A DNA stretch of 64,000 nucleotides from an uncultured Clostridia bacterium (GTDB lineage: Bacteria; Bacillota; Clostridia; Christensenellales; Borkfalkiaceae). Position numbers and translations under genes: made by a program. Below are positions 1 through 64,000 of this stretch, piece after piece; position 1 is the stretch's first letter, and each line of letters starts with the position of its first letter. The notes under the pieces were generated by a model. It was not told where the DNA came from and ran no database searches. It saw nothing but the letters and a program-made list of their open reading frames with translations. The stretch is from the NCBI GenBank assembly GCA_944367415.1, contig CALVWN010000035.1, positions 1,212 through 65,211 on the forward strand, in the 5' to 3' direction.

Positions 1-870
1 CACCCCGAACTCGTCCGGCTTCGCCTGGAAAATCGCGACCTTCAGAATTACCTCATGGATGCCGTCCGCTTCTGGATCGACGCCTTCGACATCGACGGGC
101 TGCGCCTGGACGTCGCATACCTTCTGCCGCCGTGGTTCATGGAGATGCTCCGCCGCACCGTCAACGAGAAAAAGCGCGACTTTTTCCTCGTCGGCGAGGT
201 CATCCACAACAACAATTTTCAGCAGAACGTCTGCCCCGAGCGGCTGGATTCCATCACCAACTACGAGGGATTCCGCAGCATGATCTCTGCGTTCAATTCC
301 TCCAACCTCTTTGAGATCGAACACTCCATGTCGCGCCTGTTCGCCGACACGCCGTGGGTGCTCTTCAAGGGCAAGCACCTGCTCAATTTCGTCGACAATC
401 ACGACGTCGAACGCGCCTGCACGGCGCTCAGAAACAAGGCGAACCTGCTCAATCTCTATACTCTTCTCTATACGATGCCCGGGATCCCCTGCGTGTATTA
501 CGGCTCGGAATTCGGCGCGGAGGGGGATAAGTCCGATCTTGACTACAAGCTTCGCCCCTTCATCGGCGACATCGACAGGACGGCGCACCCCGAGCTCGTG
601 GCGCACCTCGAAAAACTCGCCGACATCCGCAGGCGCTGCCCCGCGCTCTCCTACGGGAGTTATCGCAAGGCGACGTGCATGAACACCAACTTCTCCTTTG
701 TGCGCGAGACGGAGAATGAGCGCATCATCGTCGCGATCAACATCGGCGACGGCGACTGTACCGTCCGCGTGGAGGAAGCGGAGGGGGTCAACCTCCTCGA
801 CGGGCAGGTGCGCAACCTCAACGACATCTATCTTCCCCCGCACACGGCGTGCATCTATAAAAAGAACTGA
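1..870 (+). CDS. alpha-amylase family (GH13) glycoside hydrolase, C-terminal part; the 5' end lies outside the window
   Basis: Frame 1 is open from base 1 to TGA at 868-870. The translation carries GH13 signature regions: GLRLDVA (region II), FLVGEVIH (region III) and FVDNHDVER (region IV). Confidence 0.85.
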   Translation, partial: HPELVRLRLENRDLQNYLMDAVRFWIDAFDIDGLRLDVAYLLPPWFMEMLRRTVNEKKRDFFLVGEVIHNNNFQQNVCPERLDSITNYEGFRSMISAFNSSNLFEIEHSMSRLFADTPWVLFKGKHLLNFVDNHDVERACTALRNKANLLNLYTLLYTMPGIPCVYYGSEFGAEGDKSDLDYKLRPFIGDIDRTAHPELVAHLEKLADIRRRCPALSYGSYRKATCMNTNFSFVRETENERIIVAINIGDGDCTVRVEEAEGVNLLDGQVRNLNDIYLPPHTACIYKKN

Positions 871-912
871 ATATGCGCCGCGCGGCGCCCGACGGACGCC
901 GCGCGGCTTATT

Positions 913-2031
913 TTATGACCCGATCTTTTTGACGTAGCATCTTCTGCGCTTATGCAGAACGTTGCCGAAGTTTTTCCACAGATTGAGGATGGAATAGTTC
1001 TCCTCGAGGTTGAGATTGGTCTCGCAGTATTTTGCCGTGCCCTCGGTGAGCATCCGGTACAGCTCGTCGATCATGACGAGGCTGACGCCGCGGTAGGCGG
1101 GCAGTACGCCGATGAGCGCAAGGTCGATGATCTCCGGCTTTTTGACCGCCTTGAGGATGCGCAGCAGGGTGGGGATGGTCATTCTGCCGCCCGATTTTTG
1201 CACCGCGCGCGAGATGGAGGGGAAGCAAAGCCCGAAGCACACGGGTTTTTCGTCCTTGTCGAGGATCATCGTCACATACCGCACGTCGATGATCTGGCGG
1301 AAACTCCTGACCAGCTCGTCCTTCATCTTCTCGGTGAAGGGCACGGTGCCGTAGATGTCGGCATACGTCGTGTCGAGCAGTTCGAAAAACGGCTCTTTGT
1401 AGAGGCGGATGAACTCGTCCGCCGTCTTGGCGGTGCTCAGATGCAGGTCGTAGCGCTTCATCATGCGCTCGCGCATCTCCTTGAGGCGGGGATCGGGATG
1501 CTCGGGGGCGTACAGTTTGTGCTCCACCCAGTCCACTTCCTTCTCATAGCCAAGCCCCTCGATGAGCGCCTGATAGTAGGGGTAGTTGTACTGCTCCTCG
1601 AAGGTGGAAAGCTCGTCGAAACCCTCGATGAGCAGCCCTTCGCGCTCGAGGTCGGAGAACCCGAGGGGGCCGACGACTTCCTCCATGCCCTTCTCGCGCG
1701 CCCACGTCTCCACTTTCCGGAAGAGGGCGGCGGCGACCTCCTTGTCGTCGATGCAGTCAAAGCGGGTAAAGCGCACGCGCTTTTGCTTCCAGCGCTCGTT
1801 CGCCGCCCGTTGGAGGATGCCCGAGATGCGCCCGACCACCTCTTTGCCGCGATAGGCGAGGTAGTACACCGCCTCGGCGTTCTCATAGTAGTGATAGTCC
1901 TTCCGGAACAGCTTCTTCTCGTCCGCATAGAGGGGCGGTACAAAGTTGTCGTTTCCCTTGTATAATCTGAGCGGAAATTCGATGAACGCTCTGCGCTGCG
2001 CGCGCGTTTTCACTTCTTTGATCTCGATCAT
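913..2031 (-). CDS. GNAT-like acyltransferase-fold protein of unknown specificity (372 aa)
   Basis: The ORF is 913-2130. I chose the internal ATG at 2031 (MIEIKEVKTRAQRRAFIEFPL...) because GAGAGGA lies 5 nt upstream. The family call is from recollection of this conserved protein type, usually annotated N-acetyltransferase. Stop is TAA. Confidence 0.6.
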   Translation of the reverse strand: MIEIKEVKTRAQRRAFIEFPLRLYKGNDNFVPPLYADEKKLFRKDYHYYENAEAVYYLAYRGKEVVGRISGILQRAANERWKQKRVRFTRFDCIDDKEVAAALFRKVETWAREKGMEEVVGPLGFSDLEREGLLIEGFDELSTFEEQYNYPYYQALIEGLGYEKEVDWVEHKLYAPEHPDPRLKEMRERMMKRYDLHLSTAKTADEFIRLYKEPFFELLDTTYADIYGTVPFTEKMKDELVRSFRQIIDVRYVTMILDKDEKPVCFGLCFPSISRAVQKSGGRMTIPTLLRILKAVKKPEIIDLALIGVLPAYRGVSLVMIDELYRMLTEGTAKYCETNLNLEENYSILNLWKNFGNVLHKRRRCYVKKIGS

Positions 2032-2065
2032 AGATATCCTCTCGTCAAATGTCCATTCTATGAAC

Positions 2066-2094
2066 ATTATATTGTGCATCCGAAAAAATGTCAA
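2066..2094 (-). promoter_or_regulatory. sigmaA-type promoter for the GNAT-like gene
   Basis: On the minus strand it reads TTGACA, 17 nt, TATAAT, about 35 nt upstream of the ATG at 2031. Confidence 0.5.
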
Positions 2095-2132
2095 GAAAAG
2101 CGGTCGGATTTTGTCGAAATCGGGGCGCACAT

Positions 2133-2161
2133 TTGACTTTTTCGTTCGATGCGGCTATAAT
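2133..2161 (+). promoter_or_regulatory. sigmaA-type promoter for the ATP-grasp gene
   Basis: TTGACT (2133-2138), 17 nt, TATAAT (2156-2161). It lies back to back with the divergent promoter at 2066-2094. Confidence 0.55.
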
Positions 2162-2198
2162 AGAACCATCTTCTGACAGATGCGAACGGAGGGAAGCA

Positions 2199-3407
2199 AT
2201 GAAGAATTTTATCTTTCTCTCTCCCAATTTCCCGGAGAATTACTGGCGGTTCTGCGCCGCTTTGCGCGAGCGCGGCCTGCGCGTTCTCGGCATCGGCGAC
2301 TGCCCCTATGACGCCCTGCGCGAGGAGGTGCGCCGCTCCCTCGACGAATATTATTATGTCTCCTCCCTCGAGCATTATGACGAAGTGTACTCCGCCGTCG
2401 CCTTTTTTGCCTTCAAGTACGGCAAACCCGACTGGCTGGAGAGCAACAACGAGTATTGGCTGGAGCGCGACGCCCGCCTGCGGGATGACTTCAACGTCGC
2501 GAGCGGCTTTCACGCCGCCGATATGCCGCCCGTCAAATACAAGTCGCGCATGAAGGAGCGCTACCGCCTTGCGGGCATCCCCGTCGCGCGCTTCTGTTAT
2601 GCCGATCACTACGAGACCTGCCGCGATTTTCTGCGCGAAGCGGGGCGTGCCGTCGTCAAGCCGGACAACGGGGTGGGGGCGAACGCCACCTATCCCATCA
2701 CCTGTGAGGCGGATCTGCGCTCCTTCTTCGCCTCCTATCACGAGGGCTATATCATGGAGGAGTACATCGACGGCACCATCTGTTCGTACGACGCCATCGT
2801 CGACGGGGAAGGGACGCCCGTCTTTGAGACGGGCAACGTCACGCCCGCCTCCCTCATGAACATCGTCAACGAGCAGCGCGAGAGTATGTTCTACATCGTG
2901 CGCAAACTCGATCCCCGCCTGCGCGCGCTCGGCAGGGCGGCGGTCAAGAGTTTCGGCGTCAGGAGCCGCTTCATCCATTTTGAATTTTTCCGCCTGAGCA
3001 GCGACTGTTCTCTCGGCAAGGAGGGCGACTATGCGGCGCTCGAAGTGAATATGCGCCCCTCCGGCGGCTGTTCGCCCGACATGATGAACTACGCCGGCAG
3101 CACGGACGTCTATGCGCGCTGGGCGGATATGATCGCGGGCGTGCCGCCCGCGCCCGACCGGGGGAAGAAACAGATCTGCGCCTTCGTCGGGCGCAGGAGG
3201 GGGAGAGACTATGCGCTCTCCCGCGCGGAGCTGCTCGTGCGCTACGGTTCCCATATCCGCGAGTACGGCGACGTCGATCCCGCCCTCGCGCCCGCAATGG
3301 GGGACGAGCGCTTCATCGCCTGTTTCGACCGCGCGGAGGAAGTGTACAGCTTCTTTCACGAGGCGATCCGCCTGCGCGGCGCCCCCGTGCGCGACGACTA
3401 CGCCTGA
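2199..3407 (+). CDS. ATP-grasp domain protein (carboxylate-amine ligase type), substrate unknown
   Basis: ATG at 2199 is preceded by GGAGGGAAGCA. The translation (MKNFIFLSPNFPENYW...) has ATP-grasp style motifs (VVKPDNGVGA, ALEVNMRPSGG). A terminator follows. Confidence 0.8.
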   Translation: MKNFIFLSPNFPENYWRFCAALRERGLRVLGIGDCPYDALREEVRRSLDEYYYVSSLEHYDEVYSAVAFFAFKYGKPDWLESNNEYWLERDARLRDDFNVASGFHAADMPPVKYKSRMKERYRLAGIPVARFCYADHYETCRDFLREAGRAVVKPDNGVGANATYPITCEADLRSFFASYHEGYIMEEYIDGTICSYDAIVDGEGTPVFETGNVTPASLMNIVNEQRESMFYIVRKLDPRLRALGRAAVKSFGVRSRFIHFEFFRLSSDCSLGKEGDYAALEVNMRPSGGCSPDMMNYAGSTDVYARWADMIAGVPPAPDRGKKQICAFVGRRRGRDYALSRAELLVRYGSHIREYGDVDPALAPAMGDERFIACFDRAEEVYSFFHEAIRLRGAPVRDDYA

Positions 3408-3408
3408 G

Positions 3409-3441
3409 ATCCTGCGGAAAAAAATTCCGCAGGATTTTTTT
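3409..3441 (+). terminator. Rho-independent terminator
   Basis: Stem ATCCTGCGGAA / TTCCGCAGGAT with an A-rich loop, followed by a T run. Confidence 0.8.
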
Positions 3442-3461
3442 GAAAAAGTCCGTTCAAACGG

Positions 3462-3490
3462 TTGACACCGCCCTTCATCCATGATAGAAT
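3462..3490 (+). promoter_or_regulatory. feo operon promoter (extended -10)
   Basis: TTGACA (3462-3467), 17 nt, TGATAGAAT with TAGAAT at 3485-3490. Confidence 0.65.
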
Positions 3491-3498
3491 AGAGGCAA

Positions 3499-3548
3499 GT
3501 TCGTTGAGGCGAACATTATTTTCAGAAGATTAGTTCGCATATGCGAAC
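3499..3548. promoter_or_regulatory. two GTTCG-N6-CGAAC palindromes (candidate operator pair) in the feo leader
   Basis: GTTCGTTGAGGCGAAC at 3499-3514, and the perfect palindrome GTTCGCATATGCGAAC at 3533-3548. Both lie just downstream of the -10 box. Confidence 0.45.
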
Positions 3549-3583
3549 GCTCTGCGGGACGCGCAGGGCAGAAAGGAGAAAGT

Positions 3584-3796
3584 ATGCCGCTCATTCTTGC
3601 GCCCATCGGGCAGGAAGTCAGGATCGTCAGGATCGTTGCAGACGAAAAGACAAGAAAACACCTCGCCAATCTCGGGCTGTTGGTGGATGCGACGGTGACC
3701 GTCCTCTCCTCGGCAGGGGGGAGCACGGTGTGCCGCGTGAAGGAGGGGCGTCTCGCGCTCGACAGAAACGTCGCCGCGCACATCTATGTCGCCTGA
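3584..3796 (+). CDS. feoA: FeoA family iron transport protein
   Basis: 70 aa with an SH3-like FeoA pattern (GQEVRIVRI...LGLLVDATVTVL). RBS is AAAGGAGAAAG. It sits upstream of feoB. Confidence 0.85.
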   Translation: MPLILAPIGQEVRIVRIVADEKTRKHLANLGLLVDATVTVLSSAGGSTVCRVKEGRLALDRNVAAHIYVA

Positions 3797-3826
3797 AGAA
3801 ATGTTGTTCAAATTGTGGAGGCCGTT

Positions 3827-4060
3827 ATGAGAAAGACTTTGGAGGACTTCGTGCCCGGAGAGAAGGGCGTCATCGTTGCCGTCGCGGGCGAGGGGCGTGT
3901 CCGTCGCCGCCTGTTCGACATGGGCGTCACGCCCGGAGCGGAAGTCGTCATGCGAAAGAAGGCGCCGCTGGGCGATCCCATCGAGGTGACGCTGCGCGGC
4001 TATGAGCTGACGCTCCGCAAGACGGAGGCGGCGTGCGTGACGATGGAGGTGAAGAAGTGA
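3827..4060 (+). CDS. feoA: FeoA family iron transport protein (second copy)
   Basis: ATG at 3827 lies 5 nt after GGAGG. The translation contains GEKGVIVAV...RRRLFDMGVTPGAEV. A GTG at 3815 is an alternative start. Confidence 0.85.
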   Translation: MRKTLEDFVPGEKGVIVAVAGEGRVRRRLFDMGVTPGAEVVMRKKAPLGDPIEVTLRGYELTLRKTEAACVTMEVKK

Positions 4061-6420
4061 AACAGTTTGCGCTTGCGGGCAATCCCAACTGCGGAAAGAC
4101 CACGCTCTTCAACCTTCTGACCGGCTCGACGGCGTACGTCGGCAACTGGCCGGGCGTCACCGTCGATAAAAAGGTCGGTACATACAAAAAGGGCGCGGAG
4201 CCGGTGCAGATCGTCGATCTTCCCGGGATCTATTCGCTCTCGCCCTACACCCCCGAGGAGGTCATCTCGCGCAATTTCATCCTTGACGAGAGACCCGCGT
4301 GCGTCATCAACATCGTCGACGCGACCAACCTCGAGAGAAATCTCTATCTGACGACGCAGATCATGGAGATCGACGTTCCCATGGTCATCGCGCTCAACAT
4401 GATGGACGAAGTGGAGAAGTCGGGCGACGTCATCGACGCCAAGATGCTCGAGGAAAAGATCGGGCTGCCCGTCGTCGCCATCTCCGCCCTCAAGGGCACG
4501 GGCATCAAGGAACTGATGGATCGGGCGATCGCCGTCTCCAGGCAGCCGCGCGAGGGCGTGACCGTCCTCAAGGATTCGCCCATCGCCCACCTCGTGCGCG
4601 ACGTCAGCATCGCGCTCAAGGCGCAGGGCGTCGGCGCGCCGCTCTTCCACGCGGTCAAACTCTCCGAGATGGACGAGATCGAATGTAAGATGCATCCCGA
4701 TCTCGTGAAGATGGTCGATGAGTTCAAGGCGACCTTCCAGGACGACACCTTCGGGGACGATCTCGAGGCGGTCGTCGCGGACGCGAGATACAAGTACATC
4801 TCCGCCAACTATTCCACCGCCTACAAAAAGACGGGGGAGAAGGAGACAAAGCTCTCGAAGAGCGACAAGGCGGACAAAGTGCTCACGCACAGGGTGTGGG
4901 GCATCCCCATCTTCATCGTCATCCTCTTTGTCATCTTCCACCTCACCTTCTCGGAGGATCTGTTCTATATCAGCGCGATCGCGGGCGGGCTTCCCACCCT
5001 CGAAGATCTGGGCATGGATATGGAAAACGGCGCCGTGACGCTGCTCGCCTGTTTCTATGACGGCGCGGTGTTCTCGCCGGGCGTCATCCTCACAAATCTC
5101 CTGAACTGGGTGCTCGAATGGATCAACGTTCTCGCCGAAATGGCGTGTGCGTCCGCGCCCGGCTGGGTGGGGAGCTTCGTCGTCGACGGCGTCCTGGGCG
5201 GCGTCTTTGCGGTGCTCGGCTTCATCCCGCAGATCCTGACCCTGTTCCTGTTCTTCTCCATTCTCGAAGATTCCGGCTATATGGCGCGTATCGCGTTCAT
5301 TCTCGACCGCATCTTCCGCCGGTTCGGGCTTTCGGGCAGGGCGTTCATGCCCATGGTCATGGGCTTCGGCTGCTCGCTGCCCGCCATGATCAACACGCGC
5401 ACCCTCGCGGATGAAAAGGAGCGCACCTCCACCGTCCGCGTCATCCCGTTCTTCTCCTGCGGCGCCAAATTGCCCATTTTAACGGCAGTCGCGGGCGCGA
5501 TCGTGGCGGCGTCTGGCACGGGCAATGCCGACGTCATCACGATGTGTATGTACCTTCTGGGCATCTGTACGGCGATCGTCACCGTCATCCTGATGCGCTC
5601 GACGACCATGCGCGGGGAAGTGCCTCCCTTCATCATGGAGCTTCCCGCCTACCACGCGCCGCGCTTCTCCTCCCTCATGATCCACCTGTGGGATAAGACC
5701 AAGCACTACGTCAAGAAGGCATTCACCATCATCCTCGCATCCACCATCGTCATCTGGTTCTTCTCCAGCTTCAGCTGGAACTGGGAGTTCCTCATCGAGA
5801 CGCGCATCGTGGACGGCGAGGAGGTGACGGCAAACTTCCGCATGGACGAGAGCATCATCGGCGGGCTGGGCATGCTCATTCAGCCGCTCTTCACGCCGCT
5901 CGGCTTCGGCTCGCAGATCGGCACCAACGGCTGGGTGTTCGCCGTCGCCGCCATCACGGGGCTTGTCGCAAAAGAGAACGTCATCGCGACCTTCGGCACG
6001 CTCGCTTCCACCATCGCAGGCGGCTATATCGCCACCGAAGAGGGCATCAGCGAAGTGACTGCCATGATCCAGAACACGACCATCGGCACGCCCGCGCTCA
6101 TTGCGTTCATCGCCTTCAATATGCTCACCATTCCCTGCTTTGCCGCCTGCGCGACGGCAAAGGCGGAACTTCCCAAGGGAAAGTTCAGGTGGACGCTTCT
6201 GTTCTGGCTCGCCACGTCATACAGTGTCTCCATGATGATCTATCTCATCGGAACATGGTGGTGGACGTGCTTCATCTTTGCGGCGATCATCGCCGCGGCA
6301 GTCGTCGGCATCGTCTTCTGGAATAAAAAGCATCCGCTTGAGAGCGAACGGCCCGCGGACGGACGGGAAGAAGGGGAAGTGCAGGCGGAAGCCGCCGCAG
6401 CGCAAGAGGCAAAGAAATGA
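4057..6420 (+). CDS. feoB: ferrous iron transporter FeoB
   Basis: N-terminal G-domain (GNPNCGKTTLFNLLTG, DLPGIYSL) followed by a polytopic membrane domain. I chose the GTG at 4057 (GGAGG 6 nt upstream, overlapping the feoA stop). An ATG at 4033 is an alternative start. Confidence 0.95.
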   Translation: MKQFALAGNPNCGKTTLFNLLTGSTAYVGNWPGVTVDKKVGTYKKGAEPVQIVDLPGIYSLSPYTPEEVISRNFILDERPACVINIVDATNLERNLYLTTQIMEIDVPMVIALNMMDEVEKSGDVIDAKMLEEKIGLPVVAISALKGTGIKELMDRAIAVSRQPREGVTVLKDSPIAHLVRDVSIALKAQGVGAPLFHAVKLSEMDEIECKMHPDLVKMVDEFKATFQDDTFGDDLEAVVADARYKYISANYSTAYKKTGEKETKLSKSDKADKVLTHRVWGIPIFIVILFVIFHLTFSEDLFYISAIAGGLPTLEDLGMDMENGAVTLLACFYDGAVFSPGVILTNLLNWVLEWINVLAEMACASAPGWVGSFVVDGVLGGVFAVLGFIPQILTLFLFFSILEDSGYMARIAFILDRIFRRFGLSGRAFMPMVMGFGCSLPAMINTRTLADEKERTSTVRVIPFFSCGAKLPILTAVAGAIVAASGTGNADVITMCMYLLGICTAIVTVILMRSTTMRGEVPPFIMELPAYHAPRFSSLMIHLWDKTKHYVKKAFTIILASTIVIWFFSSFSWNWEFLIETRIVDGEEVTANFRMDESIIGGLGMLIQPLFTPLGFGSQIGTNGWVFAVAAITGLVAKENVIATFGTLASTIAGGYIATEEGISEVTAMIQNTTIGTPALIAFIAFNMLTIPCFAACATAKAELPKGKFRWTLLFWLATSYSVSMMIYLIGTWWWTCFIFAAIIAAAVVGIVFWNKKHPLESERPADGREEGEVQAEAAAAQEAKK

Positions 6421-6620
6421 CATGGTATGAGATCCTTATCATCATCGCCGCCTGCGCCATCGTTCTGGGCGTCATCGTGACGTCCGTCATCCGCAAAAAA
6501 CAGGGCAAGCCGGGCTGCGGCTGCGACTGCAGCGGCTGCGCGGGATGCGCGGGCTGCTCGGCGCACCGCCCCGAAAAAAAAGACCCTCATTCCAAACAGC
6601 ACACACAGCAATCTCCATAA
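6417..6620 (+). CDS. FeoB-associated Cys-rich membrane protein
   Basis: ATGA overlap with the feoB stop. One TM helix is followed by GCGCDCSGCAGCAGC, the typical FeoB-associated small-protein pattern. Confidence 0.8.
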   Translation: MTWYEILIIIAACAIVLGVIVTSVIRKKQGKPGCGCDCSGCAGCAGCSAHRPEKKDPHSKQHTQQSP

Positions 6621-6631
6621 ATCTTCGGAAA

Positions 6632-6660
6632 AGGGGAGCCGTTCGCGGCTCCTCTTTTTC
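6632..6660 (+). terminator. Rho-independent terminator of the feo operon
   Basis: Stem GGGGAGCCG / CGGCTCCTC, loop TTCG, then TTTTT. Confidence 0.8.
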
Positions 6661-6746
6661 GCGAGTAAAGCGAAAAACGAATGACGGCAAACAGTTTTTC
6701 GGCATAGTCAAAGGGCGCGGAACGCCCGTCCCGGGGCGGGTTCGGC

Positions 6747-6776
6747 TTGACAAACGGGGGCATTTTTTGGTAAAAT
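6747..6776 (+). promoter_or_regulatory. candidate promoter (extended -10)
   Basis: TTGACA (6747-6752), 18 nt, TGGTAAAAT (TAAAAT at 6771-6776), about 30 nt upstream of the GTG start at 6809. Confidence 0.5.
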
Positions 6777-6808
6777 AGAGAAAATACACGATCGGAAAGG
6801 AGGTCTCC

Positions 6809-8200
6809 GTGATCTATTTCAACAACAAATCCAACTTGCTGGAAGATACCATCTATCACTACGAATTGCAGGACGTCGCGGAGCCGGAACTGTTCCGCGA
6901 GATGTTCGACTACGAGTCCATCCCCAAGATCGCCTTCAACAACCGCCACGTTCCCATCAATATGCCCGACGAGATCTGGATGACGGACACGACCTTCCGC
7001 GACGGACAGCAGTCCACGTCGCCCTTTACGGTCAAGCAGATCGTCGATCTCTACAAGCTCATGTCGCGGCTGGGCGGCGAGAAGGGGCTGGTGCGCCAGT
7101 CGGAGTTCTTCGTCTATTCCAAAAAGGACAAAGAGGCGCTGCACGCCTGTCAGGATACGGGGCTGAAATTCCCCGAGATCACGACGTGGATCCGGGCGAA
7201 TCCCAAGGATTTCGAACTCGTCAAAGAGGCGGGCGTCGCCGAGACGGGGATCCTGGTGAGCTGTTCGGACTACCACATCTTCAAGAAGATGCATCTCACC
7301 CGCCGTCAGGCGCTCGACCAGTATCTGGGCATCGTCAAGAGCGCGCTCTCCCACGGCATCCGTCCGCGCTGTCACTTTGAGGACATCACCCGCGCGAGCT
7401 TTTACGGCTTTGTCGTGCCGTTTGCGACCGAGCTCATGAAACTCTCCCGCGAGAGCGGCATCCCCATCAAGATCAGAATGTGCGACACGATGGGCTTCGG
7501 CGTCTCTTTCCCGGGGACGTCGCTGCCGAGAAGCGTCCAGGGCATCGTCTACGGGCTGAACCACTACGCGGGCGTGCCGCACGAACTGCTCGAATGGCAC
7601 GGGCACAACGACTTCTATAAGGCGGTCTCCAACGCCTCCACGGCATGGCTGTACGGTGCTTCCGCGGTCAACTGCTCGCTGCTTGGCATCGGCGAGCGCA
7701 CGGGCAACTGTCCGCTCGAGGCGATGGCGGTGGAGTACGCCTCCTTTCGCGGCACGATGGACGGTATGGACTTCACGGCGATCACCGACATCGCCGACTA
7801 CTTCGAGCGCGAGATCAGTTACAACATCCCGCCCAAGACGCCCTTCGTCGGGCGTGCGTTCAACGCGACCCGCGCGGGCATCCACGCGGACGGACTGTTA
7901 AAGGACGAGGAGATCTACAACATCTTCGACACGGCAAAGATCCTCAACCGCCCCGCGCGCGTCTCCGTCAACAAGACGAGCGGGCTTGCGGGCATCGCCT
8001 TCTGGATCAACGACTACTACAAGCTCCCCGACGAGCACAAGGTGGACAAGCGCGACCCGCTCGTCGTTGCGATGAAGGAGCATATCGACGCGGAGTACGA
8101 GGAGGGGCGCAACAGTTCGTTCGGCGACGACGAACTCGTCAATCTCATCTACGCGATCGACGCACACCGCATCCGCGAGCTGGAGGCGTTCAGCCTCTGA
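6809..8200 (+). CDS. HMGL-like (isopropylmalate/homocitrate synthase family) enzyme, probably Re-face citrate synthase
   Basis: GTG start after AAAGGAGG. Contains DTTFRDGQQS, HFEDITR and EWHGHNDFY motifs of the DRE-TIM aldolase family. The N-terminal YHYELQDV...IPKIAFNNRHVPINMPDEIWMTDTTFRDGQQ segment matches my recollection of clostridial Re-citrate synthases. Confidence 0.6.
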   Translation: MIYFNNKSNLLEDTIYHYELQDVAEPELFREMFDYESIPKIAFNNRHVPINMPDEIWMTDTTFRDGQQSTSPFTVKQIVDLYKLMSRLGGEKGLVRQSEFFVYSKKDKEALHACQDTGLKFPEITTWIRANPKDFELVKEAGVAETGILVSCSDYHIFKKMHLTRRQALDQYLGIVKSALSHGIRPRCHFEDITRASFYGFVVPFATELMKLSRESGIPIKIRMCDTMGFGVSFPGTSLPRSVQGIVYGLNHYAGVPHELLEWHGHNDFYKAVSNASTAWLYGASAVNCSLLGIGERTGNCPLEAMAVEYASFRGTMDGMDFTAITDIADYFEREISYNIPPKTPFVGRAFNATRAGIHADGLLKDEEIYNIFDTAKILNRPARVSVNKTSGLAGIAFWINDYYKLPDEHKVDKRDPLVVAMKEHIDAEYEEGRNSSFGDDELVNLIYAIDAHRIRELEAFSL

Positions 8201-8211
8201 GGGAGGATCCT

Positions 8212-8802
8212 ATGGAGAAACAGATCAGACGGACGTTCCGCTGGGGAACGGTTATTCCGATGACGCTCACGGCATTTTCGTGCATCCTGCTCTTTTGCAA
8301 CAACGTCATGCCGCTTACGGCGCTCGCCGCTTCGGCGGGCGCGCTGCTGCTTGCGGCGGGCGTCGTGCGCGCCGTCGCCTTCTTTCTCGGGCAGCGCATC
8401 CACGTCGCAAAGATGCTCGCCGGCGTCGTGTGCGTGTCGGTGGGGCTGTGGGCGCTCATCACCTGCACCGATTTTTCACGCAGCGTGCTCGCGCTGGGGC
8501 TGGGCATCGCCCTCGCGGTGAATGCCGCGGCGGAGGGCTTCGGCGCATGGGAGATGCGCAAAAACCGCGCGGCGCTCGCCGTGCGCATCCTGTTTGCCGC
8601 GGGATATGCGGCGACGGGCATCCTGCTCATCGTCTCGGCGTTCCTCTCCGTCTTTCCCTCATCGGGCGCCGCCCTCGTCACGGCGGGCGCGGTCATGCTG
8701 TTCTCCTGTGCGGAGGAACTCGTGCTGCTGATCGCGGGCGGAGTTTTCGAGGAGGAGACGCTCGTCTACCGCCGCGCGCCCAAGGACGGCGGGCAATTGT
8801 GA
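8212..8802 (+). CDS. hypothetical polytopic membrane protein (196 aa)
   Basis: ATG at 8212 follows GGGAGGATCC. About six hydrophobic helices are visible. The ORF-track N-terminal extension back to 7645 overlaps the synthase gene and was rejected. Confidence 0.6.
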   Translation: MEKQIRRTFRWGTVIPMTLTAFSCILLFCNNVMPLTALAASAGALLLAAGVVRAVAFFLGQRIHVAKMLAGVVCVSVGLWALITCTDFSRSVLALGLGIALAVNAAAEGFGAWEMRKNRAALAVRILFAAGYAATGILLIVSAFLSVFPSSGAALVTAGAVMLFSCAEELVLLIAGGVFEEETLVYRRAPKDGGQL

Positions 8803-8875
8803 AATTTTCCCTGCGAGCCTTGACAACGGCGGGCGGATGGGGTATAATACGGGTAAGTTTTTCGGAGGTGAATGT

Positions 8876-9196
8876 ATGGCAAACAAAGGTTGGAAACAAG
8901 CTCTGGAAAAAGTGTTCGACGTGATCGGCGAGATCCTCGCGGTCATCTACATCCTGGTGTTCGCGCTGCTGCTCATCGACGCGCAGTGGGCGTTCATCAG
9001 CAAGGTCGACTGGCTGTACAATGTGTTCACGATCATCTGGCAGTACGGCGCGTTCGTCATCGCCGCGATCGTGGGGCTGGAGGCAATGGTCAAGCGCAAT
9101 ATGCTGTTCTTCCTCATCTTCTGCGTGCTGCTTGCCGTCTGCGTCATCTTTCTGTTCTTCCCGGGAACATATGAGAGCCTGATCCGTCTCATCTGA
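8876..9196 (+). CDS. hypothetical small membrane protein (106 aa)
   Basis: ATG at 8876 follows GGAGGTGAATGT. Three hydrophobic segments are visible. A terminator follows. Confidence 0.55.
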   Translation: MANKGWKQALEKVFDVIGEILAVIYILVFALLLIDAQWAFISKVDWLYNVFTIIWQYGAFVIAAIVGLEAMVKRNMLFFLIFCVLLAVCVIFLFFPGTYESLIRLI

Positions 9197-9211
9197 ACAA
9201 GCAAGATCGTC

Positions 9212-9238
9212 TGCCCGCCTTTTCAGGCGGGTTTTTTC
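9212..9238 (+). terminator. Rho-independent terminator
   Basis: Stem CCCGCCT / AGGCGGG, loop TTTC, then TTTTTT. Confidence 0.75.
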
Positions 9239-9324
9239 GTTTCCCGAAAAAAACTTGCCGGAAGCCCTTGCAAGTCGGCCGAAAGTATGATAAGATATTG
9301 CGAGAAGTCCGTACAGGAGAGACT

Positions 9325-10230
9325 ATGAATCAGGCAACCAAAGAGAAACCGCATCTGACGGCGCGCGTCGTCGTGTCGGCGGGATGTTCCATCCTGCTTT
9401 CCGGGATCGTGCGCGCGCTTGCGATCTATATGTTCACCACGCCCAACCAGTTCGCCCCGGGCGGCATCAACGGCATCGCCGTGCTGCTGGAAGCGCTCAC
9501 GCAGATCAACTCGGGATATTTCCTCATCATGCTCAACGTGCCGCTCTTCTTTGTGGCGTTCTTCCTCATCGGGAAGTTCGGGGCGGTGGTCTCCACGCTC
9601 TCCATGCTCTTTACGTCGGGGCTGCTCATCGTCTTTGAATATATCCCCGGCATGGAATATCTCTGCTATGCGCCCGAATACAATGCCATCCTCGCGGCGA
9701 TCGCGGGCGGCGTGCTTCTGGGCGTCGCGCTCGCAGTCACCATCAAGAGCTGCGGCACGAGCGGGGGAACGACGGTGCTTGCCTCCCTCGTCAACAAAAA
9801 ATACCGCAATCTCAGCGTGAGTGCCATGACGAGCGTCTTTGACGCCTGCGTCGTGCTTGCGTCCTTCTTTGTCTACCATCAGGGCGAGCCGTTCGCGGTC
9901 AAACTCGACCCCGTGCTGCTCGCGCTCGTCTCCCTGTTCGTCACGAGCGAGATGAGCGACGCCATTCTGCGCGGCTTCAAGGTGGCGTACCGCTTCGAGA
10001 TCATCACCGATCAGCCCGAGGAGATCGCCCGCGAGATCATGGATTGCCTGCATCACGGGGTGACGGAGCTGAACGGCATCGGGATGTATTCGCATCACGA
10101 GCGCTCCGTGCTCGTCTGTGTCATCCGCAAGCGGCAGGTGGGGGAGGTGCAGCGCATCCTCCGCAAGTATCCCGGAACGTTCGCCTCCTTCGCGCCCGTC
10201 TCCGAGGTGTACGGGAAATTCCTCAAGTGA
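9325..10230 (+). CDS. YitT family (DUF2179-containing) membrane protein
   Basis: ATG at 9325 follows CAGGAGAG. The translation has the TTPNQFAPGGINGIAVLL motif typical of YitT, and a C-terminal soluble domain (ITDQPEEIAREIM...GVTELNGIGMYS). Confidence 0.85.
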   Translation: MNQATKEKPHLTARVVVSAGCSILLSGIVRALAIYMFTTPNQFAPGGINGIAVLLEALTQINSGYFLIMLNVPLFFVAFFLIGKFGAVVSTLSMLFTSGLLIVFEYIPGMEYLCYAPEYNAILAAIAGGVLLGVALAVTIKSCGTSGGTTVLASLVNKKYRNLSVSAMTSVFDACVVLASFFVYHQGEPFAVKLDPVLLALVSLFVTSEMSDAILRGFKVAYRFEIITDQPEEIAREIMDCLHHGVTELNGIGMYSHHERSVLVCVIRKRQVGEVQRILRKYPGTFASFAPVSEVYGKFLK

Positions 10231-10382
10231 GGGCGGCGCGATCATGCATAAATGTCGGATAAACGGCAATGTTTTTGCCGATCCGGCATTTTTTTGTGTA
10301 TTTTTTTTGGTTATTTGTTTTATTTATACTCTTTCTAATAAAAATTGATCGAACGGAAAATGAGAATTTTGCCCTCATTTGC

Positions 10383-10413
10383 TTGACAGAACGGGGGGAG
10401 AATTTGTTATACT
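10383..10413 (+). promoter_or_regulatory. candidate promoter of the first giant lipoprotein gene
   Basis: TTGACA (10383-10388), 19 nt, TGTTATACT (TATACT at 10408-10413). The spacer is long, so confidence is low. It sits at the end of an AT-rich island. Confidence 0.35.
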
Positions 10414-10489
10414 ATATTATAAGTGCAAAGCTGCAAACAAACGCGCTTTGTTTCCGAAGAGAATCAACCAAGGAGAGAAAGGAGATAAT

Positions 10490-13400
10490 ATGAAAAATCC
10501 TGCCCGCAAAACATGGTTTGCCGCGCTTGGGATGCTCATGCTTCTGCTGCTGTCCGTCTTTGCCGCGGCGTGCGCGTCCCAAACGTACACGCTGACGTTC
10601 GAGACGAACGGCGGCACGCCGGTCGCGTCCATCACGGCGGAAGCAGGCGCCGCCGTGACGCCGCCCGCCGATCCCGAAAAGGACGGGGCGGTCTTTGACG
10701 GCTGGTACACATCCGCCGATTTTTCCGGCGAGGCAGTGGAGATCCCCTCCGTCATGCCCGCGGAAAACATCACCTACTACGCAAAATTTACCGAGATGCA
10801 GCAGGCGACCCTCACGCTGGACGCGGGGCTCGGTTCGCTGGAGACGACTTCCTATCAGCTGGAGGTCGGCACGGACGTCTATGCGTTCGTCTCGTCCATC
10901 GTTCCCTCTGCGGCGCAGGGGCTGACGTTCGGCGGCTGGTTCGTCGGTGACAGCGAGACGCTGCTCGCCGTCGGAACGCGCCTTCCCGCCGCGGGGCTGT
11001 CGCTCACCGCACGCTATACGGTGACGTATTCCGTCGAAGTGTATCTCCAGGCGGAGCCGGAGAGCGATGATTACACGCTTGACGCGGATGCGGGCGTCGA
11101 GGGCGGCAGCGGATTTGTCGGCGAGACGGTGGATCTTTCCTCCACGCTCGGCTCGGTGACCGGCTATACGCTCAATGCGTCGCTCACGCAGCCCGTCACG
11201 CTCTCCGCAGATGGCGCAAATGTTTACAAGGCGTATTACGACCTGCGGGCTTACAATCTCATCTATTACAACAACGTGCCGGAGGGGGTGGACGCCGAAG
11301 TCGATCAGAGGATCCAGACGGTGTACTACAACACGGCGACGGAAGTGCTGACAAACGACTGGTCGATGGAGGGCTACCGCTTTGCGGGTTGGTCGCTCGG
11401 CGACCCCTCGGCGACCGCCAAGATCGACTATGAGGAGGGGGACACCATCACGGCGACGGGTTCCGTCATCCTCTACGCCTGCTGGAACCGCGGTCTGACC
11501 GACGCCAACGGCGGCAGCGATATCCTCTATGTCCTGCGCGAGAAAGCGGGAACCATTCTTCTGGAGCGCGAGCTTCTCGGAACGAAGGAGGGCAATTACG
11601 ACGCGGAAACGCGGGCGTTCTATTTCGGGGAGGGCAACGAGGACAACGCGCTTCCCCGCGGCCGCGTCTCCGCCGACGGAACGTCGTTTGTCTATTTCAA
11701 CGAACAATATGACGGCATCGAGTATGCGTTCTATGATATGGGAACGCAGGAGCTTGTTCCCGGCGTCAGCCTGACGATCGACGGCATTGACGGCGCGACC
11801 TATGTCAGCGGAGGCGATACGCTGACGGGCACCTATCTTCCGGAGGACGGGGAATATCTGTTCACTTCTTCCGACGGGACGACTTCGTTCTATTTCCGGT
11901 TTGCGACCTATCGGGAGACGGCCGGCGCAGAGCCGCAGGACGTCTTTGTCGTGCAGGACGGCTATGCGGACAGCTATGCGTACAATACCGGGAGCGGGAT
12001 CTCGCTCTTTCCCTTCCTCGTGCTTGACGGCTACGGAAACGCGACGTATATAGAGAGCTTTTCCACGATGCTGTCCGGAACGTACACGGTAGAGGGCGAT
12101 CATCTCATTCTTCTCTCGCTGGTCAACGAGTCGGAGACCATCGAGCGGCTCGTCCGGGTCGGCACGCTCTCCGGCGAAAGCTCGACTTCGGCGGTTTTCG
12201 TGTTCTCGGACGGCGTGCGCGGGAGCTATTCCTTCCGCTATGAAACAAGCGCATCCGGCGCCGGAATGATGACCGTCGAATTGGACGGCTTCGGAAGCGC
12301 CGAACTGTCCTTTGTCGCCGACAGCGGCGAAAAGGCGTCGGACAGCGGCGAATATACCTTCCTCGGCACCTATGTCCGGGATGAAAAGACGTACGGCACG
12401 GCGCGGATTCTGGTCGGCGACGACACGACGGTCACGACGTATACGATCACTTTCGAGTATGACGCATCCCTCGAGGCGCATACGGCGCTGCTTGTCGGCA
12501 ACGAGGCGGGCATCTACTCCGAGTACAATGCCGTGAGCGGATTCACCGCAAGTATGCTCATGTACGGCAACGGAGTCGCGGCGCTGTATTTTGCGATGCA
12601 GGACGGGGCGACGCAGCCGCTCATGGAGGGGAGATACCTGCCCCGCACCGGGGAAACCGACATCTATACCTTTGAAGCGACCTCCTATGCCGAAGGGTTC
12701 GAGGAGACGCTGCGCGAGGCATACGGCTCGTTTACCTTCCGCCTCTATGCGGGCAACGGCGTGTTTATCATGTCGGACGGCGCGGAAGGCACCTATTCCT
12801 TTGCGATGGGTTCAAATTCTCAGTGGACGATCACCTGCAACGGGTTCGGCAGCGCCACCGTCACGCAGAACGGCGCGGATGCGGGAACGATCTTCTATAC
12901 GCTCTTGGAAGGGTACGGAAACTATCATTTCATCCGCTTCGGCGTCAATTACGGCAGTTATATTCTGTACTATTATCTGCGAGTCGATCTGGATACGGTG
13001 CAGGCCGGCGTTGCCAATCAGGTCGAGGCATTCAGCAGTCTGATGGGCGTCTACGGCGATCTCGGAAACCGGATGGCGGATCATACCGAGGCGCTCATGC
13101 TCTATCCGGACGGAACGGCGATCATCCGGGTCTATACCGACCTCGAGACGGAGACGTATATCACCATCGAGGGAACGTATGCGAGCGTCGAAGAGCCGAG
13201 CGGGCTGTATCAGTTCAAGGCGGCAAGCACCCCCGCGGCGGAATATGCCGCCTATGCGGATTTCCTGTTCAGCGCAGGAACGCTGTCGGGCAGTTCCGTC
13301 TTCTGCTATTACCGCGAAGGGGAGGCTGCCGAGCTGACGCTCTACGGGGAGACGCTCGAATTGAGCGGCTACGGGATCGCCTCGTACGGGAATACCAATT

Positions 13401-16174
13401 ACTATTATTACTTTGAGAACAGTGGAGAGCAGACGTATTTGTGCATCTCCTCCTTTACGGGAAGCCTGCTGTACCGCATCCTCTATGATCCCGAAACGAA
13501 TACCATCGTCGAAGAGCCGGGAGAGGAGCAGGGTTCCTACTTCTCCTATCTGCGCAACGAAGAGGATACCGCATACGTTGTCGGCAACTACGTCCTCACG
13601 CTGGACGGATACGGCGGTGCGACGCTGCTCGGGCTTGACAGCGCGGCGGAAAATTACACGCAGCTTGCGGCGGGAACATACGAGATGGACGGCGATATCT
13701 GCGAGCTGACCTGGACGAGCGGCGAGATCGGCAACTTCGTCTGCATCTTCTCCACGGCGACGGTCAACGGCAGCGCGACGCCGACGTATATCGTCGGAAA
13801 CGCGTCGCTCGAGAGGGTGTTCCGGACGGCGGACGGCGGTACGGTCGTCGAATGTGATCAGTTCGGCAGAGTTACCTATACGCAGGGAGAAGAAGTCTCC
13901 AATGCCGGCTATGCCGTCACGGAAAATGCGACGACCGGGCAGAGAATGCTCTATGTCATCGTCTACAATGCAAGCGGCGCGCAGACGGCGGCGTATATCT
14001 ACCGCATTGAAGCGGACGGCGAAACGATCACCGCAACGGACGGAAGAGTGGGGTCGTACGCGCTCCTGGAAGGGGAAAAGATCTATCCTTCCGCGACGCT
14101 CGTTCTGGACGGCTTCGGCAACGCGACGTACACGCAGAGAGACGGAACGGTGTACGAGGGCAAATATGCAGCGGTCGAGGGCAGTGAAACCGAATGGACG
14201 TTCACGTCCGGAGAAGGCGTCAGTTTTACGTTCACGCTGATCTCCGTTACGACGGTGGACGGGCAGGCGACGTCCGCATTTATCATCTACAACGAGAAGT
14301 GGGATGCGGAGCTTTCCTCCTCCGACTGGCAGTTCATCACGGTCAACGGTTACATGAGCGCAACGCTCATCGACTTCTACGGCAGAGTTTATACGGCAAA
14401 CTACAACGTTCTCGGCAGCGGAAGCGTCCTGCACCTGTACAGCACCTCGCTGGGCGACAGATACTTCTCGGTCAGCGGCGAGACGTTCACCGAGATCGAG
14501 GATGACTTCATCGTCGAAGACGGCGTGCTGCTCGCCTATCAGGGCGATGGCGGTGCGATCACCATCCCCGACGGCGTGACAGAGATCGCAGACAGCGTGT
14601 TTTATCTGCGCACGGACGTCACGAGCGTCGACCTCAACGAAGTCGAGATCGTCGGCACCTACGCCTTCCAGGCAAACGTCATCACGTCCTTCACGGGAAC
14701 GGAGAATGTGACGACGATCGCAGCGTATGCGTTCTATCAGAGCATTTATCTCACTTCCGTCTCCTTCCCCAACGTCGTGACGGTCGGGGAATACGCGTTC
14801 GCGCGCAGCACCGCGCTCGAGAACGTCTCCTTCGGCGACAAGCTGACCAGAATCGGGGCGAGCGCCTTTGCGCACTGCGCCGCATACAACGACGGCGTGT
14901 TCACGCTCACCCTCGCAGGCAGCGTGCCTGAAATGGGCGAGAACGTCTTTGACGCGTGCGGAACGCTCGGCGTGTATGTCGCCGTCTCCGATCTTGCGGC
15001 GGTCAGCGCATACCGCACGGCGTGGGCGAGCACCTATGCGGACTACGTCGGCCTCGCACTCACGGGTGCGGCAGCCGAGCTTGCGGGAACGTACTACACC
15101 GATCTTGACGCGGAGAACGCGGCAATGCTCGTGCTCGGCGCGCAGGTCATGCTCAACGGCAAGGCGATCGGCGTCTATACCGTCGAAGGCACGGCGCTCA
15201 CCGTGACGATGTTCGACGGAACTTCTGCGGCGGTCGGCACGATCGACGGAACGGAGTGCATCTCGATCACGCTCGGCGGCGTCGCCTACACCTTCTATCC
15301 GGAGGGCACGGAGCGCACGTTCAGCAAGAGCGGCTCCGATCGGTCGCTCACGATCGCGCTCGGCTACGGCAAGACGACGGGGCTTTACAACGGCGGATCG
15401 GTGGAAGTCGTCCTCGGCGACACGATCTACTTCCTGCTCGACGGCTACCGCCACACGCTGACGCTCGACATGGCGGAGGGCACCTATACGGAAGATGTCG
15501 CGTTTGAGAGCTACACCGTGGAATACCTGCTTCCGTATGAAAATATTGGCAACAACGAATTGTCGATCGTGTTCGGCAGCGTGGACAAAAAGACGGTGTC
15601 GTTCGGCGATAATCACAAATTTTATTTGATCGACGGTCGTACGGGCACTAACGGAAAGGTACATGCGGAAAATGGCAATACGGGCGCATGGCAGATCGAA
15701 TGGGTGCGTGCGGACGATGCCGCGCAGACGGTGACCTATCGGATCATGGCGCCGTATGCAAGATTCAGTTCCAGCGCTGGGCAATATTTGGTCTATCAGT
15801 ATTACATCCTTGCGACCGTGAGCGTCTCCGAGGAGACGATCGAGGCGGGGACGGGAACGTTCAGTTTCTGTCTTGAAAAGACGGTCTACCCCGAGACGAC
15901 GGTCGGAGAGGAGGCGGTGACGCTGACCGCAACGTACGAACAGCCTGCGGACGGCGCGAGCGGAACGGGGGCGATCAGCTCCTTCACGCTGCAGATCGAC
16001 GGGGAGACCGTGACGATCGAGTCGTTCTCCTTCGAAACGGGTGCCTCTTCGAGAGAAGTCTATACGGGTACGGTTTCCGACGGAACCTATGCGGGGACGT
16101 TCGTGATCACGTTCTCCGTGTCGGCATCGGTTGGCAGGTCGATCTATTCGATCGAATACACGCCTGCGGAATAA
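10490..16174 (+). CDS. giant surface lipoprotein (1894 aa): Listeria-Bacteroides repeats, about 11 tandem beta-rich modules, BspA-type LRR block
   Basis: ATG at 10490 follows AAGGAGAGAAAGGAG. The signal peptide ends VFAAAC. Repeats of the form YTLTFETNGG...FDGWY...YYAKF are Listeria-Bacteroides type. A recurring LDG[FY]G.AT...GTY module spans 11.8-14.4 kb. The LRR block is DGVTEIADSVF...VGEYAFA...IGASAFAHC. Stop is TAA. Confidence 0.85.
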   Translation: MKNPARKTWFAALGMLMLLLLSVFAAACASQTYTLTFETNGGTPVASITAEAGAAVTPPADPEKDGAVFDGWYTSADFSGEAVEIPSVMPAENITYYAKFTEMQQATLTLDAGLGSLETTSYQLEVGTDVYAFVSSIVPSAAQGLTFGGWFVGDSETLLAVGTRLPAAGLSLTARYTVTYSVEVYLQAEPESDDYTLDADAGVEGGSGFVGETVDLSSTLGSVTGYTLNASLTQPVTLSADGANVYKAYYDLRAYNLIYYNNVPEGVDAEVDQRIQTVYYNTATEVLTNDWSMEGYRFAGWSLGDPSATAKIDYEEGDTITATGSVILYACWNRGLTDANGGSDILYVLREKAGTILLERELLGTKEGNYDAETRAFYFGEGNEDNALPRGRVSADGTSFVYFNEQYDGIEYAFYDMGTQELVPGVSLTIDGIDGATYVSGGDTLTGTYLPEDGEYLFTSSDGTTSFYFRFATYRETAGAEPQDVFVVQDGYADSYAYNTGSGISLFPFLVLDGYGNATYIESFSTMLSGTYTVEGDHLILLSLVNESETIERLVRVGTLSGESSTSAVFVFSDGVRGSYSFRYETSASGAGMMTVELDGFGSAELSFVADSGEKASDSGEYTFLGTYVRDEKTYGTARILVGDDTTVTTYTITFEYDASLEAHTALLVGNEAGIYSEYNAVSGFTASMLMYGNGVAALYFAMQDGATQPLMEGRYLPRTGETDIYTFEATSYAEGFEETLREAYGSFTFRLYAGNGVFIMSDGAEGTYSFAMGSNSQWTITCNGFGSATVTQNGADAGTIFYTLLEGYGNYHFIRFGVNYGSYILYYYLRVDLDTVQAGVANQVEAFSSLMGVYGDLGNRMADHTEALMLYPDGTAIIRVYTDLETETYITIEGTYASVEEPSGLYQFKAASTPAAEYAAYADFLFSAGTLSGSSVFCYYREGEAAELTLYGETLELSGYGIASYGNTNYYYYFENSGEQTYLCISSFTGSLLYRILYDPETNTIVEEPGEEQGSYFSYLRNEEDTAYVVGNYVLTLDGYGGATLLGLDSAAENYTQLAAGTYEMDGDICELTWTSGEIGNFVCIFSTATVNGSATPTYIVGNASLERVFRTADGGTVVECDQFGRVTYTQGEEVSNAGYAVTENATTGQRMLYVIVYNASGAQTAAYIYRIEADGETITATDGRVGSYALLEGEKIYPSATLVLDGFGNATYTQRDGTVYEGKYAAVEGSETEWTFTSGEGVSFTFTLISVTTVDGQATSAFIIYNEKWDAELSSSDWQFITVNGYMSATLIDFYGRVYTANYNVLGSGSVLHLYSTSLGDRYFSVSGETFTEIEDDFIVEDGVLLAYQGDGGAITIPDGVTEIADSVFYLRTDVTSVDLNEVEIVGTYAFQANVITSFTGTENVTTIAAYAFYQSIYLTSVSFPNVVTVGEYAFARSTALENVSFGDKLTRIGASAFAHCAAYNDGVFTLTLAGSVPEMGENVFDACGTLGVYVAVSDLAAVSAYRTAWASTYADYVGLALTGAAAELAGTYYTDLDAENAAMLVLGAQVMLNGKAIGVYTVEGTALTVTMFDGTSAAVGTIDGTECISITLGGVAYTFYPEGTERTFSKSGSDRSLTIALGYGKTTGLYNGGSVEVVLGDTIYFLLDGYRHTLTLDMAEGTYTEDVAFESYTVEYLLPYENIGNNELSIVFGSVDKKTVSFGDNHKFYLIDGRTGTNGKVHAENGNTGAWQIEWVRADDAAQTVTYRIMAPYARFSSSAGQYLVYQYYILATVSVSEETIEAGTGTFSFCLEKTVYPETTVGEEAVTLTATYEQPADGASGTGAISSFTLQIDGETVTIESFSFETGASSREVYTGTVSDGTYAGTFVITFSVSASVGRSIYSIEYTPAE

Positions 16175-16191
16175 TTTCACACAGATTTCAG

Positions 16192-16221
16192 AATGGGGTC
16201 GCCTGCGGGCGACCCCATTTT
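16192..16221 (+). terminator. Rho-independent terminator
   Basis: 12-bp stem AATGGGGTCGCC / GGCGACCCCATT, loop TGCG, short T tract. Confidence 0.8.
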
Positions 16222-16336
16222 GCATACTGTACGGACTTTTATATAATTTATTCCGATAAAACGACAGAACCGATAACTATAATTCATAATTATGCATAAT
16301 ATCCGCTATATTGATAGCAAAATTTGATCGATTGAT

Positions 16337-16366
16337 TTGACATCGGTGACAGATTTGTGATAAAAT
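16337..16366 (+). promoter_or_regulatory. candidate promoter (extended -10) of the 3277-aa gene
   Basis: TTGACA (16337-16342), 18 nt, TGATAAAAT (TAAAAT at 16361-16366). This leaves a leader of about 105 nt containing the hairpin GTTTCCG-GGCGGG-CGGAAAC. Confidence 0.5.
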
Positions 16367-16473
16367 AAGAACATGAAATGTTTCCGGGCGGGCGGAAACG
16401 ACCTTTGAACAGCGGCGCTGCCTGTGCGGTGCGGCTGTTTCGTGGAACATTGGAAAAATCATGGAGGTGTGCT

Positions 16474-19400
16474 ATGAGGCTTAAGAAGTGGCTGATCGGC
16501 GTTCTGACGGTCATCATGTCGCTGACGACGCTCTTTGCGATCGCGGCGTGCAAGGAAGATGAACCCATCGACGAAGAGCAGCCTTTTCAGGAAGGGCCTG
16601 AAGTGGGTGTCTATTATTATGACACCGGCCTGGAAGAGTATCAGATCGTTTTAAGCGGAAACAATCAGTTTACCTTCCTGGTCATGGGGGAGAACAAGAC
16701 AGGTACATACACTCTGACGGACACGACCCTTGTTCTTGATTTTGCGCGCGCAGAGGACGGGGAGGTGACGGCGACGCTGTCCGACGACGTTCTGTCGCTC
16801 ACCTGGCAGGATTCTGCGATGCGGTTCCTCAGGCAGATCAGCTACAGCGTCACGTTTGACGCGCAGGAGGGGAGCGCCGTCGGATCGGTCTCGGTCATCA
16901 ACGGCAAGACGATCTCCCGTCCGGACGATCCCGTGCGCGACGGGTACGTCTTTGTGGGCTGGTACACGGATACCGCGCACACGACTCCCTTCATGTTTGA
17001 CGCGCAGCCGGTCACGTCCAATCTCACGCTCTATGCCTATTGGCTGCAAAAGACGCCCGGTTCGAACGAGTATACGGTCGATTTCGACCTCGGCTATGAT
17101 GCCGAGGCGCCTGCCGCTATGCAGACGACGGCGGGCTGCCTTGTCAGCCTTCCCGCGCCCGAGCGCGAGGGGTATACCTTCCTCGGGTGGTATGTGAGTG
17201 CGTCCGATTCTGCCGAAAAGCTGACGTATGAATATACGGTCGGGACGAAACTCAATGAGAATACGACCTTGTATGCGCTTTGGGAGGAGGACGGTGACGA
17301 GCTCGCCGCGCCCGCAGTCAGCGTGACTGCGACGGGGGTGACGTGGAACGCCGTCAGCGGCAGCGCCATCTACTTTGTGACGATCACCGGCCCCGATCAG
17401 GAGACGCTCGTCGACAATGCGCGTGTGCAGACGACGTATTATGAATTCGATTTCACCGCGCAGGAAGCGGGCGAATACCTTGTATCCGTCAGCGCTTCTT
17501 CCAACCTCGCGGGTACGGGAACGCTCGCGACCGCCTCGCGGTACTATGTCAACCGCGCGCTCGCCCGCGTCTCCGTCTTTGATGTCGTCGAGCCGTCCGC
17601 GCTCATCTTCGAGGGCGTTCCCAACGCGGAGCGCTATTACCTCACGATTGACTGCGGCAACGATGCGCATACGCACGATATGGTCGCTCTCGGCAAGATG
17701 ACCAGCTATAACTTTGCAAACTGCCCGATGCAGGAGGGCGGCATCCGCTTCGTCGTGACGGCGGAGGCAGACGGATATGTCTCTTCCGTGTCCAAGGAAT
17801 TTGTCTATAACCGTGAACTTGCACAGGTCACGGGCCTTGTGTATGAGGCGGAGACGCAGACCTTCTATTGGGATGCGGTCGCCGATGCGATGGGGTACGT
17901 CGTCGCCGTCAACGGCACCACGGCGGAGATCGGAAACGTCATGAGCTACAGCGTCGACGCGTTTGCCGCGGGGGAGATCGTATTCAGCATCTATCCCGTC
18001 ACGAAGGGCTATAATTCGCCCGTCGCAAGCACCATGACGGTGACCAAGGCGGAGCCTGCAACGCCCGCAAACATTCATGTGAACGATGCGAACTGTATCG
18101 TCTGGGATGCCGTTGCCGGCGCGACGTCTTACACGCTTTCCATCAACGGAACGACCTATTCCGAGACGGAAAACTCCTTCGATCTTGCGCAGATCATCGG
18201 GGAGGGCGTCCTCGAGGGGACGACGTTCACGGTGTCCGTGCGCGCCAATTCGGACGCCGCAAGTTCGCTTTGGAGCAAAGAACAGACGCTGGAATACCTC
18301 GTCATGGGCGGTCAGCTCAAGTATTCCGCAAATGTGTTCTCCTGGAACGACGTCGTTGGCGCGGAGTATTATGATGTTCAGGTCAACGACGGCGACATCG
18401 TCACCGTGCGCGACGCGAACAGCGCCGTCGTCAGACTCACGCAGGCGGGCAACAACATTCTGCGCGTCCGTTTCGGAAACGCAAGCTATCTGTCCGACTG
18501 GAGGGAACTGACGGTCTTCGCCTACGAGATCGCCTTCGATTCCCGCGGCGGAACGGCGGTTCCCAGCGTCTATGTCGCCAACGGCGATGCGATCTCTTAT
18601 CCCGAAGATCCCGAGCGGGAGGACTACCGCTTCGACGGATGGTATACCGTGCCGGGCGGCGCGGAGGCAAACGGCGCACAGTACGGCGATCAGATCTTTG
18701 CGGAGGGCGCAAACCTCATTCTGTATGCAAACTGGGTCTGGATCCCTACGCCTTCCACGGTCACGCTGAATGCCCACTACGGCGCGCTGACGGAGGATGT
18801 CGTCGAAGTCCTCTACGGGATGGATTACACCCTTGAAGTGCCTGCCAACACGCAGGAGCGCGACGAGCGGTATGTGTTCAACGGCTGGTTCTCCGAACCC
18901 AACGGCAACGGCATCCGCTACACCGATATGAACGGACAGGGCGTCTCCGCATGGCCCACGAAGGGCGACACGACGCTGTATGCGTCCTGGCTCGAAGTAT
19001 TCTCGTTCACGCAGACGGTCGACGCGGTCGGCAACACCGTCTATGCGGTCGCAAAAGGCCCCGAGATCGGCCGTATGTCGAGCATCACCATCCCTGCGAC
19101 CTACAAGGGCGTACTTGTCGCCCGTATCTACAGCGGCGCCTTCGATGAATGTATCACGCTGACCGAGATCAATGTTCCCGACAGCATCGTCACCATCGGT
19201 TCCGTCTCGACGTCCGACGCAATGGGCGCATTCTCCGGCTGTATCAGCCTGATGAATGTCAACGTGTACGAAGCGGAGGGCGATCACGACGTCTACTATT
19301 GGTCGGAGGACGGCGTCCTCATCTATGACAATCCTCAGACACAGCTGACGCGTCTCGTCTACTATCCCGAAGCGCGCCGCGGTGCCTATCGCATTCCCGA

Positions 19401-22400
19401 CGGCGTGGAGGAGATCCCCATCCGTACCTTTGCGGAAATGGAGATCCCTTCCATCACCGTTCCCGCCAGCGTTCAGTACATCCGCAGCGCTGCATTCTTC
19501 GGCTGCACGAATCTGCGCGAAGTCATCTTCGAGAGCGGAGAGGGTGCATCCCTCACGATCGACGATCTTGCGTTCCAGAACTGCACGGCGCTGACATCGA
19601 TCAGCCTGCCCAAGCATCTCACGCAGATCACGGCGGACGAGGCGTTCCTCGGCTGCAATGCGCTCGTCAATATCTTTGTGGAAGAGGGGAACGCGGCATA
19701 TTCGTCGGTGGACGGATTGCTCTGCGATGCGTCCGGAACCAAAGTCATCTTCTGCCCGATGGGCAAGAGCGGCGTCTATAACATTCCGACGGGCATCCTC
19801 GAGATCGGCGAGGCGGCATTCGAAGGCCGCGACAAGCTCACGGAAGTCAATATCAACGCCTACGTCACGTCGATCGGTGTCAATGCGTTTGCCGACTGCG
19901 CAAACCTCTACCGCGTCACGTTTGCGACGGATGCGGCGGCGACCTTCGATATCACGATCGCAGATTACGCATTCTATAACTGCACCAAGCTGGATACGGT
20001 GACGTTCAGCGAGAACGTTGTCGGGATCGGCGCAAGCGCATTCGGTTATTGTGAGACGCTTCGGGAGCTCAATCTTCCCGGTTCGCTGAACTCGATCGGT
20101 GCGAATGCATTCCAGAGCTGCACCCACCTTACCTCCGTCGTCTTCAACGGCGGCGAGGGGACGCTCACCGTCGGCGACGCGGCATTCAGCGACTGCGTGT
20201 TACTGAGCACCGTTACGCTCTCTGCGAGCGTGACCTCCTTCGATGCGGTCAACGTGCTTGCGGGCTGCGACAACCTCGAGAGCATCGAGGTCGCGGACGC
20301 CAACCCGAACTATGCCGACATCGACGGCGTCCTCTACACGAAGGACATCAGCGAGATCCTCTACTATCCCAAGTTCGGAAGCGCGGAGGCGATCACGCTT
20401 CCCGATACGGTCAAGACGATCGGCGAGAGCGCGTTTGCAGGAAACGGCACGATCACGTCGCTCACCATCGGCGGCAATGTGACGCTGATCGAGGCAAATG
20501 CCTTCGACCGCTGCATCTCGCTCGTCACGGTCATCTTTGAAAACGACGGAACGGAGCCGCTCGTCCTCGGCGAGTATGCCTTTGCAAACTGCCCGCTGAT
20601 CGCAAGCGTTGTCCTTCCCGACAGACTGCAATCCATCAGCAACTATGCGTTCAACCTCAACGGTTCGCTCAAGGATGTCGACTTCGGCAATTCCATTCAG
20701 CAGATCGGCGAGTACGCATTCGCGGGCACGGCGCTCGAGGAGATCGTCATTCCCGATACCGTCACGTCGCTCGGCGTCGGCGCCTTTGACAGCTGCGCTT
20801 CGCTCGTGCGCGTGGAATTCCCCGCATCCATGACGACGATCGGCGGTTCGATCTTCAGCAACTGCCCGAAACTCTCCGAAGTCATCATCCCCGAGGGGGT
20901 CACCTCCATCGGCGAGAGAGCATTCGAAGGCGCGGCATCTCTTTCCGAGATCGCACTGCCTTCCACCCTTGTTACGATCGGCGAATATGCGTTTGCGGAC
21001 TGTACGTCGCTGACTTCGATCGAGATCCCCGCCTCCGTCGCAACGATCGGTCGGTATGCATTCGACGGTTGCTCGGCACTTGCGTCCGTCACGTTTGAAG
21101 CCGGCACGCAGCCGCTCACCATCGACGACTACGCCTTCCAGTATTGCACGAGCATCACTTCGATCGAATTCCCGACGAGGCTGCAGCAGCTCGGTACAAC
21201 GAGCGGTTACCTCTTCCGCTACGGATCGCTTGAAATCGTCACCTTTGCGGAGGGTGAGAGTCAGCTGGAAGCGATCAGCGACTTTGCTTTCGCAACGGCC
21301 AATCTCATTTCGATCGAGCTTCCCGAAGGGCTGAAGACCATCGGCCGCAGAGCGTTCTATAACAGCGGCTCGGGCGCGCAGATGGAGAGCATCGTCATTC
21401 CTTCCACGGTGACGCTGATCGAAGAGGGCGCGTTCTACTGTCAGTCCGCGCTCCAATCCATCACCTTTGCGAGCGTCGGCAAGCCGATGGAGGAGCTCGA
21501 GTCTCTGACGATCGAGGAGAGTGTGTTCACCGGCGTGACCGTCGAGTCGATCACCCTTCCCAAGAACCTCGCCTCCATCACCGCGCCGATGTTCTTTGCT
21601 GCGGCAAACGGCGGCGCAAATTCGTATGACTGGCGCGTCGAACTGCGTGAGATCGTTCTCGAGGAGGGAAATGAGAACTTCGTTCTGGAGGGCAATATCC
21701 TCTATGAAAAGAACATTTCCGGCGAGACGGAGACCTGGAGCATCGCGCTCGTTCCCACCGGTTATACCGGCGCGCTGACCGTCTCCAACCGCGTGACCTC
21801 CATTCCGGAGTATGCGTTCATGCTGTCCCGCGCCGAGAGCATCACGCTTCCCGACACGATCACGTCCATCGGGAACTATGCGTTCAACTTCGCTTCCTTC
21901 TCGAGCGTGACCATCCCCGGCAGCGTGACGACCATCGGAAGGGCGGCATTCGGCTATGAGTCCCGGCCCAGCGCTTCGAGCGGTCATTCGGATTACGTCA
22001 GCCCGCTGAAGGAAGTCATCTTCGCAGAGGGCACGGCGGAACTGAAGATCACCGGCAACAACGCGTTCAAGAATACGTCCATTACGTCCATTGAGCTTCC
22101 CGAGCGCCTGACGTCCATTTCCGGAATGTATGCCTTCGAGGCAACGGCGCTCACCTCCGTGACCATCCCTGCAAGCCTTGCGACGATCGGAAACTATGCA
22201 TTCAGGAATTGCGAAGCGCTGACGCAGGTGACCTTTGCGCCCGGCTGCTCGCTGAAGACGATCGGCACCTCGCTGTTCCAGAATTCCGGGCTGCAGTCCA
22301 TCGAAATTCCCGCAAGCGTCACAACGATCAACAACAATGCATTCAGAGACTGTAAGGAGCTGACGTCCGTCACCTTTGAGGCGGGCGGCACGGCAGAACT

Positions 22401-25400
22401 GACGATCGCCAACGGCAGCACGTCCACTTCTTCCACTGTAAGCACATCGGCAGGCGTGTTCCGCGGATGCGACGCGCTGACGACGATCACGCTCCCCGCG
22501 CGTCTCACGCTGCTCGGCGCCTTCGCCTTTGCCGACTGCACTTCGCTCAAGGAAGTGCTGTTCGAGGAGGGTTCGCGGCTCGAGACGATCGGAAACCTCG
22601 CATTCTGGAATACCGCACTTGAGGAGATCGTCATTCCCGCCGGCGTCACTACGCTCGGCACGGCAAGTGCGACCACTACGACGGGTGCAAAGTATGGTGT
22701 ATTCCTTGACTGTGAGAATCTTACGAGCGTTACGCTGCCCGACGACTACTCCTTCCAGTGGAACCGGTTTATCGGCTGCACGGCGCTGGAAGAGATCAAC
22801 GTCACGGCAAACAACGTCGAGTATTCGTCGCAGGACGGCGTCCTGATGAGCAAGGACGGCTACTCCCTCGTCTACTTCCCGATCGGAAAGAACGTCGGCG
22901 AGACGTACACCGTTCCCTCCACCGTGACGACCATCGAGGCGAATGCGTTCTACTCCAATACAACGATGTATGCAAAGATCTCCGGCATCGTCATCCCCGA
23001 AAGCGTCACCGAGATCGGCAACAACGCGTTCCGCTATGTTCCGCTTGAATCCGTTGTGTTGCCCGACAGTCTGACGACGCTCGGCACCTATCTCTTCGCG
23101 AACAACAAGGTGCTCACCGAGATCACCATTCCTGCCGGCATAACGGCAATTCCCAACTTCATGTTCCAGAACTGCTCGGCACTGACCGAAGTGCACTTTG
23201 CGCCCAACAGCAGGCTGACCTCCATCGGCAACTCCGCGTTTGACAACAGCGGCCTTGCAAGCATCGAGATCCCTGCAAGCGTCGAGTCGATCGGATCGAG
23301 TACGTTCAGTTATGCGGCGTTCGAGTCGATCACGTTTGCTCCGAACAGCGCGCTGACTTCTATCGGCGCCGGCGCATTCGAGGATTCCTCGCTGACGGAA
23401 GTGGAGCTTCCCGATTCCGTCGTGACGATGGGCAACTATGTCTTCCGTGACAGCCCGCTGCTGGAGCGCGTCAAGCTGCCTTCCGGGATCACGACCATCC
23501 CGATGTACACCTTCCAGGATTGCGATTCGCTCAAGGAAGTGGAATTCGGCGACAACGTCGTTGAGATCGCAAGAGATGTGTTCAAGAACTGCATCAGTCT
23601 TGAGAGCATTGAGATCCCCGCCGGCGTCGAGACGATGGGGCAGTCCGTCTTCTACGGCTGCACCGGTCTGAAGGAAGTGACGTTCGAGGAAGGTTCCAGA
23701 CTGACGTCGATCACGAGCGTGACGACGATGAACAGCGGCATTTTCCAGAATTGTACCTCGCTGGAGCGCGTCGATCTTCCCGACTCCCTCGGGAATATCC
23801 CCAACTATGCGTTCAGCGGCTGCGAAAGCCTTATTTCCATCGAGATCCCCGAACAGGCGGTCGAGATCGGAAAGCAGGCGTTCGAGAACTGCACGGGCCT
23901 CGAGTATGTCCGGATCTCGGGCAGCGTCGAGTCCATCGGAACGTCTGCATTCAGCGGCTGTACCGCTCTGTCCGACGTCAACTTCATGTCCGGTCTCACG
24001 ACGATCGGCGAGAGCGCATTCAGCGGCTGCACTTCGCTGACCACGGTCGTTCTTCCCGATTCCGTCATTTCGATCGGAAGCAATGCGTTTGCCAATATCG
24101 ACGGGCTGGATCTTTCCGTCGAGGACGGCAATACCGCATACATCATGGATGAGCACGGCGTCCTCTATGACAGCCGGATGTCCTCCATCATCTCCTTCCC
24201 TGCAGATCTCGAAGGGGTGTTCGTGGTTCCCGATACCGTCACCGCCATCCCCGAGGGCATCTTCAGAGGGACGTCTGTCACGGAAGTCACGCTTCCCGCC
24301 AGCGTCACGGAGATCTCCGACAGCATGTTCGAGAATGCCAAGAACCTGACAAAGGTCACCATCAACGGGCGCATCACTTCCATCGGCAAACGCGCGTTTG
24401 CCGGAAGCGGCATCCGGTCGATCACGATCGGGCGGTATGTCACTTCCATCGGCGAGAGTGCATTTGACGGCTGCGCGAACCTGAAAGAGGTCATCTTTGA
24501 GGCAAACGGAAGCTCCGCGCTGCAGATCGGCGACTACGCGTTCCGCAACTGCACTTCGCTGGAGAACATCGAGCTTGCCCGCCGCATCCGGAACATGGTT
24601 GTCTCTACGGACAGCGAGGATAAAATCACGCTCGGCATCGGCGTCTCCGCCTTTGAGGGCTGCACCGCGCTCAAGACGGTCACCTTCGAGCAGTCGGGCG
24701 GATGGCTCCTGACGGAGGGGCTCTCCATCGGCGCCTCTGCGTTCAAGAATTCCGGTCTTGAGTCGATCGTCATCCCGAGCACGAGCGGATGGGTCTACAA
24801 CAATGTTTCCACATACGGCTCACATGTTCCCAACCTTGGGGAGTCCTGTTTTGAAGGCTGCGTCAACCTCAAAGACGTCACCTTTGAACCGATCGACAAC
24901 AGCTACTTCTATGTCGGAGCCAACCTGTTCAAGAACTGCACCTCGCTGGAGTATATCGAACTTCCGGATGAATTCTGCTTCTTGTATAAGGTCGGCGGAA
25001 ACTCGAGATATGCGAGCGGACTGTTTGCGGGATGCACCTCTCTCAAAGAGGCGGTCATTACGGTCTCGGATCTCTATGCGACAACGACAGACGTCTATGC
25101 CTTTGACGGCTGCACCGCCCTCGAGACGGTCACGATCAAAGTTCCTGCGGGTTTGATATATAATTGTGTTAACCGCAATATGTTCCGCGACTGCACCGCT
25201 TTGAAGACGGTCAACATCGGGCATGGCGTCTTCGGGATCGGCGAACAGGCGTTTGCCGGCTGCTCGTCGCTCACGACGGTCAGCATTCCTTCGTCCGTTG
25301 AGTCGATCGGCGACCGCGCATTCGACGGCTGCTCCGCACTCACTGCCATCGAACTCCCGAGACTGCTCGAGGAGATCGGCGAGGAGGCGTTTGCCGGCTG

Positions 25401-26307
25401 CTCGTCGCTCGCTTCCTTCACAGTTGCTGCAAACAATGCCGACTTCATGTCGTTGGACGGGAATCTCTACAGCAAGGACGGAACGCAGCTCATCCGCTAT
25501 GCCGCAGGCAAGACGGAGACGTCGTTTGCGATCCCCGCAGGGGTCACGAGCATTGCGGCGGGCGCGTTCGACAGCTGCGGCGCGCTGCAGAGCGTCACCA
25601 TTCCTGCATCCGTGACGACGATCGGCGCAGGCGCGTTTGCACACTGCAAGGCGCTCACCGCCATCAACGTCGACGCCGCCAATCCGAACTTCTCTTCGAT
25701 CGACGGGAATCTCTACAGCAAGGACGGCACGACGCTCATCCAGTATGCGACGGGCAAGGCGGAGACGTCCTATGCGGTGGCGAACAGCGTGACGGCCATC
25801 GGCGCAGGCGCATTCAAGGGCGCCGTCAATCTGACGAGCGTGACGCTTCCCGAGACGGTCACGTCCATCGGCGCATACGCGTTCGACGGATGCAGCGGCT
25901 TGACTTCCGTCACCATTCCCGCCTCTGTGACGAGCATCGGCGCGGGTGCGTTTGCAAACTGCTCCAACCTGACCGCGATCAACGTTGCGGAGGGGAGCAC
26001 GCACTTCAAGTCCGTCGACGGCAACCTGTACAGCTTTGACGGCAGCGTCCTCGTTCAGTACGCGGTCGGCAAGACGGATACAACGTTCACCGTTCCGGAG
26101 GGCGTCACGACCATTGCGAGCGGGGCATTCGAGGGTGCGAAGCTCACGTCGGTGACCATTCCGGGCGACGTGAAGACGGTGCAGGCGGGCGCGTTTGAGG
26201 GCTGGACGAGTGCGCAGAGCCTCCTCGTAACGTTCAAGATGTACGGGGAACCCGACGGGTTCGCTTCCACCTGGGCGGAGAGGGCAACGATCGTCTACGC
26301 CGAATGA
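16474..26307 (+). CDS. giant BspA-like leucine-rich-repeat surface lipoprotein (3277 aa)
   Basis: ATG at 16474 follows GGAGGTGTGCT. The signal peptide ends LFAIAAC. In order the translation shows a lipocalin-like module, Listeria-Bacteroides repeats (DGYVFVGWYTD..., EGYTFLGWY...), five FN3-like modules (W.AV.GA..Y), and then about 2400 aa of LRR_5/BspA-type repeats (IG..AF..C..L..I.IP.SV). Stop is TGA. Confidence 0.9.
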   Translation: MRLKKWLIGVLTVIMSLTTLFAIAACKEDEPIDEEQPFQEGPEVGVYYYDTGLEEYQIVLSGNNQFTFLVMGENKTGTYTLTDTTLVLDFARAEDGEVTATLSDDVLSLTWQDSAMRFLRQISYSVTFDAQEGSAVGSVSVINGKTISRPDDPVRDGYVFVGWYTDTAHTTPFMFDAQPVTSNLTLYAYWLQKTPGSNEYTVDFDLGYDAEAPAAMQTTAGCLVSLPAPEREGYTFLGWYVSASDSAEKLTYEYTVGTKLNENTTLYALWEEDGDELAAPAVSVTATGVTWNAVSGSAIYFVTITGPDQETLVDNARVQTTYYEFDFTAQEAGEYLVSVSASSNLAGTGTLATASRYYVNRALARVSVFDVVEPSALIFEGVPNAERYYLTIDCGNDAHTHDMVALGKMTSYNFANCPMQEGGIRFVVTAEADGYVSSVSKEFVYNRELAQVTGLVYEAETQTFYWDAVADAMGYVVAVNGTTAEIGNVMSYSVDAFAAGEIVFSIYPVTKGYNSPVASTMTVTKAEPATPANIHVNDANCIVWDAVAGATSYTLSINGTTYSETENSFDLAQIIGEGVLEGTTFTVSVRANSDAASSLWSKEQTLEYLVMGGQLKYSANVFSWNDVVGAEYYDVQVNDGDIVTVRDANSAVVRLTQAGNNILRVRFGNASYLSDWRELTVFAYEIAFDSRGGTAVPSVYVANGDAISYPEDPEREDYRFDGWYTVPGGAEANGAQYGDQIFAEGANLILYANWVWIPTPSTVTLNAHYGALTEDVVEVLYGMDYTLEVPANTQERDERYVFNGWFSEPNGNGIRYTDMNGQGVSAWPTKGDTTLYASWLEVFSFTQTVDAVGNTVYAVAKGPEIGRMSSITIPATYKGVLVARIYSGAFDECITLTEINVPDSIVTIGSVSTSDAMGAFSGCISLMNVNVYEAEGDHDVYYWSEDGVLIYDNPQTQLTRLVYYPEARRGAYRIPDGVEEIPIRTFAEMEIPSITVPASVQYIRSAAFFGCTNLREVIFESGEGASLTIDDLAFQNCTALTSISLPKHLTQITADEAFLGCNALVNIFVEEGNAAYSSVDGLLCDASGTKVIFCPMGKSGVYNIPTGILEIGEAAFEGRDKLTEVNINAYVTSIGVNAFADCANLYRVTFATDAAATFDITIADYAFYNCTKLDTVTFSENVVGIGASAFGYCETLRELNLPGSLNSIGANAFQSCTHLTSVVFNGGEGTLTVGDAAFSDCVLLSTVTLSASVTSFDAVNVLAGCDNLESIEVADANPNYADIDGVLYTKDISEILYYPKFGSAEAITLPDTVKTIGESAFAGNGTITSLTIGGNVTLIEANAFDRCISLVTVIFENDGTEPLVLGEYAFANCPLIASVVLPDRLQSISNYAFNLNGSLKDVDFGNSIQQIGEYAFAGTALEEIVIPDTVTSLGVGAFDSCASLVRVEFPASMTTIGGSIFSNCPKLSEVIIPEGVTSIGERAFEGAASLSEIALPSTLVTIGEYAFADCTSLTSIEIPASVATIGRYAFDGCSALASVTFEAGTQPLTIDDYAFQYCTSITSIEFPTRLQQLGTTSGYLFRYGSLEIVTFAEGESQLEAISDFAFATANLISIELPEGLKTIGRRAFYNSGSGAQMESIVIPSTVTLIEEGAFYCQSALQSITFASVGKPMEELESLTIEESVFTGVTVESITLPKNLASITAPMFFAAANGGANSYDWRVELREIVLEEGNENFVLEGNILYEKNISGETETWSIALVPTGYTGALTVSNRVTSIPEYAFMLSRAESITLPDTITSIGNYAFNFASFSSVTIPGSVTTIGRAAFGYESRPSASSGHSDYVSPLKEVIFAEGTAELKITGNNAFKNTSITSIELPERLTSISGMYAFEATALTSVTIPASLATIGNYAFRNCEALTQVTFAPGCSLKTIGTSLFQNSGLQSIEIPASVTTINNNAFRDCKELTSVTFEAGGTAELTIANGSTSTSSTVSTSAGVFRGCDALTTITLPARLTLLGAFAFADCTSLKEVLFEEGSRLETIGNLAFWNTALEEIVIPAGVTTLGTASATTTTGAKYGVFLDCENLTSVTLPDDYSFQWNRFIGCTALEEINVTANNVEYSSQDGVLMSKDGYSLVYFPIGKNVGETYTVPSTVTTIEANAFYSNTTMYAKISGIVIPESVTEIGNNAFRYVPLESVVLPDSLTTLGTYLFANNKVLTEITIPAGITAIPNFMFQNCSALTEVHFAPNSRLTSIGNSAFDNSGLASIEIPASVESIGSSTFSYAAFESITFAPNSALTSIGAGAFEDSSLTEVELPDSVVTMGNYVFRDSPLLERVKLPSGITTIPMYTFQDCDSLKEVEFGDNVVEIARDVFKNCISLESIEIPAGVETMGQSVFYGCTGLKEVTFEEGSRLTSITSVTTMNSGIFQNCTSLERVDLPDSLGNIPNYAFSGCESLISIEIPEQAVEIGKQAFENCTGLEYVRISGSVESIGTSAFSGCTALSDVNFMSGLTTIGESAFSGCTSLTTVVLPDSVISIGSNAFANIDGLDLSVEDGNTAYIMDEHGVLYDSRMSSIISFPADLEGVFVVPDTVTAIPEGIFRGTSVTEVTLPASVTEISDSMFENAKNLTKVTINGRITSIGKRAFAGSGIRSITIGRYVTSIGESAFDGCANLKEVIFEANGSSALQIGDYAFRNCTSLENIELARRIRNMVVSTDSEDKITLGIGVSAFEGCTALKTVTFEQSGGWLLTEGLSIGASAFKNSGLESIVIPSTSGWVYNNVSTYGSHVPNLGESCFEGCVNLKDVTFEPIDNSYFYVGANLFKNCTSLEYIELPDEFCFLYKVGGNSRYASGLFAGCTSLKEAVITVSDLYATTTDVYAFDGCTALETVTIKVPAGLIYNCVNRNMFRDCTALKTVNIGHGVFGIGEQAFAGCSSLTTVSIPSSVESIGDRAFDGCSALTAIELPRLLEEIGEEAFAGCSSLASFTVAANNADFMSLDGNLYSKDGTQLIRYAAGKTETSFAIPAGVTSIAAGAFDSCGALQSVTIPASVTTIGAGAFAHCKALTAINVDAANPNFSSIDGNLYSKDGTTLIQYATGKAETSYAVANSVTAIGAGAFKGAVNLTSVTLPETVTSIGAYAFDGCSGLTSVTIPASVTSIGAGAFANCSNLTAINVAEGSTHFKSVDGNLYSFDGSVLVQYAVGKTDTTFTVPEGVTTIASGAFEGAKLTSVTIPGDVKTVQAGAFEGWTSAQSLLVTFKMYGEPDGFASTWAERATIVYAE

Positions 26308-26341
26308 CGGCATACGCTCGCTTCACTGCAAAATAGGGCAT

Positions 26342-26369
26342 CAAGTCATCGGAAAATTCCGATGACTTG
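26342..26369 (+). terminator. hairpin, possible terminator or attenuator after the giant gene
   Basis: Stem CAAGTCATCGG / CCGATGACTTG, loop AAAATT. Only a weak T-rich tail follows. Confidence 0.45.
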
Positions 26370-26409
26370 TACCTATTTATGAAGAAATTGTGAAAAGATA
26401 TTTCAAACA

Positions 26410-26439
26410 TTGGACATATTGTGAAAAGTATGGTATCAT
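26410..26439 (+). promoter_or_regulatory. candidate promoter of the MoxR/VWA operon
   Basis: TTGGAC (26410-26415), 18 nt, TGGTATCAT (TATCAT at 26434-26439). It is flanked by the direct repeat ATTGTGAAAAG at 26387 and 26418. Confidence 0.45.
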
Positions 26440-26456
26440 GAAAAAAGGAGGAGACT

Positions 26457-27527
26457 ATGAACAATAGCACTTTGTTTCAAAAATACTATCGCCGCCTCGT
26501 CGCGGAGGGCTGGTTGAAGTCATTGTTCTGGGGCTTTGACCTCGGCTGCCTGGTTCTTGCCGTTTCTTCGTTTATCGGGTGGGCAGTCGGTTTCGAGCCG
26601 ATGGTCTGGATCGCCGTCCTGATCGGCGCTGTCGTCTGGGCGATCGGCACGGTACTCCTCTACTTCGGGCTGTTCAGGCCGAATGAACAGAAAGTCGCGC
26701 GCAGGCTGGATGCGCTCGGCCTGGAAGAGCGCGCCGTCACGATGATGGAGCTGCAGGGGGAGGATTCGTTCATCGCCCTGCGTCAGCGCGAGGATGCGCA
26801 GAACAAGATCGCATCCGTCAAGAAGACCGATCTGAAAATGCATCCGATCGTCTCCGAGCGCAGCTCGTCGCGCAAGCGTGCGCTTGCTTTGACTGCGGCG
26901 ATCGTATTGCCTCTGCTTGCGGTCGCCATGTGCGTCATTTTTGCGTTGAGCATTTTCGGCATCCTTCCGAGCGGAAACAATATTTTCCATCCGCAGATCA
27001 ACAACTACATCAACGTGCATTATCTTGTCGATGACGGCGGGGTCATTCAGGGCGAAACGGAGCAGACCGTTCTGGTCGGCGGCGAAACGGAAAAGGTCGT
27101 CGCGGTTGCGGACTACGGCTATGCGTTCATCGGCTGGTCGGACGGAAATCCCAACCCGACCCGCAGCGACAAAGAGGTCGACAGAGAACTGTTCGTCTTT
27201 GCAATGTTTGCGGAGCTTGACTTTGGAGACGGGGACGGCGGCGAAAATGACGATTCGTCCCATGAGCTCTTTCCCGATCCGGATGAAAACAACGGCACTG
27301 TAAGCGACGACGACAGCAACAACGACCATCCGTTCCCGAACGATCAGGAGAACGATCAGAATAAAGATTTTATTTCCAATGATGAAGTGATCGACGGCGA
27401 AACAGATTATCCGGACGTCTATGCGCAGTATTACGAGATGATCATGGATGCGATCGCTTCCGGTCAGCTGACTTTGACCGACGAGCTGCGCGCTTTCCTG
27501 GAAGCATATTACAACAGTCTTTTGTAA
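26457..27527 (+). CDS. membrane protein with an extracytoplasmic Listeria-Bacteroides-like repeat and an Asp/Asn-rich acidic tail (356 aa)
   Basis: RBS is AAAGGAGGAGACT. The translation has an N-terminal TM hairpin plus a third TM, then YLVDDGGVIQGE...YGYAFIGWSDGNPNP, then DFGDGDGGENDDSSHE...SDDDSNNDHPFPNDQENDQ. It is the first gene of the operon. Confidence 0.7.
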   Translation: MNNSTLFQKYYRRLVAEGWLKSLFWGFDLGCLVLAVSSFIGWAVGFEPMVWIAVLIGAVVWAIGTVLLYFGLFRPNEQKVARRLDALGLEERAVTMMELQGEDSFIALRQREDAQNKIASVKKTDLKMHPIVSERSSSRKRALALTAAIVLPLLAVAMCVIFALSIFGILPSGNNIFHPQINNYINVHYLVDDGGVIQGETEQTVLVGGETEKVVAVADYGYAFIGWSDGNPNPTRSDKEVDRELFVFAMFAELDFGDGDGGENDDSSHELFPDPDENNGTVSDDDSNNDHPFPNDQENDQNKDFISNDEVIDGETDYPDVYAQYYEMIMDAIASGQLTLTDELRAFLEAYYNSLL

Positions 27528-27564
27528 TGCAGATAAAAATTATTTGAAAAAGGAAATAACAGAC

Positions 27565-28671
27565 ATGGTGACAGAGGAGAACATCCAGAAATTCAGCAAG
27601 CAATGCGCGAACATCTTCGAGCAGGTGGGGCGCGACGTGATCGGACAAAAGGACGTCGTCGAGGGCACGATCATTGCCATGATCGCCGGCGGCAACGTGC
27701 TTCTGGAGGGCGTGCCCGGCGTCGGCAAGACGAGACTTGTCCGTTCGCTCGGCAGAGTCTTCAACCTTCCTTTCTCGCGTATCCAGTTCACGCCCGACCT
27801 CATGCCCGCAGACGTGACGGGTACCAACATCATCGTCAAGGATGAGAACGGGAACTCGCAGTTCCAGTTCCAGCCCGGGCCGATCTTCAGCAACATCATC
27901 CTTGCGGATGAGATCAACCGTGCGACGCCCAAGACGCAGTCGGCGCTTCTGGAGGCGATGCAGGAGCATACGGTCACGGTCATGGGCGTGTCGCGCAAGC
28001 TGAACGAGCCGTTCTTCGTCCTTGCGACGCAGAACCCCATCGAGCAGGATGGTACCTATCCTCTGCCTGAGGCGCAGATGGACAGATTCATGTTCAAGCT
28101 CATCGTGCCCAATCCCGGGCTTGACGAACTCATGCAGATCGTCGACATGACGCAAAAGACGATGGCGGAAGTGGCGGACGCGGCGTGCAGCGGCGAGGAG
28201 CTGCTTGAAATGCGCCGTACGGCGAACCAGATCCCTGTTGCGGAGGACGTCATGCGGTATGCGATGACGCTCTGCTCGGCGACCCATCCCGACAGCGAGT
28301 GCGCGACCGTCGCATCGAAGCGCTATGTGCGCCTCGGCGCCAGCCCGCGTGCAGGTCAGGCGCTCATCTCGGCGGCGAAAGTCCGTGCGCTCATGAAGGG
28401 GCGCTTCAACGTCGCATACAGCGATCTCAACGAACTCGCGTATCCCGTTCTTCGCCACAGGATCAAGATGAACTTCGAGGCGATCGCGGCACGCATCAAG
28501 CCGGACGACGTCATCAAGATGATCGTCGACGAACTCAACGGAAAGAAACCGGAGAAGGCTGCGCCCGCAGCGGCAGCCGAGGCGGAGGCGCCTGCAGCGG
28601 CGGCCGAAGCGGAGGCGGAGACGACCGACGGAAAAAAGGGCAAGCGTAAATTCTTCGGGAGAAAGGAATGA
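27565..28671 (+). CDS. MoxR family AAA+ ATPase
   Basis: Contains VIGQKDVV...GGNVLLEGVPGVGKT (Walker A), ILADEINRA (Walker B) and NPIEQDGTYPLPEAQMDRF (AAA_3/MoxR pattern). A TTG at 27544 is an alternative start. The C-terminal tail is unusual: Ala/Glu-rich, then basic. Confidence 0.95.
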   Translation: MVTEENIQKFSKQCANIFEQVGRDVIGQKDVVEGTIIAMIAGGNVLLEGVPGVGKTRLVRSLGRVFNLPFSRIQFTPDLMPADVTGTNIIVKDENGNSQFQFQPGPIFSNIILADEINRATPKTQSALLEAMQEHTVTVMGVSRKLNEPFFVLATQNPIEQDGTYPLPEAQMDRFMFKLIVPNPGLDELMQIVDMTQKTMAEVADAACSGEELLEMRRTANQIPVAEDVMRYAMTLCSATHPDSECATVASKRYVRLGASPRAGQALISAAKVRALMKGRFNVAYSDLNELAYPVLRHRIKMNFEAIAARIKPDDVIKMIVDELNGKKPEKAAPAAAAEAEAPAAAAEAEAETTDGKKGKRKFFGRKE

Positions 28672-29567
28672 AAGGATCTTACTTAAACGATGAATTTTTC
28701 AGCCGTCTGGAGGCACTTGCCTTCAACCTTCGTGCGGATCTCGCAGGGTTTTTCGGCGGAAAACATCTTGTAAAGACATACGGCCAGACGGTCGAGTTTG
28801 CCGATTACCGCGAATATATGCTGGGGGACGACATCCGCCGCATCGACTGGAATCTGTACAGCCGCTTCGAAAAGTATTTCCTGAAGCTGTTCACGGATGA
28901 ACGTCAGATGCACGTCCGGATCTTTCTGGACTGCTCCGCGTCGATGGGGCGGGCAAATCCCCAAAAGGGCAGCTATGCGATCGCCGTTGCCGCGGCGATC
29001 GGATTTCTTGCGATCCATAATATGGACAAGGTCTCCTTTCAGCTCATTCGCGGCGACCGTGCGGAGAATCCGTTCGGCACCATGATCGGGAAAAACGCAT
29101 TTTTCCGTGCGATCGGGGAACTTGAGAATATTACCTTCGAAGGCGAATCCAACCTGTCCGAGGCGATCACGGGATGCGGCGATACCGGAACGAATGACGG
29201 GATGACGGTGATCATTTCCGACTTTTTCACGGAAAACGATTGGAAAAAGGCGGTGGATTACCTGTGTTTCAAAAAACGTCAGGTCATGCTCATCCAGGTG
29301 ATGACGCCGGAGGAAGCGGATCCCGCGTACAGCGGGCGCGTCAATCTCATCGACGCCGAGGCGGAGACGCTGGAGGACGGGCGCAATATGAAACTGCGCA
29401 TCACGCGCGGGATGCTGGAGGCCTATACGGAAGCCCTGCGGGATATGCTGGGTGATATCCGTTCGTTCAGCGCATCGCGCGGCGTGGATTTTATCACGCT
29501 GCAAACCGATCAGCCGATTGAGCGCGCGTTGTTTGGCGAGCTCATAAAAGTAGGAGTCATGGGATGA
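28668..29567 (+). CDS. DUF58 domain protein (VWA-like, MoxR partner)
   Basis: ATGA overlap with the moxR stop. Contains the DYREYMLGDDIRRIDWNLYSR motif characteristic of DUF58, followed by a VWA-like FLDCSASMG segment. Confidence 0.9.
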   Translation: MKGSYLNDEFFSRLEALAFNLRADLAGFFGGKHLVKTYGQTVEFADYREYMLGDDIRRIDWNLYSRFEKYFLKLFTDERQMHVRIFLDCSASMGRANPQKGSYAIAVAAAIGFLAIHNMDKVSFQLIRGDRAENPFGTMIGKNAFFRAIGELENITFEGESNLSEAITGCGDTGTNDGMTVIISDFFTENDWKKAVDYLCFKKRQVMLIQVMTPEEADPAYSGRVNLIDAEAETLEDGRNMKLRITRGMLEAYTEALRDMLGDIRSFSASRGVDFITLQTDQPIERALFGELIKVGVMG

Positions 29568-31510
29568 TAGAATTACTTGTGCCTCTCGGGCTTTTGGGGT
29601 TGATCGGAATCGCCGTTCTTATTCTGATCTATATCTTAAAGCCCAATTATCAGCAGAAGATCGTATCGAGTACATACGTCTGGAAGCTGAGCTTGCGATA
29701 CAGGGGGAAGAGGATCCCGGTCAGCCTGCTCAGGAGCCTTCTTCTTTTGCTGTGTCAGATCCTTGCGCTGACGGCGTGCGCGTTTATTCTCGCGCAGCCC
29801 GTGATCCCTGCCGGCGCCGAGCGGGATGAAAACGAACAGATCCTCATCATCGACGCTTCTGCCAATATGCTTGCGGCAGACGAGAATATGACGCGGTTCG
29901 AGCGCGCCGTCGATCTTGTGATCGAGCAGGCGGGGCAGGTTTTGAACGAATCGGGCGTCGTCTCCGTCATTCTTGCGGATGAAGAGGCGGAAGTTCTCGT
30001 CAACCGTGCGGATGAGTCGCAGCGGCTGGAGGTTGTGGATGCGCTCGACGAATTGGTCGCAGGAGGGGCGCTGCGCTGTTCTTACGGGGCGGCGGATCTG
30101 GAGGGCGCCATGTCGCTTGCGACGCGCATCCTCGACCTGAACCCGTTTGCGGAAGTCTATTATTTTACTGCGACGGAATATGTGAACGAAGGCGACGTCA
30201 CCGTTGTCGACGTGAGAGGGGAGCGCGATTGGAATGCCGCCATTTTGGACGCGGAGATCTCGCTCGAAGAAAATTTTTACACCTTTACGGTGGATCTTGC
30301 AAGTTACGGCAGGGCATCGTCGGTCGATCTGCACTGTGATATCTACGGCGCCAATAACGATCGCGTCACAGTCTCCCTCGTCTATCCGAATATCCAATGC
30401 GCGATGGGGGAGACGCAGACGGTCGTCTTTCGTACCGGGGTCAATGAGGCGCCCGTTTCCTGCGAAATTCCGGTCTCCGCTTATGACAGCGTCCTCATCT
30501 GGATCGAGATCCCGGAAGAGGACGGATATTCTTACGATGACACCATTACGCTCTATGGCGGCCGTCCCGAGGCCATCAATATCCTGTATGCGAGTTCCAA
30601 GATGAATCCGTTCGTCAGCAACGCTCTGATGGCGCTGCGCAGCGAGCTTGCGCTCCGCTGGGATATCAAGATCCAGGAGGAGCGTGTCGGCGGAACGACC
30701 TATGAGGAGGTCGCGGAGGGCTACGATTTCTATGTCTTTGAGGGAGTCGCTCCGGAAGTGTATCCTGCGGACGGCGTCGTCGTTCTTCTCGATCCGCCCA
30801 CGGTGATCAATCGCACGGACATCATTTTCGGAAATCAGATACAATATCCCAATCCCGGTATCGACATGACGATCGGGGAGCCGCATCCCATCACGGACGG
30901 ATTGATCCAGAGTTACCTTTCGGCAACGCGTTATACGCAGATCCTTGCCTCCAACGGGTATGAGGCGCTCATGTTTATCGGTGAAGATCCGGTGCTGATC
31001 TATAAAGATCAACCGGGTTCCCAGATCGTCGTGATGCCGTTCAGCGTCAATTATACGTCGTTGCCTCTCGTCAATCTTCCCACATTGTTCTACAATATTT
31101 TCAACTATTATATCCCTTCGGCCGTGACCAATGCGGAAGGGGAGGCGGGCTTCATGTTTGAAATCGGCGATACCGTCGATCTGAGCGCGCGCGGTACGGG
31201 ATTGACGCTGACCGATCCGTCCGGAACGGAGACACCGATCGATTCGTCCTTTGAGCAGATCGTTGCGGAACAGCCGGGCGTCTATCGCGTGACGCAGGTT
31301 CTCTCTTCCGGGATGATGCAGACCAGCGAGTTCTACGTCAAAGTCGCGGCTGCGGAAAGCGATGTGACGCGCACGGAAGATACACTGTTCAATCCGGCAT
31401 TTCCGGAGCTTCCCGAAAATGAAGACCTCGATCTGTTGTTCTATTTTGCGATCGGTCTTGCGGCACTATTATTCATCGAATGGCTGTTACAGCTCAAGGA
31501 TAATTTCTGA
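29564..31510 (+). CDS. BatA-N (aerotolerance regulator N-terminal double-TM) domain protein with a degenerate VWA-like region and a C-terminal TM
   Basis: ATGA overlap with the DUF58 stop. The N-terminus LLVPLGLLGLIGIAVLILIYILK...R is BatA-N like. IIDASANM (29852-29866) is a degenerate MIDAS. The C-terminal hydrophobic helix is FYFAIGLAALLFIEWLL. Confidence 0.8.
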   Translation: MIELLVPLGLLGLIGIAVLILIYILKPNYQQKIVSSTYVWKLSLRYRGKRIPVSLLRSLLLLLCQILALTACAFILAQPVIPAGAERDENEQILIIDASANMLAADENMTRFERAVDLVIEQAGQVLNESGVVSVILADEEAEVLVNRADESQRLEVVDALDELVAGGALRCSYGAADLEGAMSLATRILDLNPFAEVYYFTATEYVNEGDVTVVDVRGERDWNAAILDAEISLEENFYTFTVDLASYGRASSVDLHCDIYGANNDRVTVSLVYPNIQCAMGETQTVVFRTGVNEAPVSCEIPVSAYDSVLIWIEIPEEDGYSYDDTITLYGGRPEAINILYASSKMNPFVSNALMALRSELALRWDIKIQEERVGGTTYEEVAEGYDFYVFEGVAPEVYPADGVVVLLDPPTVINRTDIIFGNQIQYPNPGIDMTIGEPHPITDGLIQSYLSATRYTQILASNGYEALMFIGEDPVLIYKDQPGSQIVVMPFSVNYTSLPLVNLPTLFYNIFNYYIPSAVTNAEGEAGFMFEIGDTVDLSARGTGLTLTDPSGTETPIDSSFEQIVAEQPGVYRVTQVLSSGMMQTSEFYVKVAAAESDVTRTEDTLFNPAFPELPENEDLDLLFYFAIGLAALLFIEWLLQLKDNF

Positions 31511-31522
31511 GGAGGTACGGGT

Positions 31523-34279
31523 ATGTCTGATTTTGAGATCGTTTTTTCCCAACCTCTCTGGTTGCTGCTTCTGATCCCGGTGCTGTTTTTTGTGCTGTTT
31601 CCCTATTTCAGGCTGGAAAAAAAGTATCGCCGCACGAGAAACCGCATCATTTCCATTGTTTTACATTGTCTGATCATGCTGCTTGCGATCTCTTTGATCG
31701 CAGGGATCCAATTTACATACACCTTGCCCAATGAGGCAAACGAAGTATTGCTGCTCGTCGATGTTTCGGACAGCAGCGAGCAGTCGCGCGAGGCCAAGGA
31801 CGAATACGTCCGGTCGGTGATCGATGCCAAACTTCCCACCATTCAGCTGGGGATCGTCACGTTCGGATACAATCAGGTCTATGCTGCCGAGCTGAGCTCC
31901 GATAACGATTTGCTGTACGATGCGTATCTGGATGCACCGCTTCCCGACACGACGGCAACTGATTTTGAGAGTGCGCTCCGCTATGCCCGTACGCTGATCA
32001 CACAGCCGGAGTCGGCAAAGATCATTGTCGTCAGTGACGGCGATGAGACGGACGGCGCCGCGCTTGAATACATTGCAACGCTTGCGGCGGAGGGGATCAA
32101 GGTCGATACGGCGTTTTTCCCCAATGAGAACGCAAATAACGAGATCCGCATCGTCGACGTGCAGTTCCCCGAGGGCAGCCTTTCGGTCAGGAGCGAATTT
32201 GAACTTCTGCTCACCTTGCAGACCAATGAGGTGTTGGAAGCCGGGCAGGCGCACTTGGTGCGGGTGGTTCCCTACGATAACGATGTTGCGGGCGAAGAGC
32301 AGTTGGTCACGTTGAGCGGCGGAAGCCAGACGGTCTCGATCCCGTTTTCCTTTGCGGAGCCGGGATTGCATCGTGTCAGTTTCAGGATCTCCGACTACGA
32401 GAACGGCGGTGACACGCTGACGGAGAACAATCTCTACAACGCCTACTATTATCTGGAAGTTTACGACGATCTGTTCATTCTCGAGCGTACGGCGGGGGAA
32501 TCGGCAGAACTTGCTGCCGTCCTGGAGGAAGCAGACTACAATCTGACCGTGATGACGCCCGCAAGTCAGGATCTTCCCGCGACCGTTGACGAACTGCGCG
32601 AATATGATGAGGTCATTCTCTACAACATCGCCAACGCGGATATGCCGGTCGGATTTGACGCCATTCTCAATTCCTATGTGAGCGACTACGGCGGAAGCCT
32701 GTTTACGGTGGGCGGACGCACGACGGATGATAGCGGAAAAACGGTCGCAAACGCATACAACCGCGACGACCTGCGCGGAACGCTTTACCAGGAGATGCTC
32801 CCTGTGGAGGCGGTCGACTATACGCCGCCCATCGCCGTCGTCTTTATCATTGACCGCTCCGGCAGTATGATGGGAAACAAACTGGAGCTTGCCAAGCAGG
32901 GCGCTCTGGAGAGTCTGAGCATTTTAAGTGCGAGAGACTGGGTCGGCGTCATGACGCTGGAGGAAGAATATTCCGAGGAGCTTGCGCTCACGCCCATTCC
33001 GCAGCTTGCCGACATTGAGGAAGCGATCAATTCGATCGAATCGGGCGGCGGCACAAATTATACGGGCGCGTTGATTCGTGCGGGCGCGGCGCTCTCCATG
33101 TGTTCGAGCGTGCAGCAGCGCCATATCGTCATACTCAGCGATGCGATGCCGTCCGATCACCTTTGGGCGGATGCGATCAACCAGACCGGCGGGTACGGCG
33201 GCGCCATCAAGAGCAACTATGAGAACTACGGGATCACCACGACGATCGTTTCGGTCGGTACGGGCGGAAATTCTTCGGATATGCAGACGGCGGCAGAGGT
33301 CGGACACGGGAACTACTATGAAGAAACCGATATGAACCGCCTCGCCAATCTGCTCATGGAAGATCTGCAGGCGACCAACGTGCTTGAGTACGAGGATTCG
33401 GAGCCGTTTACGCCGCGCATCGACGACGTGACGACTGTCGTGCAGGGGATCGTCCAGTCGCAGATCCCGCAGTTGGGCGGATATTTCGGAACGCGGCTCA
33501 AATCCGGTGCAGATCAACCGCTCATCACGCCGCACGACGGTGTGCCCGTCTATGCGCAGTGGGATTACGGAAACGGCAAAGTCGGGAGTTTCATGTCGGA
33601 GCTTTCGGGTGAGTGGGCTGCAGCCTTCTATCAAAGCGAGACGGGAATTCAGCTCATATATAACATGATCACGGCGTTGTATCCCGATGAAAGCGTCAAG
33701 CCGCAGAATGTCGACCTTCGCCTCGAGCGGCAGAATTATACGACAGAAGTCAATATCTTCAATGTTCTCGAAGGGGAGACGGCGGAGATCACGGTGACCG
33801 GGCTGGAAAGTGCGGACGGGTCTGCTCCCGTGGCGGTGGAAGTCATTCAGCCGACTGCGGCGGATCATTTCAGCAGTGCTTCCTTTGTCATCCGTGAGCC
33901 GGGATACTATTCCGTACTTGTAGAAAAAAAGGATGCCGACGGAAATGTGATCGCTTCGGCAACGCAGTATGTGTCGTTTTCCTATTCTGCGGAGTACAAA
34001 TACTTTGTCGATGAGGAGGCGTCGGAGCAGTTTCTGTCCGATCTTGCCGCGCAGGGCGGCGGGGAAAGCATCGAGGAGGCCTGGCAGGCGTACGAGAACC
34101 TTGTCCTTCGCCTGAACCGCTCGTTTGATCCGCGCATTTTGTTCTCTATCCTCATCATCGTCATGTTCCTGCTCGACGTTGCGGTGCGCAAGTTCAAATT
34201 CAAGTGGCCGCACGAGATCATTCGCGATCACAGGGAGCGGAAGAAACTGATGCAGGACAACAAGACCTCGCTGTTATGA
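31523..34279 (+). CDS. BatA-N / double VWA domain membrane protein (918 aa)
   Basis: RBS is GGAGGTACGGGT. After a BatA-N style N-terminus there are two canonical MIDAS motifs, DVSDS (31760-31774) and DRSGS (32852-32866), with a GATase1-like segment between them (EYDEVILYNIANADMP...GGSLFTVGG). A C-terminal TM is present. Confidence 0.85.
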   Translation: MSDFEIVFSQPLWLLLLIPVLFFVLFPYFRLEKKYRRTRNRIISIVLHCLIMLLAISLIAGIQFTYTLPNEANEVLLLVDVSDSSEQSREAKDEYVRSVIDAKLPTIQLGIVTFGYNQVYAAELSSDNDLLYDAYLDAPLPDTTATDFESALRYARTLITQPESAKIIVVSDGDETDGAALEYIATLAAEGIKVDTAFFPNENANNEIRIVDVQFPEGSLSVRSEFELLLTLQTNEVLEAGQAHLVRVVPYDNDVAGEEQLVTLSGGSQTVSIPFSFAEPGLHRVSFRISDYENGGDTLTENNLYNAYYYLEVYDDLFILERTAGESAELAAVLEEADYNLTVMTPASQDLPATVDELREYDEVILYNIANADMPVGFDAILNSYVSDYGGSLFTVGGRTTDDSGKTVANAYNRDDLRGTLYQEMLPVEAVDYTPPIAVVFIIDRSGSMMGNKLELAKQGALESLSILSARDWVGVMTLEEEYSEELALTPIPQLADIEEAINSIESGGGTNYTGALIRAGAALSMCSSVQQRHIVILSDAMPSDHLWADAINQTGGYGGAIKSNYENYGITTTIVSVGTGGNSSDMQTAAEVGHGNYYEETDMNRLANLLMEDLQATNVLEYEDSEPFTPRIDDVTTVVQGIVQSQIPQLGGYFGTRLKSGADQPLITPHDGVPVYAQWDYGNGKVGSFMSELSGEWAAAFYQSETGIQLIYNMITALYPDESVKPQNVDLRLERQNYTTEVNIFNVLEGETAEITVTGLESADGSAPVAVEVIQPTAADHFSSASFVIREPGYYSVLVEKKDADGNVIASATQYVSFSYSAEYKYFVDEEASEQFLSDLAAQGGGESIEEAWQAYENLVLRLNRSFDPRILFSILIIVMFLLDVAVRKFKFKWPHEIIRDHRERKKLMQDNKTSLL

Positions 34280-34289
34280 GGAGGGCTTC

Positions 34290-37115
34290 ATGAGAAAACT
34301 GAAAATCACCTTCATTTTTGCCGCATTGATCTGCTGCCTGTTTGCGTTGGCGGCCTGCGGCGGATACAAACTTCCCGCTCCGAACGGATTGTATATCAAT
34401 TCCGATACGCTGGAGCTTTCATGGTACAGCGTGGAGGAAGCGAACCGGTTCCGGATCGAAATCAACGGATCGGAGATCGATTCCTCCGTCCGGCAGACCT
34501 CCTATTCTTTGGAAACGCTGGAGCCGGGCAATTACACCATCCGCGTCAAAGCGACGGACATCACCGGAACATACCGCGATTCCGCATGGTCGGATTCCAT
34601 CGAGTTCGTCCGTGAGGAGGAATCGGGGCTTTCCTTTGAACTGCTCAACGGAAGAACGTCATATGCGGTGGTCGGCATCGGCACGGCGACGGGGGACGTC
34701 GTCGTGGAAGATTATTTCCGCGGAAAGCCGGTGACGGAGATCGCAGAGAATGCATTCTCCGGCGCCAGCTCGATTACGGGCATCACGATCGGAAACAATG
34801 TGACGAGCATCGGTGACTATGCCTTCTATTATTGCACGTCTTTGAAATCGATCCGGATCCCGGACAGTGTGACGCAGATCGGTGTCAACGCCTTTCAGAG
34901 CTGCCAGTCCCTGGAGGAGATCGACCTTCCCGATTCCATCACGGCGATCCCCGATTTTGCCTTCTCTTACTGCCGTGCGCTCAAACAGATCGAGATCCCG
35001 GCAGGGGTGACGCAGATCGGAACGTATGCGTTCCGCGATTGCAATGCGCTGGAACGTGTGACGATGTCGGATCAGGTCGTTTCGATCGGGGAAAGTGCCT
35101 TTTACAACTGTTCTTCGCTGACGCAGATCGATCTTTCCGACGGGCTCCTGTACATCGGCGCCAAAGCGTTTTATGCCTGCGGATCGCTCCGGGAGGTCAC
35201 ATTCGGGAGCAAACTTCTCATGATCGATTCCGAGGCGTTTTCCTCCTGTACGGCGTTGACGGAGATCCTGCTGCCCGATGTGCTCTATTCGATCGGGAAC
35301 AACGCCTTTGAAAATTGCACAAGCCTTGAAACGGTACATTTCCCGCAGGAGCTGCAGACCATCGGCGCGCGGGCGTTTCTCGGATGTACCTCGCTTGCAG
35401 ATGTCAACTTCGGCAATGACGTCATTTCGATCGGGGCATATGCATTTTCGGGGACGGCGCTGTGGGAAAATACGCCGGACAGAGAGGTCGTCTATGCAGA
35501 CGACTGGGCGATCGGATATAAGGAAGTGGAAGGAGAGACGGCGTCTTTCACGCTGCGGGACGGGACGGTCGGCATCGGCGATGACGCGTTTTATGGGTCT
35601 TCCATACAATCCATCGTTCTGCCGGATACGGTGCGGCACATCGATACCTATGCGTTTGCCTACAGCGATCTTGCCGGGATCGTGCTGAGCGCCGATCTGG
35701 AACGGATCGGGCGAGGGGCTTTTCTCGGCTGTGAAAATCTGATGGCGGTGACGACGACTTTCTCGACCAGACTGCGGGAGATCGACGACTATGCGTTCTA
35801 TTTCTGTCCGCGCCTGAGCAGCATTGATCTGCCCGATTCCGTCGAGACGATCGGAACATACGCCTTCAACGAGACGGCGATGTGGAACGCGGGCGGCATC
35901 ATCTATGCGGACAATTGGGTCGTCGGGTACAACGGAGACATCCAAAATGCCGTACTCCGGGCGGGTACGGTCGGGATCTCCGATCTGGCATTTTATGAAT
36001 GTACGACCTTGCGGAGCGTGACGCTTCCGGAAGGGTTGAAGGAGATCGGGTTAGGTGCTTTTTACGGATGCGAATCTCTGACAGAGGTCACCATTCCCGA
36101 CAGCATCGAAGTGATCGCCGACTATGCGTTTTACGGGTGTTATTCTCTCAGCACGGTGACGTTGGGAAACAATGTCAGAGAAATCGGACAATATGCATTT
36201 TTCGGGAATATTTTCCTCAGTTCCATTGTGCTTCCTGAAAGTCTGACGACGATCGATGCGTATGCATTTTATTTGTCCGGACTGTCGAGCCTGACCATCC
36301 CGGACAGTGTTACGACCATCGGAACGAGTGCGTTCTATGGCAGCGGTCTGGAGCAAGTGATCATCGGTTCCGGGGTTCGGGAGATCGGGCAGCGCGCCTT
36401 TCAGAATTGCTCCTTTTTGTCCGACGTGACGTTCCGGGAAGGTCTTGAAACGATCGGCGCGCGCGCATTCTACGGATGTCCTTCCCTTGCGTCCGTCAGC
36501 TTCCCCGATAGTTTGCGGACGATCGGAGAGTATGCGTTTTATAAAACGAATTTGGTGGCGGCGAACATCGGTTTGAGAACGATCGACTTCGGAACGGGTG
36601 TTGAGGTGATCGGCTCCCATGCATTTACAGGGAACAATTCTCTTTCGACGGTGTATCTTCCCGAGAGCGTCACTTCCGTCGGAGATCAGGCGTTCCGCGA
36701 TTGCTTGGGACTGAGCTGCATCATGATCGGAAGCAATGTTGTCGAGATGGGAAGCCATGTGTTCTATAACTGTGTCTTTGCCGGGATCTTTTGTGCGGCG
36801 CAGTCGCAGCCCGAAAGCTGGGAAAGATTCTGGAATTCTTCCTATCGGCCCGTTCTCTGGGGATGCACGTTCTCGGAAGACGGCTATGTGATTTCGTACA
36901 CGAAAGGGGAGATCGGCAATGCAATCGAAGGGAATGATCTGCGCGGCCCCACGCGGCTTGGATACTCGTTGGAAGGTTGGACGACGGTGAACGGATCGAC
37001 GACTGCGGAATATATGACGGAAGATCTCTATACGCTGGAAGAGGGAACGACGGTTTATACGATATGGACAAAAACGCAGGAACCGGAGGAACCGGCCGAA
37101 GAGCCGGCGGCATGA
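34290..37115 (+). CDS. BspA-type LRR surface lipoprotein (941 aa), last gene of the MoxR/VWA operon
   Basis: It starts 10 nt after the preceding stop, after GGAGGG. The signal peptide ends LFALAAC. The translation shows an FN3-like module (LELSWYSVEEANRFRIEINGSEI), a long LRR_5 array, and a C-terminal Listeria-Bacteroides-like repeat (LGYSLEGWTT...TVYTIW). Confidence 0.85.
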   Translation: MRKLKITFIFAALICCLFALAACGGYKLPAPNGLYINSDTLELSWYSVEEANRFRIEINGSEIDSSVRQTSYSLETLEPGNYTIRVKATDITGTYRDSAWSDSIEFVREEESGLSFELLNGRTSYAVVGIGTATGDVVVEDYFRGKPVTEIAENAFSGASSITGITIGNNVTSIGDYAFYYCTSLKSIRIPDSVTQIGVNAFQSCQSLEEIDLPDSITAIPDFAFSYCRALKQIEIPAGVTQIGTYAFRDCNALERVTMSDQVVSIGESAFYNCSSLTQIDLSDGLLYIGAKAFYACGSLREVTFGSKLLMIDSEAFSSCTALTEILLPDVLYSIGNNAFENCTSLETVHFPQELQTIGARAFLGCTSLADVNFGNDVISIGAYAFSGTALWENTPDREVVYADDWAIGYKEVEGETASFTLRDGTVGIGDDAFYGSSIQSIVLPDTVRHIDTYAFAYSDLAGIVLSADLERIGRGAFLGCENLMAVTTTFSTRLREIDDYAFYFCPRLSSIDLPDSVETIGTYAFNETAMWNAGGIIYADNWVVGYNGDIQNAVLRAGTVGISDLAFYECTTLRSVTLPEGLKEIGLGAFYGCESLTEVTIPDSIEVIADYAFYGCYSLSTVTLGNNVREIGQYAFFGNIFLSSIVLPESLTTIDAYAFYLSGLSSLTIPDSVTTIGTSAFYGSGLEQVIIGSGVREIGQRAFQNCSFLSDVTFREGLETIGARAFYGCPSLASVSFPDSLRTIGEYAFYKTNLVAANIGLRTIDFGTGVEVIGSHAFTGNNSLSTVYLPESVTSVGDQAFRDCLGLSCIMIGSNVVEMGSHVFYNCVFAGIFCAAQSQPESWERFWNSSYRPVLWGCTFSEDGYVISYTKGEIGNAIEGNDLRGPTRLGYSLEGWTTVNGSTTAEYMTEDLYTLEEGTTVYTIWTKTQEPEEPAEEPAA

Positions 37116-37132
37116 ACTTTTGAAACGGCAAA

Positions 37133-37165
37133 CGGGGCGCAGACCGGTTTGCGGCGTGCGCCCCG
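37133..37165. terminator. hairpin between the convergent LRR gene and rarA
   Basis: 9-bp GC stem CGGGGCGCA / TGCGCCCCG with a 15-nt loop. There is no clear T run, so confidence is modest. Confidence 0.5.
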
Positions 37166-37181
37166 CCTCTGACGGGCAGTG

Positions 37182-38507
37182 TCATTGTTTTTTGTGTTCT
37201 TCTTTCCAGGCTTTGATCTGTTCGAGCCGCGCTTTGAATTTGCTCTCCAGGCCTTCCTCGGTGGGCGTGTAGTATTCCCGCCCGACGAGGTTGTCCGGAA
37301 GGCACTGCATGGTGGTCAGTTTGTCGTCGGCGTCATGCGCATATTCATACCCTTTGCCGTAGGAAAGCTCCTTCATGAGCTTGGTCGGCGCATTGCGGAT
37401 GACGAGCGGAACAGGCTCCGCGAGCATGGTGAGCGCATCCTTTTTGGCGCGTTCATAGGCGACGTAGAGAGCGTTGGATTTCGGGGCGAGCGAGAGATAG
37501 ACGACCGCCTGCGTGAGGTGGACGCTGCATTCCGGCATCCCGATGAGGCGGCACGCCTCGAATGCCGAAACGCACAGCTCGAGCGCGCGCGGGTCGGCGA
37601 GACCGACGTCCTCGCTCGCGAACCTCGTCACGCGGCGGGCGATATAGATGGGATCCTCTCCCGCTTCCAGCATCCGCGCCAGCCAATAGACGGCGGCGTT
37701 CGGGTCGGAGTTGCGCATGGATTTATGCAGCGCGGAGATGAGATTGTAGTGTTCCTCACCTTTTTTATCGTACAAAAGCGATTTCTTTGAGGTGATCTGC
37801 TCGATCGTCTCGGCGGTGACGACGGTCTTTTCGCCCTCGAGCGTGCCGTTCAGCACCGCCATTTCGAGCGTGGAGAGCGCGCTGCGCGCGTCGCCGTTGG
37901 CAAAGTTCGCGATCGCCCGGAGCAGTTCTTCCGAGATCTCCACCTCCTGATTGCCGAATCCGCGCGGATCTTTGAGCGCGTGATGCAGCAGCTCGCACAG
38001 CTCCTCCGGGGAAAGCTCGTGCAGCACGAACACCTTGCAGCGGGAGAGGAGCGCGCCGTTGATCTCAAAAGAGGGATTTTCCGTCGTGGCGCCGATGAGG
38101 ATGATGCTTCCCTTTTCGACATAGGGGAGAAAGGCGTCCTGCTGCGCCTTGTTGAAGCGGTGGATCTCGTCCACAAAGAGGATAGTCTTTCCGCCGAAGC
38201 GCCTGTTCTTTTCCGCCTGTTCCATGACCTGTTTGATCTCTTTGATCCCGCTCGTCACGGCGGAGAAGTCGATGAACGTCGCCTTGGTGCGTTGGGCAAT
38301 GATGCGCGCGAGCGTGGTCTTTCCCACGCCGGGCGGCCCCCAGAAGATCATCGAGCCGATCTGGTCGCTTTCGATGAGGCGGCGCAAGATCTTCCCTTCG
38401 CCCAAGAGGTGCTTTTGTCCGCAGTATTCTTCCAGCGTGCGCGGCCGGATGCGTGCCGCAAGCGGCTGGCTTGTCCGATCATCAAAGAGTGTTCCCTGTT
38501 CCAGCAT
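37182..38507 (-). CDS. rarA: replication-associated recombination protein A (RarA/MgsA AAA+ ATPase)
   Basis: ATG at 38507 (MLEQGTLFDD...). Contains PLAARIRPRTLEEYCGQKHLLG, FWGPPGVGKTTLA, LFVDEIHRFNKAQQD and ATTENPSFE. The ORF-track N-terminal extension to 38780 was rejected. Confidence 0.95.
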   Translation of the reverse strand: MLEQGTLFDDRTSQPLAARIRPRTLEEYCGQKHLLGEGKILRRLIESDQIGSMIFWGPPGVGKTTLARIIAQRTKATFIDFSAVTSGIKEIKQVMEQAEKNRRFGGKTILFVDEIHRFNKAQQDAFLPYVEKGSIILIGATTENPSFEINGALLSRCKVFVLHELSPEELCELLHHALKDPRGFGNQEVEISEELLRAIANFANGDARSALSTLEMAVLNGTLEGEKTVVTAETIEQITSKKSLLYDKKGEEHYNLISALHKSMRNSDPNAAVYWLARMLEAGEDPIYIARRVTRFASEDVGLADPRALELCVSAFEACRLIGMPECSVHLTQAVVYLSLAPKSNALYVAYERAKKDALTMLAEPVPLVIRNAPTKLMKELSYGKGYEYAHDADDKLTTMQCLPDNLVGREYYTPTEEGLESKFKARLEQIKAWKEEHKKQ

Positions 38508-38651
38508 ATCTGTTTCCGTCTGTGAAAAGATTTGTTTGAAGATATTATATGCCTTTCCGGGCAGAATGTCAATGTGATGGCGAAAAATGGGTGCGGGGCC
38601 GCGAAAAAATCCTTCAGGGATTGCGGCGGGATCGGAACGGGGGAAAACGTT

Positions 38652-41267
38652 ATGAACGAAAGAAAGAGGATGCAATTTGTACGTCTGTGCCTTGCCATCC
38701 TCTTTTTTGTTTGCCTTGCGGCAGGTTTGCTCTCTGCCTGCAAGTCCTCCTGCACCGTCAGCTATCTTGCAGGCGACCATGCCGCCGCGGATGCCGTTCT
38801 TCCGCAGCCTGCGGAGTATGAACAGGGGCAGACGATCGTGCTCGCCCCGGCGCCCTCCGCCGCAGAGGGCTGGGAGTTCGCCGCGTGGTCGGACGGTGCG
38901 CGGCAGTTCGGCGCAGGGGAGACGTATGTCGTCGAAGGCAGCGTCACGTTTACGGCGCTCTGGAGGGCGTGCGAGCCGTCGCAGCCCGATCCGGAACCCG
39001 AGCCCGACCCCGATCCGGAACCCGAACCGGAGCCGGAACCCGAACCGGAACCCGAACCGACGGTCTTTTATACCGTGACTTTCTCGCTCGGGAAATACGC
39101 CGACCCGTCCGAACAGACGCCGGCCGCCGTCCGTGTTGCAGCGGGAGAGGCGGTCGCGCTTCCCGTTGTCGCCGCGGCGCGCGGCTTTGTGTTTGACGGC
39201 TGGTTTTCAGGCGGCGAGAAAATCGAAGCGCCCTTCGTTCCCGCGGCGGATACGCTGCTCGAAGCACGGTTTACCGCCGTGCGCTATACGGTGACGTTTG
39301 AACACCTTGAGGGCGCATACAATCCCAATACGATCACGGAGTACACCGTTCTCGACGCATCTGTCGAACTGCTTGCCGCGCAGAAGCGCGGCTATCGCTT
39401 TGTCGGCTGGCTGGATCTTGCGACGGGAAGCGTCGTCACATTTCTCGATCCCACCCGTGCGGAGGACGTCCGACTGTATGCGCTCTTTACGCCGCTGCGC
39501 TATTCGATCACCTACCATCTGGACGGCGGAACGGGCGATCCCGCCAATCCTGCGGAGTACACGATCGAGAGTGGAGACATCACGATCCTGCCGCCCGAGA
39601 AACTCGGATATGACTTTCTCGGATGGACGTATGCGGGGCAGACGCAGCCACAGCTGCAAATCACCATCCCGCACGGATCGACGGGCGACATCGAACTGAC
39701 GGCGCACTGGCGGCTGCATCTCTATTCCGTGACCGTGGACGGCTTCCTCGCCGCACAGCTGACGATGGGGCAGTCGTTTGCGCTTCCGATGCCGACCCGC
39801 CGTCCCGACATGACCTTCATGGGTTGGATGCAGGGGGAGGCACTGCGCTATACGCCGCAGGACAACGTGCTCGTCATGCAGACGGAGGACGTTGCACTCG
39901 TGACGCGCTGGGCGATGCACGATGCGATCGCGGACGGGGAGGAAGCGCTCGCCGTGTTCGCCGATCCGGACGCGGCGCGCATGAAACTCGCCGCAGACGT
40001 CACGCTCGGAGCGGGCGTGACACTTTCGCGCGCCTTTTTACTGGAACTCGGCGGACACACGCTCACCTTTGTCACGCGCGACACGCCCGCGCTGCGGGTG
40101 AATGTGCCTTCCGCCGAGGTCTGCATCCAAGGCGGCACGCTGCAGGTGCAGGCGACGGATGTGCGTCAACCCGCCATTCTGGCGGAGAGCAGCCTTGCCA
40201 TGCAGGCGGCGGTGCTCCATTCGGAGGGCGCGGGGATCCTGCTCGTGCGCGGATCGCTCTCTCTGTCTGCCTGCGAGATCACGGCGGACGGCGAATATGC
40301 GGTCGCGGCGGACAGAACGCTCGGAAGCAGGGATGGCTGCACCGTCGCCGTTTCGGGCGGAACGCTTCGGGCGAACGGGGCGGAGAGCGCCGCATTGCTC
40401 TTTCACGGAAAGGGCACGCTCTCCCTCTCCGGAGCGGTGCTTTCGGGCGGAAGACAGGGACTTGTGGTGCGCCGCGGCGAGGCGACGATCTCCGGCTGTA
40501 CGATCGCTTCGCGCGCCGAAGGGGGTGCGGAGCCTGTGCCGTGGGCGGAGGGTGCGCGTGTCGCGATGGCGGCGCTTGTCGCGGGCGATCCGGACGGCGA
40601 CGGCACGGATGCCAACGTGACGATCGCCGGCACGCAGGTGACGTTCGGCGGCAGCGTGCGGGAGGGGTGCATCCTCCTCGTCGGCGAATCCGACCTTGCG
40701 GGCGTTGCGCGCCTTCTGTATGACTGCTCGGATCTGCCCATGCGCGAGATCGTGCAGCAGGGCGGCGTCAGCGTGCGGGGAGCGGGCTATCTGCTCGCCT
40801 CGCACCGCGAGGAATATCACGCCGCGCGGGCGGTCACCTGCACGTCGGACGGCTGGGACGCGTATTACTATTGTCCGCGCTGCGAGGGATATTTCGATCT
40901 GGAGGGAAATGCCGTCGTGTGGGAGCAGCTCCTGCATCCCAAGCCGGCGGACGGTCACTTCTTTACCGTCACATACGATATGCGCTCGTGCGCGCTCACT
41001 TACGGCTGTAGCCGCGGCGACACCGAGCAGCTCATGCTTTATCTGGAATTTACTGCCGACCGTGGGGAGGTTCACGTTGCATCCGACGCATTCTCCTATG
41101 TCGGCGGCGAGATCTTTGTCGACCTCACCCGCGTCAGCGTGACGGGGCTTGCGGCAGACGAGTGGGTGGTCGGCTACTTTGTGGGGACGCTGTACTGTCC
41201 GCCCGATGCGACCGTCAGCGTCATGCAGGTCAATGTTATCCATGCCATTGTCGGGAAGGTCACATGA
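38652..41267 (+). CDS. surface lipoprotein (871 aa): Listeria-Bacteroides repeats, Pro-Glu/Asp linker, beta-helix-like region, Cys-motif C-terminal module
   Basis: ATG at 38652. The signal peptide ends GLLSAC. Repeats include EGWEFAAWSDG..., RGFVFDGWF, RGYRFVGWLD and LGYDFLGWTY. The GGTL/GSLSL/GGTLRA-type repeats (about 40.0-40.7 kb) suggest a parallel beta-helix. Confidence 0.8.
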   Translation: MNERKRMQFVRLCLAILFFVCLAAGLLSACKSSCTVSYLAGDHAAADAVLPQPAEYEQGQTIVLAPAPSAAEGWEFAAWSDGARQFGAGETYVVEGSVTFTALWRACEPSQPDPEPEPDPDPEPEPEPEPEPEPEPTVFYTVTFSLGKYADPSEQTPAAVRVAAGEAVALPVVAAARGFVFDGWFSGGEKIEAPFVPAADTLLEARFTAVRYTVTFEHLEGAYNPNTITEYTVLDASVELLAAQKRGYRFVGWLDLATGSVVTFLDPTRAEDVRLYALFTPLRYSITYHLDGGTGDPANPAEYTIESGDITILPPEKLGYDFLGWTYAGQTQPQLQITIPHGSTGDIELTAHWRLHLYSVTVDGFLAAQLTMGQSFALPMPTRRPDMTFMGWMQGEALRYTPQDNVLVMQTEDVALVTRWAMHDAIADGEEALAVFADPDAARMKLAADVTLGAGVTLSRAFLLELGGHTLTFVTRDTPALRVNVPSAEVCIQGGTLQVQATDVRQPAILAESSLAMQAAVLHSEGAGILLVRGSLSLSACEITADGEYAVAADRTLGSRDGCTVAVSGGTLRANGAESAALLFHGKGTLSLSGAVLSGGRQGLVVRRGEATISGCTIASRAEGGAEPVPWAEGARVAMAALVAGDPDGDGTDANVTIAGTQVTFGGSVREGCILLVGESDLAGVARLLYDCSDLPMREIVQQGGVSVRGAGYLLASHREEYHAARAVTCTSDGWDAYYYCPRCEGYFDLEGNAVVWEQLLHPKPADGHFFTVTYDMRSCALTYGCSRGDTEQLMLYLEFTADRGEVHVASDAFSYVGGEIFVDLTRVSVTGLAADEWVVGYFVGTLYCPPDATVSVMQVNVIHAIVGKVT
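38973..39059 (+). repeat. low-complexity (Pro-Glu / Pro-Asp)n linker coding repeat
   Basis: It encodes EPSQPDPEPEPDPDPEPEPEPEPEPEPEP. The DNA is an imperfect CCGGAACCCGAA-type hexanucleotide array. Confidence 0.85.
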
Positions 41268-41296
41268 ATCGAAACAATGATAAGGAGAAAATACAG

Positions 41297-44200
41297 ATGA
41301 AACAAGGATGGAAAGTTGCGGGCGCGATGCTCATGGTGCTCTGCGTACTGCTTGGGCTTGTCGCCTGCACCGAGCCGACCGAACCGACGCAGTCGCCCGA
41401 GCCGGAACAGCCGCGGCCGGTCGTGTACACCGTGGATTTTTCGCTCGGCGCATACGCGGCAGAGGACGCGCAGTGCCCCGTGCAGGTGACTGCGGAGGAG
41501 GGCGAAGAGATAATTCTGCCTGCTGCCGTTTCGGCGCAGGAGGGGTGGATCTTCGTCGGTTGGGAGGATGAAGGGCAGGTTTATGCCGCGGAGACAGAGT
41601 ATTCTGTCACGCATAATACTATGTTTACTGCAAAATGGGAGGCGTTGCTCGTCGAATATACGGCGACGTTCGTGCTCGGCGAGCACGCGGCGGGCGCGTC
41701 GCCCGCACCTGTCGTCGCGGAGGAACATACGCAGATCACCCTGCCCGCCGTCGAAGCGGAGGAGGGTTGGACGTTTGTCGGCTGGTCGGACGGGGAGCAG
41801 ATATATCCCGCCGGCGGGCAGGTGACGCTCACGCAGGACGTCACCTTTACGGCTGTCTGGGAGAAGCTGCCCGTCTTTTACACCGTGACGTTTGTCCTCG
41901 GCGAACACGCCGCGAGCGCGTCGCCCGCGCCCGTCGTTGCGGAGGAGAATTCGCAGATCGCGCTGCCCGCCGTCGAAGCGGAGGCGGGCTGGGCATTTGT
42001 CGGCTGGTCGGACGGGGAGCAGACGTATGCCGCCGATGAACAGTATTGTGTCACGCAGAATATTTCATTTACGGCGATTTGGGAGAAGCTGCCCGTCTTT
42101 TATACGGCGACGTTCGTGCTTGGCGAGCATGCGGCGGGCGCGTCGCCCGCGCCCATCGTTGCGGAGGAGAATTCGCAGATCGCGCTGCCCGCCGTCGAAG
42201 CGGAGGCGGGCTGGACGTTCGTCGGCTGGTCGGACGGGGAGAGGACATACGCTGCAGGCGGGCAGGTGACGCTTGTGCAGGACGTCACCTTTACGGCGAT
42301 TTGGGAGAAACTGCCCGTCTACTACACTGTGACGTTTGTTCTCGGCGAACACGCGGCGGGTGCGTCGCCCGCGCCCATCGTCGCGGAGGAGAATACGCAG
42401 ATCACGCTGCCCGACATTGAAGCGAAGGCGGGCTGGTCGTTCGTCGGCTGGTCGGACGGCGCGCAGACATACGCTGCAGGCGGGCAGGTGACGCTTGCGC
42501 AGGACGTCACCTTTACGGCGGTCTGGGAGAAGATCATGATCGCCGTGTACTTTGCCGCGAACGGCGGTTCGGGAGACATGGCGGCGCAGACCATCGGATA
42601 CGGCGATGCGCTCGTATTGCCCGCGAATGGTTTTGCGGCGCCCGCGGGCATGGAATTTGCAGGTTGGTCGTTCGACCGCAGCGTGCTGCTCGGCGGGGAG
42701 GTCGGCGCGGAGCGCTATCTTGCATATGTCGAGGAAGGCGTTCTCACCGTCTATGCGTTGTGGAAGCCGCTGCCGCCCGTCATCTTTACGGTGACCTTTG
42801 ACATCGGCGCGTATGCGGCGGAAGGTTGCGTCGCTCCGCCCGCGCAGGCGGTGGAGGAAGGGAGCAAGATCGTTCTGCCCGAGGCGCCCGCCGCAAAGGA
42901 GGGTTGGGAGTTTTTCGGATGGGCGAGCGACGGCTTCCGCTATCTTCCGGGGGACAGTTACCGCGTGACGGCGGATACGCGCTTTTCTGCGCTCTGGATC
43001 GTCGTGCTGCCCGAGCGGTATGCGGTATCCTATGACTGCGGGGTGGAGAGCGGCTTCGGCATCGTGGGCGAGACGCCCGCCACGGTGACATATGAGGAGG
43101 GCGAATCGTTTGCGCTCCCGCTCTCGCCGTGGAAGCGCGCGGGATATGATTTTGTCGGATGGAAACTCCTGCACCGGGTCGAGCAGGCGGGCGAGACGGT
43201 GTGGGAGAATATGCCCGGCCCCGTTCTTTTGCCCGGCGCGATCGTGATGATGCCGTCGGAGGACATCCGCGTCACGGCGGTCTGGAAACAGGCGGCGCTC
43301 GTCGTCACGGTCGTCTTTGACGCAAACGGCGGCACGGGAGAGATGGCGGATGAAAGTTTCGACTACGGCGGCGACTATGCGCCGCCCGCCTGCACACTGA
43401 CTGCGCCCGACGGCAAGCAGTTTGCGGGATGGTCATTGGACGGCGTGACGTCCCTCGGCGAGGCGGTCTCGCGCGAGGAATATGCCGCGTATCTGACGCA
43501 GATGACGCTCACGCTGCACGCTCTCTGGGAGGACGTTCCCGTCTATGCGGACATTCAGACCATCGTCGGGACATGGGAGAACGGCATCTCCTTTGTCGTC
43601 ACCGACGCCGTACTGACGGAAGAGGAGAGTGTCGGCACGCTCATCTGGGACAACGGCATGATGGGCATCCGTCAGACGTCGGACGGCGCATTTTACGGCA
43701 CGCACGACGGCGTGAACTACCGGCTCTCGCTGTCGGACGGGATGCTTGTCGTCACATACGGCGGATCCGCCATGATCTTCGAGACGCATACGCCCCTTGC
43801 GGAGGATGTGCGTCTCTACGGGAAATGGCGGTCGGATGGCGGCGAGAATTGGCTGATCGCCGCGACGGGCGCGCGCTTCGGGAGCGATCTCAGAGAGGCC
43901 TCCGTGCTCGTGGTCGGCGGCTATCTCCTGCTGCGCGAAGAGGACGGCTGCCGATACCTTCTCCGAAGGGAGGGCGATACGCTCGTCGGCGTGTGCCGGG
44001 CGCCCGGACAGGCGGATGAAGCCGTCACGTTTACGGCGGGAACGTTCTTCACGCTTTCCGTCGGCGATGCACTCAACCAGTTTGTGGAAGCGGGCAGCGC
44101 GCCTGATGAAGCGCGGCTCCTGCCGCCCGTCGCCCCCGAAGGGCAGGCGTTCGGCGGATGGGTGATCGCGGGCACGCAGCAGCGCTTTTCGCCCTCCGAT

Positions 44201-46738
44201 GTGCTGACGGAGGATGTCTGCATCGAGGCGTCCTTCCTTCCGGAGGGGCAGATCGTCGTGACATTCCGGAACGGCGAGGAGGTATTTCTGACCGTTACGG
44301 CAACGCAGGGCGGACAGATCGCCTGCCCGCAGGAGATCCCCATCAGCGCAGAGGGTAAGACCTTCCGCTATTGGGCGGACGAAGGGGGCGAATACGACTT
44401 TGCGTCTCCCGTTCTGCAGCCGCTTACGCTGCACGCCGTGTTTGCCTGGAAGGTGACCTTCGAGACGGACGCCGGCGCGGTCGAGCCGCTCTGGGTGGAG
44501 GAATGGACGGCGGAGGGCATTGCCCTTCCCTCGGGCGAAGGGCTGGAAAAGGAGGGCTATGCGTTTGCAGGCTGGCAGTTCGGCGGCGTCACCTACACCG
44601 ACCGCTACGCTCCCGCGCCCGGAGAACAGCCCCGAAACGCGGTGTTTGTTGCCGTCTGGGAGCAGAAAGATCTTTGGCGGATCACCTTCACGGATGCGGA
44701 GGGGTATGATTACGGGAGCCGTCTTACGGAAGGGATCGTGACGGACGCGCCGACGCCGACGGCGGAGGGTCTGACCTTTGCGGGGTGGACGCTTGCGGAC
44801 GGCACGCCCGTCGACCTGGAAAACGATGTCTTCACAGAGGACACGACGCTGTACGCGCGGTTCCTCGCGCCGTCCTCCGCCTTCGTCGGCGTCTGGTCGG
44901 ACGCGGCGCACGAGGTTGCGATCGCCCTCGTGGCGGGAGTGTCCGGAGAGGAGGTGCTCTGCGCCGTCATCGACGGAAGGACGGTCGGGATCGAACTGTC
45001 GCCCTCCGACGCATCCGAGCGCGCGCTGTACTCTGCTGCGGCTGCCGTCATGTATGAGGAAGTGCCGTTCGGCACGCTCGCGCGCACGCGCACGGGCATC
45101 CGCGTGACGCTTGCGGGCGGGGAGACGTTCGCCGTCGCGGGGAACGCACAGCCTGTCAAGTCGCTCACGGTCGACGACCTCGTCGGCAAGACGTATGCGG
45201 GAGGAGCGGGTTCGCTCTCCGTTTCGGAGTATGATGTCACGATCGGCGGCGAGAGCGGCTGGTTCATACAATATATTGTCGGCAATTATTTCCTGATGAT
45301 GACGTACGGCACGGACGCAATGCGTACCTGCATCCTGCAGCTGGATGGCAAGACGCTCGCGGGCTACGACGAACACGGCAGCGCGGTCGTCTACACCGAG
45401 CAGGAGGAGAGCGGCGTGTCGATCACCTATGAGGACGGCATCCTGACCTGCGGCAACACGTCGATGTACTTCATGGTCTACGCCTCCGACGGCAGCGAAG
45501 TCAGGACGGATGCATCGGCGTTCTCCTTCTCCGACGGCGTCTTTTCCATCGATCTCTCCCGCGTGCACGTCGCGGGTCTTGACGAACATGAGCGGCTGAT
45601 CGGCTTTACCGCGTACGATCTGAACGGAGAACTGTTCTTCGGCGCGGACGATGTGATCGAGATCGGCGGTTTTCAGGAGCTTATCGCAGAGATCGAGCTG
45701 ACCTCCTTCTCCATCGGAAGAGACGGCAGCGCCGACGGCGTCTGGGAGAGCGGAGCGTGGTACACGCCCGCGTGGACGAGCATCCTCGCGCGGGGCGACA
45801 TTGTTCGGATCGGCGGCACGCTCACGAGCGACGGCGCGGAGAACTGGCACGCGGCGCAGGCACTGCTCTATTCCGATACCGTGAACGGCGCCTTCCGCCC
45901 GGACTGCTATGTGACGGATACGGGGATCGGGAGAAGTTTTCAGATCGCCAAGGAGTGCGTCATCGACTGGACGGGATTGGCGTCGGCACTGAAGAACTGT
46001 TCGTACGACATTCTCTACGACTGGTCGGATCCGGACGCCATCAAGATCTCGATCTTCCTCTCCGCAAAGGATGCGGCGTATTTCGGCATCTCCACCTACA
46101 CGGTACGGGCGCTGTCGGGAGCGGCGCTTGCGGACTGGTACCGCATCGGCATCTCCTTTGAAAGCGCATTTTTCCGCGCGGAGCAGGTGGTGCGCGGCTG
46201 CAGTGCGGGTCACGCCGACGGATGGTATTGCCCTGTCTGTCTGAAGATCAATGCGGAAAAGCTCGAAGGGGCGCTGCAGACGCCCGCATCGCCCGCACAG
46301 ACCGTTTCCCTCGCGCCCGGCAGCGTGATGAAGGCGACGCTCTCTGGTTCCGATGCGAGCGCCTTCTGGGAGATCGTCGTTCCGGGCGCGGACGGCGCAA
46401 GTTATGTCGATCTGCAGCTCGCCAATTTCCTCGAGACGGGCGAGATCTGGAGCAATGCGTGGGGCGGCGGCGCGGACGGTTTTGAAAGCTGCGCCGAGCG
46501 CGGGCTCATGCAGTTCGGCGTGCATCCCGCGGCAGGCGGGTGGACGGGCACCTATACGGCGTACGCCTTGCGGATCGGCGATATTTTCGTGCTGTATGTG
46601 TCGTTCACGCCCGAGGGCGCGCAGGAGAGCGCCTATGCGGCGATGCTCTGGATGAAGGGCCTCCCGGACAGCGAGGTGACCTTCCGGATCGTCAATGCGG
46701 CGGGAACGCCGAACGTGCAGACCGGATACATCGGATAA
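41297..46738 (+). CDS. giant surface lipoprotein (1813 aa) with tandemly duplicated Listeria-Bacteroides repeat domains
   Basis: I chose the ATG at 41297 (AAGGAG 8 nt upstream). An ATG at 41264 overlapping the previous stop is an alternative start. The signal peptide ends LLGLVAC. At least 12 EGW.F.GW-type repeats are visible. The C-terminal modules are shared with the 38652 gene. Stop is TAA. Confidence 0.85.
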   Translation: MKQGWKVAGAMLMVLCVLLGLVACTEPTEPTQSPEPEQPRPVVYTVDFSLGAYAAEDAQCPVQVTAEEGEEIILPAAVSAQEGWIFVGWEDEGQVYAAETEYSVTHNTMFTAKWEALLVEYTATFVLGEHAAGASPAPVVAEEHTQITLPAVEAEEGWTFVGWSDGEQIYPAGGQVTLTQDVTFTAVWEKLPVFYTVTFVLGEHAASASPAPVVAEENSQIALPAVEAEAGWAFVGWSDGEQTYAADEQYCVTQNISFTAIWEKLPVFYTATFVLGEHAAGASPAPIVAEENSQIALPAVEAEAGWTFVGWSDGERTYAAGGQVTLVQDVTFTAIWEKLPVYYTVTFVLGEHAAGASPAPIVAEENTQITLPDIEAKAGWSFVGWSDGAQTYAAGGQVTLAQDVTFTAVWEKIMIAVYFAANGGSGDMAAQTIGYGDALVLPANGFAAPAGMEFAGWSFDRSVLLGGEVGAERYLAYVEEGVLTVYALWKPLPPVIFTVTFDIGAYAAEGCVAPPAQAVEEGSKIVLPEAPAAKEGWEFFGWASDGFRYLPGDSYRVTADTRFSALWIVVLPERYAVSYDCGVESGFGIVGETPATVTYEEGESFALPLSPWKRAGYDFVGWKLLHRVEQAGETVWENMPGPVLLPGAIVMMPSEDIRVTAVWKQAALVVTVVFDANGGTGEMADESFDYGGDYAPPACTLTAPDGKQFAGWSLDGVTSLGEAVSREEYAAYLTQMTLTLHALWEDVPVYADIQTIVGTWENGISFVVTDAVLTEEESVGTLIWDNGMMGIRQTSDGAFYGTHDGVNYRLSLSDGMLVVTYGGSAMIFETHTPLAEDVRLYGKWRSDGGENWLIAATGARFGSDLREASVLVVGGYLLLREEDGCRYLLRREGDTLVGVCRAPGQADEAVTFTAGTFFTLSVGDALNQFVEAGSAPDEARLLPPVAPEGQAFGGWVIAGTQQRFSPSDVLTEDVCIEASFLPEGQIVVTFRNGEEVFLTVTATQGGQIACPQEIPISAEGKTFRYWADEGGEYDFASPVLQPLTLHAVFAWKVTFETDAGAVEPLWVEEWTAEGIALPSGEGLEKEGYAFAGWQFGGVTYTDRYAPAPGEQPRNAVFVAVWEQKDLWRITFTDAEGYDYGSRLTEGIVTDAPTPTAEGLTFAGWTLADGTPVDLENDVFTEDTTLYARFLAPSSAFVGVWSDAAHEVAIALVAGVSGEEVLCAVIDGRTVGIELSPSDASERALYSAAAAVMYEEVPFGTLARTRTGIRVTLAGGETFAVAGNAQPVKSLTVDDLVGKTYAGGAGSLSVSEYDVTIGGESGWFIQYIVGNYFLMMTYGTDAMRTCILQLDGKTLAGYDEHGSAVVYTEQEESGVSITYEDGILTCGNTSMYFMVYASDGSEVRTDASAFSFSDGVFSIDLSRVHVAGLDEHERLIGFTAYDLNGELFFGADDVIEIGGFQELIAEIELTSFSIGRDGSADGVWESGAWYTPAWTSILARGDIVRIGGTLTSDGAENWHAAQALLYSDTVNGAFRPDCYVTDTGIGRSFQIAKECVIDWTGLASALKNCSYDILYDWSDPDAIKISIFLSAKDAAYFGISTYTVRALSGAALADWYRIGISFESAFFRAEQVVRGCSAGHADGWYCPVCLKINAEKLEGALQTPASPAQTVSLAPGSVMKATLSGSDASAFWEIVVPGADGASYVDLQLANFLETGEIWSNAWGGGADGFESCAERGLMQFGVHPAAGGWTGTYTAYALRIGDIFVLYVSFTPEGAQESAYAAMLWMKGLPDSEVTFRIVNAAGTPNVQTGYIG
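41651..42538 (+). repeat. four in-frame tandem 222-bp repeats (74-aa units)
   Basis: Units start at 41651, 41873, 42095 and 42317. Each encodes V[FY]YT.TFVLGEHAA.ASPAP.VAEE..QI.LP..EA.AGW.FVGWSDG..TYAA....... .FTA.WEK. Neighbouring units differ at about 14 of 74 residues by eye. Confidence 0.9.
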
Positions 46739-46771
46739 CAAAAAAATCTTCCCCGCGGGGAAGATTTTTTT
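46739..46771. terminator. bidirectional Rho-independent terminator
   Basis: AAAAAA, then stem ATCTTCCCCG / CGGGGAAGAT, then TTTTTTT. It lies between the convergent giant gene and metA. Confidence 0.8.
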
Positions 46772-47681
46772 ATCGGTCGAGCCGATAGGGCGTCGTCTGA
46801 TAGACGAAGTTGAGCCAGTTGTTGTAAAAGAGATTGGCGGTGGACGACCAGTTCATGTTGACGGTCGTATCCGACTTGTCTGCAAAGTAGCAGTGGGGGC
46901 GCTCGATGGGCAGCCCGCGGCAAAGGTCGCGCTCGTATTCCTTCTTCAGCGTGTCGCGGTCATATTCCATGTGCCCGAGCACGAACACCTGACTGTGGGA
47001 GAGGTCGCAGGCGATGGAGACGCCCGCGCGGCGGGAGGAGGCGAGGATCTTCAGCCGCCCGTCCCGCAGGAGATCCGCCTCGCGCACCGTCGAGTGGCGG
47101 GAATGGCACATATGAAATTCGTCCGAGATGCCGCGCATCAGCGGATCGGGCGGATCGATGGCAGCCTTTTGGTGGAGAAATACGCCGAACAGCTTCTTTT
47201 GCAGGGGGTATTTGCGGATGCCGTAAAAGTGGTAGAGCGCCGCCATCGCACCCCAGCAGATGAAGATGGTGGACGTGACGTTGGTCTTTGTCCACTCGAA
47301 CAGGCGCACCAGCTCGTCCCAGTAGGCGACTTCGGAAAAGGGCATATCCTCGACGGGCGCACCCGTCACGATCATGCCGTCAAAGCGCCGCGTGCGGACG
47401 TGTTCGAAGGATTGATAGAATTTGCCGAGGTACTCCGCCTCCGTGTTGCGGGAGCGATAGCTCTCGGTGTGGATGAGCGTGATGTTCACCTGCAGCGGGG
47501 AATTGGACAGAAGGCGCATGAACTGCGTCTCCGTCTCCTTCTTGGTGGGCATGAGATTGAGCACGGCGATCTCGATGGGGCGGATGTCCTGCGAAGTCGC
47601 GCGCTCCTTGTCCATGACGACGATGCGCTCCGACTGCAGAACGGAGTAGGCGGGAAGATTGCGGTCGATGACGATGGGCAT
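46770..47681 (-). CDS. metA: homoserine O-acyltransferase (MetA family)
   Basis: MPIVIDRNLPA...IEIAVLNLMPTKKETETQF.RLL...GMIVTGAP...FICWGAMAALYHFYGI is the classic MetA pattern. Stop is TAA. Confidence 0.9.
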   Translation of the reverse strand: MPIVIDRNLPAYSVLQSERIVVMDKERATSQDIRPIEIAVLNLMPTKKETETQFMRLLSNSPLQVNITLIHTESYRSRNTEAEYLGKFYQSFEHVRTRRFDGMIVTGAPVEDMPFSEVAYWDELVRLFEWTKTNVTSTIFICWGAMAALYHFYGIRKYPLQKKLFGVFLHQKAAIDPPDPLMRGISDEFHMCHSRHSTVREADLLRDGRLKILASSRRAGVSIACDLSHSQVFVLGHMEYDRDTLKKEYERDLCRGLPIERPHCYFADKSDTTVNMNWSSTANLFYNNWLNFVYQTTPYRLDR

Positions 47682-47701
47682 GGGAACTTCCTCTCACATC
47701 G

Positions 47702-48970
47702 TCAGACGCATTCGAGCGCCTGCGCAAGGTCGGCAATGAGGTCGTCCGCATTTTCGATGCCGACGGAGAGGCGCACGAGATTGGGCGCAATGCCCGCCGC
47801 GGCGAGCTGCTGCTCGTTGAGCTGGCGGTGGGTGGTGGAAGCGGGGTGCAGCACGCAGCTGCGCACATCGGCGACGTGCGTCTCCTGCGTGGCGATGCGC
47901 AAATGCTCCATGAACCGCGCGCACGCCTTGACGTCGCCGCGGATGCCGAAGCTCATCATGCCGCCCGTGCCGTTCGGGAGATACTTTTGGGCGAGGGCGT
48001 GATATTTGTTGTCGGGAAGGGTCACCGAGCGCACCCATTCGATCTTGGGATGGGCGGCGAGGAAGGCGGCGATCTTTTCCGCGTTGCGGCTGTGCCGCTC
48101 CATGCGGAGGGCGAGCGTATCGCTGCCCAGAAGGGTCAGAAAGGCATTCTGTGGGCTCATGACCGCGCCCGTGTCGCGCATCATCTGCGCGCGGCACTTG
48201 GTGCCGAACGCGACGGGCAGATCGGCATAGACAAGCCCGTGATAGCTCTCGTCGGGGGTGTTGAAGGCGGGATAGCGGGGATTTTCTTTGTAGCGGAAGG
48301 CGCCGCCGTCGACGATCATGCCGCCCAGCGCCGCCGCGTGTCCGTCAAGATACTTGCTCGTCTAGTGGATGACGATGTCCGCGCCGAGCGAGAGGGGGCG
48401 GCAGAGCGCGGGCGTCGCGAGCGTATTGTCGACGACGAACAGCACGCCGTGTTCTTTGCAGAGCGCGGAGAGTTTGTCGAAATCGAGAATGACGACGGCG
48501 GGATTGGCGATGGTCTCGGCGAAGACGAATTTCGTCTTTTCGTCGATGAGCGCCCCGATCGCGTCTGCGGGGGCGTCCGCGTCAAAGAAGCGCGCTTCGA
48601 TGCCGAATTTTTTCAGCGTCGTCGAAAACAGGTTGAAGGTGCCGCCGTAGATCTCGCCGGCGGTCACGATGTTGTCGCCCGCCTCGCACAGCGTCATGGC
48701 GGTGAGCAGGATGGCGGACATTCCCGACGCGCAGCCGATGCCGCAGGCGCCGCCCTCCAGCGCAGCGATCTTCTTTTCGAGCGCGTCGACGGTCGGGTTG
48801 GCGAGGCGGGAATAGAAGAATCCCTCCCGCTTCAGATCGAACAAGTCTGCCATCACCTGCGAATCGCCGTAGAAAAAGGTCGTGCTCTGCACGATGGGGG
48901 GGATGCGGCTCTCGCCCGTCTCGGGGTGATAGCCCGCCTGGACGCACAGTGTCTCGATATGGTCTTTCAT
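47702..48970 (-). pseudogene. metY: O-acetylhomoserine sulfhydrylase / aminocarboxypropyltransferase (MetY-type PLP enzyme) interrupted by one in-frame TAG
   Basis: ATG at 48970 follows AAGGAGG. The two ORFs, 48362-48970 and 47702-48319, are in the same frame. The junction reads GADIVIH-TAG-TSKYLDGHAAALGGMIVDGG, and the TAG (48362-48364) sits where this family has Ser, just before the PLP lysine. Confidence 0.85.
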
Positions 48971-48992
48971 GTTGGCCTCCTTGTGGATATGT

Positions 48993-49451
48993 TCAGCGCT
49001 CCATCTCCTTGACGGCGCGCTCCAGCGCGCGCTTCCGGTCGCGTTCGGCGAGCGTGCGCTTCTTGTCATAGGTGTGTTTGCCCTTGCACAGGGCGACTTC
49101 CACCTTGACGAGGGCGTCCTTGAAGTAAATTTTGAGCGGCACGAGCGTGTAGCCGCGCTCGTTGACCTTGCCGACGATCTTGGAGATCTCCATGCGGTTC
49201 AACAGCAGCTTGCGCTCCCGCCGCGAATCGCGCGTGGAAAAGGCGCCGCTCTTGTCATAGAGGGCGATGTGCATATTCTTGAGGAATACTTCTCCCGCGC
49301 GGATCTCGCAGAAACTCTCTCCGAGCGACGCTTTTCCCGTGCGCAGCGACTTGACTTCCGCCCCCTCGAGCACGATCCCCGCCTGATAGCGGTCTTCGAT
49401 GAAGTATTCGAAGGAAGCGGACTTGTTGACGGCAATGGTCTTGACGGACAT
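48993..49451 (-). CDS. smpB: SsrA-binding protein SmpB
   Basis: MSVKTIAVNKSASFEYFIEDRYQAGIVLEGAEVKSLR...ERKLLLNRMEI...GYTLVPLKIYF is the typical SmpB pattern. The start at 49451 lies 1 nt after the rnr stop. Confidence 0.95.
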   Translation of the reverse strand: MSVKTIAVNKSASFEYFIEDRYQAGIVLEGAEVKSLRTGKASLGESFCEIRAGEVFLKNMHIALYDKSGAFSTRDSRRERKLLLNRMEISKIVGKVNERGYTLVPLKIYFKDALVKVEVALCKGKHTYDKKRTLAERDRKRALERAVKEMER

Positions 49452-49452
49452 C

Positions 49453-51543
49453 TCAATCTCCCGTTTTTTCGAGGAAGCGGAACTGCACGCGGCGGGTGCC
49501 CCAGTCGACGCCCGCGACCTGCACGCGCACCTTCTCGCCGAGGTGGAAGGAATTGCGCGTGCCGCGCAGCAAAAAGCGTTCTTCGACAAATTCATAGCTG
49601 TCGTCGGGCAGTGTCTCGACGGGGACAAGCCCTTCGACGGTGTTGGAAAGCTCGGCAAAGATCCCGAACGAGGTGACGCCCGAAATGGTCGCGTCATATT
49701 CCTCGCCGATCTTGTCCTGCATATAGGCGACCGTGTAGAGCGCGTCGACGTCGCGCTCCGCCTCCGTCGCGTTCTTTTCGCAGGCGGAGGACTGCACCGC
49801 CGCCTCGGTCACGAACTTTTTGTACTTCGTGCGCGTCTCGTCGGGAGAAGTGAGGCTCTCCTTGATGATGCGGTGGATGCACAGATCGGGATAGCGGCGG
49901 ATGGGGGAGGTGAAGTGGCAATAGCAGTCGGATGCCAGTCCGAAATGCCCGACATTCTCGGGGGAATACACCGCCTTCATCATCGAACGCAGCATGACGC
50001 GGTTGACGAGGGAATAGAGCAGGGAGTCCTCCAGAGAGCGCAGAAGATCCTGATAGTCCTTCGGCGTGACCTTGGAGGGGTCGAACTTCGCGTGCACGCC
50101 CGCCTCGCGCAGGAAGGTGAGAAAATCCTGCGCCTTCTCCTCACTGGGGCGCTCGTGGATGCGGTAGACGAAGGGCATTCCCTTCTCCGTCATGATGGTC
50201 GCGACGCTCTCGTTGGCGAGCACCATGAACTGTTCGATCATCTCGTGCGAGATGGTGCGCTCATAGTCGGGGATGGAGATGACGCCGTTTTCATAGAGGA
50301 TCTTTGCCTCCTTGACGTCGAGCGCCACGCCGCCCCTTGCCTCGCGGTTGCGCTTTAAGATCCTGGTCAGCTCGACCGCCGTCTGCACGAACTCTGTGAG
50401 GTCGGGATACTGCTTTCGTGCCGTCTCGTCGCCTTCGGCGATCGCCGTCACGGCGTGATAGGTCATGCGGTGACGGGAACAGATGACGGCGGGCGCCACG
50501 CGCCGCTCGAGCACCTTGCCGTTCTCGCCGATCGTCATAAAGCAGGAGAGTGTCAGCCGCGGCACGCCCTCGTTGAGCGAGCAGATATTGTTGGAGAGCG
50601 CGGTGGGGAGCATGGGCAGCACGCGGTCGGGAAAATAGACGCTCGTGCCGCGCGAGAATGCCTCGTTGTCGATGGCGCTGTGCCATTTGACGTAGTGGGT
50701 GACGTCGGCGATATGCACGCCGAGATAGAATTTCCCGTTTTCCTTGCGGATGGAGATGGCGTCGTCGATGTCGCGCGTGTCCTCGCCGTCCACCGTGACG
50801 ATCAGCTCCTCTCTCAGGTCGATGCGACCCGTGAGGTCATCCAGCGGGGAGCGTTCCGCCTGCCGCTCCGCTGCCTGCAGCACATCGGCGGGGAACTCCT
50901 CCTTTAAGTTGTGGGCGCGGATGAGCGCCTTTTCCTCGACAAAGAAATCTCCGCTCTCGCCCAGGATCTCGACGATCTCTCCCGTGGGCATCCGCCCGTC
51001 GAAGGAGCGGATGTGCGCCACCACCTTCGCGCCGCTCGAGGCACCCTTGCAGCGGTCGCTCGGGATGAAGATGTCGGTGGAGAACTTCCGGTCGTCCGGG
51101 TGGATGGAGCCGCCCGTGCGCTCGCAGCGGAAGGTGCCGACCAGTTCCGTGTATCCGCGCTTGACGACGGCGAGCACTTCGCCCTCGTCGCCGAATTTGC
51201 CGCCCTTTTTGAAGGCGAGCACGGTGTCCTTGTTGTATGCCCCGCGCAGCGCGCGGTGGGGGATGAACAGATCGTCAAGCTCGGGGTCGTCGGGCACGAA
51301 AAAGCCGAACCCGCGCTCGTTTCCCGAGATGGTGCCCTGCATCGCGCCGAACTGTTCGGCGGTGCCGAAGCGGCCGGACAGGTCACAGTAGATCGCACCC
51401 TCCTGTACGAGCGAGCGCAGCAGCTCGCCGACGGCGGCCGCGGCCTTTCCCTTGAGATGCAGTTTTTTGGCGATGTCCTCCTCCGTCAGAAGAGCGAAGG
51501 AGCCGTCGCAGATTTTTTGCAGTAATGTCTGTTTTGCGTTCAT
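49453..51543 (-). CDS. rnr: ribonuclease R
   Basis: ATG at 51543. The translation shows cold-shock-like N-terminal domains, the RNB motif (VTVDGEDTRDIDDAISI), and a C-terminal S1 domain (ISGVTSFGIFAEL). Confidence 0.95.
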   Translation of the reverse strand: MNAKQTLLQKICDGSFALLTEEDIAKKLHLKGKAAAAVGELLRSLVQEGAIYCDLSGRFGTAEQFGAMQGTISGNERGFGFFVPDDPELDDLFIPHRALRGAYNKDTVLAFKKGGKFGDEGEVLAVVKRGYTELVGTFRCERTGGSIHPDDRKFSTDIFIPSDRCKGASSGAKVVAHIRSFDGRMPTGEIVEILGESGDFFVEEKALIRAHNLKEEFPADVLQAAERQAERSPLDDLTGRIDLREELIVTVDGEDTRDIDDAISIRKENGKFYLGVHIADVTHYVKWHSAIDNEAFSRGTSVYFPDRVLPMLPTALSNNICSLNEGVPRLTLSCFMTIGENGKVLERRVAPAVICSRHRMTYHAVTAIAEGDETARKQYPDLTEFVQTAVELTRILKRNREARGGVALDVKEAKILYENGVISIPDYERTISHEMIEQFMVLANESVATIMTEKGMPFVYRIHERPSEEKAQDFLTFLREAGVHAKFDPSKVTPKDYQDLLRSLEDSLLYSLVNRVMLRSMMKAVYSPENVGHFGLASDCYCHFTSPIRRYPDLCIHRIIKESLTSPDETRTKYKKFVTEAAVQSSACEKNATEAERDVDALYTVAYMQDKIGEEYDATISGVTSFGIFAELSNTVEGLVPVETLPDDSYEFVEERFLLRGTRNSFHLGEKVRVQVAGVDWGTRRVQFRFLEKTGD

Positions 51544-51641
51544 AAGTTGTCCGTAATCCGAAATTTGTGGAGAATTCAAATTAGAAAAAAACGAGCCGCA
51601 TTGCGCCGCCCGTTTGTGTTCTTTGCGAGGAAAGCCGCCGC

Positions 51642-51962
51642 TTATTCCACGGGGCCCCAGATCGCAGGGATCTGCAGAATGAAGAAGACGATCGCAAGTA
51701 CGGCAAGCACTGCGAGACAGATGATCGTCCACATTTTGAGCTTGGACTCGATGGATCTGCCCTTGTTCTTTCCGTAGAACGTCTCGCTCGTTCCGCCGAG
51801 CGCGTCGATGCCCTGCGAGTTGCCGGGCTGCAGCATGACGAGGATGATCGCCGCGAGCGCCGCGACCGCCATCAGGATGACGAGCGTGTAATTGATCGCA
51901 TAATAGACGCTCTCCGTAGATGCATTCCAGAAGTTGACGACTTCAAGCAAACTGTTGATCAT
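51642..51962 (-). CDS. secG: preprotein translocase subunit SecG
   Basis: 106 aa with two TM helices and the central LLQPGNSQGIDALGG motif typical of SecG. ATG at 51962 follows AAAGGAAC. Confidence 0.85.
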   Translation of the reverse strand: MINSLLEVVNFWNASTESVYYAINYTLVILMAVAALAAIILVMLQPGNSQGIDALGGTSETFYGKNKGRSIESKLKMWTIICLAVLAVLAIVFFILQIPAIWGPVE

Positions 51963-52000
51963 AGATGGTTCCTTTCGAATGTTTTCAAAATTCAATGGGA

Positions 52001-52029
52001 ATTATACCATATCCCGATGAGAAAGACAA
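52001..52029 (-). promoter_or_regulatory. candidate promoter of secG-rnr-smpB
   Basis: On the minus strand it reads TTGTCT, 17 nt, TGGTATAAT. Confidence 0.5.
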
Positions 52030-52108
52030 CTTTTTTTGCGCCCGTTTGCAAAAAAGTCGCGAAAAAGAAAAAATTTCATATTCGCGCCCATCCGAACGCC
52101 GCCATTTA

Positions 52109-52137
52109 TTGACAATTCTTCGCGCGCACGCTATAAT
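52109..52137 (+). promoter_or_regulatory. promoter placed for a leaderless aroK transcript
   Basis: TTGACA (52109-52114), 17 nt, TATAAT (52132-52137). Only 6 nt separate the -10 box from the ATG at 52144, and there is no Shine-Dalgarno sequence. Confidence 0.5.
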
Positions 52138-52143
52138 AAAAAC

Positions 52144-52650
52144 ATGGACAACCTTGTTCTCATCGGGATGCCGTCGTCGGGCAAGAGCACGGCGGGCGTC
52201 CTGCTCGCAAAAAAGATCGGGTACGGATTCATCGACTGCGATCTCATCATCCAGGGCGAACAGGGAGCGCTCCTCTCCGAGATCATCGCAAAGGAGGGGG
52301 CGGACGGGTTTCTGGCGATCGAAGAGCGCGTCAACGCGGGACTTGCGGCGATGCGCTGCGTCATCGCGACGGGCGGCAGCGTCTGTTATTCCGACCGCGC
52401 CATGCGGCATCTGAGATCCATCGGGACGGTTGTCTATCTTCAATTAAGTGAGGAAGAGGTGGCGCGCCGCATCCCCAACCTTGTGCGGCGGGGGGTCGTC
52501 ATGCGCGGGAACGTCAGGACGCTGCGCGAGCTGTATCGCGAGCGCATCCCGCTCTATGAACGGTATGCAGACATCACCGTTCCGTGCGACGGCCAGACGA
52601 TCGACGAGACGGTGCAGGCGATCGCGGCGGCTGCCGGTTTTTCGATATGA
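52144..52650 (+). CDS. aroK: shikimate kinase
   Basis: LIGMPSSGKSTAGVLLAKKIGYGFIDCDLIIQ...ATGGSV... is the typical AroK P-loop and shikimate-binding pattern. Confidence 0.9.
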   Translation: MDNLVLIGMPSSGKSTAGVLLAKKIGYGFIDCDLIIQGEQGALLSEIIAKEGADGFLAIEERVNAGLAAMRCVIATGGSVCYSDRAMRHLRSIGTVVYLQLSEEEVARRIPNLVRRGVVMRGNVRTLRELYRERIPLYERYADITVPCDGQTIDETVQAIAAAAGFSI

Positions 52651-53606
52651 GAATTTGTATTTACGGCGCCGGGGCGATGGGGACGTCGCTCGGCGTTCTG
52701 CTCGACGAGATGTCGCTCGAGTTCATCTCCGGCAACGAGGAACACGTCGCCGCCATGAACCGTTCGGGCGCCCTCATCGAGGGCGCGATCACGCGCTGCG
52801 TCAAAGTGCGCGCAAAACTTCCCTCGCAGATGGAGGGGAAGTACGACATCATCATTCTCGCGGTCAAGCAGCGCGAAAACGAGGCGGTCGCGCCCTTCCT
52901 GCTTCCCTTTCTGCGGGAGGACGGCGCGCTCGTCACCGTGCAGAACGGGCTTCCAGAGCCTGCGCTCGCCGAAGTGTTCGGCGCGGAGCGCGTCTACGGC
53001 TGCACGCTCTCGTGGAGCGCCGAGAAGATCGCGCCCGGCACGGTGCGCGTCACGAGCGACACGGGCTTTCACCTTGCGCTTGGCGCCTACGGCAGCGGCA
53101 GGCGGCTGGAGGACGTCGCCGCGCTCTTCGCGCACGCGGGCACGCTGACCGTCGGCGATCTCGCGAGCATCCGCTACGCCAAGCTCGCCGTCAACGCCTC
53201 CTTCTCCACGCTCTCCGCCATCTCGGGCATGACGTTCTATCAGCTCGCCAGAAAGCAGAAGAAGCGCGTGCTCGGGCTCATGCGCGAGGTGTTTGCCGTC
53301 GCGCGCGCCAACGGCTGCACGCGGCTCATGCAGAACGGCCACGACCTCATGAAGCTGTTCGGCGGCGCGCTCGCGCCCGTTCTTCTGCCCGTTGCGATGA
53401 AGAGCTACGCGCACACCCGCTCCGGGATGCTGCGCGATATCCGCGCGGGCAAGCGCTGCGACGTCGATTTCGTCGCGGGCGCCGCCGTTGCCGCGGGGGA
53501 GAAGGCGGGGGTTCCGACGCCCCTTCTGGCACGTGCCGTCGCCCTCGTGCACGACGTCGAAAACGGGATTGCCGAGATCGCGCCCGACACGCTTTTGCTG
53601 CTTTGA
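52647..53606 (+). CDS. ketopantoate reductase (PanE/ApbA) family oxidoreductase
   Basis: ATGA overlap with the aroK stop. It has an N-terminal Rossmann motif (MRICIYGAGAMG), a VQNG motif, and a C-terminal ApbA-like domain (SGMLRDIRAGKRCDVDF). Confidence 0.8.
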   Translation: MRICIYGAGAMGTSLGVLLDEMSLEFISGNEEHVAAMNRSGALIEGAITRCVKVRAKLPSQMEGKYDIIILAVKQRENEAVAPFLLPFLREDGALVTVQNGLPEPALAEVFGAERVYGCTLSWSAEKIAPGTVRVTSDTGFHLALGAYGSGRRLEDVAALFAHAGTLTVGDLASIRYAKLAVNASFSTLSAISGMTFYQLARKQKKRVLGLMREVFAVARANGCTRLMQNGHDLMKLFGGALAPVLLPVAMKSYAHTRSGMLRDIRAGKRCDVDFVAGAAVAAGEKAGVPTPLLARAVALVHDVENGIAEIAPDTLLLL

Positions 53607-53628
53607 TATTTTGAGAAAGAGGAGTTCT

Positions 53629-55263
53629 ATGGATCTGAATACACTTGCCGAGCGGCTGCTTCCCGGGGAGTATCCCGCCCTCGATACCTTTGAAAAACAG
53701 TACCCGCCGCGGGATTTGCCCAAAAATGCCGAGGTGACGCGCCTTGCGCCCTCGCCCACGGGATTCATCCATCTCGGCAATTTATTCGTTGCCATCGCCA
53801 ACGAGCGCATCGCGCACCGCAGCGGCGGCGTGCTCTATCTGCGCATCGAGGATACCGATCTCAAGCGCAAGGTGGAGGGCGCCGTGGAGGCGGTCATCTC
53901 CGCGCTCGACTACTTTGACATCCGCTTCGACGAAGGGGCTCAGATCGGCGGCGACGACACCTATGCGCCGGGGTATCAGCGGCAGCGCGCGCACATCTAC
54001 CGCGCCTATGCGAAAGATCTCATCCGCCGCGGCAGGGCATATCCGTGCTTTTGCACGGAGGAGGAGCTTGCTGCACTGCGCGAGGAGCAGACGGCGAACA
54101 AGGAAGTGACGGGCTATTACGGCAAGTACGCCAAGTGGCGCGACGCGCCCGAGGAGGCAGTGTATGCCGCGCTCGACGCGGGCAAGCCCTATGTCATCCG
54201 GTTAAAGTCGATGGGGGGTGCGTCGCACAAATTCACCTTCCACGACGAGATCAAGGGAGACGTCACCGTCACCGAGAACGACCAGGATGTCGTCATCTTA
54301 AAGTCGGACGGCATCCCGACCTACCACTTCGCGCACGCCGTCGACGACCACCTCATGCGCACGACGCTCGTCATCCGCGGCGAGGAGTGGCTCGCCTCCC
54401 TGCCCATCCACCTCGAACTCTTTGACGTTTTGGGCTTCCGCCGCCCCAAGTACGGGCACAACTGCTCGCTCATGAAGATGGACGGCGAGTCCAAGCGCAA
54501 GCTCTCCAAGCGCAAGGATCCCGAGCTGTCGCTCTCCTATTACCGGCAGGAGGGGTATCATCCCTTCGCGGTCAAGGTGTATATGCTCACGCTGCTCAAT
54601 TCCGACTTCGAGGAATGGCACATGAAGTTCCCCGACAAGCCGCTCGAAGAGTTTCCCTTCCGTATCGGCAAGATGAGCAAGAGTGGCGCGCTCTTCGACC
54701 TCGACAAGCTCAACGACATCTCCAAGACCGAGCTTGCCCGCCTCTCCGCGGAGGAGATGCTCGCCTTCCTGAAAGCGTGGGCTGCAGATTACGGCACACC
54801 CGCGCAGCAGGCATATTTTGCGGACGAAGGGTATCTTTTGAAAGTTCTGACGCTGTGCATGGGCATCGGCGGCAAGAAGCGCCGCAAGGACTTTGTGACG
54901 GCGAAACAGGCGATGGAGGAGATCGGGTACTTCTTCTCCGGGCGCACGCAGCGCGATGACTACCGCGTCGACGAGGCGACGCGCAATGCGATCCTCGACG
55001 GTTTTCTTACGACCTTTTCCATCGAAAACGACGCGCAGGTATGGTTTTCCAACGTCAAGGCGCTTGCCGGCTCGCTCGGCTTCGCCGCCGAGATGCGCGA
55101 CTATAAGGCGAACCCCGCGGCGTATAAGGGCAGCGTCTCCGACGTTGCGGAAGTGCTGCGCATCGCCGTGACGGGCAGGGCGAATACCCCCGATCTTTGG
55201 ACGATCATGCAGATCCTGGGGGATGCGCGCACGCGGGAGCGCATCCTGGCGGCGCGCGCGTAA
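53629..55263 (+). CDS. gltX: glutamate--tRNA ligase
   Basis: RBS is AAAGAGGAG. It has a class I HIGH-type motif (PSPTGFIHLGN), LRIEDTD, and KMSKSG. Confidence 0.9.
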   Translation: MDLNTLAERLLPGEYPALDTFEKQYPPRDLPKNAEVTRLAPSPTGFIHLGNLFVAIANERIAHRSGGVLYLRIEDTDLKRKVEGAVEAVISALDYFDIRFDEGAQIGGDDTYAPGYQRQRAHIYRAYAKDLIRRGRAYPCFCTEEELAALREEQTANKEVTGYYGKYAKWRDAPEEAVYAALDAGKPYVIRLKSMGGASHKFTFHDEIKGDVTVTENDQDVVILKSDGIPTYHFAHAVDDHLMRTTLVIRGEEWLASLPIHLELFDVLGFRRPKYGHNCSLMKMDGESKRKLSKRKDPELSLSYYRQEGYHPFAVKVYMLTLLNSDFEEWHMKFPDKPLEEFPFRIGKMSKSGALFDLDKLNDISKTELARLSAEEMLAFLKAWAADYGTPAQQAYFADEGYLLKVLTLCMGIGGKKRRKDFVTAKQAMEEIGYFFSGRTQRDDYRVDEATRNAILDGFLTTFSIENDAQVWFSNVKALAGSLGFAAEMRDYKANPAAYKGSVSDVAEVLRIAVTGRANTPDLWTIMQILGDARTRERILAARA

Positions 55264-55283
55264 CGCGGATCAAGGAGAATACA

Positions 55284-56114
55284 ATGAGCAGAGCGGACGA
55301 GATCTTTATTGCAAACTGCAAGGATATTTTGGAGAACGGGGTGTGGGATACCGACGCGAAGGTGCGTCCGCACTGGGAGGACGGCACGCCCGCGCACACC
55401 GTCAAAAAGTTCGGCATCGTCAACCGTTACGATCTGCAGGAGGAATTTCCCATCCAGACCATCCGTCGCTGCGCGTTCAAGTCGTGCGTCAAGGAACTGC
55501 TCTGGATCTGGCAGAAGAAGAGCAACAACATCCACGACCTTGACTCGCACATCTGGGATGCCTGGGCGGACGAGACGGGTTCCATCGGCAAGGCGTACGG
55601 CTATCAGCTCGCCAAGAAGGCGATCTATAAGGAAGGGGAGTTCGACCAGGTGGATCGGGTGCTGTACGACCTGAAACACAACCCCGCATCCCGCCGCATC
55701 CTCACCAATTTATACAACTTTGAAGATCTGCACGAGATGCACTTATATCCCTGCGCCTATTCGATGACTTTCAACGTCTCGGGAGATACCCTAAACGGCA
55801 TCCTCAACCAGCGCTCCAACGATATGCTCACGGCAAACGGCTGGAACGTGACGCAGTATGCGGTGCTGCTCATCATGTTCGCGCAGGTGAGCGGTCTGAA
55901 GGCGGGCGAGCTTGTGCACGTCATCGCGGACGCACACCTCTACGACAGGCACATCCCCATCGTCAAAGAGGTCATCTCGCACACGCCGAAGCCCGCGCCC
56001 AGGCTCCTCGTCGATGAGAGCATCACCAACTTTTACGACTTCACGGCGGACAGCTTCCGCCTGGAAAATTATGAATACACGCCGATCACGGCGACCATCC
56101 CGGTGGCGATATGA
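55284..56114 (+). CDS. thyA: thymidylate synthase (ThyA)
   Basis: RBS is AAGGAGAA. Motifs are ELLWIWQ, PCAYSMTF (catalytic Cys), NQRSNDM and DAHLYD. Confidence 0.95.
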   Translation: MSRADEIFIANCKDILENGVWDTDAKVRPHWEDGTPAHTVKKFGIVNRYDLQEEFPIQTIRRCAFKSCVKELLWIWQKKSNNIHDLDSHIWDAWADETGSIGKAYGYQLAKKAIYKEGEFDQVDRVLYDLKHNPASRRILTNLYNFEDLHEMHLYPCAYSMTFNVSGDTLNGILNQRSNDMLTANGWNVTQYAVLLIMFAQVSGLKAGELVHVIADAHLYDRHIPIVKEVISHTPKPAPRLLVDESITNFYDFTADSFRLENYEYTPITATIPVAI

Positions 56115-56608
56115 GAGCGATCTTTCACGCAGACAGGCAGTGGGGCATCGGCAGGGGGAACGACCTCATGTTCCGCCTGCCGCTCGACATGAAATTTTTC
56201 CGCGAGACGACCGCGGGGAAGGTGGTCGTGATGGGGCTGAACACCCTGCGCTCCTTCCCGGGCGGCAAGCCGCTCAAAAACAGAACCAACATCGTGCTCT
56301 GCCCCGACGATGCGGGCGAGGGCGTCATCACCGTTCATTCGCCGGAGGAGCTGCTCGCCGAGGTCAAAAAGTATCCCGCAGAGGACGTGTTCGTCATCGG
56401 CGGGGCGAGCGTGTACCGCCTGCTCATTCCCTATTGCACCGAAGTGCTCGTCACCCGCGTGGATGCGGTGGGGGGCGCGGACACCTTCGTGCCCGATCTC
56501 GATGCGGACGCGAACTTCGCGCTCGTTTCCGAGAGCGCGCCCGTCGAGGACAACGGATACCGCATCCGCTTCTGTACCTATCAAAATCTGGCACCGATTC
56601 CCTTTTAA
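56111..56608 (+). CDS. folA: dihydrofolate reductase
   Basis: ATGA overlap with the thyA stop. The translation (WGIGRGNDLMFRLPLDMKFFRETT...VVMGLNT...VIGGASVY) fits DHFR. Confidence 0.9.
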   Translation: MRAIFHADRQWGIGRGNDLMFRLPLDMKFFRETTAGKVVVMGLNTLRSFPGGKPLKNRTNIVLCPDDAGEGVITVHSPEELLAEVKKYPAEDVFVIGGASVYRLLIPYCTEVLVTRVDAVGGADTFVPDLDADANFALVSESAPVEDNGYRIRFCTYQNLAPIPF

Positions 56609-56631
56609 TTGCCCCGCGGGGCAATTTTTTT
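56608..56631 (+). terminator. Rho-independent terminator
   Basis: Perfect stem ATTGCCCCG / CGGGGCAAT followed by TTTTTTT. Confidence 0.85.
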
Positions 56632-56652
56632 CGCCATGGCGGGCGTTTTTTC

Positions 56653-56681
56653 TTGCGTATTGTGCCCAAAAGTATTAAAAT
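56653..56681 (+). promoter_or_regulatory. candidate typA promoter
   Basis: TTGCGT (56653-56658), 17 nt, TAAAAT (56676-56681). Confidence 0.5.
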
Positions 56682-56714
56682 ATCACGTTGGACGAACATT
56701 TTTCAGAGGTATTT

Positions 56715-58541
56715 ATGGTCAGAGAAGATTTAAGGAACATTGCGATCATCGCGCACGTCGACCACGGCAAGACGACGCTCGTCGATCAGATGCTCAAGCA
56801 GGCGGGCACCTTCCGCGAGAATCAGGTGGTGGAGGAGCGCGTCATGGACTCGGGCGCGCTCGAGCGCGAGCGCGGCATCACCATCCTCGCGAAGAACACC
56901 TCCGTACACTATAACGGCGTCAAGATCAACATCATCGATACGCCCGGCCACGCCGATTTCTCGGGCGAGGTGGAGCGCGTGCTCAAGATGGTCTCGGGCG
57001 TGCTCATCCTCGTGGACGCCGCCGAAGGCCCCATGCCGCAGACGCGCTTCGTCACGCAGAAGGCGCTCGAGATGGGCCTCAGGCTCATCATCGTCATCAA
57101 TAAGATCGACCGCCCCGACGCGCGCATCAAGGAGGTCATCGACGAAGTGCTGGAGCTTCTGATGGATCTCGACGCATCGGACGACCAGCTCGAAAGTCCT
57201 TTCGTGTTCTGCTCGGGCAGAGAGGGAACGGCTTCCCTCGACGAAAATACGCCCGGAAAAGACCTTACGCCGCTGTTTGACACCATTCTCGCGCACTTCC
57301 CGCCCCTCGACATGGATGACAAGGGGCCGCTCCAGATCCTCGTCTCCTCCATCGATTACAACGACTATGTGGGCAGGATCGGCATCGGCAGGATCGAGCG
57401 CGGCGTCGCAAGGCAGGGCGCGGACGTCACGGTCTGCAACTACAACCATCCCGAAGTCAGCCGGCGCGGGAAGATCGTCAATCTCTATGAGATCGAGGGG
57501 CTCAACCGCGTCCCCTGCGAGAGCGCTTCGGCGGGCGACATCGTCTGTTTCTCGGGGCTGGAAAAGATCAACATCGGCGACACCGTCTGCGCGTCCGAGT
57601 GCGTAGAGCCGGTCGCCTTCGTCAAGATCTCCGAGCCGACGGTCGAGATGATCTTCTCCGTCAACGACTCGCCCTTCGCGGGCAAGGAGGGGAAATTCGT
57701 CACCAGCCGCCATTTGCGCGAGCGGCTGTACCGCGAACTTCTGCGCGACGTCTCCCTTCGCGTGGAGGACACCGATTCGACGGACGCCTTCCGCGTGAGC
57801 GGGCGCGGGGAGATGCATCTCTCCATCCTCATCGAGACGATGCGCCGCGAGGGATATGAGTTTCAGGTAAGTTCTCCCAAGGTGCTCTATAAGGAGATCG
57901 ACGGCGTAAAGTACGAGCCGATCGAGCGCCTCATCGTCGACGTTCCGGGAGACAACACCGGCCCCGTGTTCCAGAGCATGGGGGAGAGAAAGGGCGAGCT
58001 TGTGCATATGAATGCGATCGGCTCGCGGATGCGCCTCGAGTTTCTCGTTCCCGCGCGCGGACTGTTCGGCTACAAGAGCGAGTTTCTGACGGATACCAAG
58101 GGCGAGGGTGTCATGAGTTCGGTGTTCTTTGAATACCAGCCCTACAAGGGGGAGATCGCCCGCCGTTCGACGGGATCGCTCGTCGCCTTCGAAACGGGCG
58201 AGGCGGTCACCTACGGCCTCTTCAACGCACAGGGGCGCGGGATGCTGTTCATCGATCCCGGTACGCCCGTCTACGAGGGGATGGTGGTCGGGTGCTCCCC
58301 GAAAGACGAGGATATCAACGTCAACGTCTGCAAGACCAAGCATCTCACCAACACGCGTTCCTCCTCCTCGGATGACGCGCTCCGTCTCATCCCGCCCAAG
58401 CACATGAGTCTCGAGGAGGCGCTCGAGTTCATCGGCGACGACGAGCTGCTCGAAGTCACGCCCCTCAACATCCGCATCCGCAAACGCATCCTGGACAGCG
58501 AATTGCGCGCAAAAGCGCGTGCAAAGGCGAAATTACAGTAA
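56715..58541 (+). CDS. typA: translational GTPase TypA/BipA
   Basis: ATG at 56715 follows AGAGG. Motifs NIAIIAHVDHGKTTLVD, DTPGHADF and NKIDR are present, and the length and C-terminal domain are typical of BipA. Confidence 0.95.
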   Translation: MVREDLRNIAIIAHVDHGKTTLVDQMLKQAGTFRENQVVEERVMDSGALERERGITILAKNTSVHYNGVKINIIDTPGHADFSGEVERVLKMVSGVLILVDAAEGPMPQTRFVTQKALEMGLRLIIVINKIDRPDARIKEVIDEVLELLMDLDASDDQLESPFVFCSGREGTASLDENTPGKDLTPLFDTILAHFPPLDMDDKGPLQILVSSIDYNDYVGRIGIGRIERGVARQGADVTVCNYNHPEVSRRGKIVNLYEIEGLNRVPCESASAGDIVCFSGLEKINIGDTVCASECVEPVAFVKISEPTVEMIFSVNDSPFAGKEGKFVTSRHLRERLYRELLRDVSLRVEDTDSTDAFRVSGRGEMHLSILIETMRREGYEFQVSSPKVLYKEIDGVKYEPIERLIVDVPGDNTGPVFQSMGERKGELVHMNAIGSRMRLEFLVPARGLFGYKSEFLTDTKGEGVMSSVFFEYQPYKGEIARRSTGSLVAFETGEAVTYGLFNAQGRGMLFIDPGTPVYEGMVVGCSPKDEDINVNVCKTKHLTNTRSSSSDDALRLIPPKHMSLEEALEFIGDDELLEVTPLNIRIRKRILDSELRAKARAKAKLQ

Positions 58542-58587
58542 CTTTGCAGAGTATTATGTCAGACATAATAGTATGACAAAACAAAAA

Positions 58588-58612
58588 ATCCTGCCCTTCG
58601 GCGGGATTTTTT
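58588..58612 (+). terminator. Rho-independent terminator
   Basis: Stem ATCCTGCC / GGCGGGAT (one G-U pair), loop CTTC, then TTTTTT. Confidence 0.75.
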
Positions 58613-58637
58613 CGTTCAGACAAGCATAGAGTAGAGT

Positions 58638-58895
58638 ATGCAGAGCGAACAGAGACAGAGCATTCTCACCCTGGAAAATCAGAATAAGCTCACCTTTTCG
58701 GGTGTGGAGCGCGTGGATGCTTTTTCCGACCGGGCGATCGTACTCACCGTGAACGGAAAGCGCGTGCGCATCGAGGGGAGCAAGCTGAAGGTGCTTTCCT
58801 TTTCGGAGGGGAGCGGCGCGTTTTCCGCCTGCGGCTGCGTGGAGAGCGTGCGCTTCTCGCAGGGCGGGAAGGGGGTCGCGCGCATCTTCCGATGA
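58638..58895 (+). CDS. yabP: sporulation protein YabP
   Basis: 85 aa. The pattern ...L.LENQNKLTFSGVERVDAFSDRAIVL.T..G...I.G..L.V matches the YabP family. yabQ follows with an ATGA overlap. Confidence 0.8.
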   Translation: MQSEQRQSILTLENQNKLTFSGVERVDAFSDRAIVLTVNGKRVRIEGSKLKVLSFSEGSGAFSACGCVESVRFSQGGKGVARIFR

Positions 58896-59263
58896 ATGCG
58901 CCCGATCAGTTCTATGTCTTTCTCGTCGCCGCCTCGTGCGGCGCGGCGGGCGGGCTGATCTATGACGCCGTCTGCCTTTTGCGCACGCCGGCCGCGCCCC
59001 GTTTTGTTGTCGCCGCGACGGACGTTGTGTGCGGCGCACTCTTTGCCGCGCTCTGGCTCGCGGTGTTTTCGGGGCTGGGGCTTCCGGGGCTGCGCGCCTT
59101 CCATCTCCTCGCCGCTCTTGCGGGTTTTGCGCTGTATCGGAAAAGTCTGCATAAAATTGTTGCATTTTTCGGAAAAAAGCTATATAATGGGGTAAATCAA
59201 CTACGAAGGGGACGAAAAAAATGTCCGGAAGAAGGGGTGAAGGTCTCACCGAAGAAAAAATGA
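58892..59263 (+). CDS. yabQ: spore cortex biosynthesis protein YabQ-like membrane protein
   Basis: It is translationally overlapped with yabP, has hydrophobic helices (FVVAATDVVCGALFAALWLAVF), and sits where yabQ sits in the conserved yabP-yabQ-divIC order. Confidence 0.65.
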   Translation: MNAPDQFYVFLVAASCGAAGGLIYDAVCLLRTPAAPRFVVAATDVVCGALFAALWLAVFSGLGLPGLRAFHLLAALAGFALYRKSLHKIVAFFGKKLYNGVNQLRRGRKKCPEEGVKVSPKKK

Positions 59264-59502
59264 GGAGGATCGCATCGGGGGCGACGGCGGCGTGCGTGCT
59301 GCTCATTCTCTTCCTCGTCATCATTCTCATTGTTCAGTTCGTGCAGATCGGCATCGCCAACCGCCGCAGCGCCGAATACGACGCCGCGATCGAACATTAC
59401 GAACAGCTCCTGGAGAGCGGGGAGATCACGCTCGAGACGCTGCAGGCGGAGGAGACGCTGCGCGAGCTTGCCATCCAGAACGGCTGGAAGTTCCCCGACT
59501 GA
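59221..59502 (+). CDS. septum formation initiator (DivIC/FtsB-like) small bitopic protein
   Basis: It has one TM helix followed by a predicted helical segment, and sits after yabQ as divIC does in Bacillus. The start is uncertain: ATG at 59221 after AAGGGGA, or ATG at 59260 overlapping the yabQ stop. Confidence 0.45.
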   Translation: MSGRRGEGLTEEKMRRIASGATAACVLLILFLVIILIVQFVQIGIANRRSAEYDAAIEHYEQLLESGEITLETLQAEETLRELAIQNGWKFPD

Positions 59503-59510
59503 GAGGGATC

Positions 59511-60371
59511 ATGAAATACGCTGTCATCGATATCGGTTCCAATTCCGTTCGCCTGATGCTTTGGGCGGACGGTACTTTGTATAAAAAGGTCTGTACGACC
59601 CGCCTCGCCGAAGGGCTTGCCGCGAGCGGGTCGCTCAGCGAGGCGGCGATGGAGCGCACGGCGCGCGCCGTCGCCGATTTTTGTACGGAGGGCAGACGGG
59701 AAGGCGCGCAGGTGCTCGCCTTTGCGACTGCCGCGGTGCGTTCCTCCTCCAACGGCGGAACGTTCTGTGCGCGCGTCAAGGCGCTGACGGGCGTCGACGT
59801 CGACGTCATCGGCGGAGAAGAGGAGGCGCGGCTCGGGATGTTCGGCGCGCTCGGCGATCAAAAAGACGGCATCGTCATCGACATCGGCGGCGCCAGCACC
59901 GAGGTGTGCTGCCGCGAGTTCGGCGTCGTGCAGTACCAGAAGAGTCTCCCCGTCGGCGCGGTGAGCATTCTCGAGACGTGCGGACAGAGCATCGGCATGA
60001 TCGATGCCTATGTGCGTGCGATGGCAGATCGTCTGCCCGTCCGCATCCCGCACTTCGACAATCGCTATGCCATCGGCGGAACGGCATCCACCCTTGCTTC
60101 CATGAGCCTTGAGCTGCCCGCATACGACGCGGCAAAACTCAATCACACCGAACTCACCCGCGAATGGCTGATGGAAGTCGCCATTCGCCTCAATCTGACG
60201 CCCGTCGAGCAGCGCAAGAACATCCGCGGGATGGATCCGCGCCGCGCGGACGTCATTCTCGGATCGACCATGCTGCTCGCCGCGATCATGCAGAAACTCC
60301 GGCTCGACAGCGTGTTTTTCTCGGACGCGGACAACCTTGAAGGGTATCTCGCGGCGCGGGGGTTGGCATGA
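59511..60371 (+). CDS. Ppx/GppA family phosphatase (short form)
   Basis: MKYAVIDIGSNSVRLML..., GGEEEARL and IDIGGASTE are motifs of the ASKHA-fold Ppx/GppA family. Confidence 0.85.
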   Translation: MKYAVIDIGSNSVRLMLWADGTLYKKVCTTRLAEGLAASGSLSEAAMERTARAVADFCTEGRREGAQVLAFATAAVRSSSNGGTFCARVKALTGVDVDVIGGEEEARLGMFGALGDQKDGIVIDIGGASTEVCCREFGVVQYQKSLPVGAVSILETCGQSIGMIDAYVRAMADRLPVRIPHFDNRYAIGGTASTLASMSLELPAYDAAKLNHTELTREWLMEVAIRLNLTPVEQRKNIRGMDPRRADVILGSTMLLAAIMQKLRLDSVFFSDADNLEGYLAARGLA

Positions 60372-61165
60372 AGCTGTCTGCGCGCACCGCTGCCGCGGCG
60401 GGCTGGGCGCTGTTCGGGTGTGCCGTCGTTGCCTTCGCTGCCATGGCGGGGCTGGAGATCGCAGCGTCGCAGGACAAGCTCGCCGCCGTCTTTCTCTGTC
60501 TCGGCGCCCTCGCCGCAACGGCATTGCTGCGTCTGCCGGACGCCTTGCATGAGACGGGGCATCTGCTGTTCGGCGTATGCGCGGGACTGCGCGTTCTCGA
60601 GGTGCGCATCGGCTGGCTGTGTTTTGACAAGACGGGCGTGCGCTTTGCCGCCGGGAAGGGCGCGGGCGAAACGCGCCTTACGCTCAGGCACGAACGCGGC
60701 GCGCGGGCACGGCTCTTTGCCGCGGCGCTGGGCGGGCCGCTGCTTGCCGCTGTCGCGGGCGTCGCGCTGCTGCTGGCATGGGGGATGTCTGCCGCCCATC
60801 CGGCGCTCACGTTCTTTGCGCTGACGGCGCCCTTTTTGCTGCAGGAAGCGCTCTTTGCGTGCGTGCCCGCCGAGCTTCCGGACGGTGCGACGGACGGGCT
60901 GACGCTCGCCGAACTCGCCTCCAAAACGGGGGAGGCGGAGGTCGCCCTTCGCGTGATGACGGCGCAGCTGCAGCTTGAGCGCGATCCGAATGCCGAGCTG
61001 CCGTACGAACTGCTCTTCGGCGCGCCCGTCGTGCGGGAGGATTCGCCCGCCTTTTTGGAGCTTCTGCGGCTGCAGCGGGAATATCTGCTCGCCCACGGCG
61101 AACGTGCGGAGGCGGAGCGCATCGGCGCGCGCCTGCAGGCGATCGTGCAGGAGCAGGGCGGCTGA
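60368..61165 (+). CDS. hypothetical membrane protein with an HExxH zincin motif
   Basis: ATGA overlap with the ppx stop. HETGH at 60548-60562 lies at the edge of a hydrophobic segment. The composition is Ala/Leu-rich. No family was recognised. Confidence 0.5.
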   Translation: MKLSARTAAAAGWALFGCAVVAFAAMAGLEIAASQDKLAAVFLCLGALAATALLRLPDALHETGHLLFGVCAGLRVLEVRIGWLCFDKTGVRFAAGKGAGETRLTLRHERGARARLFAAALGGPLLAAVAGVALLLAWGMSAAHPALTFFALTAPFLLQEALFACVPAELPDGATDGLTLAELASKTGEAEVALRVMTAQLQLERDPNAELPYELLFGAPVVREDSPAFLELLRLQREYLLAHGERAEAERIGARLQAIVQEQGG

Positions 61166-61299
61166 AAAAGGGCAGAAAAAAACTGCCCGCAGGCAGTTGC
61201 GACGGTACGCAAAAAAACCGTGATTCCGAAGCCTGAGGCAATGTTCGCGCGAGGGGAGGGGAAGGCGGCAAAGATGCGTACATGAAGTTGTGGGCCGCG

Positions 61300-61512
61300 T
61301 CAGTCCGCGCGTTCGTTCAGACCGAGCAGATAATCTGCCGAGACGTTGAAGTAACGTGCGACTTTTGCAATGTTTCCGGCAGTCGGGTCGCTCTTGTTGG
61401 TCTCCCAATAGCAGATGATCCCGAGACTGACGTTGAGGTCTTTTGCAACGGTCGCCTGTGAGAGGCCGCGTTCTTTTCTGAGTTCGATAAGGCGTTCTGC
61501 AAATATTTTCAT
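61300..61512 (-). CDS. XRE family helix-turn-helix transcriptional regulator (70 aa)
   Basis: MKIFAERLIELRKERGLSQATVAKDLNVSLGIICYWETNKSDPTAGNIAKVARYFNVSADYLLG is a canonical HTH_3 pattern. Confidence 0.85.
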   Translation of the reverse strand: MKIFAERLIELRKERGLSQATVAKDLNVSLGIICYWETNKSDPTAGNIAKVARYFNVSADYLLGLNERAD

Positions 61513-61518
61513 AGTTCC

Positions 61519-61547
61519 ATTATACTTTATTTCGGCAAAATATGCAA
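61519..61547 (-). promoter_or_regulatory. promoter placed for a leaderless XRE transcript
   Basis: On the minus strand it reads TTGCAT, 17 nt, TATAAT, then 6 nt to the ATG at 61512. Confidence 0.45.
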
Positions 61548-61627
61548 GTTTTTTGTGAGCGTAATTTACACGCGATATATCTTTTTTCTCATTTTTTTGC
61601 GCCGAATGCGGCGGGAGGGGTTCTCTG

Positions 61628-62098
61628 ATGCAAAAACCTGTCCGGGTGCTCTTCGTGTGCCACGGGAACATCTGCCGTTCGCCGATGGCGGAGAGCTGTT
61701 TTACCCGTCTCGTCGAGGAGGCGGGGCTTTCGGATGCCTTCGTCATTTCCTCGGCGGCGACGCATCCCGATGAGCTGGGCAATCCGCCGCATCGCGGCAC
61801 GCGCGAAAAACTCGCTCGCGAGGGGATCGCGCTCGTGCCGCACCGCGCCCGCCTTCTGACGCGCGGCGACGGCGATCGGTACGACTATATTCTCGGCATG
61901 GACGAGGAGAATGCCCGCCATATGCGCAGGATCCTCGGCGACTGCCGCGCGCAGGTCGCGCTGCTGCTCGACTTTACCGATCGCCCGCGCGCCATTGCCG
62001 ACCCGTGGTACACGGGCAATTTCGATGAGACTTTTTCCGATATCTGCGAAGGCTGCAATGCCTTTCTGAACAAACTGCGCAGGGAGAATATCGTATGA
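61628..62098 (+). CDS. low molecular weight protein-tyrosine phosphatase
   Basis: It has the VLFVCHGNICRSPMAE active-site loop (CX5R-S) and the DPWY Asp loop. RBS is GGGAGGGG. Confidence 0.9.
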   Translation: MQKPVRVLFVCHGNICRSPMAESCFTRLVEEAGLSDAFVISSAATHPDELGNPPHRGTREKLAREGIALVPHRARLLTRGDGDRYDYILGMDEENARHMRRILGDCRAQVALLLDFTDRPRAIADPWYTGNFDETFSDICEGCNAFLNKLRRENIV

Positions 62099-64000
62099 CA
62101 AAACTGACGGCGCTTCCGCTCGGGAGCATCCGCGCGGAGGATGAATACCTCAAAAACGCGCTTGCGCGCGAGGCGGAGTACCTTCTCTCCCTCGACGTCG
62201 GGCGGCTGCTCGCGGGATTTTACGAGAACGCGGGGATGCCATCGCCCTATGTCCGTTACGGCGGCTGGGAGAGCCTGCTCATCGGCGGGCACACGTTGGG
62301 ACACTACCTCTCCGCCGTCGCGCAGGCGTCGCGCAACGCGGGGCTTGACGCAGCGACGCGCGAAAAATTCCGGAGCCGCGTGCTTCGCATTTCCGACGCG
62401 CTTGCGGTGTGCGGCGCGAAGCGGGGCGGGCTTGTCTGGGGTGCGCCCGCCTGTGAGGGCGGGATCGAGGCGCAGTTCGACAACGTGGAGCGCGGAGAGA
62501 CCAACATCATGACGCAGGCGTGGGTGCCGTGGTACACGCTGCACAAGATTCTCGCGGGGCTGATCGACGCCTATGACGCGACGGGCGCGCCCTCCGCGCT
62601 CTCGGCGGCGTCCGCACTCGGCGATTGGGCGTCAAAGCGCGCGCTCGGCTGGGATAACGCCACGCGGGACAGGGTTTTATCGGTGGAATACGGCGGCATG
62701 AACGACTGTTTGTATGAGCTTTACGCCCGTACGGGGAACGCCGACCATGCCCGCGCCGCGCACGTCTTTGATGAGGAACCGCTCTTCGACCTCATTCTGA
62801 CGGAGGGGAAGGACGTCCTCAAAGACCGCCACGCGAACACGACCATCCCTAAAATTCTGGGCGCCCTCAAGCGCTATCTCATCCTGCACGGCAGGCAGCT
62901 TGACGGCGAATGTGTGGACGCGTCGCGCTACCTGCGCGTCGCGCAGGCGTTCTTTCGGATGGTGGTCGAGCGGCACACCTATGTGACGGGCGGCAACTCC
63001 GAGTGGGAGCATTTCGGCGCCGACTACGTTCTCGACGCGGAGCGCACCAACTGCAACTGTGAGACGTGCAATGTCTACAATATGCTCAAGCTTGCGCGGC
63101 TGTTGTTCTGCGTGACGGGGGAGAAGGGTTACACCGACTACTACGACAATGCGTTCACCAATTCCATCCTCTCGTCGCAGAATCCCGAGACGGGGATGAC
63201 GACCTATTTTCAGCCGATGGCGGGCGGTTTTTTCAAGGTGTTCTCCCGCCCGTACGACAAGTTCTGGTGCTGCACGGGAAGCGGCATGGAGAGCTTTACC
63301 AAGCTGTGTGACAGCGCGATATATGCCTGCGGGTGCGACTTTTATCTCGAGCAGTACCTCTCGATGGAGATGGAATACGGCGGATGCGCCCTGCGCGTGC
63401 GCTGCAATTTCCCGCTGGAGGACAGCGCGGAGGTGCGCGTTGTGCGCGCGGAGGGGGAATTCACGCTCTTTTTGCGCGTGCCCGATTGGGCGGAGGGCGC
63501 GCTCTCTCTCGAAAAAAATGGCACGGGTCAGACTTTTACACAGGAAAACGGGCATATTGCAGTGCGCGTGCGGCAGGGAGATGTGCTGCGGCTGACCATT
63601 CCCGTCGGCGTGCGGCTGCACGGATTGCCGGACGCGGAGGACGTCTTCGCCTTCACATATGGCGGCAAGGTGCTCTCCGCCGATCTCGGCAGCGAGGAGA
63701 TGACGGAGACGGAGACGGGGGTGGAGGTCACCATTCCCGCCCGCCGCAGGCTTGCCTCCGAGCGCATCTATTTTGACGACGTGAAGGATGTCGTCGCGCA
63801 TCCGGAGCGTTATCTCGTGCGCGAGGGCGATAAGTTCCGTCTGCGGGGCGGGGATGTCGGATATTCTTTCGGACTGCACTATCGCCGCTATCGTGAGCGC
63901 TATGCCATCTATTTCAGGCTGCGCGGCGGCGCGCGCGAGGCGGAGGAAGAAGTCCGTACGCCCGTCGACGTCGTGCAACCCGGCTACGGGCAGTATGAGA
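62095..64000 (+). CDS. glycoside hydrolase family 127 (beta-L-arabinofuranosidase / DUF1680) protein; the 3' end lies outside the window
   Basis: This ORF is not in the supplied track because it runs off the window. My own translation from the ATG at 62095 (ATGA overlap with the PTP stop) gives MTKLTALPLGS...GGHTLGHYLSA...WVPWYTLHKILAGL...HANTTIPKILG...NCETCNVYNMLKL...FWCCTGSGMES. The frame is open to base 64000. Confidence 0.85.
   Translation, partial: MTKLTALPLGSIRAEDEYLKNALAREAEYLLSLDVGRLLAGFYENAGMPSPYVRYGGWESLLIGGHTLGHYLSAVAQASRNAGLDAATREKFRSRVLRISDALAVCGAKRGGLVWGAPACEGGIEAQFDNVERGETNIMTQAWVPWYTLHKILAGLIDAYDATGAPSALSAASALGDWASKRALGWDNATRDRVLSVEYGGMNDCLYELYARTGNADHARAAHVFDEEPLFDLILTEGKDVLKDRHANTTIPKILGALKRYLILHGRQLDGECVDASRYLRVAQAFFRMVVERHTYVTGGNSEWEHFGADYVLDAERTNCNCETCNVYNMLKLARLLFCVTGEKGYTDYYDNAFTNSILSSQNPETGMTTYFQPMAGGFFKVFSRPYDKFWCCTGSGMESFTKLCDSAIYACGCDFYLEQYLSMEMEYGGCALRVRCNFPLEDSAEVRVVRAEGEFTLFLRVPDWAEGALSLEKNGTGQTFTQENGHIAVRVRQGDVLRLTIPVGVRLHGLPDAEDVFAFTYGGKVLSADLGSEEMTETETGVEVTIPARRRLASERIYFDDVKDVVAHPERYLVREGDKFRLRGGDVGYSFGLHYRRYRERYAIYFRLRGGAREAEEEVRTPVDVVQPGYGQYE

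Follow-up and report, generated by a model that had tools for sequence, protein, structure and literature searches.

A Bat-like MoxR/DUF58/VWA cassette is conserved beside LRR lipoprotein genes in gut Clostridia

A Bat-like cassette of MoxR, DUF58, BatA-type and double-VWA genes keeps a fixed order beside LRR lipoprotein genes in one clade of gut Clostridia. Our main reading is that this conserved, clade-specific cassette forms a transmembrane platform that tethers or remodels the LRR lipoproteins, and we put its probability at about one half. That cassette and lipoprotein genes are adjacent in nearly all of the 80 genomes examined makes the lipoproteins its probable partners or clients. The first Bat-type MoxR/DUF58/VWA operons became known in 1999, and such operons occur in many phyla; in the portions of the literature drawn on here (PMC5700661, PMC11834572) their phenotypes concern stress or virulence only, with no defined substrate. 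In the cluster described here, specific and conserved lipoproteins stand where the TPR/SH3 partners would be expected; their translation is coupled to that of the cassette, and they can readily be tracked.

The window, the whole stretch of DNA analysed, spans 64,000 nucleotides from an uncultured Clostridia bacterium (contig CALVWN010000035.1, positions 1,212 to 65,211). Within it, positions 10490-46738 encode five lipobox proteins built of LRR_5 and Flg_new (Listeria-Bacteroides) repeats (Pfam), which surround a MoxR/DUF58/BatA-N-VWA/double-VWA set. The full locus measures 36 kb and the core module ~20 kb; on either side lie housekeeping genes (amylase, FeoB, HMGL-like, YitT, MetA, RNase R). 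Long antisense ORFs at the locus are by-products of ~59% G+C.

A first-pass annotation had placed every plus-strand gene of the locus in one of two classes, lipoprotein or MoxR/DUF58/BatA/VWA member. This holds for all of them except G3, a three-TM protein that belongs to neither. As that annotation stated, rarA alone lies on the opposite strand, and the signal peptides end exactly in FAAAC, AIAAC, ALAAC, LSAC and LVAC. The lipobox cysteines (G1 AAAC, G2 IAAC, G8 LAAC, G9 LSAC, G10 LVAC) make the five proteins predicted Lgt/Lsp substrates. The common domain vocabulary is likewise present (Pfam), with LRR_5 in G1, G2 and G8 (74, 1320 and 579 bits against a cut-off of 27.7) and Flg_new in G1, G2, G8, G9 and G10. 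The label "giant" does not suit G8 (941 aa) and G9 (871 aa), which are merely large. None of the five carries a C-terminal LPXTG or an SLH or CW_binding Pfam match, the lone LPRTG being internal to G1 at residue 717; nor was a sortase, secretion ATPase or regulator found in the locus, in agreement with the same annotation. The lipoproteins are acidic, D+E against K+R amounting to 246/76 in G1, 380/156 in G2, 116/51 in G8 and 246/87 in G10. A strict lipobox pattern fits 75 of 84 screened sequences; most others have a relaxed lipobox, and two are mis-started fragments of other ORFs.

To follow the cluster among relatives we compared 80 species-representative genomes (G7 38-60% identical) and seven metagenome loci (contigs up to 66%), all of them members of a single orthologous family from one clade of gut Clostridia. 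In the genome scan, loci were found with two peptide patterns from the G7 tail, so the count of up to ~291 genomes with the cluster, like the invariance of the tail in L008-L087, is ascertainment-biased; it is present in at least 80 species-level genomes of Clostridia from animal and human guts. Among them is one cultured public carrier, Anaerocaecibacter muris CLA-AA-M11 (locus L023). In the 80 species genomes and six metagenome contexts the genes follow one another on a single strand as G2-G3-MoxR-DUF58-BatA-VWA-G8. The LRR lipoprotein gene G8 lies directly 3' of the VWA gene G7 in 85/85 loci with sequence there, some pairs overlapping by 4 bp, and a giant Flg_new and LRR_5 protein is encoded 5' of G3 in 56/60; the four loci in which that LRR gene is missing are L017, L024, L043 and L085. 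Genes beyond the cluster vary by locus (downstream, for example, AraC/PocR, MarR, SBP, flavodoxin or subtilase).

These counts, together with the differing genes outside, rule out chance adjacency and argue that the proximity was selected, not coincidental. They also decide the check proposed in the first-pass annotation in its favour, for homologous cassettes are rarely without an LRR neighbour. Part of the synteny could nevertheless reflect inheritance instead of selection. MoxR and DUF58 are found in all loci with sufficient upstream flank except L082, which retains G2, G3, G6, G7 and G8 with neither gene in place; the outer parts of the system may therefore work without the ATPase. G2 and G8 are the only constant lipoproteins of the five. 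The earlier suggestion of a maturation, tethering or display machine serving all five is partly supported by the adjacency seen in the survey, but it took in three inconstant lipoproteins and missed G3, and the function itself is one that we infer.

G3 (26457-27527, plus strand; 356 aa) is a constant subunit specific to the cluster. A homologue lies 5' of MoxR in every locus with enough upstream reach, and in L082 directly 5' of the BatA-type gene. The predicted order, based on an AF2 model (pLDDT 78.5) with hydropathy and charge bias, is an inside N-terminus, TM1, TM2, a ~70-aa conserved cytoplasmic helical hairpin, TM3, an outward Flg_new domain, a disordered acidic linker (residues 260-310) and a C-terminal helical hairpin. 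The cytoplasmic hairpin is the best-conserved part of an otherwise fast-evolving protein, and D85, E91, R92, T95 and Q110 are invariant in 66/66 orthologues. The Flg_new_2 match is weak (1e-4, under the Pfam cut-off); profile search confirmed the Flg_new identity. Searching the G3 profile against 1.84 billion representatives gave a uniform full-length family of 330-376 aa within a match list swamped by multi-repeat Flg_new proteins. A fold search against the PDB returned no significant whole-chain match, the best being a Listeria lmo0835 domain (E 0.29), and no specific NCBIfam family was found for G3, G5 or G6.

The cassette proper follows on the same strand. G4, the second gene of the operon (27544-28671), is a MoxR protein with AAA_3 (3e-62) and AAA_lid_2 (2e-16) Pfam matches, Walker A GVPGVGKT and Walker B ILADE, and 2r44 as its closest solved structure (E 4e-72). 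G5 (28668-29567; DUF58, 9e-35), a VWA-like protein, has a median identity of 0.69 to the window protein, and its MIDAS D88-x-S90-x-S92 is invariant in 73/73 orthologues. Neither G4 nor G5 has a TM segment, and both are predicted to be cytoplasmic. G6 (29564-31510; 648 aa; BatA 3e-08, VWA_2 4.5e-07) is predicted to run from an outside N-terminus through TM1, a K/R-rich loop and TM2 to a ~545-aa outward domain containing the VWA, and then TM3. Three TM segments are found in 79/82 of its orthologues, with 8-9 K/R in the loop. Its MIDAS residues are D97 (79/82), S99 (81/82) and a third position that is Ser in 55/82 and Asn in the window protein. The outward orientation of G6 is deduced from charge bias and likeness to BB0173.

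G7 (31523-34279; 918 aa; VWA_2 2e-23, VWA 3e-18), a BatB-like protein, has three TM segments, the first two joined by a K/R-rich loop. Its BatA-like double TM is followed by two VWA domains predicted to face outward, a GATase1-like domain, beta-sandwiches, a C-terminal TM and a predicted cytoplasmic tail, RKFKFKWPHEIIRD. The tail is near-invariant, and the invariants hold in an independently gathered alignment (A1). Both VWA1 and VWA2 have a complete MIDAS in 85/85 orthologues. The VWA fold of the AF2 model (pLDDT 81) matches those of BatB 3ibs and of B. fragilis 4jdu with a TM-score of 0.72. For G6 and G7 alike, prediction places the MIDAS-bearing VWA domains outside the membrane. Clostridia of the host lineage are taken to have a single membrane, so the outward face here would be the cell surface, not the periplasm. 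TPR, SH3 and BatD proteins (BatC, BatD, BatE) are absent from every locus protein and from the Pfam-labelled neighbours in six related loci.

The last gene of the operon, G8 (34290-37115, plus strand; LRR_5 8e-177), starts 10 bp past the G7 stop codon (11 bases from the last base of G7) with its own GAGGAGG ribosome-binding site. Behind the lipobox LAAC its product has an FN3-like domain and six LRR_5 stretches, with Flg_new at the C-terminus. Orthologues are uniform in length (874-1025 aa, 451-989 bits), nearly all with the lipobox cysteine, and their median identity to the window protein, 0.39, is close to that of G6 (0.40) and G7 (0.44). By these sequence measures G8 appears to evolve like a subunit, not like a fast-evolving adhesin. 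A precomputed Pfam result of no domains for G8 orthologues was a false negative: a direct scan of the proteins finds them, and in L002 and L023 the architecture is identical to that of the window G8. Old paralogous copies of the cluster occur in three MAGs (G7 41-56% identical), each retaining its own G8.

The other constant lipoprotein, G2 (16474-26307, plus strand; 3277 aa), contains three Flg_new, FN3-like modules and 22 LRR_5 stretches (Pfam). Its orthologues directly 5' of the G3 homologue in L001-L007 have 2888-3689 aa, and among relatives the size ranges from 1024 to 3689 aa. Some G2-like N-termini bear an uncleaved TM anchor in place of the lipobox. A search with the N-terminal 700 aa returned database fragments of up to ~1200 aa; one match, P0176, was rejected as a cluster member, being a paralogue in an unrelated context.

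Around this core the remaining genes change. G1 (10490-16174, plus strand; 1894 aa) consists of two N-terminal Flg_new, seven ~100-aa beta-rich modules with the motif DG[FY]GxA, and LRR_5 at residues 1357-1464 (1e-20). No G1-like gene lies 5' of G2 in loci L090 and L091 (P0183, P0178), so its site in the window is not conserved. Proteins of the same architecture are encoded directly 3' of G8 in L028, and G1-like matches occur in L008, L047, L048, L050, L067, L080, L081 and L083; G1 is a recurrent accessory member of variable position. The rarA/mgsA gene (37182-38507, minus strand; MgsA_C 1e-66) sits between G8 and G9 in the same place only in the close relatives L008, L010 and L042, and is outside the system, marking a lineage-specific insertion point after G8. 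G9 (38652-41267, plus strand) has three Flg_new, a PEPEPE linker and a C-terminal part that received no domain assignment, with an 18-bp repeat array at 38985-39058. G10 (41264-46738, plus strand; 1824 aa), whose start overlaps the G9 stop by 4 bp, has nine stretches of Flg_new, a domain also present in G9, among them a recent tandem array of 222 bp at 41665-42532 (3.9 copies, 83% matches). G9 homologues adjoin the cluster only in L008, L011 and L042, and G9/G10 are lineage-specific neighbours confined to close relatives. In most relatives the place 3' of G8 is taken by a Big_3-type lipoprotein family, "H9", of which an HMM search found no homologue anywhere in the window.

Signals and spacing in the DNA suggest two transcription units, both on the plus strand. 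A consensus-type promoter-like site precedes G2 at 16337-16366, and behind G2 a strong hairpin followed by a U-rich stretch (26331-26378; -26.8 kcal/mol, z = -8.3, equalled in 0/200 shuffles) resembles a terminator. A second promoter-like site, by consensus match only (26411-26439; TGGACA, 17 nt spacer, TG-TATCAT), stands before G3 with an AGGAGG ribosome-binding site in between, and is the only one found for G3-G8. G2 is probably its own transcription unit, separated by the terminator-like hairpin from a G3-G8 operon. Across loci the median gaps in this operon are 46 bp (G3-G4), -1 bp (G4-G5), -4 bp (G5-G6), 13 bp (G6-G7) and 18 bp (G7-G8); the -4 bp of G5-G6 is found in 77/77 loci, and in the window the G5 start overlaps the G4 stop by 4 bp as well.

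In the mechanism we propose, the module would comprise G2, probably on its own transcript, the packed operon G3-G8 and a variable tail of lipoproteins (G1-type, "H9" Big_3, G9/G10). G6 and G7 would form a Bat-like platform in the cytoplasmic membrane with MIDAS-bearing VWA domains directed outward. These could bind acidic side chains of G2, G8 and the outer part of G3, and so keep the membrane-anchored LRR/Flg_new proteins in a defined surface complex. On the inner side a MoxR hexamer with its DUF58 adaptor might engage the hairpin of G3, the BatA-type loops and the tail of G7 and, by hydrolysing ATP, assemble, activate or remodel the complex, in effect an inside-out control of adhesin display. 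The seemingly separate transcription of G2 and the Asn at the third MIDAS position of the window G6 speak against this reading. For Bat systems we know of no route by which a cytoplasmic AAA+ protein passes work across the membrane. A bolder version, which we hold to be doubtful, would give a Bat-type MoxR system its first identifiable clients: in an "integrin-like" machine, MoxR/DUF58 would act via the conserved cytoplasmic tails of 3-TM VWA proteins to switch the outward MIDAS, and so govern from within the cell how giant LRR lipoproteins assemble, or how adhesive they are, on the surface of abundant, barely cultured gut Clostridia.

The cassette might instead serve envelope stress or integrity in general, like the Bat-type modules of Bacteroides, Riemerella, Francisella and Rhizobium; its LRR lipoproteins would then be common surface proteins, co-transcribed to ease co-regulation and neither clients nor subunits, and it would act on other targets. 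Classical Bat/MRP-MoxR operons do show stress, aerotolerance or envelope phenotypes with no LRR partner in the excerpts used (PMC11834572, PMC5700661), L082 keeps its LRR genes without the ATPase pair, G2 has its own promoter-like site and terminator-like hairpin, and carrier genomes contain many further LRR_5/Flg_new genes. Such a module, however, leaves unaccounted for a G8 that is always 3' of G7, changes at the rate of G6 and G7 and persists in each paralogous cluster copy; a G3 confined to this context and sharing its Flg_new vocabulary with the lipoproteins; and classical TPR/SH3/BatD partners that are absent as if replaced. We therefore consider it rather unlikely. The flow of information could also be reversed, in an outside-in receptor whose LRR/Flg_new proteins and outward VWA domains sense a host or matrix ligand and signal via G3, G6 and G7 to MoxR-DUF58, which would remodel a cytoplasmic target. 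LRR and VWA domains bind ligands, the VWA protein BB0172 of Borrelia burgdorferi binds integrin alpha3beta1 (PMC5700661, in the part consulted), G3 and G7 have conserved cytoplasmic motifs, and MoxR and DUF58 are predicted to be cytoplasmic. Yet no output domain (kinase, cyclase, DNA-binding) or regulator was found in or next to the cluster in the loci inspected, and the wide size range of G2, with repeats still expanding, fits a stalk or adhesin better, which leaves the receptor distinctly unlikely.

Two further readings are improbable. MoxR+vWA pairs are the core of biological-conflict systems (Kaur et al. 2020; PMC7159879), and G4 gives a weak bpMoxR match (5.7e-09). That score is far exceeded by AAA_3 on the same protein; VMAP, iSTAND, FtsH, beta-propeller and effector domains are absent from the locus (Pfam), PADLOC reports nothing but a marginal DolB-like AAA match, and the terms DUF58 and BatA are absent from PMC7159879, so a defence role is largely refuted. 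It is hardly credible that the locus encodes an ATP-driven apparatus for surface motility, a "leg" comparable to Mycoplasma mobile Gli349: a giant surface LRR protein is indeed paired with an ATPase at the locus, and glide_Gli349 does match G8, but at 125 bits against a cut-off of 1750, as mere LRR_5-type repeat similarity. Gliding components are otherwise absent, and MoxR is not a rotary or F1-like motor.

If the bolder version is right, classical Bat operons, too, may serve as transmembrane platforms on which envelope proteins are assembled, and not as "aerotolerance" factors. The exchange of the TPR/SH3 partners for lipoproteins turns the question of the cassette's substrate into pairwise hypotheses, namely that G6/G7 pair with G2, G8 and G3, and DUF58 with the hairpin of G3 or the tail of G7. 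Given the size of the core and of the full locus, the cluster is probably a major determinant of the carriers' cell surface and of host or particle attachment. We could not find an earlier description of an association between a Bat-type cassette and LRR lipoproteins in the full-text literature searched, most subscription journals lying outside it, and the link appears undescribed there.

Several known systems share parts of this design. BspA-type LRR_5 proteins (Tannerella BspA, Streptococcus HupY/LrrG, Mycoplasma mobile Gli349) and InlB-B-repeat (Flg_new) proteins have the repeats of G1, G2 and G8, but the proteins of this locus are anchored by a lipobox, not by sortase. To our knowledge none of BspA, HupY/LrrG and Gli349 is linked to a MoxR cassette, and G8 scores on the HupY NCBIfam model (264 against a cut-off of 1250), as on glide_Gli349, by repeat similarity only. 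The MoxR-vWA ternary conflict systems (Kaur, Burroughs, Iyer, Aravind 2020) have the MoxR and vWA core in common with the cluster, in which their third component (VMAP/iSTAND/FtsH/beta-propeller) and effectors are absent and DUF58 and BatA stand instead.

In the MoxR-VWA chaperone pairs (RavA-ViaA, CbbQ-CbbO, NorQ-NorD, CoxD-CoxE, BchI-BchD) an AAA+ MoxR protein and a MIDAS-bearing VWA adaptor are encoded beside their client, as here, which suggests the neighbouring lipoproteins as clients. CbbQ-CbbO and NorQ-NorD are, besides RavA-ViaA, pairs with dedicated clients. Clients of such pairs are cytoplasmic or membrane enzymes needing a metal or cofactor, whereas the candidate clients here are extracytoplasmic repeat proteins, with extra VWA domains outside the membrane. 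It is by way of VWA/MIDAS adaptors that MoxR ATPases reach their dedicated client complexes, as in RavA-ViaA (PMC3893208), and in the part of PMC4810496 used here M. tuberculosis MoxR1 is reported to be required for RipA export.

Closest to the cluster are the Bat operons themselves. In bb0170-bb0176 of Borrelia burgdorferi, the BatA-like inner-membrane protein BB0173 has the 3-TM, BatA-N and outward VWA-MIDAS layout predicted for G6, and its VWA domain was shown experimentally to be periplasmic (PMC5700661, as excerpted). This Bat-like cluster too is linked to adhesive function, but there the VWA protein itself is reported to be the adhesin, and here the candidates are separate LRR lipoproteins in the operon. 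The BatI (aerotolerance) operon of Bacteroides fragilis, with a MoxR of the MRP subfamily, and its homologues in Riemerella, Porphyromonas, Leptospira and Francisella have the order found here, MoxR, DUF58, BatA-N double-TM VWA and a second membrane VWA, although G7 is far larger than BatB, with two VWA, a GATase1-like domain and beta-sandwiches. Classical operons of Bacteroides, Borrelia and Riemerella have TPR/SH3/BatD partners, and the consulted sections of PMC5700661 and PMC11834572 mention no LRR partner; in the window, G3 and LRR_5/Flg_new lipoproteins take the place of those partners.

The cassette of MoxR, DUF58, BatA/VWA and double VWA genes (G4 to G7) is genomically coupled to LRR lipoproteins. 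Homologues of the double VWA protein G7 are abundant in uncultured Clostridia, with 612 of the 8000 scored candidate proteins reaching E <= 1e-10. Six metagenome contexts, in which G7 identity ranges from 66% down to 43%, have one common arrangement: a giant protein (2888-3689 aa) with Flg_new (Listeria-Bacteroides repeat) and LRR_5 (BspA-type leucine-rich repeat) domains, a ~350-aa protein, MoxR, DUF58, BatA, VWA and a ~920-aa protein. The genes farther downstream vary (AraC/PocR, MarR, SBP, flavodoxin, subtilase). One genome per species was scanned, with loci located by two peptide patterns taken from the tail of G7; 291 of the genomes encode a G7 relative, a count that, like the tail invariance in the scanned loci, is ascertainment-biased by those patterns. 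The best 80 of the 291 were taken for locus comparison; among these are Ca. Scatosoma, Ca. Gallimonas, 'Subdoligranulum sp. CAG:314' and a cultured organism, Anaerocaecibacter muris CLA-AA-M11 (locus L023; Pumilibacteraceae; GTDB family CAG-552).

Window proteins were searched against the six-frame ORFs of all loci. Essentially all loci with enough flank carry G2-G3-G4-G5-G6-G7-G8 on one strand. G8 lies immediately 3′ of G7 in each of the 85 loci whose sequence extends that far (the gap has a median of 18 bp and a minimum of -4), G5 and G6 overlap by 4 bp in 77/77, and in 56 of 60 loci a large LRR ORF ends shortly before G3. At that upstream position L017, L024 and L043 have small unrelated genes and L085 a 1260-aa Big_2 protein. 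One locus, L082 (CALVLN01, contig 2; 6804-9985), keeps G2, G3, G6, G7 and G8 in order; MoxR and DUF58 are not in place at this locus, where G3 and G6 are separated by only ~120 bp. Three MAGs hold two diverged copies of the cluster (L014/L015, L049/L051, L060/L086), with G7 41-56% identical and an own G8 beside every copy; the copies are old paralogues or else result from mixed bins. Co-localisation with LRR lipoproteins, the comparative check proposed by the first-pass annotation, is thus borne out in these related loci by the genes on both sides of the cassette. Its '36-kb super-locus' shrinks to a conserved core of ~20 kb, the rest being lineage-specific surface-protein cargo.

The constant set consists of G2, whose size ranges from 1024 to 3689 aa, and G3 to G8. 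In the window, the plus strand encodes G2 (16474-26307; 3277 aa; lipobox AIAAC, three Flg_new domains and 22 LRR_5 stretches), the 3-TM protein G3 (26457-27527; 356 aa; weak Flg_new_2 match), MoxR (G4, 27544-28671; 375 aa; AAA_3, 3e-62), DUF58 (G5, 28668-29567; 299 aa; 9e-35), G6 (29564-31510; 648 aa; BatA-N and VWA_2), G7 (31523-34279; 918 aa; two VWA domains and GATase1_like) and G8 (34290-37115; 941 aa; lipobox ALAAC, six LRR_5 stretches). Three more lipoproteins lie on the same strand: G1 (10490-16174; 1894 aa; FAAAC, two Flg_new, LRR_5), G9 (38652-41267; 871 aa; LSAC, three Flg_new) and G10 (41264-46738; 1824 aa; LVAC, nine Flg_new stretches). The lipoproteins are strongly acidic in residue composition, and housekeeping genes flank the locus on both sides. 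At ~59% G+C, the window has many spurious antisense ORFs. The five lipobox endings read in the first pass were recovered in these proteins, and its assignment of every plus-strand gene to the lipoproteins or the cassette holds for all of them but G3, a member of neither class. A search of G1-G10 by Pfam and motif reading likewise found no C-terminal LPXTG, SLH domain or cell-wall-binding repeats, in agreement with that annotation.

Stop-to-start gaps within G3-G8 are 16, -4, -4, 12 and 10 bp, and G8 is preceded by a GAGGAGG ribosome-binding site of its own. Between G2 and G3 there is a strong hairpin (-26.8 kcal/mol, z = -8.3); 3′ of it come a promoter-like site, whose -10 element is extended, and then an AGGAGG site. 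Another promoter-like site lies upstream of G2. Given the hairpin and these consensus promoter matches, G2 is probably a separate transcript and G3-G8 a single operon. The G9 stop overlaps the G10 start by 4 bp (ATGA, 41264-41267), so these two genes are probably translationally coupled.

The cargo differs among lineages. A further large lipoprotein follows G8 on the same strand in 54/78 loci, most commonly 'H9', a protein of ~1050-1130 aa that combines Big_3 domains at the N-terminus with a large alpha-helical region and lies directly 3′ of the G8 orthologue in L005 (15949-19116), L007, L013, L015 and ~30 more loci. No 'H9' homologue was found across the 64-kb window. An alternative, as in L028, shares the Flg_new x2 ... 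LRR_5 architecture of G1; nine loci have G1-like matches, and the position of G1 upstream of G2 in the window is not conserved among relatives. Only the closest relatives (L008, L010, L011, L042) have rarA and G9- and G10-like proteins after G8. In the window rarA (37182-38507, minus strand; 441 aa; MgsA_C) has upstream of it, inside the divergent rarA/G9 intergenic region, a perfect sigma-70 consensus (38544-38572, minus strand; TTGACA, 17 nt, TATAAT; 12/12). G9 also holds an 18-bp array coding PEPEPE (38985-39058). G10 contains a tandem array at 41665-42532 (222 bp or 74 aa, 3.9 copies, 83% identity); judged from its sequence, this is a recent Flg_new repeat expansion, and thus repeat number is still evolving. 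G+C is 0.61-0.645 in the G9-G10 region (38000-48000) versus 0.54-0.57 in the cassette, a contrast that suggests the two may differ in history.

G8 is a constant LRR lipoprotein. Its relatives (874-1025 aa) share a lipobox, an FN3-like domain, six LRR_5 stretches and a C-terminal Flg_new, and their identity to the protein of the window has a median of 39%, compared to 40% for G6, 44% for G7, 35% for G3 and 69% for G5. Matching in length, identity and architecture, they are more than LRR look-alikes. The precomputed Pfam field reads '-' for the G8 orthologues of L002, L004, L005 and L007; direct scans match LRR_5 in L002 (1e-181) and L023 (1e-167), and the L002 entry was rejected as a false negative of the precomputed annotation.

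No TM segments were found in MoxR or DUF58. Walker A and B of MoxR read as intact, and its closest solved structure is 2r44 (4e-72); its C-terminal tail carries a 27-bp Ala/Glu-rich duplication (28561-28617). The DUF58 DxSxS motif is invariant in 73/73 orthologues. G6 and G7 are built alike: a short acidic N-terminus precedes TM1 and TM2, which enclose a K/R-rich loop, and a very large domain stands between TM2 and a C-terminal TM. The positive-inside rule predicts the large domain to lie outside the membrane, as does the layout of Borrelia BB0173, which is the same and whose VWA domain was experimentally shown to be periplasmic (PMC5700661). The AF2 model of G7 (pLDDT 81) has two VWA domains, whose fold matches are BatB 3ibs and B. 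fragilis 4jdu (TM-score 0.72) as well as extracellular VWA proteins. Both G7 MIDAS (VWA metal-site) motifs are invariant (85/85); the G6 motif keeps D and the first S, with Ser at the third position in 55/82 and Asn in the window. G7 ends in a near-invariant, predicted cytoplasmic tail, RKFKFKWPHEIIRD, which is invariant also in an alignment of G7 homologues gathered independently of the tail-pattern scan.

The G3 model (AF2, pLDDT 78.5) starts with two TM helices, and between TM2 and the third TM helix it has a predicted cytoplasmic helical hairpin of ~70 aa. This hairpin is the best-conserved part (FRP..ARRLDxLGLEER..T..EL...A.RQREDA), with five residues invariant in 66/66. After the third helix the model places a Flg_new domain that faces outward, then an acidic linker without order and a C-terminal helical hairpin; a PDB fold search did not match the whole chain. 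G2-like proteins begin with a lipobox or, as in the N-terminal fragments P0179, P0180, P0181, P0184, P0186 and P0188, an uncleaved TM anchor. A conserved GPE(T/S)GVYYYD module directly follows either anchor in all of them and is therefore a candidate domain for docking close to the membrane.

The coupling of these genes is observed and the topology of G3, G6 and G7 predicted; the contacts and function of the cluster we infer. In the most economical reading, to which we give a probability of about 0.5, G6 and G7 would form a transmembrane platform that, through its outward MIDAS sites, keeps G3 and the membrane-anchored LRR proteins together in a surface complex, and cytoplasmic MoxR-DUF58 would work on the hairpin, loops and tail conserved on the cytoplasmic side, so that the complex is assembled or remodelled. 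It is unlikely that the cluster is instead an envelope-stress module whose LRR neighbours are merely co-regulated, and less likely still that it acts as an outside-in receptor. A conflict system is highly improbable, since PADLOC was negative and both the third component and the effector are absent from the locus. A gliding machine, whose sole basis is a sub-threshold repeat match, we hold to be scarcely credible.

CbbQ-CbbO and NorQ-NorD are examples of how MoxR AAA+ proteins act by way of VWA/MIDAS adaptors on dedicated client complexes whose genes lie close by. RavA-ViaA is another such pair (PMC3893208). For the Bat/MRP subfamily no client is known (PMC5700661, PMC11834572). We found no description of the association between the cassette and LRR/Flg_new lipoproteins in the full-text literature searched, mostly outside subscription journals. 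With this cluster, a widespread MoxR system that had been an orphan gains concrete candidate clients, and one of the carriers is a cultivable organism. The cassette has four defining features of Bat-type operons and lacks the TPR/SH3/BatD feature, so the cluster is not counted as a classical Bat operon. Whereas classical Bat operons have TPR/SH3/BatD partners, here G3 and LRR/Flg_new lipoproteins stand in their place; by gene content, the cluster is a variant set apart from the classical Bat operon.

Follow-up and report, generated by a model that had tools for sequence, protein, structure and literature searches.

The six co-oriented ORFs at positions 26457-37115 of the window (the whole 64,000-nucleotide stretch analyzed, from an uncultured Clostridia bacterium) are best read as one transcription unit encoding a two-compartment machine, with a MoxR-DUF58 pair in the cytoplasm and an envelope complex at the surface, a joint reading that we consider probable though far from secure. 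Judged by comparison of related loci, the unit is not a Bat operon of the Bacteroides kind that has exchanged its TPR genes; it is a five-gene MoxR/DUF58/VWA cassette of a Clostridial type, to which an LRR partner has become fixed in this lineage. Its parts and their surroundings are listed in Table 1.

Table 1. Features of the six-gene unit and its borders, numbered from the first nucleotide of the window.
Feature	Position	Strand	Basis
g0, giant surface protein, 3309 aa, LRR_5 x20, Flg_new x3	16378-26307	+	Pfam
Upstream hairpin, 12-bp stem, 3' of g0	about 26342-26373	+	folding
Promoter-like site TGGACA-17-TATCAT, extended -10 TG	26411-26439	+	consensus match only
g1, 3-TM membrane protein	26457-27527	+	ORF
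g2, MoxR-type AAA+ ATPase	27565-28671	+	ORF
g3, DUF58 protein	28668-29567	+	ORF
g4, BatA_N-VWA membrane protein	29564-31510	+	ORF
g5, double-VWA membrane protein	31523-34279	+	ORF
g6, LRR lipoprotein	34290-37115	+	ORF
Downstream GC-rich hairpin, between convergent g6 and rarA/mgsA	about 37134-37165		folding

The arrangement of the genes is that of an operon, and from it we infer co-transcription. The g2/g3 and g3/g4 junctions are 4-nt overlaps (ATGA in both cases), the second preserved at -4 nt in 71/71 loci, and the g4/g5 and g5/g6 gaps are 12 nt and 10 nt, the latter with GGAGGG inside. An RBS is present in each intergenic gap of the unit, and AAGGAGG precedes the ATG of g1; g2 has an alternative start, TTG at 27544. 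The same-strand ORFs, domains, and junctions of the original prediction proved correct in every detail. The promoter-like site, with 10/12 consensus matches, is the top plus-strand site in the region.

Hairpins had been claimed to flank the unit, with no terminators inside it, and both claims hold. The upstream hairpin (-27.5 kcal/mol, z -6.9; 0/200 shuffles fold as well) is likely a terminator dividing g0 from the cassette. On both strands the downstream hairpin folds at about -32 kcal/mol (z -1.8 on the plus strand, -2.6 on the minus), with a U-tract that is weak on the plus strand, and is likely a bidirectional terminator common to g6 and the rarA/mgsA gene (37182-38780). Within the unit, 15 terminator-like matches were found, no excess over the 12.7 +/- 3.5 in shuffled sequences, and none lies at a junction. 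A promoter or terminator that might split g6 from the cassette has no room in the 10-nt gap between g5 and g6.

The cytoplasmic part of the machine would consist of a MoxR AAA+ ATPase and its adaptor. g2 is an ATPase of the MoxR Proper type: it carries AAA_3 (208.6 bits, cut-off 27) and AAA_lid_2 (59.8 bits) according to Pfam, Walker A (GVPGVGKT) and Walker B (DEINR) motifs that are invariant in 60/60 orthologues, and an adjoining DUF58 gene. It is without a hydrophobic segment and is predicted to be cytoplasmic. g3, the DUF58 protein (120.2 bits, Pfam), is also cytoplasmic; its fold is VWA-like, and the D88, S90, and S92 of its DxSxS motif are invariant in 68/68 sequences; it is presumed to be the adaptor of MoxR. 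A MoxR ATPase is likewise paired with a cytoplasmic VWA/MIDAS protein in RavA-ViaA, CbbQ-CbbO, and NorQ-NorD, where the partner is believed to link the ATPase with its target through the MIDAS. There, however, soluble or membrane enzymes of the same compartment are targeted, whereas the candidate targets in the cassette are short cytoplasmic segments of mostly external proteins. We know of no MoxR/BatA-type system with an established route from the cytoplasmic ATPase to extracytoplasmic domains.

Both VWA membrane proteins begin with a two-TM hairpin and end with a C-terminal TM segment. In g4 (BatA, 34.4 bits, cut-off 25.9; VWA_2, 30.9 bits; Pfam), the hairpin is of the BatA_N type and is followed by an extracytoplasmic VWA domain with a MIDAS-like motif (D97-x-S99-x-[S/N]101) and by some 400 aa of ectodomain with no assigned domain. 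The N-terminus of g5 is laid out in the same BatA_N-VWA fashion, yet it has no Pfam BatA match; the protein matches VWA_2 (83.4 bits) and VWA (67 bits) over two stretches and GATase1_like (35.6 bits). After the hairpin come VWA1, a beta sandwich, a Rossmann-like domain, VWA2, GATase1_like, and an Ig-like domain, and beyond the terminal TM segment a cytoplasmic tail, which contains the invariant sequence LLDxAVRKFKFKWPHEIIRD and is the best-conserved 20-aa stretch of the protein (0.89). The MIDAS residues D/S/S/T/D are invariant or nearly so in both VWA domains (81 sequences). The AlphaFold2 model of g5 is confident (pLDDT 86.7), and its VWA folds match, by Foldseek, those of Bacteroides BatB (3ibs, B. 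thetaiotaomicron) and an aerotolerance protein (4jdu, B. fragilis), as well as extracellular ligand-binding VWA adhesins.

g1 combines a conserved cytoplasmic loop (residues 75-120) with an extracellular beta domain resembling InlB B-repeats (residues 184-253 of the AlphaFold2 model), a linker that is acidic and disordered (260-312), and a helical hairpin at the C-terminus (318-355). The loop holds the best-conserved 20-aa stretch (0.75), and D85, G88, L89, E91, R92, T95, Q110, and R111 are invariant or nearly so in 59 orthologues. PF18998 is found in many members of the family, and g1 itself scores 22.7 bits with Flg_new_2, slightly below the cut-off of 23.6 (Pfam). Residues 13-98 align with positions 12-98 of DUF4175 (PF13779) at 11.3 bits, and the relatives P0153, P0169, and P0158 match the same region of the profile at 23.9, 23.1, and 15.9 bits, all short of the cut-off of 27.3.

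TM prediction and charge together place the VWA domains on the outer face, as the topology check called for by the original prediction was to decide. Across orthologues, net charge is +9.5 for the g4 loop, +7 for the g5 loop, and +6 for the g5 tail, and the ectodomain flanks are negative. The g1 ectodomain and the LRR protein are predicted to lie on the same outer face as the VWA domains, in keeping with the positive-inside rule. The VWFA domain of the Borrelia homologue BB0173 was found experimentally to face the periplasm (PMC5700661).

The last protein, g6, begins with a signal peptide and lipobox (MRKLKITFIFAALICCLFALAAC-G, with LFALAAC-G at residues 17-24), of the form L-x-[AGS]-C, and is predicted to be lipidated. 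The strict pattern is present in 70/77 sequences (window plus 76 orthologues), and most of the others match variants. An FN3-like N-domain is followed by a BspA-type LRR_5 array (578.9 bits over six stretches, above the gathering score; Pfam) and a C-terminal domain resembling Listeria-Bacteroides repeats. The claim that the products at the two ends of the unit share module types with the giant neighbors stands for the LRR_5 and Flg_new types; the assignment of g6 residues about 25-105 as FN3-like is tentative, the Y_Y_Y match reaching 18 bits, below the cut-off. g0 and the giant at 10379-16174 carry LRR_5 and Flg_new, and the ORFs at 38532-41267 and 41162-46738 carry Flg_new and Flg_new_2 (Pfam). 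Genomes of the clade are very rich in proteins with LRR_5 and Flg_new, and four of these flank the unit in the window.

Put together, the ectodomains of g1, g4, g5, and g6 would lie outside the membrane of this monoderm gut Clostridium. g4 and g5, pinned at both ends and with MIDAS sites intact, would together make up a scaffold at the surface. This scaffold would hold the LRR lipoprotein, the ectodomain of g1, and perhaps also the neighboring LRR/B-repeat giants. MoxR-DUF58 would act on the short, best-conserved cytoplasmic segments of g1, g4, and g5, and by this action the scaffold would be assembled or remodeled. The physical complex, the coupling across the membrane, and the ligand are parts of the reading that we infer.

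The order g1/MoxR/DUF58/BatA_N-VWA/double-VWA/LRR lipoprotein is kept in 79/79 testable GTDB species representatives (uncultured gut Clostridia and the cultured Anaerocaecibacter muris) and in 65/65 testable in-clade metagenome contigs. The proposed co-occurrence of the LRR gene with the cassette is thus complete in both samples, and the fixed order bears out the view that both end products, the first membrane protein and the LRR lipoprotein, are dedicated to the cassette and that their genes do not adjoin it by chance. Shared ancestry within the clade may account for part of this conservation of order. Beyond g6 lies a Big_3 lipoprotein gene in 35 loci, a Flg_new giant in 17, and a convergent rarA in 3 loci and the window; since these genes vary, linkage ends exactly at g6.

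Outgroup cassettes keep the first five genes, including one homologous to g1 at their start, while the sixth slot holds Flg_new+CotH, aBig_2, or unknown lipoproteins, or is empty. No TPR family was found in the six proteins (Pfam, E <= 0.01) or among the Pfam families listed for outgroup cassettes. The idea that surface adhesins have replaced proteins at the TPR/BatC-E positions is not supported in that form: the nearest, Clostridia-type outgroups are also without TPR genes, and their sixth slot is variable. Since the outgroups are TPR-free, the five-gene core common, and the sixth slot variable, the LRR gene is a lineage-specific fixation in an accessory slot. That outgroups usually place another lipoprotein there suggests that the slot holds a surface partner.

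Perhaps, on the other hand, the LRR lipoprotein is a passenger, an independent adhesin that exploits the promoter of the cassette or a permissive downstream slot, with neither VWA binding nor MoxR dependence. We think this unlikely, though it deserves the most weight among the rivals. Outgroups with an unrelated sixth gene or none imply that the five-gene core can work without the LRR protein, and LRR_5/Flg_new surface proteins are plentiful around the locus. The g5-g6 gap (median 21.5 nt) exceeds 100 nt in 8/78 loci, where independent promoters are therefore possible. However, the two genes overlap in 19/78 loci, with ATGA-type overlaps in 17, and g6 is present throughout even as g5 diverges to about 40% identity and the genes past g6 turn over. 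Moreover, g6 is a single true orthologue family with end domains of its own: its N-terminal 115 aa match only the ORF at the g6 position in 78/78 loci and its C-terminal 97 aa in 76/78, and the non-LRR ends gave no matches to the giant LRR paralogues. With median identities to the window of 39, 39, and 43% for g6, g4, and g5, it evolves at the pace of the VWA proteins, whereas adhesins typically change fast.

A second alternative, which strikes us as rather improbable, makes the cassette an apparatus for export, anchoring, or maturation of giant LRR/B-repeat proteins (g0 and others), with the VWA scaffold and g6 as the dock. A giant LRR ORF does end immediately 5' of g1 in 52/56 loci with upstream sequence, Flg_new giants or Big_3 lipoproteins often lie 3' of g6, and g0 of the window closes with an LRR cap, its last 260 residues showing no C-terminal membrane segment. 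But g0 is set off by a strong hairpin, the median gap is 232 nt, and neither the outgroup cassettes nor 4 of the loci have a giant upstream of g1. g0 is probably its own transcription unit and a frequent upstream neighbor.

It is very unlikely that the unit is a classical Bat-type module for oxidative or envelope stress or aerotolerance, with the LRR protein incidental. The Bat locus (Bacteroides, with counterparts in spirochaetes, Francisella, and Riemerella) shares with the cassette a MoxR gene, then DUF58, then BatA_N two-TM proteins bearing MIDAS-type VWA domains, of matching fold (4jdu/3ibs) and, as in BB0173, outside the cytoplasmic membrane (PMC5700661). However, the TPR proteins and BatD of that locus have no counterpart among the six proteins in Pfam; the VWA proteins of the cassette, at 648 and 918 aa, are far bigger, double-anchored, and equipped with GATase1_like and Ig-like domains; and a stress module leaves unexplained the g1-type 3-TM protein with its B-repeat at the start and the fixed LRR_5 lipoprotein at the end, here in a monoderm Clostridium. 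Stress tolerance has been proposed as the role of the Bacteroides, Francisella, and Riemerella loci, and the literature on Bat loci (PMC3557215, PMC5700661, PMC11834572) counts in favor of this reading. Leptospira bat mutants, however, are described as having no oxidative-stress defect (PMC3557215), so the "aerotolerance" role is itself unsettled.

To a role in phage defence or conflict, as a ternary MoxR-VWA system, we give next to no credence, since the bpMoxR match of g2 (35.8 bits) is weak and lies beneath that of AAA_3, no beta-propeller or effector domain is present, PADLOC gives only weak generic ATPase matches, and the cassette is flanked by housekeeping genes and conserved strictly vertically, unlike a defence island.

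Four-gene operons of MoxR, DUF58, and two membrane proteins are broadly conserved. One of them, RL3499-RL3502 of Rhizobium leguminosarum, reportedly affects envelope integrity and cell morphology (Vanderlinde et al. 2011); in gene content it shares the core logic of MoxR, DUF58, and two large membrane proteins but has a Gram-negative host and no adhesin-type partner. The PFNA cluster of Bifidobacterium (pkb2, fn3, aaa-atp/MoxR, duf58, tgm), whose species-variable FN3 surface protein is thought to contact the host (PMC8430577), also joins a MoxR(MRP)-DUF58 pair to a surface protein in a gut Gram-positive operon, but one from another phylum, with a transglutaminase-like protein and a Ser/Thr kinase instead of BatA_N/VWA proteins and with no LRR. 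g6 resembles BspA-type proteins (Tannerella BspA, Streptococcus HupY/LrrG) in its long LRR_5 array and predicted surface anchoring but differs in its FN3-like N-domain, its Flg_new-like C-domain, and its MoxR/VWA operon setting. It is not HupY, as it scores 264.5 bits against the cut-off of 1250 for the HupY/LrrG adhesin equivalog (NF047961). A literature search found no description of a BspA-type LRR_5 protein encoded inside a MoxR/VWA operon.

The machine might work as an integrin-like "inside-out" adhesion switch, a doubtful proposition for which we would claim little confidence. MoxR-DUF58 would grip the g5 tail and the g1 loop, and ATP would reset the extracellular MIDAS, controlling the holding, display, or release of the LRR lipoprotein and giant adhesins; the invariant Glu in RKFKFKWPHE of the g5 tail is a possible MIDAS ligand. 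If this were true, Bat-like MoxR/DUF58/VWA cassettes would have a general role, the regulated display of partners from a variable downstream slot. The job of this kind of cassette has been obscure for 25 years, and the fixed LRR lipoprotein may supply it with a concrete partner.

The six genes lie consecutively on the forward strand of the window, exactly where the original prediction had placed them according to an ORF listing and translation, with +37, -4, -4, +12, and +10 nt between neighbors from g1/g2 to g5/g6. GAGGAGG and GGAGGG occur inside the two short gaps (g4/g5 and g5/g6), and AAGGAGG precedes the ATG of g1. Between the promoter-like site ahead of g1 and the giant surface-protein gene upstream lies a perfect 12-bp hairpin (-27.5 kcal/mol, z -6.9), and a GC-rich hairpin separates g6 from the convergent rarA/mgsA gene. 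Terminator-like matches within the unit number 15, against 12.7 +/- 3.5 expected by chance, and none falls at a junction, so the description of a unit flanked by hairpins and free of internal terminators holds up. These signals agree with a single operon without proving it.

Coordinates and assignments of the features discussed (positions without a locus handle refer to the window; L-handles are fetched related loci; bit scores from Pfam unless stated)
Feature	Location	Strand	Description
Promoter-like site	26411-26439	+	TGGACA-17-TGnTATCAT, best plus-strand match of the region
g1	26457-27527	+	356 aa; membrane protein; Flg_new_2 22.7 bits, near threshold
g2	27565-28671	+	368 aa from ATG, possible TTG start at 27544; MoxR; AAA_3 208.6 bits, AAA_lid_2
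g3	28668-29567	+	299 aa; DUF58 120.2 bits
g4	29564-31510	+	648 aa; BatA 34.4 bits, VWA_2 30.9 bits
g5	31523-34279	+	918 aa; two VWA stretches (VWA_2 83.4, VWA 67 bits), GATase1_like 35.6 bits
g6	34290-37115	+	941 aa; LRR_5 578.9 bits
Surface-protein ORF	38532-41267	+	large, Flg_new/Flg_new_2
Surface-protein ORF	41162-46738	+	large, Flg_new/Flg_new_2
Big_3 lipoprotein	L015:15643-18879		example of gene after g6
g1-matching protein	L082:10001-10999		332 aa, phage-like region
Cassette with insertion	L086:2367-10004		inserted: ABC-transporter ATPase, two unassigned proteins (561, 475 aa)
Sixth slot, L093	L093:12717-14669		Flg_new + CotH lipoprotein
Sixth slot, L133	L133:7533-9611		Flg_new + CotH lipoprotein
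Sixth slot, L088	L088:12665-14635		aBig_2 + CotH lipoprotein
Listed alongside CotH-type lipoproteins	L090:2346-4262	-	
Sixth slot, L090			851-aa lipoprotein without family assignment
Sixth slot, L122, L148			aBig_2 lipoproteins
Sixth slot, L084			secreted metallo-beta-lactamase-fold protein
Sixth slot, L085, L086, L091			nothing
Sixth slot, L089			genuine g6 ortholog (HMM 748 bits, LRR_5 455 bits)

Pfam finds no TPR or BatD family among the six window proteins, and an NCBIfam search of them made no decisive addition (g6 reaches 264.5 bits against the HupY/LrrG equivalog, whose cut-off is 1250). A signal peptide ending in the lipobox LAAC-G opens g6. The sequence of g3 matched no solved structure, and recent paralogy of g4 and g5 was rejected, as their BLASTP similarity is not significant. 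The flanks of the window carry housekeeping genes (FeoB, RNase R, GltX, BipA), and no tRNA genes occur in it. The cassette region (26001-38000) has a G+C fraction of 0.54-0.57, below the 0.59-0.645 of the flanks, and within the window G+C is highest in the Flg_new giant genes downstream (38001-48000). The two surface-protein ORFs there, called as longest ORFs, overlap by about 100 nt, and their starts are provisional.

A search with g5 returned, from uncultured Clostridia, hundreds of full-length homologs about 900 aa long. Fifteen of these were aligned, and the alignment, scanned against one genome per GTDB species, matched 291 genomes; the best 80 loci were taken with 10-kb flanks. Among them are Ca. 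Scatosoma, Ca. Gallimonas, 'Subdoligranulum sp. CAG:314', and, as L016, Anaerocaecibacter muris CLA-AA-M11, a cultured member of the family Pumilibacteraceae in which g5 and g6 overlap by 4 nt. When the six window proteins were compared by phmmer with all ORFs of these best 80 of 291 loci, the order g1-g2-g3-g4-g5-g6 was found in every locus where the contig permits. In 78, g6 follows g5; one more, L005, had seemed to lack g6, which was rejected when tblastn found the gene frameshifted and cut by an N-gap. With L065 left out because its contig ends, g6 is present in 79 of 79 testable loci. A metagenome scan with a 7-sequence alignment found it in 65 of 65 testable contigs of the same clade, a redundant sample with many contigs per species. 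Within this clade, the expectation that orthologous cassettes carry an LRR gene is borne out. Spacing among the best 80 of 291 is tight: -4 nt at g3/g4 in 71 of 71 loci, and medians of -1 nt at g2/g3, 13 nt at g4/g5, and 21.5 nt at g5/g6, where there are 19 overlaps (17 of them -4 nt) and 8 gaps exceeding 100 nt. Three MAGs contain two divergent cassettes each (L007/L008, L042/L044, L053/L079), with g5 copies 40-55% identical and a g6 for each, either because the entire unit was duplicated long ago or because the bins are mixed.

Judged by its sequence, g6 is not merely any LRR gene. Its orthologs span 870-1025 aa, begin with a lipoprotein signal (70 of 77 by a strict pattern), and share a C-terminal GYxFxGW...LYAVW motif, typical of Listeria-Bacteroides repeats. 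Outside the LRR region, the N-terminal 115 residues of the window protein match the ORF at the g6 position and no other in 78 of 78 loci, and the C-terminal 97 residues do so in 76 of 78; neither end matches the giant LRR neighbors or any other ORF of the fetched loci, and within the window they match only themselves. The median identity of g6 to the window protein is 39%, compared with 39% for g4 and 43% for g5, and therefore g6 evolves in step with its membrane partners (g1 is at 35%, DUF58 at 69%, MoxR at 80%).

Gene content 3' of g6, by comparison, is variable. Of the 80 loci, 35 (L006, L015, L033, L063, and 31 more) have a seventh gene on the same strand, 0-114 nt after g6 in most cases and 309 nt in L018; its product is a lipoprotein of about 1060 aa that combines Big_3 Ig-like domains at the N-terminus with a long helical region. 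The window lacks this gene and has convergent rarA in its place, as do its three closest relatives. A Flg_new protein of 1500-1800 aa is found downstream of g6 in 17 loci. That g1-g6 stay invariant while their neighborhood changes speaks for selection acting on the unit of six genes, beyond inherited synteny, and it seems unlikely that g6 is a passenger gene, constant as its position is within the clade. Upstream of g1, a giant LRR protein is encoded in 52 of 56 loci, at a median distance of 232 nt; it is a frequent neighbor, though probably a separate unit. One might suppose from this proximity that the cassette is an apparatus dedicated to the giant adhesins, an idea that we consider rather improbable.

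More distant cassettes were drawn from the contigs of remote g1 and g5 relatives and from the metagenome scan (L091-L094, L109, L122, L133, L148). All of these outgroups have the core, which opens with a g1-like gene and further comprises MoxR, DUF58, and one protein each of the BatA_N/VWA and double-VWA types. Their g1-like proteins share with g1 an N-terminal three-TM module, the cytoplasmic motif RLDxxGLEERxxTM, and a C-terminal helical hairpin, and differ in the middle, which may be a coiled coil or, in L087, a Flg_new domain. The most distant cassette found, L086, has an insertion between MoxR and DUF58. CotH kinase-like domains combined with Listeria-Bacteroides repeats or aBig_2 recur in the lipoproteins that follow the double-VWA gene. 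L089 has a g6 ortholog, and its g5 is 34% identical to that of the window. From these gene orders, the LRR lipoprotein is evidently fixed in one large clade, at a slot that other surface lipoproteins occupy elsewhere. No outgroup cassette examined has a TPR gene, and the sixth slot is variable, so the proposal that surface proteins replaced the TPR positions does not describe the history.

MoxR/DUF58/VWA ("Bat-like") cassettes are widespread, and their knock-out phenotypes are mild or inconsistent. The fixation of the LRR protein in one clade, together with the other lipoproteins in the same slot of sister clades, points to a cassette that serves surface partners rather than oxygen tolerance per se. 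A classical stress module, for all the core genes in common with Bat loci, is a very improbable description, and a defense system, for which PADLOC returned nothing relevant, hardly deserves consideration.

Hydrophobic segments are predicted at about residues 12-30, 39-59, and 871-891 of g5 and 1-25, 58-80, and 622-642 of g4; g1 has three, and MoxR and DUF58 have none. Across orthologs, the median net charge of g5 is +7 in the loop between its first two segments and +6 in the C-terminal tail; the g4 loop carries +9.5, and the net charge is negative in the stretches adjoining the membrane on its outer side. Under the positive-inside rule, most of both g4 and g5, VWA domains included, is predicted to be extracytoplasmic, which answers on which face of the membrane these domains would lie. 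In the Borrelia homolog BB0173, the VWA part is extracytoplasmic by experiment (PMC5700661). In an AlphaFold2 model of g5 (pLDDT 86.7), VWA1 is followed by a beta sandwich and a Rossmann-like domain, and VWA2 by GATase1_like and an Ig-like domain; the C-terminal TM and a helix in the cytoplasm come last. Foldseek matches it to VWA proteins including the aerotolerance-related 4jdu of B. fragilis and BatB 3ibs (TM about 0.72-0.74 on target), and also to extracellular ligand-binding ones: the pilus adhesins SpaC and PitA, ITIH1, and alpha2-delta. In the g1 model (pLDDT 81.6), three cytoplasmic helices separate two long TM helices from a third TM; after these come a beta domain, an acidic linker that is disordered, and a helical hairpin. 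No known fold could be assigned to it, as Foldseek gave no PDB match with E < 0.1; the best was a Listeria Flg_new-type domain (E 0.42). An exact search for the g1 sequence of the window retrieved no recorded contig.

Walker A and B of MoxR are conserved in 60 of 60 orthologs and D88/S90/S92 of DUF58 in 68 of 68. In g5, the VWA2 residues D444, S446, S448, T511, and D540 are each present in 81 of 81; in VWA1, where one of the 81 rows is gapped, the counts are D80 80, S82 79, S84 68 (T in 12), T146 75 (S in 5), and D172 80. The best-conserved parts of the envelope proteins are predicted to be cytoplasmic. The most conserved stretch of g5 is LLDxAVRKFKFKWPHEIIRD, in the C-terminal juxtamembrane region (33950-34279, residues ~810-918), with R889, K890, F891, K892, K894, W895, and E898 invariant and H897 in 80 of 81. 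It recurs in the consensus of outgroup proteins 31-41% identical and looks like a docking motif for a cytoplasmic partner. In the g1 loop 81-115, D85, E91, R92, T95, Q110, and R111 are invariant in 59 sequences. Pfam DUF4175 matches the N-terminal membrane module of g1 (residues 13-98) and of three relatives over its first ~100 positions, at 11-24 bits against a cut-off of 27.3, hinting at a remote link between this module and that large family; the matches are consistent but all sub-threshold, and the DUF4175 literature is unrelated. P0172, the weakest but two of the g1 matches, was rejected as a cassette member (phage-like region, B-repeat match only). The protein in L082 (also L083) matches 68% of g1 and lies among Mtd_N, SPbeta YorF/YorH-like, gyrase, and DnaB genes; Mtd_N is a domain of the kind targeted by diversity-generating retroelements.

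In the MoxR systems RavA-ViaA, CbbQ-CbbO, and NorQ-NorD, the ATPase acts through a target-binding VWA/MIDAS adaptor. Here DUF58 would be the cytoplasmic adaptor of MoxR, and since g1, g4, and g5 would expose to the cytoplasm only short segments, which are highly conserved and contain invariant acidic residues, these segments are natural candidate targets of MoxR-DUF58. On the outer side would stand four co-encoded ectodomains, stoichiometrically coupled through overlapping or tight gene spacing, and it is this co-encoding and coupling that favor a surface scaffold. A g4/g5 scaffold may bind both g1 and g6, perhaps along with the giant neighbors, its assembly or state being set by MoxR-DUF58. 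That the six genes form a functional unit of this kind we regard as reasonably probable, and the coupling of MoxR-DUF58 to the scaffold across the membrane as considerably more speculative.

The Proteobacteria have a broadly conserved operon of MoxR, DUF58, and two membrane proteins that appears close to the window cassette. Bat loci share MoxR/DUF58/BatA_N/VWA with the window cassette but have TPR proteins and BatD, absent here, and possess neither a g1-type leader nor the LRR protein. In the Bifidobacterium PFNA cluster, also among the closest systems, the partner coupled to MoxR-DUF58 is an FN3 surface protein that varies (PMC8430577). A full-text literature search on MoxR, DUF58, and leucine-rich repeat gave no match, and the g1 and g6 types are two undescribed, unannotated protein families. 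In a large clade of gut Clostridia, then, a recognizable ligand-binding surface protein is locked into the operon. This offers a testable hypothesis on what Bat-like cassettes serve, with candidate contacts in the g5 tail, the g1 loop, the MIDAS sites, and the end domains of g6, and with Anaerocaecibacter muris as a cultured carrier suited to testing it.
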